The translations under genes were made by a program, and so were the position numbers. Source: Sphaerodactylus townsendi (taxonomy: Eukaryota). Taken from it: 64,000 bases of DNA. The notes under the pieces are model-generated. The model worked only from the letters and a program-made list of their open reading frames with translations. It was not told where the DNA came from and made no database searches. Below are positions 1 to 64,000 of this stretch, one piece after another (positions within the stretch are counted from its first letter, which is position 1; each line of letters starts with the position of its first letter). The stretch covers positions 29,264,001 to 29,328,000 of the forward strand of contig NC_059433.1 of the NCBI RefSeq assembly GCF_021028975.2, in the 5' to 3' direction.

Positions 1-597
1 GGGGAGTGCGATGCAGGGCTGCTCAGGGCGCATATACGGGCTGAGAGCATGGCCTTTGCGCAGCACTCAGGGGGGGGGGATCATGCTGAGTGGGGAAATG
101 CCCAGAATTGCCAGGGGTGTGTGTGTGTGTGGGGGGGGGGGGTGAGAACAGGGAGGTCTGCCCACCTTTGGAGTCCATACATTTGGGTAGATCATGTCAT
201 GTGATGTGTTTTCATATCATGTTTGGGTTGGGGTTAAGTGGTGTGAGGAGACCACAAACGTTGGTAGGGGGTACATCATGCTCTGGTCAGTACTGCTGTC
301 AACAGGTGACTTCAGCAGAGGGGAAACTGATAGAGCGATTCCTATGCAGAAACTCAGGATGGAGTGACTCTGCATAGGTTAGTACTGAAAGGCAATGGTT
401 GGAAAAAAAGAAGAGAGTTTCATGTGAGAGAGATTCTTGAATTTTCAGAGCCTAAGAATCCTGTTTATCCAAAGTCTGTGTCTGCTGCTTTCTGATAAAC
501 AGTATGAGGTGTTTAAGCAGAGCTTCTACGGTAGATGAAGGAAGGTTTGCTACCCATTTGTGCTTTTTATTAATTAAATATTGAGAGCAGCGTTCTT

Positions 598-1060
598 AAT
601 ATGCTGATGACACCCAGTTGTATCTGATGATGACTGGTCAGCCGGATGCTGTGATGGAATGGATGAAGGAGAGCTGGCTGGAATTAAACCCATCAAAGAC
701 AGAGGTCCTGTGGCTGAGCTGAAGAGGGCAGGCAGGAGAGTTCAGTTGGTGAGTCTTGACAGGGTGCAACTGGCAGCCTATCTGTCCCAAACTGACTTAG
801 TCGCAGTGATCCATGCCACAGATACGTCTAGACTGGATTACTGTAATTCACTTTACTCAGGGCTACCCTTGGGCATGCTCTGGAAACTGGTCCAGAATAT
901 AGCAGCAAGGGTTCTTATTGGATCCTCGTGGTGAGCATACATTCAGTCTGCCAGCTGCATTGACTCCAGGAGGACCTCTGGGTCACGTTCAAGGTTTTCA
1001 TACTAACGTACAAAGCCTAAATGGTCTGAGGCCTGCATACTTACAGGACAGTCTCATTAC
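598..1060 (+). mobile_element. Degenerate L2/CR1-group LINE ORF2 fragment
   Basis: Encodes a YADDTQLY reverse-transcriptase motif at about 600-627 and LDYCNSLYSGLP (ORF 659-934). The frame is disrupted. Confidence 0.75.
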
Positions 1061-1200
1061 ATCCCCTAAAGCCACTGGCGAAGCTACCAGGGGACAGGGG
1101 GGGTGCTGCACACCAGGTACATGGTTTTGAGTCACGTGGGGGGCAGAAAATTCCCCCAGACCCCTCCCCCCTTCCCCTCACTTGTGGCCTCCCACTTGGC

Positions 1201-1638
1201 GCCCCCCCCCCTGGGGGTGGTGGGGGGGGGGGTGGGGTGGTGGGCGGGGGTGGGGGCGGTGGGGGGGGGGGGTGGGGGGGGGGGGGGGGGGGGGGGAGGG
1301 GGGTTGGGGGGGGGGGTGGAGGGGGGGGGGGGAGTGGGGTGGGGGGGGGGNNNNNNNNNNNNNNNNNNNNNNNNNNNNNNNNNNNNNNNNNNNNNNNNNN
1401 NNNNNNNNNNNNNNNNNNNNNNNNNNNNNNNNNNNNNNNNNNNNNNNNNNNNNNNNNNNNNNNNNNNNNNNNNNNNNNNNNNNNNNNNNNNNNNNNNNNN
1501 NNNNNNNNNNNNNNNNNNNNNNNNNNNNNNNNNNNNNNNNNNNNNNNNNNNNNNNNNNNNNNNNNNNNNNNNNNNNNNNNNNNNNNNNNNNNNNNNNNNN
1601 NNNNNNNNNNNNNNNNNNNNNNNNNNNNNNNNNNNNNN
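1201..1638. other. Poly-G-rich low-complexity stretch followed by a 288-nt assembly gap (N, 1351-1638)
   Basis: Seen directly. The G-run abuts the gap. Confidence 0.95.
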
Positions 1639-3620
1639 GGGTGGGGGGAGCATCGTAGTGTGGCCCCTTGTGGCATCTTTCAGTCACTTTAAAATGGAAT
1701 TGTTGTCCTCGTGGTGGCCCATGAGGATACATCTTATCTATGAGTCATGCAGACTGCATGATATCAAGTTGCCCGGTGGTTTCCACCAAGCCCAGCCACA
1801 GTGTATCCTCCCTCAAAGGTCAAAACAGTCCTGGAAAGACCCCTTCCCCTCCATCTGCTTTTTACTGACCAAAGCAAAGGTCTGAATGCTGACAATCTTG
1901 TTGTGATTATCTAGGCCACCCAACTATCGCCACTGAGAAGACATTTATTTCAGAAAACTGCTGGTACTGCTTCTATCATTTGAGGAGGTTTTTAAAAATC
2001 TTTTTTAACTTCAGATTTTTCTGGGGCTTTTTTTCAGATTTGCAGAAATATCTGTCTTCTCTGTCCATGGTTCCAGTCCCTGGATTTAAGTATCCGCACA
2101 TTTCGCCTTGTTGAGAATCAGATATGTCGATGGTTATCAGTTTCGTTTCCTTAGCAATACACCACAGTGAAAATGGCCATTAAAAATATACAAATGTGCC
2201 TTTGAAACCTCAGTTAATTGAAATTTGCTCCCGCTAGTCAAATTAAAGTTGGAATATTCTTCTAACACTAGGGTTCTTGGAGGTCCCAAGAGTGCTCCAT
2301 GTGAGTCCCTGAAGCACCAGGCTATGGGAATGGTTGCCTGTCAAGTATGGAATGGCATTGCCCTTCTCCTCTGTGATCCTGGTTGTGTCTGGAAAAGAAT
2401 AGGCACTGTTGCTGTGTGGTGCCACACAACACTCAAAGCCACCCATATGGTAAAACACTGAGACAGGAAGGGGGAGGAAGTATGGATGCTGCTTTCTAGG
2501 GGCCCTTTCTGCACAATCCAAACAAAACCTTTTCAGGAAGGAAATAAAATGATGGAATTCTGCAACATTTTTTTGCCTGAAACATTTTACTGCCAGTCTC
2601 AAAGCGGTTTATTTGCATGCTGTTCCCTGGCAATTCTTTTTTTCTGAAAATGTTTTGAAAATGTTTTCACTTTCTATGCAGTCTCTTTAAGACATTTCCC
2701 ACACCTCCCAGATTTTCTTCGGTGCCATTTTCTAAGCTTGCGCTGGCCCTCTTGCTATATTTCTGTTCGGTCTGTTTTTTTATTTCAGGGGGTTGTTTCT
2801 TTGAAGCGATGAAGACACAACCCCTAGAGAATCAGGGGTTGAAGCCTTAAAACATCGGATCCATGGGGTTAAAAACAACACAGAATGACCACAAAATGGC
2901 AGCCAGGAATACTTTTGAATGGGCAAGTGTGAACAAATGGAGGAAAATTGAAAACGTTTTGCAGATGCTTTCAACAACTTATGAAGAATGGGCCAAAAAA
3001 GTCTCTCAGCAGCCAGTAAAACATTTCCTGATTAAACAGGCTGGAGAGGATCACACAGACCACTGCTGTGTAGACAGGCAAGATATCCTGGCTGAGGGGA
3101 AGTGTAAATTCATGGTTTCATCTGTCTCCTGCTGTTGCCTGTCCACCCATTGTACTGAGGGCTCTTCTTGGTTGTGCAGTGGGAGGAGATTATGTATGTG
3201 GTGACGTTATCAGTGCATAACACTATAATTAATGGGTGTCAGCAGAGTTGCCATGGGTGTTGTGGGAGCAGCTGTCGGCATTATCTCTTTGTTTCTGGGA
3301 ATTCATAAGATGTAGCCTACATTAAATGACATAGCTGTGATACAGGTGTTGTTGCATATTGGAACCACAGGATTACAAAGCAATAAGGCTGAACTTTGCA
3401 GCCCTAATCTTCATTTAAAGCTACAGGCACTATTTACTCCCTTTGGGTTTTGGTGGGGAATGGAAGCATGCATTGCATAGCATGGTTTCTCCGAATACAC
3501 TTCCTGTTTCATGCTATGATAGAAATCTGTAGTTCCTGATTCTGCTTTGATTCCCTGTGTTCTTCTGCACAGTGCTTGTGGCCATTTAAAGGTTAAACAT
3601 CTGGAGAAATAGAAGTTTAC

Positions 3621-6600
3621 CTGGGCAGTGGTTCAGGATAAGTGACATCCAAAGCGGCACCCTTAATATGTCCAGTTTGAAGAGCTTCCACAAGTGCATC
3701 TTGATCTACAACTGATCCTGAACAGAAGTCACCAAATAAAAAGGCATTTAATACAAATTAGGGTACCTATAGTGTAATATCCAGCTCTGTGACAGTATGG
3801 ATGCTGCTTAAGGCATATAATGTATAAACTTCTCAAGTAATTATATCCTTTGATGCCTGGAGTGCTTTTCTTCCACCAACACCAGAGGCTGATATATTGA
3901 ACAAAAATTGTCACATCTTTGCAGGGCTGGATCTGGGGGAGGGCAAAGGGGGCAACGCAGAGAGAGGGTGGTGGTAGGAGAAGGAGGAGGCTCAGTTGTC
4001 TGGAAAATATTGTTTGTTCTGCAGTGTGTGTGCTCCTTTCCCCCAGACTGCTGCTAGGAAGTGGGGGAGATGTAGTTGCCCAGCAGAGATAGCTCATTCT
4101 GCAGTGCACGCCTCATCCCCTAATTAGGCTGCGGGTTGGAGGTCGAGGAAGCTAAATTGCCCAGCAGAGATACTTCATTTCATGATTAGGCTGCTGCTAG
4201 GAGGTGCGGGAGGCTCAACTGCACAAGAAAGGGATGGCCCATTCTGCAACACACATGCCCCATCCCTGATTAGGCTGCTGCTACCGTAGGAGGTGAGGGG
4301 AGATGTTCAAAGTTGTAGTTTAATGCAGTTACTTTCCTTGACCTTGCTAATCTTGTTCCTTTGCCTGGCCAAGGCCACCTCCACTTCTCCATCTGCTGGA
4401 CCTTCCAGTTCCTTATCTTCCCACCCCATCTCCTTTCAAGGACTGTGCATTGACAGTGGCTATGGTAAGCTTTGGTCATGCAAGACCTCTGGTGCAGGGT
4501 TGGGGGAGTAGTTGAAAATGCATTCTAAAACTAACAGGGGAGAAGAGTTTTGGGGCTGATGCCTGTTAATGGTTTAGATTAGAATGCCTGTTGAGCCCCT
4601 CTTTCCTACCCTCTTACATTGTGCTGGGCTGAGTTGCTGCAAGACCTGAATCAGGCTGGAATCGAATGGGGCAGAGGAGAAGAGGATGGGCTCTTGTCCC
4701 TCCCCATACTTTAAAACTGGAAGTTGGCTTATGCTTGGCTTTCCCAAAGGCCATGAGTAGACCTGCGCCCTCATCTGATAGGTTTGGCCTTTCCCAAAGA
4801 TGCTACTTTTACACCTTGAGAAAGGAGGGGCAGGACACGAAGGGCGGACCTGTTTTCATCTGTTATGTGCCATCAAGTTGTTCCTGACTTATGAATCAAC
4901 AGCCTTGCTTATCAAGTCATGCAAACTAAGACTGTGGCTTCCTTTATTGAGTCAATCAATCTCATAGTCTGTTCCCCTGTTTTCCTGCTGTCTTCAACAT
5001 TTCCTGGCCTTATTGTTTTTCCAACGAGTTGATTCCAGTGTCTAAAATACAGCAGCTTCAGTTTAGTCATTTTAGCTTCTCGCAGCAGAATTACCAGATA
5101 ACATTTTTCCTTCGGCTGTACTGTATCAGGCTGTGAAGGAACGTGAGGTGGTTTGGTGTTTCCCATGTCAAAATTATGTGTCTTGTATTTTTAAAATGTC
5201 TGGGAAAAGGCTAGTTTCTCCTCGGGTTGTGTTTTTATGTGTGCAGAGAAGTTGACGGAACATGCAAACATTATAGGTAGATAAAATAGTGTAAAAAGTT
5301 TAATTATTCATTAACATTTCATAGAATTCAACATAATTTATCCTGTCATTAAAAGAGTTGTTTATTATGTACATACTAGCAGGGCCCAGCCACGCGTTGC
5401 TGTGGCTTATTATGGTGAAATGGGAAAGGAACAGTGGCAGCAAATCAATTGCAGAGGCCAGCAGTACATGCTCATGCAAACACGCAGCCTGATACTGTGC
5501 GATGTCAGTGATGTGTGTGCCTGGATTCCTTGGGGGGGGGGGGCACACATCTAGGCTGGCTGGTCATGATCCGTTACCTGGGAGTAAGTTTGGTTGGTGG
5601 CAATGGGTGTCGCTTCTGAGGAAACCCTCTGAGGGGCGCGACGCAGCCATTCAAAGTATGTCACGGTTGTTGTACCGAGCTTACTCCTGAGTAATGCATG
5701 CCTGGTTTTCTTAACTGTAACCGCAACATTCCGGGAATCTAGGGTGCCTGGCTCCTCCCTCCCGTCCCTTGCATGTCGCCCCTCCCTCACTTCTCTTCCT
5801 TTGCATGCCACCCCTCCCCCTCCCTCCCTTCCCTTTCCCTCCGCTAGGGTGGGTGGGTCATATCAAGATGCTGGGCCCCCTGCCTCCCCTCCCTTGCATG
5901 CCACCCCTCACTCTCTCACTTCTCTTCCCTTGCATGCCACCCCTCCCTCTCCCTCGTGGTATGTGTGTGTACGTGTTTCACTTCCACTCGAGTTACTGCC
6001 TATGTACTGTTTCCACTGCTCATATCTGGCCATCTGAGTGAACATTCTAAGCTGCACATACATTCTAAGGGTGATAGTTACACACAGGCAGCTGCATGTC
6101 CTTCACCATGGAGCACCAGGAAAAAGGTGTTTTACCTGGGCCAGGTGTGAAATTTCAGGTATGTGAACATCTAAAAACACTCTCACCTGGCTGACTATAG
6201 TGGCTGGGAATTTTCAGAGGAATTGGGCCAGCAGTTAGTGAGTTATACTACCATTAACAAAAATACTGCCAGCTTTTTATATATATAGATATATAAAGAA
6301 GAAATATGTGTGTAACAGATGGGGGGTTACATTTAGTACTTTTGCTTTACTTTTGCTTAAAAATATAGATCCTATCCTGCTTCTTAGATTATTTATTTAC
6401 GGTATTTATTTAAGTATTAATCCCCTGCCTTATACTAGCATCTCTAGACAGCTCACATAAATCCATTATGTATTAGAACAGTGGTTCTCAACCTGGGGGT
6501 CGCAACCCCTTTGGGGGTCCAACAACCCTTTCACAGGGGTCGCCTAAGACTCTCTGCAGCAGTGTTCTCCATCTGTAAAATGGATAGATAGGGTTGGGAG

Positions 6601-9600
6601 ACACCACTACATGAGGAACTGTATTAAAGGGTCGCAGCATTAGGAAGGTTGAGAACCACTGTATTAGAATAACCCTGAGGTGATCCACAACAAATGAACA
6701 AGGTTTGCCAGACTTCATTATCATAAGCAACATGTACCAGGATATTAAGCTCCCTTGAACACAGGCATGGTTACAAATAGCCTTATGCTGCGTTATTATT
6801 TCACAGGAAGAATTTTCTTGTCCACCATGGTAGTGTAAGTTCTCTGTCAGCTCCTCCATTCCATTCCATCCCTAACCCATCTAAACTGGGCTTGTATTTT
6901 TATCAGTTCATCATATTGCCAAACTTTTGGATTTCTCAACACACAAACTTGCTTTGAGTAAACAGTTCTTTGTTAATCAGGCATTGCAAATAGCATCTGG
7001 TCTAAAACCGTCTATTAGTAGATGTTGCCTCTATATCTGTTCTCAGTGAAACTCTGGAAGTAACATTTAGTCTGTAAAAGATAAATAATCCTGATAATTC
7101 ATCTGGTCTCTAATATAGTTTATTTATTGCTATCTTTTGCAATAAGAGTTCAGTTTTCAATCCATATAATAAGATAAATGTTCATATGAATGTTACTAAT
7201 TTTCAACTTATATTGCATTGATCAGCTTGTATAAAGCCTGGGAAGCAATCTATGGTTCAAGTGCATTTTTAAGTGGCTATTTTATGACCTACCTCTAGAG
7301 ATATTTATGAGGGTAGCTGTAGGTTTCATCAGTTCGAGCTGCTTTTTCCCAATCAGTTTGTATGTCTGAGGTGTTAAACTGACAGCAAGCATCACAAAAT
7401 CAGACTGCTGGAGCAAATCTTCCATCTTCCGACAATAGCAGGCGCTCACAGCCAGTTCTTCATCTTCTTTCCTGACAGAAAATAATCATTGTGCAATTTT
7501 TGACAAGTACTTACTTATAGGAAAATTAAATTTTTGTTACAACTAGTAGCCCCATTTTGTAGATTACAGTCTGACCCTGGCAACTGAGATATCTAAGGAT
7601 CTATTTAAACAACAGGATACTCTTTGGCAAGTGTCCTCCTTCTATTAATTAATTGATTAAATAAATAAATAAATACATACATACATACATACATTTTTAA
7701 ACCGCCCACCCCCGAAGGGCTCTGGGCGGTGTACACCAGGCCAAACAATATTACACACAGTGGCCGAAAACAACATTACACATCATAAAATAACTTAAAT
7801 TTAAGCTAAAAACAGTTTACAGAATTCATAAAACCTAGCAGCATCAGAACAGTAGAATAGTGATTTGTAGGTTGCTGGTTGATTGATTGATTGACTGATT
7901 GACTGATGATTAACTAGGTCATCTTTTAATAATATCCACTCTGGAAAATCCAAGAGAAAGACATGTGGTGCAAGTCTAGCAATTTTTCCTCAGAGGTGAA
8001 TCTTACTCCCTGGTAAGTGTTTTAAAGGCCCTTTCCGCACGGGCCAAAAACGACGGCCTGGGGGCGGTAAAAACGCCGCCCCCAGGCCGCCGTTCGCACA
8101 GGCGGTGCTGCTGCAACGCAGCAGCGCCGACCTGACTGCGCTCCCCCTCCCCCAGGGCGGCGTCAGGCCGCCCTAAACAACAACCCTTTAAAGGGTTGTT
8201 GTTGAGGGGAAAGCGTCTTCCCGGCGGCGCGGTGCGAACCGCACCGCCGGGAACACGCTGTTTCCCCTTCCCTTTCCCATTTACCTCTCGTGTCGCCGTC
8301 CTGCTGGCCTCCTAAGTCCCTCCCTCACTGTCCTCCGACCCCTGGAGGTCGGAGGGCAGCGTGGGTGGGGCTGAGGAGGCCCGCAGGACGGAGTCACGAG
8401 CGGTAAATGGGAAAAAGAGGGGGGAAGGGGGGAAGAACGACCTCCGCCTCCACGCCGGCAGAATTCTTGCCGGCGTGGAGGCGCCTCGATGGCCGTGCGG
8501 AAACGGCCAAAGAGAGCAGCCTTAAGCTCCTTCCACCTTTGGCCCTAGTGTCTTCTCAGCCCGGCCCTTGTTACCAAAAAGAGGAAAAATAGAGCAGATA
8601 TTTTAATATTCACATTAATTTTTATAATAATCTTAATTAGATGGTGTGTTCTTTAGGAAAACACATATTTAAATTATTAGATACAATAGATGAGAATAGT
8701 ATTTCAGTTTACATTCTGACTCTGATGTTTCCTAGTTTAATTTGGCAAAGAATTTAACTGAATTACACAAGAAAGGTACAACTCTTAAGAAACTAAATAC
8801 TTTAAGTATTGGGCCTGTCAAATAACATGATATAATTTCTATGGGGAAAGTAGCAGAAAATATAAAGAGGCTTAAAGTAGGACACACATTGGCTCATCCG
8901 AAGAACGGGGTCTGGATTCTCTGTAGAGAACCAACTTCAAGTAAAAAGAAGGTGACTTTTTTATCCATCTGTGTCTTTAGTCTGAGAAAGAGTAAGGAGT
9001 TAGATCTGGTGCTAAATGTCATCCAACTAGATAAGTTTATTGATTTTACCTTTTTTTGGTTTTGTTTTAATGACTAAGATAGCTGTTAAAATTTCAGTCT
9101 CCCCTCACAAAACTATCCCTTTATCCACCCTCTTCAGTTTAGCAAGTACCACTTAACCCACTTCCTCCTTCCTTGGGTGATCAGAGTCCTTGTGTGCTGC
9201 TATTCTCTCCAAAGATTCAAACACTACATCTGAATCAATGTGAGCTAATCCTGGCCAATAGCTTGTATCTTGAATCTGTAGATATCTCGACAGTCACAGC
9301 TGTAAGTTCCCCACTGCCTTTTGTGTACTGGTCCATGGAAGAGAAACAGCATGACACCAGGATTTCCAGTATGTTCTGCTAGATGTTACCGAAAAGAAGA
9401 CTATATACATTTATAATGTGTTTTGTAACACATCAACATCTGTCACTTGTTTTTGTAACATTACTTCTGTCCTGCCATAAATATTGTTTAGGATACTACA
9501 GGGAAGATTAAATTAATCTCAACAAAACTTAAGTTGGGGGTTTGCTTTTTAACTCAAAAGGGAGAGGAGTCTAAAAACTGAGGCACCTCCTGGTCCAACT

Positions 9601-12600
9601 CTTCTGGCTGGAAAGTTGGCATGAACTCATCATATAATGAAGAGGATGTGGAGAAATATTGGAATGGCTACTTGCTCAGCTGTAACGTGCATTCACTTTT
9701 CCAAAGATTCCTGCTCAAGGACAGTGACATGATTGTGTACAAAGGTCCTAGATATCTTTTGGCATCCATTCCTCAAAACACTGGTTAGCTAACATCTACC
9801 CCAAGTACAATCATTTACTCTCCCTTCAGTATATTTGGCAGAAAGAGTAGTTCACCTTCTAAAACAGGTTCATGCCTGAAAATCAATTCACCAAGTTGCA
9901 CATACGGATCTTTTGCAAATGAAATGGGCACGAGGGGATTAAAAAAAAAACTTTACGAGGTGCTCATGTGATCTGCTTTATATGGGTCAAGACATGCATA
10001 TTTACCTTCTGTTCCTGTTGTGATAAAGGATTTTCATTTCAAAAGCTCTGGCCCTTTGAGCAATTTTGTAGCCAATGCTGCCCATTCCGACAATACCCAG
10101 AGTAGCCCCAGTGACTTCGTCTCCTAACATGTTCAAAGGGAAGTACTCAGTTTCTGGGGAAGTAGCCACCCGGCAACCTAAATAATAAAGAAATAAACAG
10201 TGTGCGAACATAGTGATGGTGGTGGGAGTTATAGAAAGGCAAGGTTTTAACAAAGGGGATTTCTATTTATTTTTGTGTCTCCTATTCGTGTTAGAGAAAC
10301 CCCTTCATATTTGAAAACTGGCTCCACAGGAAGTGGGAAGGGGCTATGAGGATTAGGAAACGCTAATATATTCAAGAGAAACAAGAAAGCATGCCCAAAA
10401 GGTGTTCACCTTCTGAACAAGCACTCACCTGACATTTGGACAATGGCTTTGTGTCAGGGGTGAACCCTATCTTTGTCCTGATTAATGGAAAACAGTACTG
10501 TTATTGTTTGAGTGGGAAAAAGTGTTGAGCAAAAGAGGACACTTATGTAAGTTGAATTCAGATTTTGAGAAGAAAGAAATATCTTTGGATATCTTTTTTC
10601 TCTCTCTGGGCCCCACCAGACACCAAACTGGTAAGCATTAATTTTGTACGATTTTCATCTTCGCCAGCTTGTCCTTCTGTTTTGTTTTCTAGGATAAGAT
10701 AGAGGTTGTCAAGAACTTGTTGGGAAGAGAGCTCCTGTCAAGGAGAAGATGGTGTAACCACCTTGACTACCGTACATAAAGGTATTGCAGTGGGCTTCCC
10801 TAGCAGACAAATGAATGTCTGATCTCTTAAAACAAACATTGATGCTCTTGATGTCTGGATGCCTTTTCTCTGCCTCTGGAATGTGACACCACTCCGAATG
10901 TGATGTTTGGACTTCTGACACTGATAGGAGATGGTGGGTGTGATGGAGAATATAGTCTGGAAGAAGTCTGGGAGGGTGTCAGGCTTTGAACAGTTTCTTG
11001 GAGGCTGGGAAGCAAACTGTCAGACAGTTGGTGCAGGAATATTTTGGGAGATGCATTGCAGTCTACTTCTAACTGTGTAAACTGACGCTTGTGTTTCAAA
11101 GACTCGCTCAAAGGAAAGCAACAGCCCAATCCAGAGCCCCTGATGATAGGGACAGTGCAGCTGCAATGCCACCCCACCTCTTCCAGAAAGCTATCTGGTG
11201 GTGCAGGTAGAGAGACAAAGCCAAAAAAAAGTTGCCCTCTATATGGTTCAATGGACTTGCGCCACCCAAAAGGCCCACCCCCCCAACGCCGATGTCCAAT
11301 TGGGACGCCTGTGCAACTCTGTGTGGGACGCCTGTGCAACTCTGCAATGGCTCAGACTTCTGGCTTTTGCCGCCGCAGAGCTGAGAGGTGGCTGGCCATT
11401 GGTGCCTTTGCCCCCTCTGTGGGTGCCCCTTGCACCAGTGGAGGGGGCAAATGTGTTGGCACAACCCCACACTGCCTCCTCTAAAGGATTCCCCCTCACC
11501 TTGGATTGGGCCATTAAGGTGCTTCCATATCAAAGTTTTGCTCCGTCTTGGCGTCCTTACTGCAGAGCTGTTTTTAGAAACATCCACATTATACCAACCT
11601 GAAAGTCTAAGCACCCTTATCGGGGCAAATTTCACTGAGTACTGTGGACCTTGATCTACAGTGGTGCTACTAGGTTTTTTAAAACTCGGGTTCCTTTTAA
11701 GCGTTTCAACTTTTTTGCCACATGGACATCTTTGGCTTAGAACCATTAAATAACAGGTTTTGGAATTGGTGTTTTATCACTATTTTTAGGATTAAGGTTT
11801 TAGTTATCACTGTTGTCAAAATAATGCTTTGCAAATGAAAGCAATAAATATAAGTTTATACGGGACCTAAGTTTTATGTGGAACCTACTACAGTTCTTCA
11901 GAGTCTGTAAGACAGAGCTATTCTATCAGACTTATGGTTGAGGACTACAATTGTGTCCATCTAGGAGGCCTCTTGTTACCCCTTCCACCCCTTTTCCTCC
12001 CTTTTGATGTAGTTTGGTGTAGTATCCCTCAACCAATCCCTTTGGTTATTGGTGCATTATCCCTCAAGTTTTAGACAGGTGCTGAGTTATGAGTCAGTAG
12101 TGTGGTGCGACAGCCAGAAATGCCAATGCAATTCTGGGCTGCATCAACAGGAGTATAGTGCCTAGACTGACGGACGTAACAGTACCACTCTATTCTACAC
12201 TGGTCAGATCTCACCTGGAATACTGTGACCGGTTGTGGGCACCACAATTCAAGAAGGATACTAACAACCTGTACCAGCTTGTCAATATCCTTCTTGAACT
12301 GGATTTGGTACATGTCCAGAGGAGAGCGACCAAAATGGTTAAAGGTCTGGATTTCATGTCTTATGAGTAGTTTGGGTACTAGGTATGTTTAGTCAGGAAA
12401 AGAAAAGGTTAAGGAATGACATGATAGCCATGTTTAAATATTTGAAGGGATATCATGCTGAAGGAGCAAGCTTGTTTTCTGCTGCTCCAGAGACTAGGAC
12501 AAGGAGTACTGGATTCAAGGTACAGGAAAAGAGATGTCCACCTAAACATTAGGAAGAACTTCCTGGAGGTAAGGGCTGTTTGACAGTGGATTATGCTGCC

Positions 12601-13259
12601 TTGGAGTGTGGTGGAGTCTCCTTCATTGTAGGTTTTTAAACAGAGGCTGGATGGCCATCTGTTGGGAGTCCTTTGATTGTGTATTCCTTCATGGCAGGGG
12701 ATGGGACTTGATGGCCCCCATGGTCCCTTCCAACTCTGTGATTCTATGCTAGGTATATTATTGGTTTTATGGGATTTTTATTGAGCTGGTGCAGGCTGTA
12801 AGCTGCCCTGAGTCCTTCTGATAAAACTGATAAACTAAACAATATGAGAAAACAGGCACAGCATAATGAATGCTTACCCTCAACGAGCCCTCTAGCAGCT
12901 GCCAGCAACAGGGCTATTCCAGTGTCTGCAGTGCTGCTGGAGACAGCGTTGGGACAATTAGCCGTCCTGACTCCAAAGTCTGCAATCAGCTTCAGGTCCA
13001 AGTGGTCCACTCCTGCACCTGAACTGGCAACCACTTTTAAGTTAGGGAGGCTCTTCAGAAGCTCTCGATCCATGACTGGTCTGTGCCACCATACATAAAC
13101 AGCTTTGACTTTTACACTAAGACAGGCTTTGTTTTCAAGAAACTCCTTCATGGTAACAAGGTGAAAGTGTTTCTTCAGAAGTGGCACATGTGATTCTAAG
13201 ATGCCAAATATTCCTCCCACTTCATTTACTAGCAGCACAGGCTGCTCTGGTCCTTCCAT
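3621..13259 (-). CDS. D-2-hydroxyacid dehydrogenase, GhrB/GRHPR-like (glyoxylate/hydroxypyruvate or '2-ketogluconate' reductase-like), paralogue B; 3'-partial
   Basis: Exons complement(12878..13262, ATG at 13259; 10006..10177; 7293..7471; 3621..3717), all GT-AG with compatible phases. Motifs: SSGAGVDHL, Rossmann GIVGMGSIG, YHNRNRR, INISRG (catalytic Arg), ALDVTYPEPLP (catalytic Glu). The terminal TPHIG exon was not found in the window. Confidence 0.9.
4860..5085 (-). mobile_element. RTE/BovB-like LINE 3' fragment
   Basis: Translation KMTKLKLLYFRH...GKTIRPGNVEDSRKTGEQTMRLIDSIKEAT resembles the C-terminus of RTE-clade ORFs. Confidence 0.7.
5376..6289 (-). mobile_element. Non-autonomous Helitron
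   Basis: The minus strand starts A|TCTATATATAAAAAG (6289) and ends GCAACGCGTGGCTGGGCCCTG-CTAG|T (5376). These are TC...CTAG termini inserted between A and T, with no TSD. Confidence 0.75.
6479..6661. mobile_element. hAT MITE, SPIN/URR1-like
   Basis: TIRs CAGTGGTTCTCAACC...GGTTGAGAACCACTG; perfect 8-bp TSD TATTAGAA (6471-6478, 6662-6669). Confidence 0.9.
8027..8508. mobile_element. GC/CpG-rich PIF/Harbinger-like MITE
   Basis: TIRs GGCCCTTTCCGCACGG...CCGTGCGGAAACGGCC, 3-bp flanks AAA/AAA, several internal palindromes. Confidence 0.75.
12075..12748 (+). mobile_element. CR1 LINE 3' fragment
   Basis: VPLYSTLVRSHLEYC...WAPQFKKD...VQRRATKMVKGL, plus the CR1 3' end GGTCCCTTCCAACTCTGTGATTCTATG. Confidence 0.9.
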
Positions 13260-13307
13260 GATCTGTAACAAGGATGAAAGGCAACTCTTCTGCTAAACAG
13301 TCTAAAG

Positions 13308-13505
13308 CAGTGGTTCTCAACCTTCCTAATGCCGCAACCCTTTAATACAGTTCCTCATGTTGAGTTGACCCCCAACCATAAAATTATTTGTGTCTCGGTT
13401 GCTAAGACCATTGGAAATATGTGCTTTCCGATGGTCTTAGGCGACCCCTGTGAAAGGGTTGTTCAACCCCCAAAGGGGTCGCGACCCACAGGTTGAGAAC
13501 TGCTG
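13308..13505. mobile_element. hAT MITE, SPIN/URR1-like
   Basis: CAGTGGTTCTCAACCTTCCTAATGCCGCAACCCTTTAATACAGTTCCTCATG...GGTTGAGAACTGCTG; perfect 8-bp TSD GTCTAAAG (13300-13307, 13506-13513). Confidence 0.9.
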
Positions 13506-13717
13506 GTCTAAAGCATTAAATGACTCCTTGATAAATATGGTTTTCCTTCATTGTGACCAGCAAACCCACCCCCTGCCCCTAATGTATGTGTTAAGTGCCA
13601 TCAAGTCACAGCTGACTTACGGTGCCCCCAGCAAGTGGCTTTCAAGACAAATAAGAAGCAGAGGTGGTTTGCCACTGCCTTCCTCTGCAATCTTCCTTTG
13701 TGATCTCCCTTCCAAAT

Positions 13718-14020
13718 AGAAGAAGAAGAAGAGTTTGGATTTATATCCCCCCTTTCTCTCCTGCAGGAGACTCAAAGGGGCGTACAATCTCCTTGCCCTT
13801 CCCCCCTCACAACAAACACCCTGTGAGGTAGGTGGGGCTGAGAGAGCTCCGAGAAGCTGTGACTAGCCCAAGGTCACCCAGCTGGCGTGTGTGGGAGTGT
13901 ACAGGCTAATCTGAATTCCCCAGATAAGCCTCCACAGCTCAGGCGGCAAAGCTGGGAATCAAACCCGGTTCCTCCAGATTAGATACACGAGCTCTTAACC
14001 TCCTATGCCACTGCTGCTCC
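13718..14020 (-). mobile_element. tRNA-derived SINE (Squam3-like), near full length
   Basis: The minus strand has Pol III A/B-box-like sequence (GTGGCATAGGAGG...GGTTTGATTCCC) and a (CTT)n tail. Sibling copies occur elsewhere in the window. Confidence 0.75.
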
Positions 14021-16660
14021 TGCTTGAGACTGGGCTATACTAGGCTGCCTCCCCCACCCCAAAGCTATATAAAACTACATAGCTACACTTAATTCCTCTC
14101 ATGACATCTTCCATTCCCCATGCAGTCCCTGCTATCCTCAGCTTAGCTTTTTGAATGGTCTACTCTAGAGGGTCCCCTCACCTGATTTCAGCAGTGAAAA
14201 AGCTGGCTGCATCCAACTGGAACACCTCTTCTCCAAAGCATCCTTTTGAAATACACTGTGTTCCTAAGATTTATGAAGAGCCCTTTGCAGCTGATGTCTG
14301 CTATCCTTCCTGCTCATCATCTAGAAAGCAAAGTGGCAATTTCAAGAGAAACGGTTGAACATTAACTTCAGAATACCAAATGGGTAGCTGATCTATTGAA
14401 CACAATGATCCCTCAAAAGGAAATTGTAAGGTCAGGGGCTGAACTTTGAATGCTGGAATTTATCAAGTTACTTTTTAAACCTTTTTGCTTGCCAAGAATG
14501 GAATCAAAATATAATTATGCTGAAGTTCAATTTAGTTCAGCAGGACAGCATTATTCTGTTGAGACCAGTCAGACTATAAAGTGATCAACTTAACCTGGAT
14601 GGCACTGGTACCTGTTTGTTTTATGGAAAATACCAGCATCCTTATGTTTTTGCTAAAGCACGTTCCTGTGGGAAATGAAAATAACTGCATTGTGCATGTC
14701 TACTTCGTATTAATGTCAGTTTTCCCTTAATAAAATCATGTAGATGCCTACTATATAAATAAAAGGTTTTCAAAAGTAACCTGATTTCTTCATAGCCTTT
14801 ACTCACAAGCTGCAGTGCTAATGCTGCAGTTCTGTGAATAAAGTGATAAACTACTGGCGACACAGATGGAAAAATCCACTTACAATCGCAACTGTGGTAA
14901 AGTGGGTCAGAATTAGCCTATAGTCATACGGACCTTCATTAAGAGTTTAATACAAAAATAATAATCACCTCTTTGAGCTTCAGTGATAAAATTATCGAAC
15001 ACAAGATAACACGTAGTTGGAAAAGCCTGCATACAAACCACGAAATTTCCATGTAGGGTTATAATATACTAAGGAAGAAAACAAAACATGTGTCAATTAG
15101 TGTCCACAGTTTTTCAACAGGGAAATTAATTCCCTACAATGTGTTATTTGTATTGGAGATCTGACAGAGCTGCTGTAGCAAGGGGGGACTGCGCCCGGGG
15201 CACATGTGTGCCCTGCGCCCCCGCCACACCTCCGCCCCCCACCGTGCACAGGCGTGCACCCGAGGCAAGACACTCCCCCGTCCCCTGGGCGCTACGTGAC
15301 GTCACTGTGGATCTGGTCCCTCACAATTAAAGCAATATTGACAGTAAAAAAACCTATCCAAAAGTGAATGATTCGCAGAAATAGATCATTACAAAGTGCA
15401 CCAGCAATGATTCCGTGATCAGAAGTGCTAGCTTTTATGTATTGGTTTTGCAGAACTGCCTCAGGGAGGCAAGATCACGAGTGCGGGTTTGGCTTACTTC
15501 CTGAGAGAAAACTTTCTTAATAGTCAGTCCTGTTTGGGCTCAATGTTTATTATGTACACATATTATTGTATTTAATTACCGGTAACAGCGTTGTGCTGGA
15601 ACGCTGCACTCATCTGTATTACTACGGCATCCATATTTTGTACTAAAGTCCTGATGACTATAGTTTAATTCTGATGAGCTTTATCACATTTGCAAATGTA
15701 ATGGAACTTCTGTAAATAAGCATTTTGGTTGGTAATTTTAAAAGACTTGCTGTCCCTTTCCCCCCTCCCCTCCTTGCTAATTTTAAATCATTATGTCACA
15801 GATGGTTCAGCTTTTAGCTTGATATGAGAAATCTGACAGGATAGTCAGTTGGTAGTGGTCAGCAACCTATTTATATTCAAAACTCAGAAACTGTGTTCTT
15901 AGTTAGGAAACTCAAATAGCTTTGGAAGGCTGCAAGCCCGCCGCTCAGTTCTGTGTTCCCGCTTGATGTAACTAGCACCATCAGAAGGCACCATTGGCAG
16001 GCAACATGCACAGTGCTTCAGAAATTGATTTCAAATCTAAAATGTATAACATGATGTAACATTTCTGTATTCTTCAGAAGAATCAAGTGATATCTGTTAA
16101 GTAAAGCAGGATAGTATTCAGTTACGGCTTAATATCCAGTGACAGCTTTTTATCTGTTTGAATATGAATATTATAAAGTTTCGCTTCAAAGCTATATAGT
16201 ATTTTTAGTGCAACTTAGGCAAGGAATTATATTCTCAACTACTGTATGTTCCTTGTCCTACAAATAGGATGCACACATATCGATTTTGCAGAGGTCAAGT
16301 GCTGGACTTGTTTTACACAGAATTTTTAAACGAGGGATCGACTCAGGAGTTTGGGCTAAGCACCTTGCATGTAACATTTCATAGATTTAAACCAACATAT
16401 AAGCTTGAAGGCAGCTTTGCGCCAGTCTGGCATGATCTTCAACATCAGTCTTTCATGCTCACATCCACACGTACAAAAGCCACCTTCTCTCTGTATCCAT
16501 ACTGGTCTTGGGACTGATAAATATTGGATGTTCTCCAATGAGGCTTACTGCGGTATCTTTAAATACCTTTTATGTGTGTGCGAGTTGTCAAGTAAGGTTG
16601 TTGAGGCAAACGACGTTGGAAGGTAGTTTGCCATTGCTTGCCTCCTTGTAGGCTGGGAGT

Positions 16661-16943
16661 GAGAAGAAGAGTTGGGTTTATATCCCCCCCCTTTCTCTCC
16701 TGCAAGGAGACTCAAGGCAGCTTACAAACTCCTTTCCCTTCCTTTTCCCCACAACAGACACCTTGTGAGGTAGGTGGGCTGACAGTTCTGAATGAACTGG
16801 GACTAGCCCAAGATTACCCAGCAGAAATGTAGGAGTGTGGAAACAAATTTCACCAGATAGTTGCTCATGTGGAGAACTGCGGAATCAAACCTGATTCTCC
16901 AGATTAGCATCCGCCTGCTCTTAACCACACCAAGGTGGCTCTC
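16661..16943 (-). mobile_element. tRNA-derived SINE, same family as 13718-14020
   Basis: Shares AGAAGAGTTGGGTTTATATCCCCCC...CACCTTGTGAGGTAGGTGGGCTGA...GACTAGCCCAAG with the 13.7 kb copy. Confidence 0.75.
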
Positions 16944-17189
16944 ATTAAGACTCTAAACAGCGTGGAATTGGCATACTTCAAAGACTACCACTTCCTATAC
17001 AATCCAGGCCACCAGTGAAGTTCCTTTTCAGAGTCCCTGCTCTTTCTGCCCCTGCTTGCAGAGAGGTGGTTGGTGGTGACTACAGGCAGGGATTTCCAGT
17101 GGTGGCCAGACCTTTGGAATGCTTTCCCCTTGAGACTCACCTGCCATGTACCTTACTGTCCTTTAGGCACCAAGCCAAATCATTTATTT

Positions 17190-17425
17190 AGAAGTGAGGA
17201 AGAGGAGTTTGTGTTTATACCCCACCTTTCTCTCCTGTAAGGAGACTCAAGGTGGCTTACAAGGTGTGGCTGAGAGAGTTGTGAAGAACTGTGACTAGCC
17301 CAAGGTCACCCAGCAGGAATGTAGGAGTGCGGAAACATATCTGGTTCACTAGATAAGCCTCTGCCACTCAGGTGGAGGAGTGGGGAATCAAGCCTGGTTC
17401 TCCAGGTTAACTACTACACCACACT
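17190..17425 (-). mobile_element. tRNA-derived SINE, same family, internally deleted
   Basis: GAGGAGTTTGTGTTTATACCCCACC...GAACTGTGACTAGCCCAAGGTCACCCAGC...GGGGAATCAA. Confidence 0.7.
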
Positions 17426-18027
17426 GAACTTATACCCTGCCTCCTCCGCAGTGGGGACCCAAAGTAGTTTATATCGCTCTCCTCTCATGTGTTCCTCATA
17501 ACAAGTATGTGAAGTAGGTTAGGCTGGGAATGTGACTGGCTAAGTTTACTCAGCAAGCTTCCATGGCCTAGCAGGGCTTTAAATCAGAGTCTCCCATATC
17601 CTTGCGTGACACACTAACTGCTATACTATACTGATTTCTGTCTGGCCTGAGGCATGTTGTATGAACATCATTTTAGCCTCTTCAGTGTTTGTGCTGCTTT
17701 TATGCCCTGGCTTGTTTATTGTTGATAACTGTTTTGAGCTTTTTAAAAACAATTTTATTGTATTGTTTTTATTTTGTGAGCTGTCTCAGAGAGATCTCTG
17801 ACAAATTACATAAATTTTTGAAAAACAAGCAAACAGCAGACAGGATTGGGAAGCCAGCCATTGTGCTCAAAGACTTGGTTATAAAATTTTAATAACGTAA
17901 GCACAGGAAATAGTCACAGTATGGGAGCACTTATGAGAAGCCATAATGGCAATGACTTGTTATTGCCTTTTAAATGATTACTTATAGCTTAATGTCCTTT
18001 TGCGAATTGTTATATTTTCTGTCAAAA

Positions 18028-21000
18028 TCAATTGGGATACACTTCGCTTGGAATGGGACGATCATTCAGAACAGCCAGAATGTTTTCTACTGCTTCTTCT
18101 GTCATCATACGTAGAGCTTGCACTGTAGCAGTTCCAATATGAGGAGTTATAATAACATTCTTCAATTGTAGTAGCTGATGGTCTCTACAAAGAAGGCGAG
18201 AGAAAATAATCAGAGATGACCCGGTGTGAGCTACACAGGTCAATTAGTACGGAACCCAATCTTATGAATGCACTGGAAAAGACTCCATGCTTTTAAAAAG
18301 TGAGGTTAGCTTTCACTGCATTATCTTCACTGTTATACTACCACATGGTATTAGGAACTGTATCACTCCAGTCTTTTTCCATCTAGACTAGCTCCCAATT
18401 TACTTCTGAGCCTAATTTCTAAATGCTGGTATTGACTTTTAAAGCCATAGGTGGCTTGGTACCAGCAATCTGAATGACTGCCTACTTCCATAGGGGCCTA
18501 CCTGTCTACTCCAGTCATCTTCTGAGGACCTGCTTTGGGTACCTCCCCTACTGGAGACTAGATGGGTGGCAACCTGAGAAAGGGCCTTCTTGGCTGTGGC
18601 ACCAAAACTTTGAAACTCCCTCCTCAGGATGATTTGTCTGTCTCCCTCTATCATGGTCTTTCACCTGCAGGTGAAGTTTTGTTTTGTTTGTTTTTGGCCT
18701 CCCTGTTTGTGTTATGTTTGTTTGTGTTTATATGCTTTATTGAACTGTTCAATTATTTTACGTATACGTTAATTTTATGCTATTTTATGTTAACTTTTAT
18801 GTATACTTTATTTTTATGCTGTTTTAATGGGGAAATGTTTCCATGTTCACAGCCTCGGAGACCCTATTTGGGTGGAAAGACAATATAGAAATTTGGGTGC
18901 TGTGTGGTTTCCGGGCTGTATGGCCGTGTTCTAGCAGCATTCTCTCGTGACGTTTCGCCTGCATCTGTGGCTGGCATCTTCAGAGGATCTGATGTTGGAA
19001 AAGCAAGTGGAGTATATATATCTGTTGGAGTGTCCAGGGTGGGTGGAGAAACATTGTCTGTGAGTAACAAAGAAGGCAACCAGGTCAATAGTTGAGGGCA
19101 TCTGAATAGAAGTATGAGTAACAATGAAGACTATAGCATGGGAGTAACACAGGAGATAGCAAGGTCACTGGTGGGAGCATCTGAATAGAAGTATCCTGGC
19201 CTTTGTTTCTTTTGTCTATGGTCATCCTGTGTTTGTGTGGAGCTGGTTAGACACTGTCTTGACTCTAGTATTTTTCAACACTGGCAGCCAAGTTCTGTTC
19301 ATTTTCATAGTTCCTTCCTTTCTGTTAAAATTGTCCATGTGCTCCCATGCTTTTTTCCCCTTTAATCAGAGTATGGCCAATGAAATACATGCTATTTAAT
19401 GTCTGACATCATTCATTCAGGATAAAAGAACGATCAAAAGCTTGTTGTAGTTCACCTTGGCAATGGTTCAGGGTCTGTGACATCCAAAGCTGCAGCCTTA
19501 ATGATCCCATTTTGCAGTGCTTCTGCCAAAGCATCTTGATCAACTACTGCACCTAATACGGAGGAAACGATAACATCAAGAATCAAGATAAAACAAGCCT
19601 TATAGAGGCTGGCTATCCATTACAAGACTCCCCGGCATATTTATATCGAAGTGCATGCCAGTGTCCTATGGCTTTTACTCACAAACAAATGTGCTCAGGG
19701 TTGCAAGAGTGGGAAGGGGGGAGGGATATGACACCATCTAACGCTATATGGTTCCTGGTTTTATTGAGTTTGTATACTGTGTTTTAAAGCTGTCTTTTAT
19801 ATTATGGTTGTTCACTGCCCTGAGCCCCTCAGGGGAGGGCAGTCTATACGCCCAATAAATGAATGAATGAACTGTACAACATAGCTAAGGGTCTTTTCAA
19901 AAGATCCTACATACATGACTAGTAACATGCAAAATGCATGTTGTTCCAAAAGTTCTGTGACAGCAATGCTTAACATATTTATCTCGCTGTAGTTCTATTC
20001 AGTTCCTTGAAGTTGTTACAGATTAAGTGAATAAGCTGTGGACTGGAGTCTAATTCTGCCGTTGCTCTGGCTCTCCTGTTTGCAACTAGATTAGGAAGTT
20101 ATGCAATCCACAGCTGGGCGAATTGCAGTGTCATCAACGCTTGTGGTGCTTTACTTTCTCCCTTTTGTGGAACTCGAGGAGGAGAACGAAGAGTTTCTAG
20201 AAAGCCTCCCTCCCAGGCTACAACCAGACCTGGACCTTTGTTCAAACTGACGCGTTTGAACAAAAATGCTACCCTGTGGATGAAGAATGAGATGAGGACA
20301 GCTCTCTGCAGAGCCTTTTTCCTATATCGTCGTTTCTGAGAGAAGCCAGGTTAATCCTTGACACTTTAGATCAGATTCCTGGCTACATCCCTGTTCCATT
20401 GAAGCTGATGCAATGAAGCACATTTTGTGCACGCACGCACAAAATAATGAGAAAGGATAGAGTACGTACAAAATTACAGCTCTCAGAAAAGCAAGTGCTT
20501 ATATGGAAGCCTGCACACACATCCTACCTCTGCAGATGTTGATGAGGATAGCCGTGGGCTTCATCAGCCCCAGCTCCTTTTTACCGATCAGCTTGTGCGT
20601 CTCCGATGTCAGGTTCACAACCAGCATCACAAAGTCCGACCGTTGGAGCAGCTCTTCTATGGTTTTACAATAAGTAGCACCAACTACCTGTTCTTCCTCT
20701 TTTCTGGAGGGAAGAAATGAGACAATAATCACATAAGTGTCCCTTGTTGTTCACCCATAGGATTAAGGGGATCACCCACTTGGCACCATCTGGTACGATT
20801 TTGTTATTGCATTTTAATTATGTTTGATATTTATTAATACGTGGCTGTATAGTTTTATGATTGCTAGCCACCCTGAGTCGGAAAGTGTGGGTTAGAGAAA
20901 TCAAATCAGTAAATACATACAGACAAATGACTCAGTGCTCAAGCTGTTTGGGAAGCACAAATACTCGCCACGGAGATGTGACCTCCTTGCCAATTTTTTA

Positions 21001-23545
21001 CAGCAAGTGTTTATTTTGGGCCTGAAGGCAACATTCCAAGCCACACATATCTCTGAAGCCACACCACAGATACTTGTATATCTTTCTGAAGATGGTAGGC
21101 TTCACTGAAGGATGCTGGCTGACAGTGAGCATATAAGGATTTAGCATATAGGAGTCAACACTGATTTCTGTCCAGCAATGCTATTTTCTTTATGAAAACA
21201 GTAATGATGGAGCATATTTCCATGAAGTATATTTCCATGAAAATATAAGTGTCTGAGTGACCTACAACTCTTGTGTTGATTACCCATTCTGGGGATAAAT
21301 AGAACAATCCATTATTTTTGTTACGTGTTTCCCCCAGTTTATGCAGCATCCTCGCTAGAACCACAGTAAAAACAAAATAGTGGGGATTAAAAAAAAGACG
21401 AGAAAGTAATTTGATTCTGTTCTTTGCCTATTGGCTTCTTTGTTTGCATGCTACATTTGATATACCCTACACAGCAGTTAATGTAGGGAGTGTCTCATAA
21501 AACTCTGGTTCGCATTTTGATGGGGAGAGTAAACCAGTTGAAAAGGGTCATGTTGCAATGACTTTCTCATCTTATGAGCATATGAAAACAGGCCCCAAAG
21601 CACAGCTGCAGACTAATTTTGTTGTTCCTTTCACTTGCATACTGACACATAGCAATAATTTGCAGAGTTCTGTAGAGGTCAGGAAGCTTGTGGCAGATTG
21701 ACTAGTGCCCATTTACCTGCGGTTCCTGTTGTGATACAGAATGTTCATGTCAAAAGCTTTTGCTCTCTTGGCCACCTTATATCCAATGTTGCCCATCCCA
21801 ATGATACCAAGGGTGGCCCGGGTGACTTCTACTCCTAACCAGTCAACACAAAAATGTTTGGTCTGTGGAGACATTGCAATGTCACAGCCTAAAAAAATGC
21901 AACAAAAATCCAAACAGTGGGAAGTAAGAAATAAAGAACTGATCCTTGCAAACTGTTTATTCTAGACAGGAGAAATGAAATAAGGTATCTGCCCTCTTGA
22001 GACAACTCCTCTCAAACTCACCAGAGCTCTTTGTGAAGATATAATTCTGCTTATTTATTCACAGAAATAAGCTTATAACCCAGCGAGATGATAATTCAAT
22101 GGCACATGGTACATATATATGCCAGTATTTTCACAATGTACATCCAGTTAAAAGCTCTTAAATGGCATATTGAGAAAACATGTAGCAAGCATTTAGAGAG
22201 GTGGTACCATCCACAAATGAGAATCACAGAGCTAGATGGATCTGGGCAGCCCTATCCACAGGCCCTTTGGGAGCAGTCGCCTTACCGTGTTGCTCCCAAA
22301 GGGGCTTCCTGATGGTGCTGCCACTGAGAAGCTCCATTGCCCCACACCCGCCTTACGCTGCTGGCTAAGTTGGAACTCACAGGCACCAGCGTAATGTGAT
22401 GACTGGCTGGAAGGAAGCCCCTGGCCATGCCCTTGCTATGCTGGCGTCAGTGCCCCAGGGAGGGCATTTTGGGTGGTGGAAACCCATACCGCTTCCACCA
22501 GTGGTTTCAGCCCCCACTCTGTGAAGGGATGTCATGCTGAAGAGGGAGCAAGCCTGTTTTCTGCTGCTTCGAAGATTAGGACAAAAAGTAATGGATTCAA
22601 GATACAGGAAAGAGATTCCACCTAAATCTTAGGAAGAACTTTCTGACAGCAAGGGCTGTTTGACAGTGGAAGAATGAATCAAGTGAATTCACTGCCACAA
22701 TGAAAGCAGCATTCGCTACTTGGTTCATCCTTCCACTGCTGTGGCAAACTGCACTCCTCCAGATTCAGGAGCTGCCTTTCAGGGTCCTCTTGAAGAGCAG
22801 AGAGAAAGGAGCATCTTTTGACAGACTTAGGGGCCATAGCTGGAAAGGCCCAGCTCTTAGCCTCTAACCAACAATGCACATGGGAGGAGAACCCCATTGG
22901 CTGACTGAAAGTAGCAGGAGGACCACAAGGGGAGAGGTGGACTCATCATTTCCCAGAAAAGGAATTGTCTGTGCTGCATGATATTGATCATCTCAAACAC
23001 GTGCTAAACATTTCAAACACACAGGAGTGTTACTGGACTACCAAAGGACTAAAATGGCATGGAGATAGGTGGGCAACATGATGGATATAGATAACCAAGG
23101 CCAGACACATTGGCGGGGCTGGCCGTTTGTTTGAATAACTCCAACAAACTGCCAAAAACTTACCTTCCACAAGTCTCCTGGCAGAGGCCAGCATTAAGGC
23201 CATGCCTATATCTGCGGTGGAATCAGAAACAGCATGCGGAGTATTGGTTATTTTCACTCCAAAGCTAGAAATCAGTTTCAGATCCAAGTGATTCACACCT
23301 ACTCCTGAGTTTCCAATCACCCTGAGGTCTGGCAAGCTTTCAAGAAGCTCCCGGTCAACGAGGGGTCTGCCTTCAAATACAAAAACAGACTTGATCTTTT
23401 CACGCAGCTCTTCCTTGCTTTTTTGAAATTCCTTCATCGTGATGAGATTGAAGTGCATCTTGAGGAACTCCACATGGCTTTCCAGGACACCAAACGGCCC
23501 TCCTATTTCAGAGACCAAAATACCAGGCAACTCTTTTCTTTCCAT
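18028..23545 (-). CDS. D-2-hydroxyacid dehydrogenase, GhrB/GRHPR-like (probable glyoxylate/2-ketogluconate reductase), paralogue A; 327-aa core
   Basis: Exons complement(23164..23548, ATG at 23545; 21717..21888; 20528..20703; 19456..19552; 18028..18184) give 984 nt in frame, all GT-AG. Motifs: [59 protein letters not shown], so the Arg-Glu-His triad is complete. Confidence 0.93.
18894..19342 (-). mobile_element. Penelope-like element 3' fragment (pseudo-LTR)
   Basis: The minus strand at about 19245-19342 encodes [24 protein letters not shown], resembling the end of a PLE GIY-YIG ORF. It is followed by the CTGAAGATGCCAGCCACAGATGCAGGCGAAACGTC...AGAACACGGCCATACAGCCCGGAAACCACACAGCACCC terminus. 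Confidence 0.8.
18945..18987 (-). ncRNA. Minimal type I hammerhead ribozyme motif (Penelope-borne)
   Basis: UCCU-CUGAAGA-U-GCC(loop)GGC-GAAA-C-GUC-ACGA: conserved core, 3-bp stem II, palindromic ACGU in place of stem III, one stem I mismatch. Confidence 0.65.
22520..22670 (+). mobile_element. CR1 LINE fragment
   Basis: Similar to 12440-12590 (GAAGGGATGTCATGCTGAAG...TTCCACCTAAATCTTAGGAAGAACTTTCTGACAG). Confidence 0.8.
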
Positions 23546-24524
23546 GATCTGAAAACAGGGATGAGAAAGATTCAGATGGAAGCAGAACGTGTAAATGCAC
23601 GGTGTGCTTACTCCTTAGCCCTTGTTGCAAATCTGCAATTAGTGTCTCGTCTGCAAATGTATTTATACTGATGAAGGGGAATTCAAAAGATCTCTATACT
23701 ATCACAAGGTAATCTGACTACTCTCCATCTCTTGACCCTAAAACTATAATTGCAAAATTGTATTCATCGTGCATAATGTAAGAACTGCTTGGATCTAACA
23801 GTTAATGAGAACCTGCAGATTACCGCTGTATTGGCAGTTTCGATTCTGTGTGAGCTTCTTTTACAAATTTACATGCTGTTATTTTTCCAGAAGCACAGAT
23901 ATCAGCTCCTTTAGTCCATGATAGCCAATGTGGCATAGTGGTTAAGAATGCTGGACTAGTATCTGGAAGACCAAAGTTCAAATCCGCACTTGTGCCATGG
24001 AAGTTAACTTCGTAACCTTGGGCCATTACACTCCCAGCCTAATTTATTGTAAGAATAAAGTAGAGAAGAGAAGAATGATGTAAGCTGTTTTGGGGACATA
24101 TCAGAAAGAATTGAAATACAATTGAAATAAATCTTAAAATTCAATTTTAAAAATGAATTACATTTTAAAAATCAATTGAAGCCAAAAGGAGTGGGGGTGG
24201 GGGGAGTTTTCGATGGAGGCTACTTACTGGTGGAAAAAGTTGTAATAGGGCCAATCATGTAACAATAAAAAGGTATTACACTGAACAGGTTATACTTATA
24301 GCTTGTTCATTGAAGCTTGGCTCTAAATAATAACTTTTCACAACAGCAGAGTCACTTCACAGCAAACTGGATGTACACAATAATTTCTTCTTAGCACATC
24401 AAATTTGTTGATCTACGTGAACTACAGAACAACTGAAATAATAATTAGCAACAGAAAGGTTTATGCAAGACCGTTTCTTTTTCTTCCTAGTATTAACCTT
24501 GCCCTGCTTCTTTCTGATACTAAC

Positions 24525-24674
24525 CTTGCTGTTGTTGTTTCGGCTGGTCCTGTAGTTCAGCAGGGAAGTCCTGCTTTTCTTTGTCCTTTTAGACAAATAC
24601 TTGTCAGCCAGTTTCCCCCAGGAAGCAGCCAGGTGAACACACCTTGCCAAGCAGATTGCTTTTACTCGCAACAT
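24525..24674 (-). CDS. Candidate upstream coding exon of paralogue A: 50-aa basic, mitochondrial-presequence-like leader
   Basis: Acceptor CTCTTTCTGGTACAG|24721, ATG at 24674, donor AAG|GTTAGT at 24525 in phase 0, matching the phase-0 acceptor TTTTCAG|ATC ATG at 23548. The peptide has 13 R/K and 1 D. Confidence 0.6.
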
Positions 24675-26529
24675 GACCCAGGCGTTTCAGATGTCTATGC
24701 ACAATTTGGTAAGAATCACATCTGTACCAGAAAGAGCAATTTCAGTTGGAGGTCGTGTAAAAATTGAGCAGACAGTAAAAATCAAATAACAATAAAAAAG
24801 AGAATGCAACCAAAATAAAGGCAAAATCTGCACTTTATATTTGAAAAATCTTTCTTTAGAAGAGCGTCAGCAAAATAAATGCCAAAATGAATAAAAGATA
24901 CATAATGTTTGTTGCTTTAAATAAACAGAGGTCTTACACTTCGTAACTGGTCCTCCTGAAAGCTGCCTATCAGTTCCAGCAGGGCAGTGAATTGAACTAA
25001 GAGAAATCTGCCCATTGAACGTAGGCAGATGAAACACAAGGTATCAGTTTTCTTTATTAAAAAAATGCTCTGCAGGGCAAACTAAAAATAATAGGTGGAG
25101 TCATGTCCTATAATCACATTTCCAGTTTGACAGGTCCCTTAGCTGGCTTGACTCTGGCTAAATATAAATCCTCTCTTAACTAAGCATTTGGCACATCTTC
25201 TCCCAAGTGCAGCGTCAGTTCAGTTCAGTGCAACTGAAGATATTCATGATAGGATGATCAGTTAATCATTATGCATTCAGAAACTGCCTTTCCAACAAAA
25301 CAAGACTGGGTAAAAGTCAATCTAGATTATTTTGAACAGGTGGCATTTTTGCACCATTGCTGCACCATAAAGTGGTGGATGCATGATTTTTGTGATGGTC
25401 CCTACAGACTAAGGCACAATCTATGTGTTTTTTTCACTGTAAAAGTCATAAAAATTCATGAGGATTGATGCCTCGAATCTATGAAGCGCCGTCAAGTGTT
25501 AGATCCATTTTTAATTATCCTGTTTGATACTGGATTTGGTGGAGTTTTAATTATTCTGTTTGATACTGGACATGTTTGATACTGGATTTGGTGGAGTTCT
25601 GTTCAAAAAAGTAAAAGATCCACAAGGATCCAAATTTTACTTTTTTCTGATTAAATTATATATAGGAGGAGCGTAGCTAATCAGATCGGGGTAGGTGGAC
25701 TAGAGTGGTTAGTGGTGGATGTGGGGTTAGCATGTCCTCTCAGTCAGATACACTAACCACAAGCGAGCCAGGATCAACCTAATCTACCTCCCAGGGTTGC
25801 TGTCAAGACAAAATAGAATGATTTTGTAATCCCTACCTAGTCCCTCAGGTTTTTTTAAAAAAGATGAACAATATGTAAATATGACTAACAAGTGCCCACT
25901 GGTCCCTAAAGTGTTATAGAGGGAGACAAGATGTGTTTGCTGTGACTGCTTCTTCCCACAACAGATGTGTTTGTGAGCATCTTTTTTTTTTTGAAGCATT
26001 GTGGGGGCCTGTCGTTTTGGGCTGGTTTATGGGGCTCAGAATGGAAAAGACTGAGAGGTTTAAACAGATATCATCTTTTTTGTTAGGGCTGTGAAGTGCG
26101 GCTGCTGCTTCAGTTACCTGCCTGCCACAGCTTGGAGGATGGACAGAACTAACCAAAATCAATATTGGTGTCATAGAAGGGTTGTCAAAGACTTGAATTA
26201 ACAAAGACAATTTTATTGTATCCCTTTGCTTGAGCAGTGAACAAGCTCCCTTTCCGCCTCTTTCATTTTGAATGACTCCAAAACCTAGAATGAAATCTCT
26301 GTTATACATGCTAGGACCAACAAAATGGCACATAAATTGTTCCAACTTTCAAGTTCACAAAGGCTATTATCAAAAAAGGTTATCTCAAAAAAATTTTTTA
26401 GAAAAAGGATTTTTTCCCCAGATGTGATAGCAAGACCCTATAATAGTGACACAGCTGCCAATATCTTACCATAGGTATCATTATCATAGATATTGGCAGC
26501 TGTGTGTCATCCCTCCCGGGGGTGGAGGG

Positions 26530-27320
26530 GTTTTTAGCGCATGCGTGCTATTTCTTTGACATTTATTCCTTCACCGAGAATGCGAAGTTAGATATTCAAG
26601 GGCTTCCCGTTCCATACAGGCCAGGTTGTAGAGCGCGGAGGCAGAGATGATCGATATTGAAATCAGACGAGAGTAATCAACTACCGCCTGTAGTACGCTC
26701 TCTGGTTCCAGAGAGATTCCACTAAAAGACAGATTACTATAGCAGGAAGAAACGTCACGAATAAACCATTGAGAGGGGAACGACGACAAAATGTCTAGTG
26801 ACTAACTTTTTAAACGTCATGCATTTTGAGCACAGCTAAAAGCCCATCGAGGGCCAGACCACCACCCAACTCCCCCTTGGTTTTCCCTCGAATGAACCAG
26901 TCCCGATCGCAGGAAACAAGCGCGAGCTACCTTTCGCTTTTCTCTATGAATCTGGAACCTTCCGGAAATGTCATGTTCAACGCCCGCCAAACGAGCGTCA
27001 CTTCCTTCTATGACGTTACTACGCGCCACAACGGTGTGTTTTTAACTCGTCTCCTGCCGTCGTTTTATTTTTGCTTAAGTCGCCAGAGGCCATGTGGCCG
27101 GGATTCTGAGTACTGTTGTAAAGTATTTCGGTTTGCCTTCTGTAGATGGTTGAGACGTTATCGGAGAAGGAAGAGGAGGAGAAGAAAATTCTGGAAACTG
27201 TTTCTGGCTTGAACAGGTAAAATACAGCCAGGCTATGTCGAGGTAGGGGAGTAGCGGGAGGAAAATGTGGTCCCTTGTAAAAAGCAGATAGTCGGAGGCC
27301 GAGCGAGTAGGAAGGTCTGT
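26530..27320. promoter_or_regulatory. CpG-rich bidirectional promoter (dehydrogenase A on minus, TXNL4A on plus)
   Basis: Local CpG enrichment between divergent genes. Motifs: NRF1-like GCGCATGCG (~26537), ETS-like TTCCGGAAAT (~26960), E2F-like CCCGCCAA (~26983). A plus-strand donor CAG|GTAAAA at 27216/27217 fits a non-coding TXNL4A exon. Confidence 0.7.
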
Positions 27321-27524
27321 GTTGGTTTGGGTCAACGCTTTGGTCTTGCCACTTGAACATACTTGCGCAGATTGCGCTGTGTCGTCAGTTTTGCACCCCT
27401 GAGAAAAGCGGGCTGTAAATATAGTAAATAATAACACACCTGTAAATGAAAGGATGAGATGGTAAAGGAACATGCGTAGAAATGTTGTAGTGTCAGTAAA
27501 TAATCCCCATATTAGAAGAACAAC

Positions 27525-27720
27525 AACAAGAAGAGGAGTTTGGATTTATATCCCACCTTTCTCTCGTAAGGAGGCTCAAGGTGGCTTACAAGCTCCTTTC
27601 CCTTCCTCTCTCCACAACAGACACCTTGTGAGGTAGGTGGGGCTGAGAGAGTTCCAAAGAACTGTGACTAGCCAAGGCCACCCAGCAAGAATGCAGCAGT
27701 GCGGAAACACATCTGGTTCT
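27525..27720 (-). mobile_element. tRNA-derived SINE, 3' part, same family as 13718-14020
   Basis: GAGGAGTTTGGATTTATATCCCACC...CACCTTGTGAGGTAGGTGGGGCTGAGAGAG. Confidence 0.75.
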
Positions 27721-28156
27721 AGAGTGTGAAATATTATGACCATCCCTGGTTATAACTGATGTTTGGTCAAGTTGATGTCATTCAAGGGCTACTTGTGATG
27801 GCTTTCTTGTATTTCCATCAGTGAGCTCCTGTTGTTATGTGTTCAAACTGTGCACCCCCCTTCCTGTTTTACTCTCCCCGCTCTTGTTCTGGTGATTAGA
27901 AAATGGGGACCTTATATGCTGTATGATATTTATTGCCATCTGGGAAGAAATTTAGATTTTTATATTTTAACTGTATTTTAATGTCTATGCCTTATGCCAT
28001 GTTTTATTGTTTGTAAGTCACCCTGAGTCTGGCTATAGCCAGGGATGGGTGGGAAAAATGGAATGAAATCTTTCCCTGGTTTTTTAGTAAGAATTATCCA
28101 GATTATGAATTCTTGCATACTTCTCTTCCTTTATAGGTCTTACACAAGTTTTGAAA

Positions 28157-31100
28157 ATGTCATATATGCTTCCTCATTTACATAATGGCTGGCAAGTAGA
28201 CCAGGCCATTCTTTCAGAAGAAGACCGTGTGGTGGTCAATCGCTTTGGGCATGACTGGGATCCTACATGTATGAAAATGGATGAAGTTTTATATAGTATT
28301 GCTGAAAAGGTACATTGTTCTATTGATATTGAAGGGTAAACTTATAATGTTGTTTGGATCACATACATTAAAATATTCTAAACCTAGCTTACAAACATTA
28401 AGGTAAGTTTCACTTGTTAGTTATTCTGTGTGTATTAATAAGAAGATGTTACTGATTTGTATACAAGAAACTTTTACTTTGGAGATTTTTGAGATAAAAG
28501 CTGGACTATGTTTCATAATGATATACTTTCTTTATGTCCTTAAAGACTTCCAGAAATACCAGTCAATTCAGTTTCAGCTTATTTGGCCATTGGTCATAGT
28601 GGTCTATGTAGAGGAAATTATGCAATTTCTTAATGAATAAACAATAGATTGTGTATCCAAAGTATGGGGTTTAATCAAGTTTGCATAGAGGTTTACCATA
28701 ACAGAAGCCAGAAAATATATTTTGAGCATATTGGCAAAAAGGAAGTCTAAGGTTTGTAGATTTATTAGTATCCATGATTTAAATTAATCCTATACATGGA
28801 GATAAAGTGCAAAAGCACAAATAGCATAACTCTGACTCTGATTCTGCTGACCCAAAACTACATTATTCAGAACATTACTACTCTCCAGTACAAAAGGGAC
28901 CATTAACTGAAATCTGAGCTTAGTTAAGGCTTGCCTCAAGAATAATGCATCCATTTCTTCTGATCAAGTACTCTAACTTATGTTTGTGTCTTTTTTTTTA
29001 GTATGCAAGAATCAATCTCTGTTGTGGCTGAACAGAGGTTAAAAACTTTCCTAACCGATGAAAATGAATGTACTAATAGAGATTATATTAGGAAGCATAT
29101 AAAACAAGACAAATTCAAGATATTCCCTTTGTATCACATTGGAATCTAATTGATAGCTTTTAAATTTGTGTAGTTGTAGTTGCTTTTATTGATCCATTGT
29201 TTTAGCAATTTCTAAATACTTCTGGGCCTGTCCATGACAGGGCTTTACTAAGACATGGACAAGTGTGACAAGACGATCTCTTTAGAAACTATATGTTAAA
29301 GTCTGAAATGGCTTCTTGATGTTGCCTTTTTGAGGTGTACAAGAGAATCTGATAAATTAGATTTTGAACACATTCAGATAATACACTTGAAGTATAATAG
29401 CTATTAAGCATTCTGACACTGCAAAATACCACCTTATCACTTTGTGTAAGATGTAGGGAAATTCTTAACCATTGCGCCTGTAACTTTGTCCTTTCCAGTG
29501 AAAGGACAAAGCATTCTTGAAAATTCTGTTGTAGGCAATTGGCAGATATATTGGCACATTACATGAGGGAAAAAGAGCAATATAATTTTGTATTTAAACA
29601 TCTCCCTCTGCAGAAATAGCAGATTAAAGAGGTTGATCGTTCATCATCCTCTTGCTTATGAATCCAGTTGGGATATCGCTGCCATATAAAGAGTGAGTAA
29701 ACAATTCCCACTGTACCATGCTTTCATAGTTGAATGTCATACAAATCTGTTGTTATGCTGCTGTTGGAAAACATTCTGTTGGCCTGAAACATCAAAGTTA
29801 CCAGTTTCCATACTGGTAATGTTTCCCCTGTAAAAGCTAAAGGATAGTTAGGGTGTGTTTTCATGTTGTACTGATTCACTTATATTTATATATTCTGCTG
29901 GTGAAGTGTGGCCCCATCTGAGGATACTTAAATTCATTAGAATGGTGAGTGGTTGAGATGGCTTTTCCAACAAACCTGACAAATATTTGCAGCTTTAATA
30001 AAAATATTACCTCAATGGGTATTTCTAGGCAACCACAGCAGTTTGGCCAACATTCCATCCTTGGTTCTGTCAGTAAAAGGTGTGTGTGTGTATTGGGGGG
30101 GGGGGGCAGTTTAAGGGACCGTTTTGACCTTTGAGGGAGGAGTTATTGGGCCAGACATGGTACCAACCATCAGGCAACCTGATACCTATAGATGGCTTTT
30201 AAAAATCTTAAGGACTACATTGCTCAGTACACATTGCAGTATATTCAAAATCTAATACTTATAAATGCATTTAGTTTGATAGACTAATAGCACAGTCCAG
30301 ATCCTTGGACTGTGCTGTGGCAGCTGGAGACAGTGCCACACCACCTCCGAAGGGCTTTCTGGCAGCGCGGAGAAGGAGAACAACAGAAACCCCCGCTCTA
30401 CCTCTAGAAAGCATTCCAGTGGGCCTAATGGACTTATGCCACCCAAGAGGGTGACATATGTCCAGGGGCCATGGCACAAATGCTGCAAACTCGGCTCCAC
30501 ACCCAGGAACACTCCAAACTCCTTCCCACCCATGCTGGCTCTGCAGCGGCCTGGACTTTCAGGTTCGCCAGCTGAGGGGCAGTTGGTTGCTGGCACGTTT
30601 GCTCCCTGCATCAGCTCCCTTACACAGCAGAGGGGAGGCAAACACATCAGCGTGGGTCTCCGCCAATCCCTGTAAGTGTTCCCCCCCCATCTAGATGGGG
30701 CTGCCCAGGTATATTTTAGTGCAGGCATTGACAGATTTTCCTTGGCCTTATAAGCCACCCCAACAATTTAGGAGCCAGACTTCTTTTTCAGCCTTCAGGG
30801 TTATATATTTTAATAACATTTTCTAATTCAGGATTTTATATTTAATAACATACTTTCTAACATACTTTCTAATTATTGCCATCACAAAACCTAATTCTAA
30901 ACTCTGTAGCTTTTTGTCATTTTCATCATAACAAAAACTGAACATCTAACCCTCCCTGAGAGGCACTTAAAATAAATCACTTCTAAAAACACTGAGGAAC
31001 CACAATGAAATTTCTAGGCACCATATCACACTGTTGCCTGGGATTTGTCAAGCCCTGTTTTAGTGTAATGTTTGTCCAGTCATTAGTTTCTTAAGTAATT

Positions 31101-34100
31101 AGCCAGACTAATACAATAATACGTTGCAGGGTATTTTCTAAGAAATGTTTACATTCTGTGACTACCACATTAAGATTGGACTTTTGAAACTGTAATGGTG
31201 AGAAATTACTTGTCCAATATATTTAATTCTATATCTTGCTCTTCTTCCCTTTCTCCAAATGTGCATATATAATCAGTGATTAGTTATATGCTATTGTAAA
31301 ATATAGAGCAGTGTAATATTTGGCATTCATTGGTAGGACTGATCATTGCTGTTGTAATATGATCTGTTGCATTATACATATGATATAAACCAGTTCAAGA
31401 TACTGTCATCTCAGCAGAACAAGCAGTCTAGCAGAAAGACTTGGCAATCATGCTGTTGCAGAGCTGTGCAAAGCTGCAGCGTCATGCAGAAAAGGACAGC
31501 ATAAAAGATTAACAGATGACTTACCGAACTGGTTGCAGCTGCCTTTAATTGTCCAGTTTGAAGCCTTTAGCAGGGATAGCTGGGCCTGATGTCAACATAG
31601 AGAGGAAAGGTGTCTAATTTGGTAGAACTTTGACACCTTTAGACTGCTTGAGAAGGGTTGCATGGGGTTGAAAGCTGAATGCTGATAACTACTGGGAGAC
31701 ATAGAAATGACTTTTTTATTGGTTCATTGTTTGAAATTGGCATGCTGAATAAAGTTTTATTTTGGATGTCTAGAACATGGACCTTTGTTAATATATCACT
31801 AGCCTGGTTTTGGAAGTTAAATTCTGTTTATATTTCTTTGCAAGATTGCAATGCTGCCCATGAATGCTTACTTAGCATACCCTGCTCTAAATGTAGCATT
31901 TTTCTCGACAGGTGAAAAATTTTGCTGTTATCTATCTTGTGGATATCACAGAAGTACCAGATTTCAACAAGATGTATGAACTGTATGATCCCTGTACAGT
32001 CATGTTTTTCTTCAGGTATATTTCATTCTAATATTTCACTGTACAATATATGTTCTTCAATGATAAATTGTGCATAGACTATTACACAATAACATCTCTC
32101 CTATTGTACTATACTATATTCAACCATAATCAGAATCGGATTCTGTAATGCCAGCCATTCTGTTGAGAAGCTGCAGTCTTTAAGGGTTACCCTGTGGGTC
32201 ATTTGTGACATTACAGTTGGTCATTTGTGGCATTATAATTCGCATTTCTAGCTCAGGAGTTGATGTACGAGTGAGGAAAATCCAGTGAGCCTGCTGAATT
32301 GAGCTACTGGGCATCTGGATCCATTCAGTTGATGTAAGCTACAGCAGTGCTTACATTTATTTTATAACCTTTAATGGCATAGGAGCTGAGCTACATCTGA
32401 AGCTGCTGTGGGAGGCAAAACCACAGTTGGCAGTGCCTTACTTACCAGGATACTGTCAGAACTCCCCTGAATAGACAGTGAAACACTTGAAAGTTCAAAG
32501 GTTTTATTGCTTAAGACAGGTAGAAAGCAGAAGTCTGGATAATATGTTGCAAAGGTTCCCCCCCTCCCCCCTATGTGAATCAAGACAGTACAGTGTTAAC
32601 TTGACTATTTCTCTCAGCCTTCAAGGCCAGGTCCTGCCAAGATAAGGCACCTGCAGGAAAATAGCATTACAGCAGAAAGCCCCAGCAACAACCCAACCCC
32701 CATGAATCAGAGCCTGACAGATACTTCCAGTGTTTTTCTTGTTATTTTTGTGCTACCTTCTTTTGCTCCTGTGGGTCAAAATAGCCATAAAAGGTACTAT
32801 AATGGAGAGTTCAGGAGGAATCATGCCTCTTTCTATATGTAAAGTCTCTTGTTAGATACAGCTGTTGTCTGAGCAGGAACCAGAGACAATACAGTGGTCC
32901 TGGGGACGGGCTGTCTCTTCATTCAAACATTCGGATCATTACATATGATCTTACGAGCCACTACCTCGCAGCTGTAGCTCCTACAATAGTTTGTTGAGCT
33001 ATCAAAATTGCTACAGTAGCAATAAATTCATGTCTATTAAAGGCCTTTTCTTACTTCGGAGAGGTTGCTTTATCCAGGCTTAAGAACTTTTAGATTAAAT
33101 GTTGTGCATAAGAAATTTGAAATGGCAAAATTTGCTAGTTATTTTTGTATGTTTTATATTTGGGTGTGGAATTATACGAAGAAATATTAGAACTGCTTTC
33201 TGAATTATATTTGAATTACTATTAGCTGTATATTTGGGGTGATCTTAATTGTTTGAAACGAGAAGGGTGATTAAAATCAACCCCAAGACTATAATTCTAA
33301 CTCAAGCCCTAATCTAAAACTGAAGCATCAAAGATAAACTGCATAACAATTGTGTTCAACCTGTACAAACATAAACGGGAAGGGACATGCACATAAATAT
33401 TTATTTTATTTATTACATTTATATCCTGCCCATCCCTGGCCCTGTCCAGGCTTTGGGCGGTTTACAAACAATAAAAACACCACATGGGTGTAAACATTAA
33501 AATACTACCGTGTTTCCCCGAATATAAGACAGTGTCTTATATTAATTTTTGCTCCCAAAGATGTGCTATGTCTTATTTTCAGGGGATGTCTTATTTTTCT
33601 TGTGTTCTGTTCGTCGGGCATGCTTCCAAACAAAAACTTTGCTATGTCTTACTTTTGGGGGATGCCTTATATTTCGCACTTCAGCAAAACCTCTACTACA
33701 GTGGTGGTGAACCTTTGGCACTCCAGATGTTATGGACTACAATTCCCATCAGCCCCTGCCAGCATGGACAATTGGCCATGTAATATGCAACCAATTGGCC
33801 ATGCTGGCAGGGGCTGATGGGAATTGTAGTCCATAACATCTGGAGTACCAAAGGTTCGCCACCATGGCTCTACTATGTCTTATTTTTCGGGGATGTCTTA
33901 TATTAGGGGAAACAGGGTATTAAAACATGAAGATCTAAGTTACTTACCTGATGGTAATAAACATATCAATTCAACCTGTGAAATCCTCATTTTCAAATCA
34001 CCTGATGATGAGTGGGGAGAATATGATGTAAACAGGAAGGGGGGGCGCATAGTTTGAATACATAACGAAGGTGCTCGCTGGTATTAAACTCAGTAGTCCA

Positions 34101-34356
34101 GTTTTGTTTACATAAAAAATGTAATAACGTAAGAAAGAAGTAGATCATTCCTTGACTTATTTTCCCTCTTTTTTTCCCTTTAAGAAACAAACACATAATG
34201 ATTGACTTAGGTACAGGCAACAACAACAAAATTAACTGGGCGATGGAAGACAAACAAGAGATGATTGACATCATAGAAACAGTTTATCGAGGTGCTCGTA
34301 AAGGGAGAGGTCTTGTTGTATCTCCCAAAGACTACTCAACCAAATATAGATATTAA
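28157..34356 (+). CDS. TXNL4A: Thioredoxin-like protein 4A (Dim1/U5-15K), 142 aa
   Basis: join(28157..28309, 31912..32015, 34185..34356) = 429 nt: MSYMLPHLHNGWQVDQAILSEEDRVVV..., VKNFAVIYLVDITEVPDFNKMYELYDPCTVMFFF, RNKHIMIDLGTGNNNKINW...DYSTKYRY*. There is a 5'UTR acceptor at 28137 and AATAAA at 34370. Confidence 0.98.
33508..33917. mobile_element. Tc1/mariner-superfamily (Tc2/pogo-like) MITE, interrupted by a hAT MITE
   Basis: TA|CCGTGTTTCCCCGAATATAAGAC...GTCTTATATTAGGGGAAACAGGG|TA. Confidence 0.8.
33699..33867. mobile_element. Palindromic hAT MITE nested in the Tc2-like MITE
   Basis: Near-perfect hairpin; 8-bp TSD CTCTACTA (33691-33698, 33868-33875). Confidence 0.9.
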
Positions 34357-36923
34357 TGCTTTGGAGCGAAATAAAATCAACGTTTGTATATAATGTCTTT
34401 GTTGATGTTGTTTCATTGTGAATATATTGAACTTTCATAAATATTTTCATAGCGCTTCAAAAATGAAGTGCCATGTTCACGTTTTTACACAGAAAGAGTT
34501 CTATATCTCATTTTCTACCTAGACTATTACAGATAATTTTGTTCACTGCAGATAAGCATGAACAATGGTGAGCTGAAACATAACAATAGCATGTTAGACT
34601 TGAATATTTTTTTAAATTCATGTATCAGAGAAGTGCAATCTTTCTAGAAACCCAGGAAGACACCCAGGTTTATGGAAAAATTCTAAGTTAGGAACAAAAG
34701 TCTGTGTTAAATATGAGAAGAAATGGGGTAGTGGAAGGGAGATGCTGATTGGACTGTAAGGCAAAGGCCATGTTAAGATATACCTGTCTGTGGTGTGTAC
34801 ATTGAGGAGGGGTGGGGAGAAATTAAAAGAAACAGAAAGGAGGACGTTTAAGGACTGCGGGAATGGAAGCAGTGTAGGGTAACTGGAATACTTTGCCTGT
34901 CTTGCTGTCAGATCTAATATGGAAGCATTGATTAAGATTGGCAGATGATTGGTTAGAAGCCATTTTCAGACGTCCGAGGGATCAAGGAACCATTCTTACT
35001 GTTCTTAGTTCCTCTTGGGGTGAATGAGATAAATTCAGTGTTGGCTACATCTTGGACTTCCTTTTGGCAGAGGCATTCCAGGGCCAAATGGTGCCCGGAG
35101 ACAAAAACCCCTCCGGGCACCCCCCGCATGTAGAGCCCCACTTACTTGTGAGTTGGGCTCCAGTCCCCTCGCTGCCTAGAAGCCGGGGCGCGAGTTTCCC
35201 TCGCACCCAGCTTCTGAGGAGCTGAGCAGCCCCTCTTCTTTGCCTAGAAGCTGGGGACCGAGTTTCCCACACGCCCCGGCTTCTGGGCAGGGAGGAGGAG
35301 CAGTGGCAGGGGCTCCCAGCCCTGGCCTCCCCAGCCAGGGAAGGCAGAACTGGGGGACCTGGCAGCCTGCTCAGCTTTGTGCCTCCAGCCAGAGGCAAGA
35401 AGCTGAGCTGGCTGCCGGGGCTCCCAGTCCTTCCCTCCGCAGCTGAGGAAGGCAGGACTGAGAGCTCTGTTCATGGCTCCATCTGGTCACATGCCCCCCA
35501 CATGACCAAAAGCCGTGCACCCAGATACATGGGGCACCCCATGTCCCAAGGGCTATATGCCACTGCCTTTTGGCATTAGTCTAGACTTTGGGGCCCTGCT
35601 AGTCATTGAAAGGCTGTAGAATAGATCCTAATTGGTGTAGCACAATCAGCATATCCCAACTGCTTTACACTGACAGTTTTAGCCTCTAATAGGGGTTCAT
35701 GAAAAGTGTACCTGGATAGATGTTGAGGAGGGTGAAAAGTTCTGGGAAAAGTCTGGAGGCTGTATGCAGGGTATTGACCCATATCTCTGGTTCCAGGAGG
35801 TGTGCTTATAGTTGCGGTAAGTGGGGGCCATCTGGGTCCCCTAACATTCTGTACAGGGGAACATGCCTTTTGCTCTTCCATGGTGCCTCAGTGTTTAATA
35901 TACAGGGTCTCTCCTGGGCATTTTGCACAATCAGGAGTTAACTCAGTCTTTTCCCAGATTCTCTGAGTTTACTCTCAGCAGAACTGATGCTGTGTTTGAA
36001 ACAGGCTATGGAACGAATCAAGGTGAGACAGGTGCAGTGTGCACTGCAACTGCGGCATGAAATATGCAAGGTAGCACTGTTCCTGAATTCAATGCAATGT
36101 GGAGGAGAAACAGTACATTAATCCTAGATACCAGCAGATTCCACCATGATCTTGATGGGGACTGTGAGAAAGATTGCAAAATTATTCAGTTAACTGTTCC
36201 TCAATAAGTTTAGTTGTCACACTGGCTTCAGTAAAACTTAATACCAAATCAAAATGTTTAGGAGTGCTGAGTTTAAAATGCTTTGATCCCTTCACACCAT
36301 CATGTTTTTCATGTCATATCTCTGTTATCCCCTATCAGGGATATTTGACAGCTGGGGTGTTTCTTGTTGGGCTTCCTGCACCACGGAGAAGCCCCTTGGA
36401 GAGGCTGAGGTGGTACCGGAGCTGCACTGTCCCTGCCTGCCCAATCTGGATTAGGCTGTTAGCTCTAGTTAAAAGGACTGGGTACTCAGTGATGCAAAAG
36501 ACTGAAATCGCAGAAAGCTGTCAATCAGCATAGACTGCACTGAGCTTGATAAATCAATGGTCTGCCTTGATATAAGGCAGCTTTATGTGCTCAACATGTT
36601 CATGGATACAGTACTAATAAAAATGACAAATGGAAAAAAAAAGATTGCAAGTTTATTCATACTATAATAGTTGTGAACTAAAACCTAGTTTTAAATCTTG
36701 TGCAAACATGCAGGATAGGAACTTTTTCTTAATGCCGGAACAAACTCTGGACATCTTCATAGTTCTTTCTACTTTTGCGTAAGAAGGTAGCTTATTCATC
36801 CATTCGTGGTAGATTGTTTTATACAAATAAATTCAAATGTTTTGAATTCTGTATAATTGTAGGTCCCACTTTCAGTCGTCACATTTGAACAATATACGAT
36901 TGTCATTCACCATCCTGATGTCT

Positions 36924-39900
36924 TCAGTGCTGTGAAAACCGAAGAATAACAGAACCGAATGAACATTAGGAAAGGGAAAAAAGTACTACTTCAGCATGTA
37001 ATTAGGTTTTTATAGTTTACACCTAACATTTTCATTCAGCTGAAAGGTAGTACAAATGGGGGAAACAGAGTCACCTTTTACATGTTGTCCTTGCTCTAGG
37101 ACAGGGGTCTGCAACCTGCAGCTCTCCAGATGCTCATGGACTACAGATCCCATCAGCCCCTGCCAGCATGGCATTGCCCATGCTGGCAGGGATTTATGGG
37201 AATTGTAGTCCATGAGCATCTGGAGAGCCGCAGGTTGCAGATCCCTGCTCTAGAAACACATGAGTGCCTTTTAGTCTTTTAGTCACTCAAATGTTAACTG
37301 ATGGCTTTTATATTATTGATGGGGACAGAACTTTGGGTGCAACTTGAAGCTTGTTTAGCACCATCAAGCATTTATTTTTTATAGTCCGCCTTTCTCCCTG
37401 AGACTCAAGGTGCATTACACAGTGAAATGCAATATGATCAACAGGATGGGATGTTCAGTTAATAATGCAATAGGGTTTCAATTGCAGAAACCTGAGAACA
37501 AACCGAAACCTAATCAAGGCTGCATTCCTACGAATACTTAAATGTGCCCTCAATATACTTTTTGGGATGTCTATGTAAGCATCCAATTAATTGTGTTATA
37601 TTTCTGGAATGTGGTATGGAGTGCAATTTTACAGCTCTTCAAGCTGCAAACTATAAACTCCTGCCTATGTCATGTCCTGAAGCAACTTCCCCTTCCCCTT
37701 TTTTAACCTCAGTGAGAAGAGTTTGGAGAAGCTTGCAAGGTTGCTCAGTTTTTATACTTTGGTACATTCAAATAAAAAGAACTGAGTTTTTCTGGTTGGT
37801 TTGAGTTGCCTATGTTATAATGCCTTGGAAAGGCAGGTAACTCCCTCACTCTGTCCTCAAGTGGCCTTCATTCTGGTGCTCCTAATATTTTTACATGAGG
37901 ATATGGATAATTACTGTATTTACTTAAATACAATATTTATTCACTTAATTAACCTTTCAGCCGCTTATTAGAAAGGGGGGTGTCATCCCCCCAAATTTCA
38001 TTTAATGCATTTCCATCAGTCCTGTTTAAAGGAAGATTTCAGTGCTGGTCTATGCAAGCACATTTATGCTCCTGTAATGCAAACGAGATAGATTCAATTA
38101 CGCACATTTACTGCGTTGTCAAGTTTATGGAGATGTCAGCTAACATCTAATATTGCCTCTTGTTCCGGTGCTTTAGTCATCATTGTATTTCAGTTGCTTT
38201 AATGACTCAGTTAATTTTTTGATTGAGGCTATAGAGTCCCCAATATTTAACACTCAGTGGCAAAGTTTTTTTACATTGTGAGTAGAATACGGTGTTCTAG
38301 GCCAGTGTCCGATGGAACTGTTAGTTAATTAGGATTGCTGTTAGCCTTTTTTAAATTTGTTTATGCTGGTCAAATGACTGAATAAAGAATCTGTCTGTCA
38401 AGGTGGATCGCCTTCAATTTGGATACAAATACTCAGCACTCAGAGACAGAGGCAAAAGGACATATAGCTTGGTCTCACGTGTTGGAAATGCTGCTGCTGC
38501 TGCACTTTTCGTAAAACGATCTGGCTTGGCCAGGAAGCGCGGAGGGAGAAAGGCCAGCCTTCATTACCTGGAAGGGAGCTTCCCATGTAATTGAGTTGGG
38601 GGTAAGATGCTCTTTGCTCAATCAGAAAGTGTAGAAAAGCAAGGCTCTTTTTGTCTGTGCTTTCTGGCACAACTTCCTGGATCAACTCGGTCAGCAGAGT
38701 TGAGGGCCAATCCAAGAGGCTATGGCTGCTGTAGCAGCAAAGCCTTCCAAAGCTTGGGATGGGGTCAGGAAAGATAACCCCTTTTCCTGGCTGGCTTACT
38801 TCTTGGTGGGTCATCTTAAGTTCAGTATCATCAGTTTTTATGTATAGCCACTTTTTTTTAAAAGGCAACTTGTCTTATATTTGGGATCATCTTCCTTTGA
38901 GTAAATACACTAGCAGCAACACATAATTTTAGAGAGCAAGGTTCTTACCGTTAGTTCTTCACTGGCATTTTCTACACCAGCTTGAGCCACTAGTCCATTA
39001 ACATGTTTTTCAAGGTCATCTATCTGCTCACCCATGTCTTCCAGTAAAAAGTTAAAGAGCATTACTGTTTTGGGTCTTTATAAGATAAATGTTACAATAA
39101 TGTACAAAGGGGAAGAGGGCTGTTTCTTCCATCAGGCATGTGCACAAAAAAGTAGCAAGGTAACACAAGCATTTCAATCACTTGAGTTACACCATTAATC
39201 AGGTTTTTGCTGTATCATATTAAACTCTGAACCACACAAACCTTACAGTAGGGTTGCATAGTTTTCTGCCACAGAACAAAGCATGTCGGACCTTCTTTGT
39301 TGTAGAATGGTCCGCCTGGGTCCTACTTAGCCCTACTCGCCCTATCCGCTTGAAAGTTTGAAAATAAAAATACATTTTTGTGCGAATGCTCTTGTATCAA
39401 AGTACCACATTCAATAATGCACAAAATAGTGATTTTGACAAAGGCAGCTCGTAAAAATGAATGACGATTCCCACATTTGTTTGGGACTATATTCTAACGC
39501 AGAAGCATACAATTTTCTCAACCGCTGCACCTCAACTGACCAAACTGTCATCTTTCCGTGGAAGAGTATAGTGTTGACAGCAGCCAACAGTGGGTCCTCT
39601 GTAAGAGTACCATGCTTTATGGGACAAGCAAAAGACCTTTCAGGTCAGAAAGGAAGTAGGTGATGGATGAGGTTTCACTGGGCTTGAGGGTTTTCTCCCC
39701 ATTGCTCAATTTGAGGTGTCAATAAATTAAACATAGAATAAATAGTATACGTTAATGAAGAGATACTGAAGCCTTTTCATTGAGAAACTCAAACTGGGAA
39801 TTCTGTTTAGGATTGTACTAAGTTGCACCATTCCCTACTTCCATGGGTGGGTCCAGTAGCATATAATTTAGAATAGATTAACCTTGCATACTTTATTACT

Positions 39901-42335
39901 GTTTGCTTTTAATTTCATCATGACTTTGAATTATTATGTATAAGATCTTTTAGAGTTTATACTTTTTACATGGTTCAGCAACTGTTGATCCAATAGGTTC
40001 TTTACAAACAGCTTCAGAGTAATTAAAATTCCCAAATTTAGTTGAAAAGTAATAACTGAAAAGGATATTTCTTAGCGTTAATTTGTCAGTCAATGCCTGA
40101 AAATTTTCATGCACCTGTTGTAGCAGATTTTCTGCCTGGGGAAAAAAAAAGATTATTAGCAAACAATATCTTTATGGTACAGGGAAAACTTCATTAATTT
40201 GCTGTATTAATAAAATGGCATTAAAACCTGCATATATTTTGTTTCATTGCATTGGAACAGGAAGTAGTTTTTTTCTAAGGCTAATTATAGGAAACCATTT
40301 TATTAACAGAAAAGAATATATAGTTGTAGAGTTTTGTTTCAAACTGTAGTACATTGCGGGAAGCGGGAAGCTCATTCTACCTAATAACAAAACACTCTTT
40401 GAGACTGCAGGTATTTGAACAAAGTAATACATTCAGAGATGAATAACATATCTAGCCCAAAACTGCAAAAGTGACCATCTGACAGACTAATAATATATCA
40501 CCTCTTGATAAGTTCTATGGAGAAATTAAGCAGGCTAACAGATTTTGTACAATCCCATTTGGGTGAGTTGTAAGGTATCATTTGTATATATTTGGATACC
40601 AAATGATTCTATTTTTTAAAAAATGCTTAAGTGAATTGCCTATGACCATTTAATATAATTGGGCAGCTGCCACCTCCCCCCCCCAATGGACTTACCCCCA
40701 AAGAGTGGCATAAGCCCCGGACCCAGGCTGTGGTGCAACTAGCTGCAAACCCGGGCTGGAAGCCAACTGACACCAGATCCACCCTGGAGATGAGGGGTGG
40801 CAGGCTGTCAGTGGGGCTTTCCCCACTTACCATTTGCTGCGCGCTACTGCGGGAAAGTAGCGCGGGGTCCAGCGGCGCTCCCCACTTGCAAGGGCGGCAA
40901 CCACGCAGCCGCCCCGAGGCTGCCGCTCTCCCGCCCCTTCAGCGCGCGTCATTTTGGGCGCTGAAGGAACGGCACCTTCTGACTGCCCCGCGCTTACGCA
41001 ACCCCGCGGCAGAAACCACTCGTGCCAGGAGCGCGCTGGGAGTAGCGCGCCGCAATTGGTAAGTGGGGAAAGCCCCAGTGTCTTTGCCTCCTCTGCTGGG
41101 GTAGGTGCCCCTTGCGCTGGTGGAGGGTGCAAACATGCTAGTGCAGTCCTTCACCACCTCCTCAAGAGGATCCCCCCCATTGGGCTGATAATTTAAGTGT
41201 GGTTATTCAACAGTGACTGAAAATGACTGGTACACAAGAAACTACGTTAGACTGACATGTCACCTATAATTATTAGTGTATAATTTCAAGATGATCATAA
41301 AACTCATGGATGAACAAATTACCTCCATAACACTCGCACCAGTAGCATTCAGGACATTAAAAGTTGTAAGCATTATTTATTGTTACCACATGAAATGAAT
41401 TGTCTCAACTTAGAAATTTGGAATACTAAAATTAAATTATTTTAAATATTTGCAGGAGTCATGCTCTGATTTCCAAGGCATTTTATTATCATGCATGCAC
41501 TTCAAAAGTTAATCCTTTCATACAATATCACTAAAATGTTTACTTCCGGTGTTAAGATAACTAGAATTCATATGAAAACAGATGAGGCAATACAAAAATC
41601 TTGTAGGTGGGTGCAATTATTTCTGAACTATTCACAACCTTTAAAAGAGAAGGCTATCCTAACGGAGTACTAATAAATATGACATATTTTAGAACATATT
41701 GCTCCTATTTGATCCTCTAAGCTTTCTAGTTATTTACTACAAGACAACTTAATATGAATTAGAAGTAGACTCTGCTATTTAACTTGCGTCCAATGAGAAA
41801 TCCGGTTGTTTTTGTGGGTGATACAAAGCTCAAGATGGCAAAACACGTAGCATCCTTTTAAATGTAATGAAAAATTCTAAGGGCCGATTTAGAGGAAGAA
41901 GAGAGAAACCCCCTTCCAAGGAAGTCTTTTAGCCCCTCCGGGAGAGATCTGTGTCCTCAAGAGCCTCCTGAAAGTTCAAGACTCCCCACCGTTGCAGTCC
42001 AAGCTCCGCTTCTTGAGTTTTTACCTGGGGGGGCCTTGTTAAAGATCCAGCATCTGCAAGCCAAACACAGATATACCACCTTTCGCTACCCTTCTGTGTG
42101 CATCTTTTCTCCAAGAAAGCAACTAGAAACAGGTGCCTCCATTGGGCGCGTATTAAATTGCCCGTGGTGAGCCGCCTGCCCCAGGAATTGCACCGGTGGA
42201 ACCGCTTCGTGCATCTCCCCCGCGATGCATGCGCATTTTGCAAAGCTTAAACTAGGCCGAGATTATCCGTCGCTCTCCCCCCCCACTCACAAACTCCAAG
42301 AGCTCCCTGGCGCTTTGGGGGTCGTTTTGTGCCAT
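36924..42335 (-). CDS. HSBP1L1: Heat shock factor binding protein 1-like 1, 70 aa
   Basis: complement(join 42291..42335, 40069..40135, 38949..39043, 36924..36929) = 213 nt: MAQNDPQSARELLEFAENLLQQVHENFQALTDKLTLRMEDMGEQIDDLEKHVNGLVAQAGVENASEELTH*. It has an HSBP1-type coiled coil, lies between TXNL4A and SLC66A2, and has AATAAA on minus at 36652-36657. Confidence 0.92.
37102..37247. mobile_element. Palindromic hAT MITE
   Basis: TIRs CAGGGGTCTGCAACCTG...CAGGTTGCAGATCCCTG; TSD CTCTAGGA/CTCTAGAA. Confidence 0.88.
39044..40068 (-). other. U12-type AT-AC intron (HSBP1L1 intron 2)
   Basis: 5' splice site |ATATCCTTTT, branch-like CTCTTTAAC (39051-39059), 3' end TTTTTAC|. Splicing joins A+TG to give an in-frame Met. 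Confidence 0.92.
40813..41076. mobile_element. CpG-rich PIF/Harbinger-like MITE inserted in an older repeat
   Basis: TIRs GGGGCTTTCCCCACTTACCA...TGGTAAGTGGGGAAAGCCCC; 3-bp TSD AGT. Confidence 0.85.
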
Positions 42336-42640
42336 CTCCACGGCCGCCGAGTCCCGGCTCGTTCCCTCTCTTGATCCCTCTGCCGACTGGCACGGCTCCA
42401 AACGGCCGCGTCCCTCCTCCCGTGCCGCCTTGCAGGGGCGCCAAGAGCGGAGGGAACCCCGCCTAGGGAGGCGAGAGGGACGTCCCCGTGCAGACGCCCG
42501 GCCTTCCATAGCAGGTGGCACCTCCTTCCGCTCCCTTCCCTCCTTCCTTGCACACGCGCGAGGCATCCGGGCAGTCTGGTTTGCACGCTGCAAAACCCTT
42601 TAGGAGCGCCAGTCTCTGAAAAAAAGGCGGAGAGGAGCCC
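42140..42640 (-). promoter_or_regulatory. CpG island, promoter and first exon of HSBP1L1
   Basis: High GC and CpG density around coding exon 1; NRF1-like GCATGCGCA at ~42227. Confidence 0.75.
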
Positions 42641-42693
42641 TTTGTGGGTATGCAGTGCAGTCCTGTCACTTCTGGCGACCAAGGCAAGAGGCC

Positions 42694-43913
42694 AGAGGCG
42701 TTCCTCCCACTGGGCAAAGTGGGTAGTTGTTCTGGGCGCAGCCCTGTCTGGGGTGCAGGTTTGTTTGTGGGATTTTTTGTATTTTCAGTGTTTTTCCATT
42801 TTTGACCTGCAGAGGGTGCAGTTTTTAGGCAAGCAGCACCAAAATTTCAGGGATGTTTTGGGAGACTCCTCTGATGCTATCACCCAGGTTTGGTGAGGTT
42901 TGGTTCAGGGAGTCCAAAGTTATGGACTCCCAAAGGGGGTGCCCCATCCCCCATTGTTTCCAATGGGAGCTAATAGGAGATGAGGCTGCACCTTTGAGGG
43001 TCGATAACTTTGGACCCCCTGAACCAAACTTCACCAAACCTGGGAGGTATCATCAAGAGAATCTTTTACTGATACCACCCAGGTTTTGTGAAGTTTGGTC
43101 CAGGGGGTCCAAAGCTATGGACTCCCAAAGGGGGGTGCCCCATCATCCATTGTTTCCAATGGGAGCTAAGATGGGGGCTACACCTTTGAGGGTCCATAAC
43201 TTTGGACCCCCTGAACCAAACTTCACCAAACCTGGGTGGTATCATTAGGGGAGTCTCCTAAAGACACCCTGAAAGTTTGGTGCTGCTAGCTTAACAATTG
43301 GACCCCTGACAGCAGGCACCTCCCAAATTTCCTCAGATTTTCCTTTTACATCCCCCCGCCTTTGACATGGATTTAAAGGGAGAATCTGAGGTCCCCAGTT
43401 TAAACACTGCAAGTGATGCTGTTTCAGGGTGGGGAGAATCAACCCCAAAGTAGCATCACTTCCAATGTTGTTTAAACTGGGAACCCCAGATTCTCCCTTT
43501 AAGGTGGATTTAAAAGGAGAATCTGGGCTCCTTAGTTTAAACACCATTGAAAATGATGCTGTTTGGGGGTGGATTCCAGCATCACTTGTTTAAACTAGGG
43601 AGCCCAGATTCTCCTTTGAAACATTGAAAGTGATACTGTTTCCCCCAATTGGGGGTACTGGATACAACACCATAAAATGTTTTCATAGCAGTAATAAAAC
43701 ATTTTGAAAACATTTTGAAAATGTTTTCAAAAAATTATTTCTTGGTCACAGTGGGGGAGGGTGGCTGCCCATGGGGGGCGCCAAACTCCAGTTTGCCTAG
43801 ATACGCCACTGGGCGTAGCTACAAGGGGGGGTGCGCGTTGCATTGGGCATGCGCCTGGGGGGGCATCAAACTCAGGTTTTGCCCAGGGCTCCAGTTTGCC
43901 TAGTTACACCACT
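42694..43913. mobile_element. Composite non-autonomous DNA element(s) with internal direct and inverted subrepeats
   Basis: Termini CAGAGGCGT...ACGCCACTG (43811), followed by a short second GGCGTAGCTA...TTACACCACTG unit. TTTGGACCCCCTGAACCAAACTTCACCAAACCTGGG occurs twice in direct and twice in inverted form. Confidence 0.6.
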
Positions 43914-44377
43914 GCAAGAGGCGTTGAGGGGCGGTTTGCCATTGCCTGTCTCCAGCCCGGGATTAACCATGAAGCAAAATAAGTGTGTCCTTAGAGCCTC
44001 AAGTGAAGAGGGCCCCATGGAGGGTTTTTTTTTTCTCTGCAAAGTACTGAAGCAGATTTGTTAAGTCAGATTCATTTTGAGGTTGTGATTAAAGACTTTG
44101 CAATTTAAAAATGCAGGTGAATTTTTAAAAAATAAATAAACTTATAAAGTATGTGATAGTAAACATTCTTTTGAATCCTTGGTTTGCATAAAATTGAAAT
44201 GCTATGTATTTTCAAGGCAAGGAAGCAGTGGATTAATAAGTGGTTTTGTTTCATACAAATAATGAGACTTACTCATTAGAATATATAACTCTTGTTTTTA
44301 TTTTGAATTATACCGGGCATACCACAAACTTTTCTGTGCTAAGGGCCTCTAAAGGTCTTAATCCAAGCCTGCTTCCT

Positions 44378-44482
44378 GGTGTTCCTTGGAGGTCTTTCAT
44401 CCAAAATACTAGCCAGGGCCTGCCCTGCTTATCTTCTAAGGTCTGATGAAATCAGGCTAGGGTGGAGCTATCTAGGTCAGGA
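44378..44482 (-). mobile_element. 5S rRNA-derived SINE head (5S-Sauria/SINE3-like), degenerate
   Basis: The minus strand GCCTGATTTCATCAGACCTTAGAAGATAAGCAGGGCAGGCCCTGGCTAGTATTTTGGATGAAAGACC aligns by eye to the 5S internal control region (GAAGCTAAGCAGGGTCGGGCCTGGTTAGTACTTGGATGGGAGACC). Confidence 0.7.
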
Positions 44483-44749
44483 TGCCTGGGACCTACCAAC
44501 TAAGAAAGGGGCTGAGCAGGTGCAAAATGCTTTCTGGCAGCACTGAGTGACGCTTTTGGAGAGTGCTCTTGTTTCAGAGATTTACAGAAAGAGCTTCCAG
44601 ACCGCAGGTTGTTCTTTTCCTGAGTCCCTGGATCTCTTCTCTAAAAATTAATCACTGTGCATACTCCAATAGAAACTAGTATAGTGCATTGGATAGTTGG
44701 TTAGAAATCACATTACTAGTGAGTAACTGATTCACAGGATAATCTAGTG

Positions 44750-46626
44750 CAAGGGTGGCCAAGCTGTGGTTGATGAACCACATATGGCTCTTTGCCGTAT
44801 AATGTGTGGCTCACAGCCATAGAGGATGGTCAGTGGAGTGGAGTCTCCCTTTCTTCGAGCCCTGGCCATGCTGCTGCCATTTGCTATGGGGCAGAGAGCA
44901 GGCGTGGAGCGAAGGGGAGCTGCGCCTAGGGCACACGTGTGCCCCACGCCCCTGTCCGCCCCGACCACACCCCCCCACAGATGTGCACCCGGGGGCGTCG
45001 CATGAGGCCAGAAGGGGAGGCAACAGTTGGCCTCTGGGTCAGAGGTAGAAGTGCCCAAGGCCCCATAGCCCCTGTAATTTATACAATCTTGACAACACAT
45101 CAGCTGGATTTTAAACAACTGACAGCAAAGATGGAAACTCACAATTTTTCTGCTAGCTGGAATAGCCAGTAACTGTCATTAGCAATATCTACTTTTACCC
45201 CTTTTGTTTTTATTTTGGCAGTGTTAGGTCTCGGAACATTAAACCAATAAACAGACTGTGAAGTAATAATCAGCAGCGTTTATTGATGAGGTATTCAAGC
45301 ACCATACTTGGCAAAGCCAGTTTTAACAAAGCTGGCATTTGAGATTCCGTATTTTTCCCAATGTTCACCCCTCCCAGCTTCTCAAGAGGCAGCCTCTGGA
45401 ACTGAGTTCTTCAAGGTCAGGAACAGATAGCAGAGGAGCCACCTGGTCTCCTGCCCACAACAAAATAATAGTTGTAAATCTTTTCTCATGGGACAGCGGA
45501 GGCTTACTTCACTACAAAGCATGCAAAGCCATAAAGCACAGGTCAAGGAAAGAATTCACTGATGGCAGTGGTTATATATAACAGGCTGAATACATATATC
45601 AAAGGAGGCATTGAATTTATATATATATAAACGTGAAATACCACTGACTGACTGACTGATCAAAAGAACTCAAAAACCACCGAAACTACAACATTGAAAT
45701 TTGGCACACCGGTTCGTTATGTGCTTCAGGTGCTCGCTAAGAAAGGATTTTCCAAAATTTTCACTTCCACTCGACTTATTAGATATTTACTGTTCAACTC
45801 TGGCCATCTGCACGAACATTCTAAGGGTGACAGTTAAACACGAGTTTCATGTCCTTCAACATGGTACTTTCGACGGTTTTTGAGTTCTTTTGATCAGTCA
45901 GTCAGTGAGTGGTATTTCACGTTTATATATATAGCTTCGTTTCACAGGACATTTTAATGAAGGGCACTTTGAAGCTCTAACTCAATTTGTCGCATCGACA
46001 AGTACTGCTAATGCCCACCAAACAAGCATGATAGATCCAATGGTGCGCCAACTGCATTCTAACACCACCCTCCTCAATGCATATGAACCTGTTCCTTCTG
46101 CTGAAACCACTAAAGGGAGAAGAGGAATTAAATGCAGAAAGCGATTTTAGAAAAAGACAACTACAGGAAGCTGCTGTAAAATATGCGAAAACCAACCCGT
46201 CAGTCCACAGACAGGCTGTGAAAAAATATGCTGCATGTCACCCCAAAGTTCACAAACAGGCTGTAAAGAAGTATGCTGAATGTCACCCTGAAATTCATAG
46301 AAAGGCTGTGATGAAGTATGCGTAGCAAAGCACAGGTATCCTGCTAGTGGTTACATATAGCGGATTACATGAATTAAAGAATGCACCCCTTTCACTCAGA
46401 TAAGTGTCCTCCTGATAGACAGTCTCATTTAATGTTAATACAAATGAATAAAAATACATGAATAATTATTATTCTGTATGTGTATTAATATTTATATGAA
46501 ATGTTTGTAACAAAATGTGCATGTAATGATAAAAATGTGTGTGTGATATTTGCTCATGTTTTGTGGCTCTCAAACTTCTGAAGTTTATTCTGTGCGACTC
46601 TTAGTTAAGCAAGTTTGGCACCCCTG
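44750..46626. mobile_element. hAT non-autonomous element with nested insertions
   Basis: TIRs CAAGGGTGGCCAAGCT...AAGTTTGGCACCCCTG; perfect 8-bp TSD ATCTAGTG (44742-44749, 46627-46634). Confidence 0.85.
45618..46347 (+). mobile_element. Helitron derivative with an inverted duplication of its 5' end
   Basis: 5' TATATATATAAACGTGAAATACCACTGACTGACTG and 3' GCAAAGCACAGGTATCCTG-CTAG|T. Carries a repeat-coding ORF fragment at 46077-46325. Confidence 0.65.
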
Positions 46627-47609
46627 ATCTAGTGCTGTCTGTTTTCACAGGTATGCAGCATTGGAAAGGTGCTTGTGCTTCTTGCTGAAATTATCTTGGT
46701 TACGCTAATTTAATGTGGGAAATTACATTGAAGCAGTTCCAAAGTATGTATGATTAGATCAGCACAAGAGGGAGAGGAATTCAAACGCTGCTACTTGAAA
46801 CAGGAACAGCAAATGCATTTGAACAGTTTCAGGTTTGTTGAAACAATACAGGCCACTTTACAAGGATGTTTGCTTACTTCATTCATAATTTACCTTTCTT
46901 GTTGTAACTTATGGTACATTACAGAATTAGAGGGCAATACAATTAAATAGTATACATATACTAAACAGTGAAGTAAAAACAATATACTACATGCAACACA
47001 TGCAAAGTGCACAAAAATTAGAAAATTAGGAAACAATGCAACTATAGCACAATACATTTAATTAACAATACAAGAAAACAAAAAGCCTTGAAATATCATT
47101 AGAATTGGTTCAGTTTATTAAAATGGCTTTCTGACCAATTCCATTCTAATACACCCCTATTGTTGTAGGGGATAAACAGGATAACAGATACAAAGCAGTT
47201 TAATATCTAAATTGCTATTAATTTTTATAGTGAAAGCTTAGGTGTGATGGCATGATAGAAAGCCTTATTATAATATAACATTGGGATCTACAATATTCCT
47301 GCCCTAAAAAGTAGCATTTCAAGTGGCCACAGCCAACTATGTGGATCCCAATCACCCTTTGCAGTCGCACGCAGGTGTAAGGGGTTGTCTTCCTTTCCTA
47401 CAGACCCAGCACACCTGCTGTGCCTCCAAAGCCACCAGCCATCTGATCAAGGCATATTTTAATAGGCCCTCACAGACAATCAATCAATCACAACCTTTAT
47501 TGGCATTAAAAAACCCTCAGCAGCCGCTTCAGAGATGACCTCATCATCGTTAACCCCCTCATGGACAAATCCCACATGTTTAGGTTTCAAATGTTGTATG
47601 GCCTATGAC

Positions 47610-47745
47610 CAGTGGTGGGATTCAGCAGGTTCGCACCACTTTGGCAGAACTGGTTGTTAAAATGGTGCTTGTAAACAACCAGTTGTTAAATTATTTGAAT
47701 CCCACCACCAGAACCGGTTGTTAAATTATTTGAATCCCACCATTG
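47610..47745. mobile_element. hAT MITE
   Basis: TIRs CAGTGGTGGGATTC...GAATCCCACCATTG; TSD CCTATGAC/CCTAAGAC. Confidence 0.8.
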
Positions 47746-48769
47746 CCTAAGACCCATGGACTGCATGGACATGAGCCAGCACGGTGTAGTGGTTTGGACT
47801 AGTCACATACATTCAGCCTAACCTATCTCAGAGGTTTTTTGTGAGAATAAAATGGAGTAAATTAGTAATATGCCCCTTGGAGAACACCTGGAGATATAAG
47901 AGGTAGAGTCATATCAACATTCACCCTCTCCCCAGGGCAGTATCAGGGACCTTATATATACCAACACTAAAGTAAGGGAAAACCTAGAGCTGCAGGACAT
48001 CCACTATAAAAGAGTGACAGAGACCTGGACAAGGATCCAAATAGCTGTATAGACTCTTGCAAGAAGTTTGTGCTATTGACAGTGGGATTTTTTAAAAAGT
48101 TTTTTTGTCCAGTTGCTGGATTCCATGCAGTATTTCAAAGTCTTCTAATTTTCAAAAGTAGTTTGCCATTTGCCATAGGGAAGGTGCTGCTATTCTAGGA
48201 AAAGCAGCGTAAGGCATGTTGCTCATTTCACAGGTTTTGGGATGCCAGCCATAATCTTTGGAAGTTCAGAACATTTTATTCTGGTGGCGCTATCATTCTC
48301 TAATAAGGAATTGTTAAAAATAAGAAATGTCTGGCAACCGTACTGAAGACTGACACACATACACTTTGTCTCTCAAACGTTCTAGTTTACTCATGAGCAC
48401 ACAGATGGCTTGTTATATTTGAATAAAATATTCCAGAGAGACTGGTAGGACAAGTTATACCTGTACTGTACACAGTAGCCACCTTCCTCTGAACTTCCTG
48501 GGTGCTACCTAAAAGTCACTTTGGATAATCAAAAGGTTGGATAAGCAGAGATTATATTAACCCTGGACTGTTTCTGCACATTCAGTAAGGAGGAACATAG
48601 TAAAGTAGGATTCTGAAATTGTTAATAACTGGGTTTTTTTGGGGTGGTGGTGGTGCTTACCATAGTCATATTCACAGTTAATTTAGATTGGTCATTAATC
48701 AGCACTATTTCACTTTCACCAATACAGAGCAAAGAATTACTTTTCCAAACTGGTAAATTTATTTCTTCT

Positions 48770-49235
48770 TTAGCCTTTATTTGGCATAAAACAAAAAGAA
48801 TAAAATATATCAAAAATACAAAAATTATAATAAAAGCAGTATACAAATACAAAATATATAGCATAAATGTAAACTATTGGTTATGCATTACTTCCAATAA
48901 AATTTTTGCTACCATTTCGCAAATTGTGAGATCAGAATTGTCCAGTAAGAAAAGGAGTCTGCGTGAAGCATCCATTTCATTAGGTATCAGAGAAAACATA
49001 TTAGAATATTTTAATCTAATATTTGCGGACTTTGGGCAGCAGAACAATTGATGTATCAATGTTTCAACTTGTTGTTCGTTACAAGAGCACACCCTTTTAC
49101 TCATTTCTAAGTTGTTAAATCTAGCACGCAGTAAAGCAGAGGGGAAGACGTTAAAGTGAGCAAATGTGAAGGCTCTTCTCTGATTAGGATTAGTTAAAAG
49201 ATACAGGTAGGGAGCCATCCTACAGGAATTGAGAG
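48770..49235 (-). mobile_element. Non-LTR retrotransposon 3' end (C-terminal CCHC knuckle plus 3'UTR)
   Basis: RRAFTFAHFNVFPSALLRARF...CSC...VETLIHQLFCCP, followed by an AT-rich UTR and ATGCCAAATAAAGG. Clade not determined. Confidence 0.7.
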
Positions 49236-50799
49236 ATGTAGGGGGTGAATAAAATTCATGTCCAGATCCTAATTTTTTTCTTAATACTGTTATTGAAAAT
49301 ATATTATGCCCAGTAGTATGCTAATCACTTTACCCAGAATTGAGAAAATCCCCTGCCCCCCACCCCCCCAAGTACTGGACATACAAGATAAAAGATAAGG
49401 GAAGAGGGCAAGAATTGGCAAGTGCGTTGTGAGAGGATGAGGGACAGCATCAGATGGCAATTTGTCTGAATTGCCTACAATCTGACAGGAGTTTAAATGT
49501 TCGTGCTGTTTGCCCAAATAGTCGTGCTGTTTGCCAAATCGGTGCAGCACTGCTGATGCTAGTGCAGCTGTAGTTGATAGTCTGAAGAGCCTTCATAGGG
49601 CCTGTTGGATTGAGAAGTGTTCTCTCTCTGCTCCTGCAGGATTCTAATTTTTCATCTTGAGGGGAAACAAAATGCTGGTTCTGCAAAAGGCACAGAAAAT
49701 GTTATCTTGGGGATACTAATAGAATGGGATCCATTTCACAGTAAGTAAGATTGCTATTTTGTTGTGAACTTCCTTGAGGTTTCCGTAGAGTCACATGGTA
49801 GGATATTTATATAAGATGATTGGACACAAAATTGCTTGGAAGGAAACCTGTATGTCAGCTAGCCTGTTTTTCAAATACATAGGATGAGACTTCAAGGTTA
49901 AATCTGTAGAATAAGAAATGTGAATTTGCATTTTGCCAAGACTGCTCATTTACCATTAACCAGGACAGTTTTGTCTTTTAAAAAAAGCAAACCTGATATG
50001 GATCTGGGGAAAAAAATACACATATTTTAGAAATGCTGACAGGAATTCCAGTTATGATAATAGGCATGGTGGGAAATGGCTGCCAAATGTTTAAATTATT
50101 AAAACAGAAGCAGAAAACCAATGTTAAAATTAGATAAAATTAAATAGTATGTAGTTCTCAAATGTGCTTGCAGTACAATCTTCTCACTCCTTCCTTCCTT
50201 CCTGACCTTCATCGGCAGGTGTTGTTTTAGGTTGCTATAGCATTTTAGGTAGCTGGGTTTTCTCTCTGTTTGCAGAATCTTCTACCTTAGCACTGTGTAA
50301 CCTCACTGTGTGATTTTTAAAAAATCTGCAAGGGGGGGCATATATGGTTAGATACAAAAATCTGGATGGTTCACAGTTCTAGAGGACTCTGGGATGGGGA
50401 TGCATTCAGGAGGGAAAACAGTCATATATCTTAGGCTAGCTGAATGTCACTTATTCATTCATTCATTCAGAACGAACAACTCCTGGATCTATGTATTCCT
50501 TTTTCATCAAGCTGCAAAACTTCGGTAACTGCCACTTTTTCCACACCTTGCCAATAAAGTTAAGGTGAAAATCTGTGAAGCTTAAAAAAAATTTTTTTTT
50601 CAAAAATCTTCCTTGTCATGATATGCTACATGGAGCATCCACTGCTTCACATTTAAAAAAGAAAACACTACCTATCAGTAGTGTGGTTGCTGGTGATTAT
50701 TTTTGGTGTTTTTAATTTTAAAAAGCACTTTAAAAATCTGCTCATGGAAGAGGTTACTTTTGGGGATGCTTCTTTGGCATTCCCCCCCAACTTTTTCAT

Positions 50800-51208
50800 A
50801 GGAGATATCGGCCCAAATGGGCCTCGGTTGTGCAGAGAGAAAACTCGAATCGGTGGCTGCGCCTTTTTGCTCTGGTCATGCGCGTGGGCGAACTGGCGCG
50901 CGCTAGGACCCGGAGGACAGCAGGCGGTCCTTCCCATTGACGGAGGCGCTGCTGGCTGCCGTGACGTCACAAAGGCAAGGCTGGCTCTCTTGTTGCTGGA
51001 CGCTCCACTGCCGATTGTCACCCGTCGCTCGGGCAGGCGGCGGTCGTGGGAGCGGCAGGGCGGGAAGAGGCGCTGCAGCCGCAGGAGCATCTGGGGAGGC
51101 GGCGGGGGCTGCGGCCGCTCCCGTAGCTGGAAGCAGCTGGATGCGGCGGTGTGGATGGAAGGGGCCCTCGGGAGGGGAACTCGTGCTGAGAAGTGGCACC
51201 AAGAAGAG
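50800..51208 (+). promoter_or_regulatory. SLC66A2 CpG-island promoter and non-coding exon 1
   Basis: CpG island with a perfect CRE/ATF palindrome GTGACGTCAC (50961-50970) and a donor GAG|GTGAGG at 51208/51209. Confidence 0.75.
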
Positions 51209-51805
51209 GTGAGGGGAGAGAGCCGCTAAATTAATCCAGATCCCCCCCCCACCCCCCTTCCTGGCCTGGGCTGGCTTTGTTTTTCTCCTCTGGGGGAAGG
51301 AGGGCAGTTTGGTGGAGTTGCTAAGGATGAGTATGAAGGGAACGGAGGACGTGGGCTGCAGCTTGCCATTGCAAAAGCATGCATCAATTACTTTGGGAAA
51401 AAGTGAAGCCACTTTCTTTCCGGGGAAGGAGGGTGGGAGGAGGAAGAGGAAGAAGGGGAACTCCTAGCAAGCCTTTGTGGCTTACTGCAATCCTGGTGGG
51501 CACAAGTTCTGCATTGTCTTCTCGAAGTGGGATAGCTCCATCACTTTCTTTTTCCAGGAGTTCACAGTTAAACTCGTAGGTCCAGAGTTGTACATATGAA
51601 AGGTGATTCCCCAGAGTGGAATCTGGACACACTGCGCGTTCTTAGACATACTTGAGGTTGTCAGACCCTATTCTAAAGCAGAATAGGGGCTATTTTCACA
51701 GGTGCTATTTCTTCCTCATGGCAGTATTTTCTTTTTCTTTCAGTCATTGTTCTTTCCTTGCTTTTCTGTTTTTATGTCTGGCAGGCGTTCAGAGTGCTGG
51801 TAAGA

Positions 51806-52100
51806 GAGGCAGCATGGTGCAGCTATTAGGAGCAGTGGGCTCTAATCTGGAGAACTGGGTTTGATCCCCCACTCCTCCACTTGAATGGCAGACCCTTGTC
51901 TGGTGAACTAGATGTGTTTCCGCACTCCTACGTTCCTGTTGGGTGACTTTGGGCCAGTCACAGTTTGTTCAGAACTCTCTCAGCCCCACCTGCCTCACAA
52001 GGTGCCTGTTGTGGAGAGAGAAAGGGAAAGGAGTTTGTAAACCCCTTTGAGACTTCTTACAGGACAGAAAGGCAGGGTATGAATTCAAACTCTTCTTTTC
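51806..52100 (+). mobile_element. tRNA-derived SINE (Squam3-like)
   Basis: A/B-box-like head GCATGGTGCAG...GGTTTGATCCCC; tail TTCAAACTCTTCTT. Confidence 0.75.
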
Positions 52101-52499
52101 ATGGGTTCCCATTCAACTGCTCACCCACCTCTATGAGCTCGAGTAGATTTTGTGTTTGATTTACACACTTTGCAGTTTGGAAGTCCATGACTTTTCTGTG
52201 AAGTTTCTCCTCATGTGAATGGTCTTGCAAATAGTATCATGGGTAGGTCATGACACAGTACTCTCTGAAAAACCTTCAAAAGTGGAACGGCCTCAGAGGT
52301 GTCAGTTGACAAATTGAAAATATAATTGACAAGGTTCGTTCACCAAAAATCTCATCATGTTAACTTCGTCTTGGAAAAGATGGTTGTGTTAATTGGATTT
52401 GGATTTGGATTGCAACTCAGATTTCAGAACATAATGATATTCTTGAGGCAATATTAATCCTGGGGTGAAGCAATATTAATCCTGGGGTGTTTCCCTGGA

Positions 52500-52601
52500 A
52501 TGCAGGTGAAATGTCAGGAGAAAATGCTACTAGAACACGGCCATACAGCCCGGAAACCACACAGCACCCCAGTAATTCTGGCCTTGGAAGCCTTCGACAA
52601 T
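52500..52601 (+). mobile_element. Penelope-like terminal fragment, truncated within the hammerhead motif
   Basis: TGCAGGTGAAATGTCAGGAGAAAATGCTACTAGAACACGGCCATACAGCCCGGAAACCACACAGCACCCC...CCTTCGACAAT. Confidence 0.8.
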
Positions 52602-53246
52602 CTTAATCCTGTTTCCAGTAGAAGGGTGTCTACATCAAATGAACCATTTCAGTGAAACATGATCTTGTTTGTACTACTGTTGAGTAACAGTACTTCCTTA
52701 AATGGAGTTAAACCCTTAAAAGTCAATAGATTTGGAAGACTGCAACTCTCCTTAGTGACCCCACTCAATTATCCTGACCCTGAAAGTGGATGCAAATGGT
52801 TGTAAATAGTATTGGAAAATCTCTCGCTTTCTACTATACATCTCTTGTTAATTGTATTGTTAAGGGGATAGTATCATGGGGACCTATATAGTATTCTTTG
52901 GTACGTTTGAGAAATTCTGGAATCAGGAATCTAATGAATGAACCATCTATATTTCATGACTGAAAATCACATGGGATTTGTAGAGTATTAAGAAAAATTT
53001 GCTTAGGGGTGATAAACTCTTTCACAAACTGAACAATAACATGGTAGGTATGGCATACATTAAGGCAAGACTTAACTCGGGCTCATTTTCCTAAAAGCCT
53101 CGTAATTTGACTAACCTGATGAAATTAGTTTATAATCTTAGGAAGTACTGAGAGCCTTTGCTATTTTTGTGAGTTGATTTCCTCTTTCTTTTGTTAGGGT
53201 TGTTTGAAGAATGACACGCACGCTGTGGGAAGGTTGATATGAATAA

Positions 53247-53531
<285 letters not shown>

Positions 53532-54054
53532 TAAGTTGACTGGCTTTTCTAAAAATATGAATTTTTCTCTGTTTTAGCTTTTGTGGAAAATGGACATGAA
53601 GATACTATGAACGAAATACACAAAATTTGTCTCCAGTGCGAACAAATGAAAGTGATTTGGGCTGCTGAGTTTTGTTTGTTGTAGGTTTCTGCGTCTTTAA
53701 AGACAAGCTAAGCATATTTCATATTAAACTTAGTGAGGATGATTTGGGCAGCCAAATAGTTGGGAAATATCTCTTTTTTCTTTAAAATTGTGGTATTACA
53801 TGAAGGCACGTTAATGCTGTTGTATTAGAGAATTTGTGCAGCATTGAGCTGCTGGGTAGAAGAAAGATAAGCCTGAATAAAAACTTTTCTGCTAAACGGG
53901 TCTTGAAGTTAGCTGTGGAGCCGTTTGTAGCAATACATCTAGCAGTTTTGGAGAACTGAACCATAAGTTTTAGCATAACACAAAGCATACTCCATACTTG
54001 AAAATAGTGAGCATGAAGATATGAGGTGGGAATTAGGGGATGTTTCCAGTACTA

Positions 54055-54407
54055 TAGTTATCCCTTCCACATCGCAGATTTACCCATCGTGGTTTTGATA
54101 TATTACGGGCCAGCGTAGGAAATTAAATGGGAATTTTGGGGGAGTTTTTCAGAAGCCGCAGATGACATGCAATGGTCAGGAGACAACAGAGAAAAAATTT
54201 TGAAACTCAGTAATGCATGAAATATATGTTTAAAATTGTATATCAAAATTTTATCTTTTAATACCCAATTTCTTTTTTAAAGTTAAAATAAAAAAGAGAA
54301 AATTCAGACTCTCTGATATGGATAGAGGTTCAAAAAACGCATATGCTAATTTCTAGATCGCCGGGGGTGCTGTATGTCTAACCCCAGCAATGTGGAAGGG
54401 ATAACTA
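54055..54407. mobile_element. Tc/mariner (Tigger-like) MITE
   Basis: TIRs TAGTTATCCCTTCCACAT...ATGTGGAAGGGATAACTA; TA on the left flank. Confidence 0.75.
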
Positions 54408-55071
54408 TGAACTTTTTACATGGACATGAGATTATGAAATGTGTAGATTTCATCTTAATTCCTTCACAGACGTTTTTCTGTAGATTTATTAACATCAAGC
54501 ATAGATCATAATTTCCTCCATCTGTGATCAACTGGGGCTTTTTGGAATGTCTGCGCTGATATTCATGCAGTGAAAAATATTGTGTACATTTCATCATATC
54601 TTTATATCTACGGGAAGGTACTAAGTCAATTTCTGCATAAAGCTACAATCTTTGTAGGCCTTTTTAATATGAGCAGCCCTGGGAAGCTATTCTTCTGTAG
54701 TACTTTGTGGAGCACATTCATTAACTACCAGCTTCTTGCATTAGCCTTGTGAATTACATTACCATAATCTGACAAGATCCCTGCCTGAGGTTGGGTTTGA
54801 GTCTGGTACAATGTCAGTTGCACACTACTTGTTCCACCGCTGAAAGTCAGTGTGTACCTGCAAGTGTATATCTATTTTAGTTCCCAGTATAAACATTAAT
54901 TATGTTGCCTGTTGGGGTTTTTAAATAAAATTCCTACAAGATTAAATGGCATCATACCTCCTTGGTATCTAAATGAGCTACTATAGGTTTGGTTTGTCAT
55001 GTCAGTTTTTCAGAAAGTGACTTATTCATCAGAACATACATGTAAGTCTTATCAGAATATTAGAAGACTGT

Positions 55072-56128
55072 ATACTGTATGCAGATGATACAACAGTGAT
55101 TGGTCTCATTCGAGACAACGATGAAACCGCATACAGACGGGAGGTTGAACAACTAGCCTCGTGGTGCCACTGGAACAATCTAGAACTGAACACACTTAAA
55201 ACCGTAGAAATGGTGGTAGATTTCAGGAGAAACCCTCCCATCCTACCTCCTCTCACAATACTAGACAACACAGTATCAACAGTAGAGACCTTTAAATTTC
55301 TAGGCTCCATCATATCCTTATGACCTAAAATGGTCACCTAATATCAAAAATTCATCCAAAAAAGCACAACAAAGAATGTTCTTTTCTATACCAACTCAGG
55401 AAGCTCCAAACTGCCCAAGGAGCTGATACAGTTCTACAGAGGAATCATTGAGTCTGTCATCTGCACTCTCTATAACTGTGTGGTTTGGTTCCTGCAACCC
55501 TAACAAGATCGACACAGACTTCAGAGAATAATCAGAACTGCAGAAAAACAATTGCTGCTAACCTGCCTTCCATTGATGTGACCTGTATACTGCACGGTCA
55601 AAAAAAAAAGGGCTGTAGAAAATATTTACTGACCCCCTCGTGATCCTTGGACATAAACTGTTTCTAACTCTTACCTCTAAACGCCAAGCAGAACGAGCAC
55701 TGCACACCAAGACAACTAGACATAAGAACAGTTTTTTCCCTAATGCCATCACCTATTAAACAAATAATTCCCTCGGGATAATGTCAAACTATTTATTATA
55801 TATTTATTATATAATTACTGCACTACTTTTTTCATCATTCCTATTACCCATCTCCTCCCAATTATGACTGTATGACTATAGCCTGTGCTGACATTTCATT
55901 TTATTTTATGATTTTACATTTTATGTTTTTATTACTATTGATTGTTTCCTGATTGCTTACTAGACCTATATGACAATCATTAAGTGCTGTACCTTATGAT
56001 TCTTGACAAATGTATTTTCTTTTATGTACACTGAGAGCATATGCACCGGAGACAAATTCCTTGTGTGTCCAATCACACTTGGCCAATAAAGATTCTATTC
56101 TATTCTATTCTATTCTATTCTATTCTAA
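55072..56128 (+). mobile_element. 5'-truncated Rex1/Babar-like LINE
   Basis: LYADDTTVIGLIRDNDETAYRREVEQLASWCHWNNLELNTLKTVEMVVDFRR...FKFLG, then frameshifts. The 3' end has AATAAA followed by an (ATTCT)n tail. Confidence 0.85.
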
Positions 56129-59100
56129 TAGTTCTTCATTTCACATTGCTTTACTTTCTGTTCCTGAAATAGTTTCTTGGTTTGCTTTATTCCAATTGTG
56201 GCTGGTGTCCAGAGAATGTGAAAGTTCTGGCTCATGTTTGAAGGCTAAGTGTGTAAAGAACACAATCAATCTCTGAAGCTGTCCCCTTACATCTCATCTA
56301 CACAATCTTAATCTAGAAAACCCTTAAGTACAATCACTGTGTAACCTATTATCCTCTTAATGAGTACTACTACTTTAATTATTCTAGCCGGACATTTTCT
56401 GCTCATCTTAGCACAGGCAATAGGTCTCAATTACGCACAGTCATGTCCATGTGCTACCAAGTTTACAACAGGCATCATTAATTGTGGCCAGCTCCATGCA
56501 ACAAATTGTGCCCCCCCCTTTTCTATTTTTGCGGTGGGGGAAAAAGGACTGGCCCTATCTTATGACAGATCAAATGGAGATTGATGAATTTCTCGATTCA
56601 AGCTGGAATGCCAGGAGAGGATATCATTCTAGTATTTATGTCTCTATGCTCACTTTTACTATCTGCTTCTAAACTGTGCCTCATTGATGGTATCCAAGTC
56701 AGTAGACATAGGCGCCAAGGCATTCTCATAAGAAAACACAAGGCTCTTTCTCACTCTTTTTAACCACGGTGCATCTGGAAGCTTTCTGGCTTACTACCAA
56801 CTTGGTAAGGAGGATTTCATTCTTGAGCTAGCAAGGTAAATCTTTCTGACAAGAATTTTTCATGGAAGTAATGTGTCCTCATAGAACTGTGTACGCTTGA
56901 AGAACTGTGGTTGAATGTTCCTGTGCAGCAGTTCATTTTGTGGAAAGAGAGATCTGAGAAAGGATTGGTGCACCACAGTCTTGTAATTAACATCAGAGTG
57001 GACTGCCAGCGTACCATCTCTGCTTCATCTCACATGTTGTCTCAGAGTTGACCATTGGATAATTAGCTCATGCTTTTGGAGGGGGCTGGTTTTGATCTTT
57101 CTAGGACCTTCGGTTATTGATCACCAGAGGATGGAGACCAAAAGTATAGAGATGAATGAAGTTGGCTGGTTATTTAGGTTTGCATTCCAGTAATCATGTT
57201 GACGTATTTAGTTTGCCTTACTATAATTTGGTTGCATACATTTGTTAAAGCAGATTATATCATTTTCATGTTCTTATGTTTAGATTTAGAGGGGCAGAGA
57301 TGGGGTGGGATGGAGAATACTCTTAGCACTTTAACACTTTAATATGTGATAACTTGCTATTGAAAATAAATAAGAGCTGGTATGATAGATCTAAGCTAAT
57401 CTTGTATTTTAAGACTATTTAATGAGCCTAAAAACATTTGTATGAAAAATCATGACTCTTTAGGCATCTGACATGTCAGTGTGGCATATATTTAAAATTT
57501 TTAGTCTGAAAATATTTTATGATATGAAGAAGTTTCACTATAATGTACTTAAAACTGCGATGTTTTCACCCTATATCCAGTTTTTGCTTATGATGTGTAA
57601 CTTGGTATTATAGCAGTACTAACACTTGTCATTTTTATCTCTGGCGCCTAATGGTATTTGTTGTCCTGTTTCTTGAGGGAAACTTCCATTGCTATGCCAG
57701 GTCAGCTTTTAGATTTTATCTAATTTTCACAGTTCTGCTGAAAATGTGTACGCCCAAAGAGCTCAAATAATAGAAGGCACAAAACTCTCACACTTTAATT
57801 AGAAACTTGCTTAAGCTGATCTCACTACTTGGAATGTAATTTTTGCCATTTAAAGTGGGCAGTGTTATGTAATTTTTCTTGTAGGAGGTGCTCGAAGAAC
57901 AGTTTGTCATTTTTAACTTTTCTGATGGTTTTACAGTTATCCAAAATCTCAGCAACACCTCGAGTAGTGTGACTTCCTGCACGGAATATGATCTTTTACA
58001 ACTGTACATTCCAGTGTGGAATTCTGTGGCAGACAAACACTTTTATTCTATAGTTTCTGTCTTCACACAGAGGAAAACGTCTATGCCCTACAGATCCCAT
58101 GCTTCTGACCTAGCATTGGGCAAATTTTCTGCATTTTAAACATCGCTCAGATGTCTTCTGATCTTAAGGCCCTGGAGCTCAACTGGCCCTCTCTTCCTTT
58201 TTAAGTTGTTCTTTGATACCTGTAGACAAGTCAGGCAAGATTGATGATTGACACTTCATGTAGCAAGGGTATTTAGAGTGGCAAATGCCATTAAGTGTGA
58301 AATGGAAAGGCGTTAGTGCATGAGAGCAATTCAAATTAAGTGGTGCTTGGGTTTGCAATAGCTTTTTAATATGTGCAGAAAGGACAGTATTCACTCATCT
58401 TCCAATACATGCTGGTCCTAGGAATAATGAGATGCCAGGTAATCGTTATTTCCTTGCCCGTGAACTTCTGATCTCTGTCTTGCTTCTTTCAGTTTCTCCC
58501 TGGATAGACCCAAGCGATTTCCATTCTGACCAAGAACTGATATGTTGAGATCAAGCAAAGCACTGTAAATCTTCTCTTCCCCCTTTTCCCTACAACATGT
58601 TACTGAGGCTTCTCCATATCAGTTTTCATAACTATAAAGAAACTGTTTATTGACTGATCCACAAATCTTAAACAGAAAAACACTTCCCACATCTGTTCAC
58701 TGGTGCCTATTTAGATAGGGCGATTGTATCTCTTCATGCAATGCAGAAACAGGAACTTGGATATGAGCCAACATTTGCTGTTGATTACATTGGATTTTAT
58801 TGCAAATCCTGGGTCTGACTTTCTGAAAGGATTGGTGGCCGCCAAATTCTTCCTTCCAGTATTGCCTGAGGGAGAGTCTGATGGCGGCTGTTGCTTTCTG
58901 TTCAGTCCTGCAGTCTATAGGTCTGACAGCATTAGCTCATTACATATTTAAAACCTGGAATCCTAATGGGGTTGTTTCCACACTGGTCTCTTTTCTCTAC
59001 AATTAACACTATTCATTATCTCAGCTCTTATGGAGAATTCTGATGATGTTGCTGACTTGCTGCCAAGCAGTTACATTCCATTATTTTGTGTTGTGACTCC

Positions 59101-61138
59101 ATGTCCCCCCATTTTCTCACAGCTGATTTCCAATGATCATTGGGGACTTTGAATGAAATGGCAGGCACTAATTGTTCAGCGTGGTCTGGCAAAGGGCTAT
59201 TCATGTAAGCTAATGGTCAAGTGGTCAAATTGGCAAACCCCTGGGTAGGGCAGAGGTATCTTGATGGAAGCCAGAGGCAACATAGGTGCTGTGCTAACCA
59301 CATAGCACTAAGAGATGCTGGGAAGGGGTTAAGGGAACATGCCAGTTCTCAGTGGGCACTGGGAAGGGATTGGAGGCAGGAGCCCCCAGTGTGGTGCCTG
59401 TAGGTACCCTGATGCCCAGCACCACTTCTGGTGCCCTCCAAATGCTTTTAGAGAGTAGGTGGAACCAGGTGAGGCTTTTGACCAGCAAGGCTTCTGATTG
59501 GCCACTGGAGATTTGATTGGCTTTTTAGGTTTTTTAAAAAAATGTTGCTTTGGTAGCAGCTGCCACCACAATCTAAGCCTGGACAGCCTTTTCATGGCTA
59601 ACTCTGCCCCCTGCGGCAGCCATTTTGTGTCTGTACCCAACACACTGCATCAAAAGGCAACTGCAGGCTCAAAAAGATTGGGGACTCCTGGCCTAGGGTG
59701 CATGTGCATAGGGGAGGGGGGGTAGGTGGGTTAAAATTTCTTTCCTTTCCAATGTAGCACTCTTACAATTATGAAAAAGAAAACTAAAGAAGCAAGGAAG
59801 TGAGGGGAATGTATTAATTATACAACCAAATACCATTGGCTGGAAAGAAACTCAACAAAGAAATAGTTGAACGAGTAGATCTAGAACCCTGCAACCTGAG
59901 GCACTTTCTAGAAAGTAAATCCCATTGATACAGATGGCACTTACTGCAGAATAAACATTCATGGGATGTTGCTGTAAGAGTGCAGTCCTGAGTCACTGAT
60001 GTGTTGCCTTTTTAGTGACAAGACTGCTGCGAGAAATATGGTGCTATATTAGATAGTGTATTTTATTAGATTTAATCTCCTGCCCTCCCTGGCCAGAGCC
60101 GGGCTCAGGGTCGCGAACAAACATATTCTGATAACATTCCATACGACTGTCCCTTACTGAAGTGCAGCAATAACTCAGCATTTTCCTGGTTCTTGATGTG
60201 TTAGGGGTTTTCATATAAGCAGTTCCCTGTGAAAAGGGTCTGCATTATTCATGGACTTATTGTAATCAATCCCTGTACATACAGCCAGAGGTATCCTTGA
60301 GGCAGATGGGGGTGGGGGGAGTCTGCTTCCCATTCTTGAGCATTAAGCGTATGTGGTGATTTCCCAGAAGCAGTGCCATCTTTGGCTTCCTCATTGAATG
60401 AGGAATGCATGTATAAAGTACGGATCACTTTTCTTTAAAAAAAGAGGGGGGGGGGAGCCCAGTGGCGATTACAGTTTATCCAGTGCTGTTAACATTGCTA
60501 TTGTCTGTTTTTAAACTCTCCTACCGCAACACGTGTTGTTCAAATACTGCTCTTACTTAGTTGACTAAGTTCAAATCTAGGTCTAGTCTTAACAGCAGTA
60601 TTTTATAAAGATCAAAAATATATGGAGGCATGATTGGATTGTAGTATATCTGAAATAAAGGAGTTAAGGATAATATATATATGCTGAATTGGCTGGACTC
60701 ACGAAAGGACATTGACTACTAGTGTTCCAATATTGCTAGGTTTGTTGCCCTTCATATGCATCATGAAGATAGTATTGTATGACCAGTAATTGTCTTCATT
60801 CAGTTTCCTTCCTTAAATAATGAGCGAAACATCTTCCTGGTTTACACTTGTGCTCAAAATTTCTCTGTTTCAAAAATCTCAGATTTTTTTTTTTGCATTT
60901 CTTCAGTTTCCAACATATTCAGTTCAGTTTTTAAGTGCTTAGTCTCCTTCAAAAAATTTTTTATCCAGAAACTTTTTGTTGTCATTTTTTCTAAAATATT
61001 GTTTGTTTTTTCCATTCTTCTTTCTTCTGCTCTACAGCTATGTGTATTAGTTTTCCTCTCACATAAGCTTTGCTTTTTCCCAAATCGGAGTAGTAGACAT
61101 TCCTTCAGTCCTATTAATGTTAAAGAATTCGTCTAAAC

Positions 61139-61463
61139 CAGGGGTTGGCAACCCTCAGCTACAGAGCCGCATGTGGCTCTTTCGTCCTCATACTGCGGCT
61201 CCGCAGCGGCGACGCCAACGACGTCTGGCGCCTGGGAAGGAAAGGAAAGGACGCCAGAGGGAGGGAGGGAGGGAGGGAGGGAGGAGGGGGTGGGGAAGGA
61301 GGCACGCTCGCTGCGTCCCAAGTGCAACTTGCTGTTGTTGGTGTCGCCGCCACTGTCTATCCCGCCTGCTTGGCTGAAGGCAGGGCTTGGGGAGGCCGGG
61401 GCAAGGGTAGGGCTTGGGGAGCCGGGGCCAAATGGCTCTTTGGGTGCCGGTCTTAAACCCCTG
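61139..61463. mobile_element. hAT-type MITE with a GC-rich interior
   Basis: CAGGGGTTGGCAACC...AAACCCCTG; flanks GTCTAAAC / GTCTTAAAC. Confidence 0.6.
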
Positions 61464-61751
61464 GTCTTAAACCTTTCTTACATTTCTCCACTATTTCTCC
61501 TTGCAGCAAAAATTTGGCATTTAATCTCCATCTTCTTTCTGTAGGCTTGATCCATTACCATGTCACTTATAGTGGATTATGATCCGCTAAAGTCTTTGGT
61601 AATTTATCAGTCTTCACTAGGTTTGTAAACAAAGTTTTCGAAATCCAACATATATTTATTCTTGAGTAAATTTAATGTCTGTCTCAGAAAAAAGTATAGT
61701 CCAAGGATCCATTAAATTCAATATTTCCATATACATAAAGACATTTTTGGT

Positions 61752-62105
61752 ATATTGTCGAAGGCTTTCACGGCCGGATTCAACTAGTTCTGGTGGGTTT
61801 TCCGGGCTGTGTGGCCGTGGTCTGGTGGATTTTGTTCCTAACGTTTCGCCTGCATCTGTGGCTGGCATCTTCAGAGGTGTATCACAGAGAAAAGTCTGTT
61901 TCACACTGTGTCTATGTGAGAAGGGAAAGTTTAGTGGGGTATATTGTCTATGTCCCACGGTGGGGAACCAATCATTAAGTGTTTGGGTGAAACTTGCTAT
62001 GAAAAGGTGTGGTTGAGTGCAGTGTATTGCGGGTGGGGTTATCAGTCCACTTCTCCCTTAGACACAGTGTGAAACAGACTTTTCTCTGTGATACACCTCT
62101 GAAGA
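61752..62105 (-). mobile_element. Penelope-like element fragment with an inverted partial pseudo-LTR
   Basis: Same terminus family as the 18.9 kb copy; perfect 47-bp inverted repeat at 61868-61914 / 62059-62105. Confidence 0.8.
61837..61877 (-). ncRNA. Minimal type I hammerhead ribozyme motif (Penelope-borne)
   Basis: CCU-CUGAAGA-U-GCC(loop)GGC-GAAA-C-GUU-AGG: intact core, 3-bp stems I and II. Confidence 0.65.
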
Positions 62106-63077
62106 CTTTTCATATTATTCAATAAATATTCATCTTGATTTTATATGGATGTCTTGTATAGTAATAGTAGTTTAGTAATCCTCCCAAGGTGATTAAGTAG
62201 AAATAAGTTCTCCAAACTACTAGAATAAATGAAAAAGGGATTTGGGTACTCATATTTCAGGTGAAATTTGGGGGTGGCTTTAGCAGTATACCAACATTAA
62301 CATGTGAACATACACACACATCCTGTTCCTTTTTTCTGTTTCTGTCTCCTTGTCATTTCAGCAATGGCTACTGTTTTTTTTTCTCCACTGTCATCTGCCC
62401 CCCAACTGTTATTCCTTCTTTCTGTGTGTCTCTCTTTTTTCTATTTCATCCACCCTGCCAGTCCTTCTCACACCCACACAAATTGTCATTCTATTTCTCC
62501 TACTCCCCCTACTCATCTGCCTGCCTCCCGTTGCCTGTATAGTCTCCAAACAATGCCAGGGGGACCTCTCACTTGCTTGCCTCCCACGGCTCCTCCCCAA
62601 CAGTACCTATGGTCCTGTGGAGGTCAACTATCTTCTTAGGCTTAGTTCGTTCAGCTCTCATTGCAGATAGTGGGTGCTTACTCTACCTCCCCACCTGCCT
62701 TACTGCTGCCACCTCTCTGTACCTCTTCCAGCCCCAGCTTCTCTGTCCCTGGAGGGTGCTGCATTATGTTATTGTCTCATTTCAAGCTGAGCTCAGCTGC
62801 CTCTTTTCAGGCTGAATATCTTTCCTACTACTTCCTCCATCCCCAGCCACCTTTCAGCTGGTCTGCAGCTGCCTTTTGGCAGCCCTGGAGTAGGTCTCGC
62901 TCCTTCCTCAGCATCTGAGGGTCTTTCTAGCCTGGCTGTCTTTTTCTACAGCTGGAAAGTCATCCTGGCAACCAAGAGCTGCTCCAAGCATCTTGTGGAG
63001 GCTGAGCCAGGGGCCATTCCAAGCGTCCTGGCCTCCATCTGTAGCTGGACCCTGTCCACTAACAGTAAATCCTAGAA

Positions 63078-63581
63078 CAGTGATGGTGAACCTTTTCAAG
63101 CCGGAGTGCCCAAATTGCAACCAAAAACCCACTTATTTATCGCAAAGTGCCATCACGGCAATTTAACCTGACTACTGAGGTTTTAGTTTAGAAAAAAACG
63201 GTTGGCACCGAGGCATGCATTACTCAGGAGTAAGCTTGGTGGTAGTCGGTGGCTTTGCTTTGAAGCAACTGTGCAACACTTTGAACGGGTGAATCACGAC
63301 CCTAGGAGGGTTTACTCAGAAGCAAAACCCATTGCCAGCAACCGAGCTTACTCCCAGGTAAAGGATCATGCTTTCGTTCTTCCCATGAAAATCAGTAGGG
63401 TTTAACAGCGCTTAACAGGGTTACCTACACTGCTTCCCCAAAACTAGGTCTTAGGTTTAATGCTAATAACCTCCCTGAAATAATTACACTATTATCACAT
63501 GACGAACTCTGTGCACGCGTGCCCACAGAGAGGGCTCTGAGTGCCACCTCTGGCACCCGTGCCATAGGTTCGCCACCACTG
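63078..63581. mobile_element. hAT non-autonomous element
   Basis: TIRs CAGTGATGGTGAACC...GGTTCGCCACCACTG; perfect 8-bp TSD TCCTAGAA (63070-63077, 63582-63589). Confidence 0.9.
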
Positions 63582-64000
63582 TCCTAGAATATACCCTCCC
63601 CCCTTTTTTTTAGTTTTCAGGGTTTTTTTTGCCAACTTGGGGACTACCCCAAGTTTGAAAAAATATCTACTAGGTGAGTGTGCCCCCATCTTCAGATTTA
63701 AGTATCCTCAGGTGAAAGACAGAGTTTGGAGTTAGATATATAGATATAAAAAGGTATAAAAATGTATGTAAACACAGCTCTTGTCTAATGCACTGGAGGC
63801 CTTCCCCTCACTGACTTGTCCTGTTGGAGTCATAAAGTTTCATATGAGGAACGTTTGTTTATCTGTGTTTCTGAGAAAGTGGATGGTATTGTACATATCT
63901 TTTTCTGTATTTCAGGAAGTAAGGTTGAACTTTTGCATCAAGACTTTGGTCAGCCATGAAATTCATCTGAATAACATGGATTGGCAACTTGGCATTGTGA

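Follow-up and report, generated by a model that had tools for sequence, protein, structure and literature searches.

What are the two reductase-like genes that stand in tandem beside TXNL4A in the gecko Sphaerodactylus townsendi, and do they divide one activity between two compartments or act on different substrates? We analyzed a window of 64,000 nucleotides (the whole stretch of DNA given above) and compared its two genes, copies A and B, with related proteins. The best explanation overall, which we hold to be probable though by no means assured, is that A and B belong to an array (A-B-C) of GHRB-type enzymes that differ in substrate, with the compartment set per transcript.

Copy A lies on the minus strand. 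Its leader exon (24525..24721) has an ATG at 24674 and 50 codons, and is an internal exon with an AG acceptor and a phase-0 donor. The 385-nt exon (23164..23548) encodes the substrate-binding domain (PF00389, 59.3 bits), with an internal Met in a strong start context, and matches the annotated gecko protein P0001 at 100%. The 172-nt exon (21717..21888) encodes GxGxxG and a His-Asn-Arg cofactor loop without an acidic residue. The catalytic Arg (GRHPR R245 position) is in the 176-nt exon (20528..20703), the catalytic Glu (E274 position) in the 97-nt exon (19456..19552), and the catalytic His in the last coding exon (18028..18184), together with an altered pocket motif in which Ser296 is replaced by Thr and Arg302 by Leu; AATAAA-type signals lie 3' of it, from 17893. 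Copy A possesses both GxGxxG and the complete Arg/Glu/His triad. All splice sites are GT-AG, the exon sizes (385/172/176/97 nt) are those reported before, and the open reading frame, leader exon included, runs for 378 codons without an internal stop, its translation being identical to P0001.

Copy B, also on the minus strand, consists in the window of a 385-nt exon (12878..13262) with a phase-0 acceptor and a Met in strong context, 172-nt (10006..10177) and 179-nt (7293..7471) exons, each recognized by splice sites and a Pfam match, and a 97-nt exon (3621..3717), the final B exon found. These give 277 stop-free codons with GT-AG splice sites throughout, confirming the sequence-only reading of a stop-free paralogue pair with matching exon sizes (385/172/179/97 nt in B). 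The two proteins are identical at 182 of 276 aligned residues (66%), with pN of 0.20, pS of 0.74, and dN/dS of about 0.07, a ratio that is indicative only, as synonymous sites are saturated. The B exons have similar single-copy depth in three DNA runs, and B is therefore not a collapse artefact. The tree support given below bears out an old, retained duplication.

A third paralogue, C (P0546), is encoded on the same 96.9-Mb contig, a fused horned-lizard model gives the order A-B-C-RBFA, and manta and camel models of the family are fused to RBFA. A and B are two members of a tandem array A-B-C between TXNL4A and RBFA. The claim of a duplicate kept in reptiles is right as to retention, but the set is triplicate and birds have it too. 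The proposed location beside TXNL4A also stands: TXNL4A (DIM1; 28136..34356, plus strand; PF02966, 69.7 bits) is head-to-head with copy A, with one coding exon at 28136-28309 and two more that begin approximately at 31912 and 34185. Between the two genes, a CpG island (26400..27300; CpG obs/exp 0.77-1.02) is likely to be their common bidirectional promoter.

PF00389 and PF02826 are both detected: in each copy, three exons score above the Pfam cutoffs. The closest NCBIfam models are glyoxylate reductase (271 bits vs. a cutoff of 455) and the bacterial GhrB/2-ketogluconate reductase equivalog, whose curated cutoff is not reached (242 vs. 492 bits). Since both scores fall under the equivalog cutoffs, the automatic name does not imply a substrate. 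The AlphaFold model (pLDDT 95.6) has top Foldseek matches that are all GHRB enzymes (TM 0.82–0.86). The best of these are archaeal glyoxylate reductases (6bii, 2dbq, 5aov) and Bacillus subtilis 9m0t, a "probable 2-ketogluconate reductase" (36–38% identity, TM 0.84–0.86), and they are the probable source of the genes' automatic name. CtBP, PHGDH, and GhrA score far below GHRB enzymes in sequence and NCBIfam comparisons. Domains, NCBIfam scores, and Foldseek thus support the proposed D-2-hydroxyacid dehydrogenase identity and specify the GHRB type. The domains are found in both copies, but the catalytic His exon of B is not in the window, so the full triad is demonstrated for A only.

The pockets of the paralogues differ at conserved positions (numbered after GRHPR; all counts pool isoforms and related species, with one B isoform, P0270, binned as A). 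Position 302 is Arg in 48/52 C and 82/92 mammalian proteins, Leu, Thr, or Ile in 91/98 A proteins, and Thr in 44/72 B proteins. Position 296 is Ser in 46/52 C and 82/92 mammalian proteins, Thr in 95 of the 98 A proteins, and Ile in 45 of the 72 B proteins, 64 of which have Lys or Arg at position 297. The Gly-Ser and Arg-x-x-Met pocket motifs, which are typical of GHRB enzymes without being obligatory and whose roles have been described (PMC6303947, section 17), are absent in A and B and present in C and mammals; the C pocket state also occurs in frog, tunicate, and brachiopod rows. Arg302 is also missing in manta and teleost rows, indicating that this site is labile. In all groups the betaB-alphaD cofactor loop reads His-Asn-Arg without the Asp that marks NADH preference (PMC6303947).

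Altered GHRB pockets, an analogy for those of A and B, are known from Rhodotorula D-mandelate dehydrogenase and plant hydroxyphenylpyruvate reductase, both distant in sequence; in the former, Arg-x-x-Met is replaced and larger substrates are used (PMC6303947). The same paper warns that GHRB members are promiscuous and that function extrapolates poorly. Judging by their sequences, A and B likely reduce 2-oxoacids to D-2-hydroxyacids with NADPH, each on different substrates. Because both lack the pocket Arg and have diverged, a split by substrate is likelier than one by compartment. The motifs suggest that an ancestral hydroxypyruvate-type pocket (Gly-Ser, Arg-x-x-Met, aromatic lid) was kept by C and the single mammalian gene. 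The A/B ancestor would have lost the pocket Arg, so that larger substrates would fit; in A, Thr296 and a beta3-alpha3 loop Glu may then have become fixed, and in B, Lys or Arg at position 297. As speculative candidates, A might act on bulkier aromatic or branched 2-oxoacids and, just as tentatively, B on a more anionic 2-oxoacid.

Alternatively, every copy might be a promiscuous glyoxylate/hydroxypyruvate reductase backing up GRHPR, with the extra copies providing dosage or tissue coverage and redundancy accounting for the patchy mammalian losses. We judge this unlikely, although it survives best among the alternatives: GRHPR-type motifs are kept in C and the mammalian proteins, the closest structures are glyoxylate/hydroxypyruvate reductases, and liver expression is recorded for one chicken member (PMC6839265). 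Yet these motifs are lost in A and B. In addition, GRHPR mutation gives cats type II hyperoxaluria, according to a passage of PMC9202916, while the gene is kept in cheetah, lynx, and clouded leopard (the domestic cat's own copy is not among these).

A profile built from 17 last exons of B matches nothing in the window but copy A's exon, and P0493, the public B model made from this assembly, is 277 aa long and ends at the same point as the window's copy B. In the present gecko lineage, B might be a young pseudogene that lost its last exon, which would be compatible with the favored explanation elsewhere in reptiles. Besides the absence of the His exon from both window and public model, this reading draws on 22 private changes vs. 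10 in Euleptes B (p = 0.05; for A, 9 vs. 8) and on Arg-to-Gly and Glu-to-Gln changes at columns kept in 70/72 and 72/72 B proteins. However, the rate contrast between A and B is not significant (Fisher p = 0.35), other geckos' departures from consensus (7–18) bracket the 13 of the present B, and its 833 nt hold neither stop nor frameshift and retain intact splice sites. Moreover, B is complete at 328 aa, catalytic His included, in all five of the further gecko species retrieved, and an assembly gap of 288 N (1351..1638) follows a 138-nt G-rich run, 2 kb downstream of copy B's last found exon. It is possible but unproven that the missing exon sits in this gap. Overall, we regard a pseudogene as improbable, marginally more so than a backup role.

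The leader of copy A bears on the compartment. With 13 Arg/Lys and one Asp/Glu in 50 codons, and a hydrophobic moment of 0.56, similar to that of an annotated RBFA leader, it is predicted from its sequence to be a mitochondrial targeting peptide. Homologous basic leaders are found in lizards, snakes, turtles, and birds (median of 10 basic and 2 acidic residues in 39 orthologous leaders). A mini-uORF (start-stop) occupies the first bases of the leader exon. A profile of the 39 leaders matches the window at about 24674-24525 only, and profile and sequence searches of the window found no second leader exon before copy B. The earlier claim of a leader on A only thus holds within the window; it does not extend to turtles, in which B carries the same kind of leader.

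The leader on A was taken to place one activity in mitochondria through A and in the cytosol through B. The single leader in the window agrees with such a division, as does the lack of a turtle-type leader in 60 of the 72 B-type proteins, including every lizard, crocodilian, and bird B retrieved. However, the other 12, all turtle, do carry a leader, and A itself has an annotated leaderless short isoform (P0002) in which the leader exon is skipped, alongside the long P0001 (both database-predicted models), and an internal Met kept in 59/59 A-type proteins with an N-terminal extension. The unlike pockets of A and B and the existence of C also count against a division by gene, which we therefore consider quite unlikely. 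The favored alternative is that the compartment is likely chosen per transcript: A would be mitochondrial when the leader exon is included, and cytosolic when that exon is skipped or its weaker ATG is bypassed by scanning. Among turtles, Kemp's ridley has the same leader on A and B (66/66 residues), Chelonoidis shows differences at 3/25 residues, and the leaders sort partly by paralogue. This pattern fits two leader copies with conversion as well as one shared exon.

The GRHPR label on many database entries suggests simple orthologues of GRHPR, or a GRHPR duplicate of vertebrate age, but this reading is largely refuted and highly improbable, given a structural-alignment identity of just 34% with human GRHPR, invertebrate members that join the present genes apart from GRHPR-type rows, and a jellyfish GRHPR-type protein scoring 352 bits to human GRHPR vs. 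184 for copy A. Archaeal (232 bits) and Bacillus (222 bits) sequences also outscore human GRHPR. In a tree, family members unite in a 99/99 clade that excludes two GRHPR-type rows, which are invertebrate stand-ins (only P0260 validated vs. 2gcg), and joining them is marginally disfavored (AU p = 0.045); the tree contained no CtBP, PHGDH, or GhrA rows. A and B share with human GRHPR (2gcg) the fold (TM 0.83), the Arg/Glu/His triad (shown for A), the Val-Gly substrate loop, the aromatic lid, and the NADPH-type loop; Ser296, Arg302, and Met305 are retained as well in C and the mammalian members. A and B differ from it in their separate clade, in the lack of Arg302 and changes at 296/297, and in copy A's separable leader exon. 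By family and fold, A and B are GHRB-type D-2-hydroxyacid dehydrogenases distinct from GRHPR.

The family corresponds to the database genes zgc:136493, bovine LOC515578, and pig LOC100157017 (same clade, RBFA linkage), with chicken LOC100858664 placed in it by name and chromosome only. Members are also present in amphioxus, tunicate, sea cucumber, sea urchin, and brachiopod; the proposed separate vertebrate reductase family is thus separate from GRHPR but not confined to vertebrates. A single copy is present in most orders of placentals, tarsier, lemurs, and galago among them; marsupials have extra copies, and sauropsids have three. An absence in perissodactyls was considered and rejected, as horse and rhino members were found. 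Searches of protein databases found no simian or muroid member, in keeping with the apparent absence from human noted before; four human D-2-hydroxyacid dehydrogenase family members have been counted (PMC6303947).

The triplication is dated by the sequences to the sauropsid stem, since A, B, and C are each found across lizards, tuatara, turtles, crocodilians, and birds. Tree support is 100/98 for A, 100/99 for B, 98/98 for A+B, and 97/98 for all sauropsid rows together, and AU tests gave p-AU of 0.038 for C with mammals and 0.0004 for A with mammals. The appearance of a sauropsid clade could also be due to gene conversion between the tandem copies.

Public databases contain annotations of the genes, and a literature search found no functional or evolutionary study of the family. 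An Atlas search returned only the family name, the four supplementary files of PMC5577775 do not mention the family, and in the eight of PMC6303947 chicken and zebrafish appear only as organisms. In one paper, a chicken member is said to have no mammalian homologues, a statement that the present matches contradict at the family level. We tentatively propose, as a possibility short of an even chance, a further overlooked animal 2-hydroxyacid reductase family, extending from brachiopods to tarsiers, that would catalyze a non-GRHPR reaction, with separate simian and muroid losses. The three sauropsid enzymes would then act on distinct substrates, and a single mitochondrial leader exon could be spliced onto, or would have been copied to, different paralogues. 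If the enzymes merely back up GRHPR, the finding matters little. If the proposal is true, the losses hid the family from human and mouse genetics, both species being without that reaction. Cattle, pigs, horses, cats, bats, elephants, and lemurs keep the gene, and humans and mice apparently lack it. Species would thereby differ in 2-oxoacid metabolism, a point of interest for livestock and poultry and for deciding which animals serve as models. Enzyme specialization could be tested directly on the three sauropsid paralogues and their fixed pocket differences.

The exon sizes that the sequence-only reading had assigned to two minus-strand paralogues were confirmed in the window. Copy A (24721-18028, minus strand) has six exons, namely a leader exon, exons of 385, 172, 176, and 97 nt, and a last exon, with 378 stop-free codons; its translation is identical to P0001, the long isoform model annotated in RefSeq as Sphaerodactylus townsendi probable 2-ketogluconate reductase isoform X1. 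It lies head-to-head with TXNL4A across a CpG island at 26400-27300. Copy B (13262-3621, minus strand) has four exons of 385, 172, 179, and 97 nt, with 277 stop-free codons and even depth over its exons in three DNA runs. The two proteins share 182 of 276 residues, with pN at 0.20 and pS at 0.74, synonymous sites being saturated. In the first intron of copy B, many clustered differences between the DNA runs and the assembly at 10928-11017 suggest a local assembly error or a divergent haplotype. Open frames at about 611-1030, 12071-12670, and 55021-55337 resemble LINE reverse-transcriptase fragments, and the LINE-like frame in the first intron of B has a related piece in the matching A intron (22522-22670).

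On Pfam and NCBIfam matches and a fold modelled at high confidence, A and B fall among the GHRB-type D-2-hydroxyacid dehydrogenases, although their NCBIfam scores do not reach the bacterial equivalog cutoffs. Their proposed independence from GRHPR was borne out: human GRHPR scores 184 bits to the gecko protein, less than archaeal and Bacillus enzymes, vs. 352 bits between a jellyfish GRHPR-type protein and human GRHPR, and both GRHPR-type rows of a 29-row tree fall outside a clade (99/99) holding the vertebrate and invertebrate members, although forced union with them (cost 39 log units) gave a marginal p-AU of 0.045. Vertebrate rows group there with amphioxus, tunicate, echinoderm, and brachiopod proteins (95/95); with these and many mammals included, the earlier view of a vertebrate family kept in duplicate in reptiles was too narrow.

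Nor did the copy number of two hold, as the contig also carries an annotated third paralogue, C (P0546), and one fused horned-lizard model gives the order A-B-C-RBFA. Because manta and camel models are likewise fused to RBFA, the linkage is probably as old as jawed vertebrates, a dating that relies on such fusions and on adjacent accession numbers. A PQ-loop exon (SLC66A2-like) at about 53319-53531 (plus strand) fits the 18q23-type gene order given in the sequence-only reading; an HSBP1-like exon at about 39953-40138 (minus strand) fits as well, but its 16.9 bits lie under the cutoff. Long imperfect inverted repeats at 8171-8483, 33702-33864, 37095-37254, and 42814-43305 are probably MITE-type elements. 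In a 24-row tree, A (100/98) and B (100/99) are each a clade holding squamate, tuatara, turtle, crocodilian, and bird proteins, and the two are sisters (98/98); the five C rows branch unresolved near the root of the sauropsid clade (97/98), and mammals are separate; a 100-row tree left this picture unchanged. Two duplications on the sauropsid stem are the simplest reading, which conversion among tandem copies could distort.

The last exon of copy B, which bears the catalytic His, is absent from the 64-kb window. An assembly hole is likelier than true loss, because B is full-length (328 aa) in all five other gecko species retrieved and its rate excess is only slight: private changes number 22 here vs. 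10 in Euleptes for B (p = 0.05) and 9 vs. 8 for A, a contrast of p = 0.35. The excess in B, which suggests somewhat fast evolution, would favour loss, as would P0493, the public B model from the same assembly, which stops at the same place; an assembly gap of 288 N that follows a G-rich run, 2 kb beyond the last B exon present, speaks against it.

Named members of the family occur in manta ray, bichir (as zgc:136493), teleosts, frogs, and marsupials, and Australian marsupials have extra copies of their own (P0376/P0399, P0386/P0426, P0393/P0434). Among placentals, the best 120 of 6458 matches to a cat-family query, plus cluster look-ups, included felids, hyaena, bats, pig, ruminants, hippo, horse, rhino, elephant, dugong, sloth, armadillo, aardvark, tenrec, shrew, rabbit, pika, squirrel, kangaroo rats, gundi, treeshrew, colugo, lemurs, galago, and tarsier; a camel member was found in a separate look-up. 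Nine of ten unnamed proteins resemble those of bats, lagomorphs, or shrews, and the tenth, P0369, is placental-type, its named neighbours all sharing 77% identity or less. Simian, muroid, caniform, and cetacean names are missing from these 120 matches and clusters, a list reaching well under placental scores. The four human members of the dehydrogenase family are GRHPR, PHGDH, and the two CtBPs. Loss in simians and muroids is fairly indicated, because the clusters of their nearest relatives are small or distant and four human members are counted in PMC6303947, which also supports the likely absence in humans noted earlier; loss in caniforms and cetaceans is weakly suggested, because only a minority of multi-member clusters was opened. 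We found no functional or evolutionary study of the family in a literature search that covered mainly open-access papers. PMC6839265 describes a chicken member as liver-expressed and 1.71-fold up in laying hens; its Table 1 lists it as without mammalian homologues, which the many mammalian members of the family contradict. The pig protein appears in a bacon proteome (PMC11083045).

Pocket residues, numbered as in GRHPR by alignment, were counted in database entries 300-470 aa long that match a reference at 66% identity or more, isoforms and close species pooled. Arg245 is invariant, Glu274 and His293 are retained by almost every full-length row, truncated isoform models being among the exceptions, and the cofactor loop lacks Asp. 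According to PMC6303947, such an Asp marks NADH use, Gly-Ser goes with hydroxypyruvate preference, and Arg-x-x-Met with exclusion of large substrates. The Ser is kept in 46/52 C and 82/92 mammalian proteins, the Arg in 48/52 and 82/92, and both motifs in frog, tunicate, and brachiopod rows. A has Thr for Ser in 95/98 and Leu, Thr, or Ile for Arg in 91/98; B has mostly Ile for Ser (45/72), Lys or Arg one position on (64/72), and mostly Thr for Arg. The beta3-alpha3 loop varies by paralogue as well. These motifs point to NADPH-dependent 2-oxoacid reduction, in which C may have kept the ancestral substrates, A taken bulkier ones, and B more anionic ones; particular substrates would be guesses. 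A simple backup of GRHPR is argued against by cats, in which GRHPR mutation causes type II hyperoxaluria (PMC9202916) while other felids retain the family gene.

The leader of A is basic and acid-poor, with homologous leaders in lizards, snakes, turtles, and birds, and is likely a mitochondrial presequence. It is encoded by an internal exon, and an isoform model without it (P0002) is annotated. The downstream Met has a stronger start context than the leader ATG and is kept in 59/59 A-type proteins with an extension; copy A would thus by itself supply both compartments. A start-stop mini-uORF opens the leader exon (24721-24716, minus strand), 47 nt ahead of the leader ATG, and could tune long vs. 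short isoform. Leaders also occur on 12 of 72 B-type proteins, the 12 in turtles, where they match that of A (P0289 vs. P0078/P0279; P0021 vs. P0094; P0277, P0278), identically in Kemp's ridley and at 22/25 residues in Chelonoidis; a single exon may be spliced to A or B, or there may be two copies, one a converted duplicate. In the gecko, splicing of the leader onto B is possible, because its donor and the B acceptor are each phase 0 and the window holds no second leader. Given P0002, the conserved Met, and the turtle B leader, the proposed module of mitochondrial A and cytosolic B is unsupported. Overall, the A-B-C array is genuine and old, and its enzyme family is annotated yet uncharacterised.
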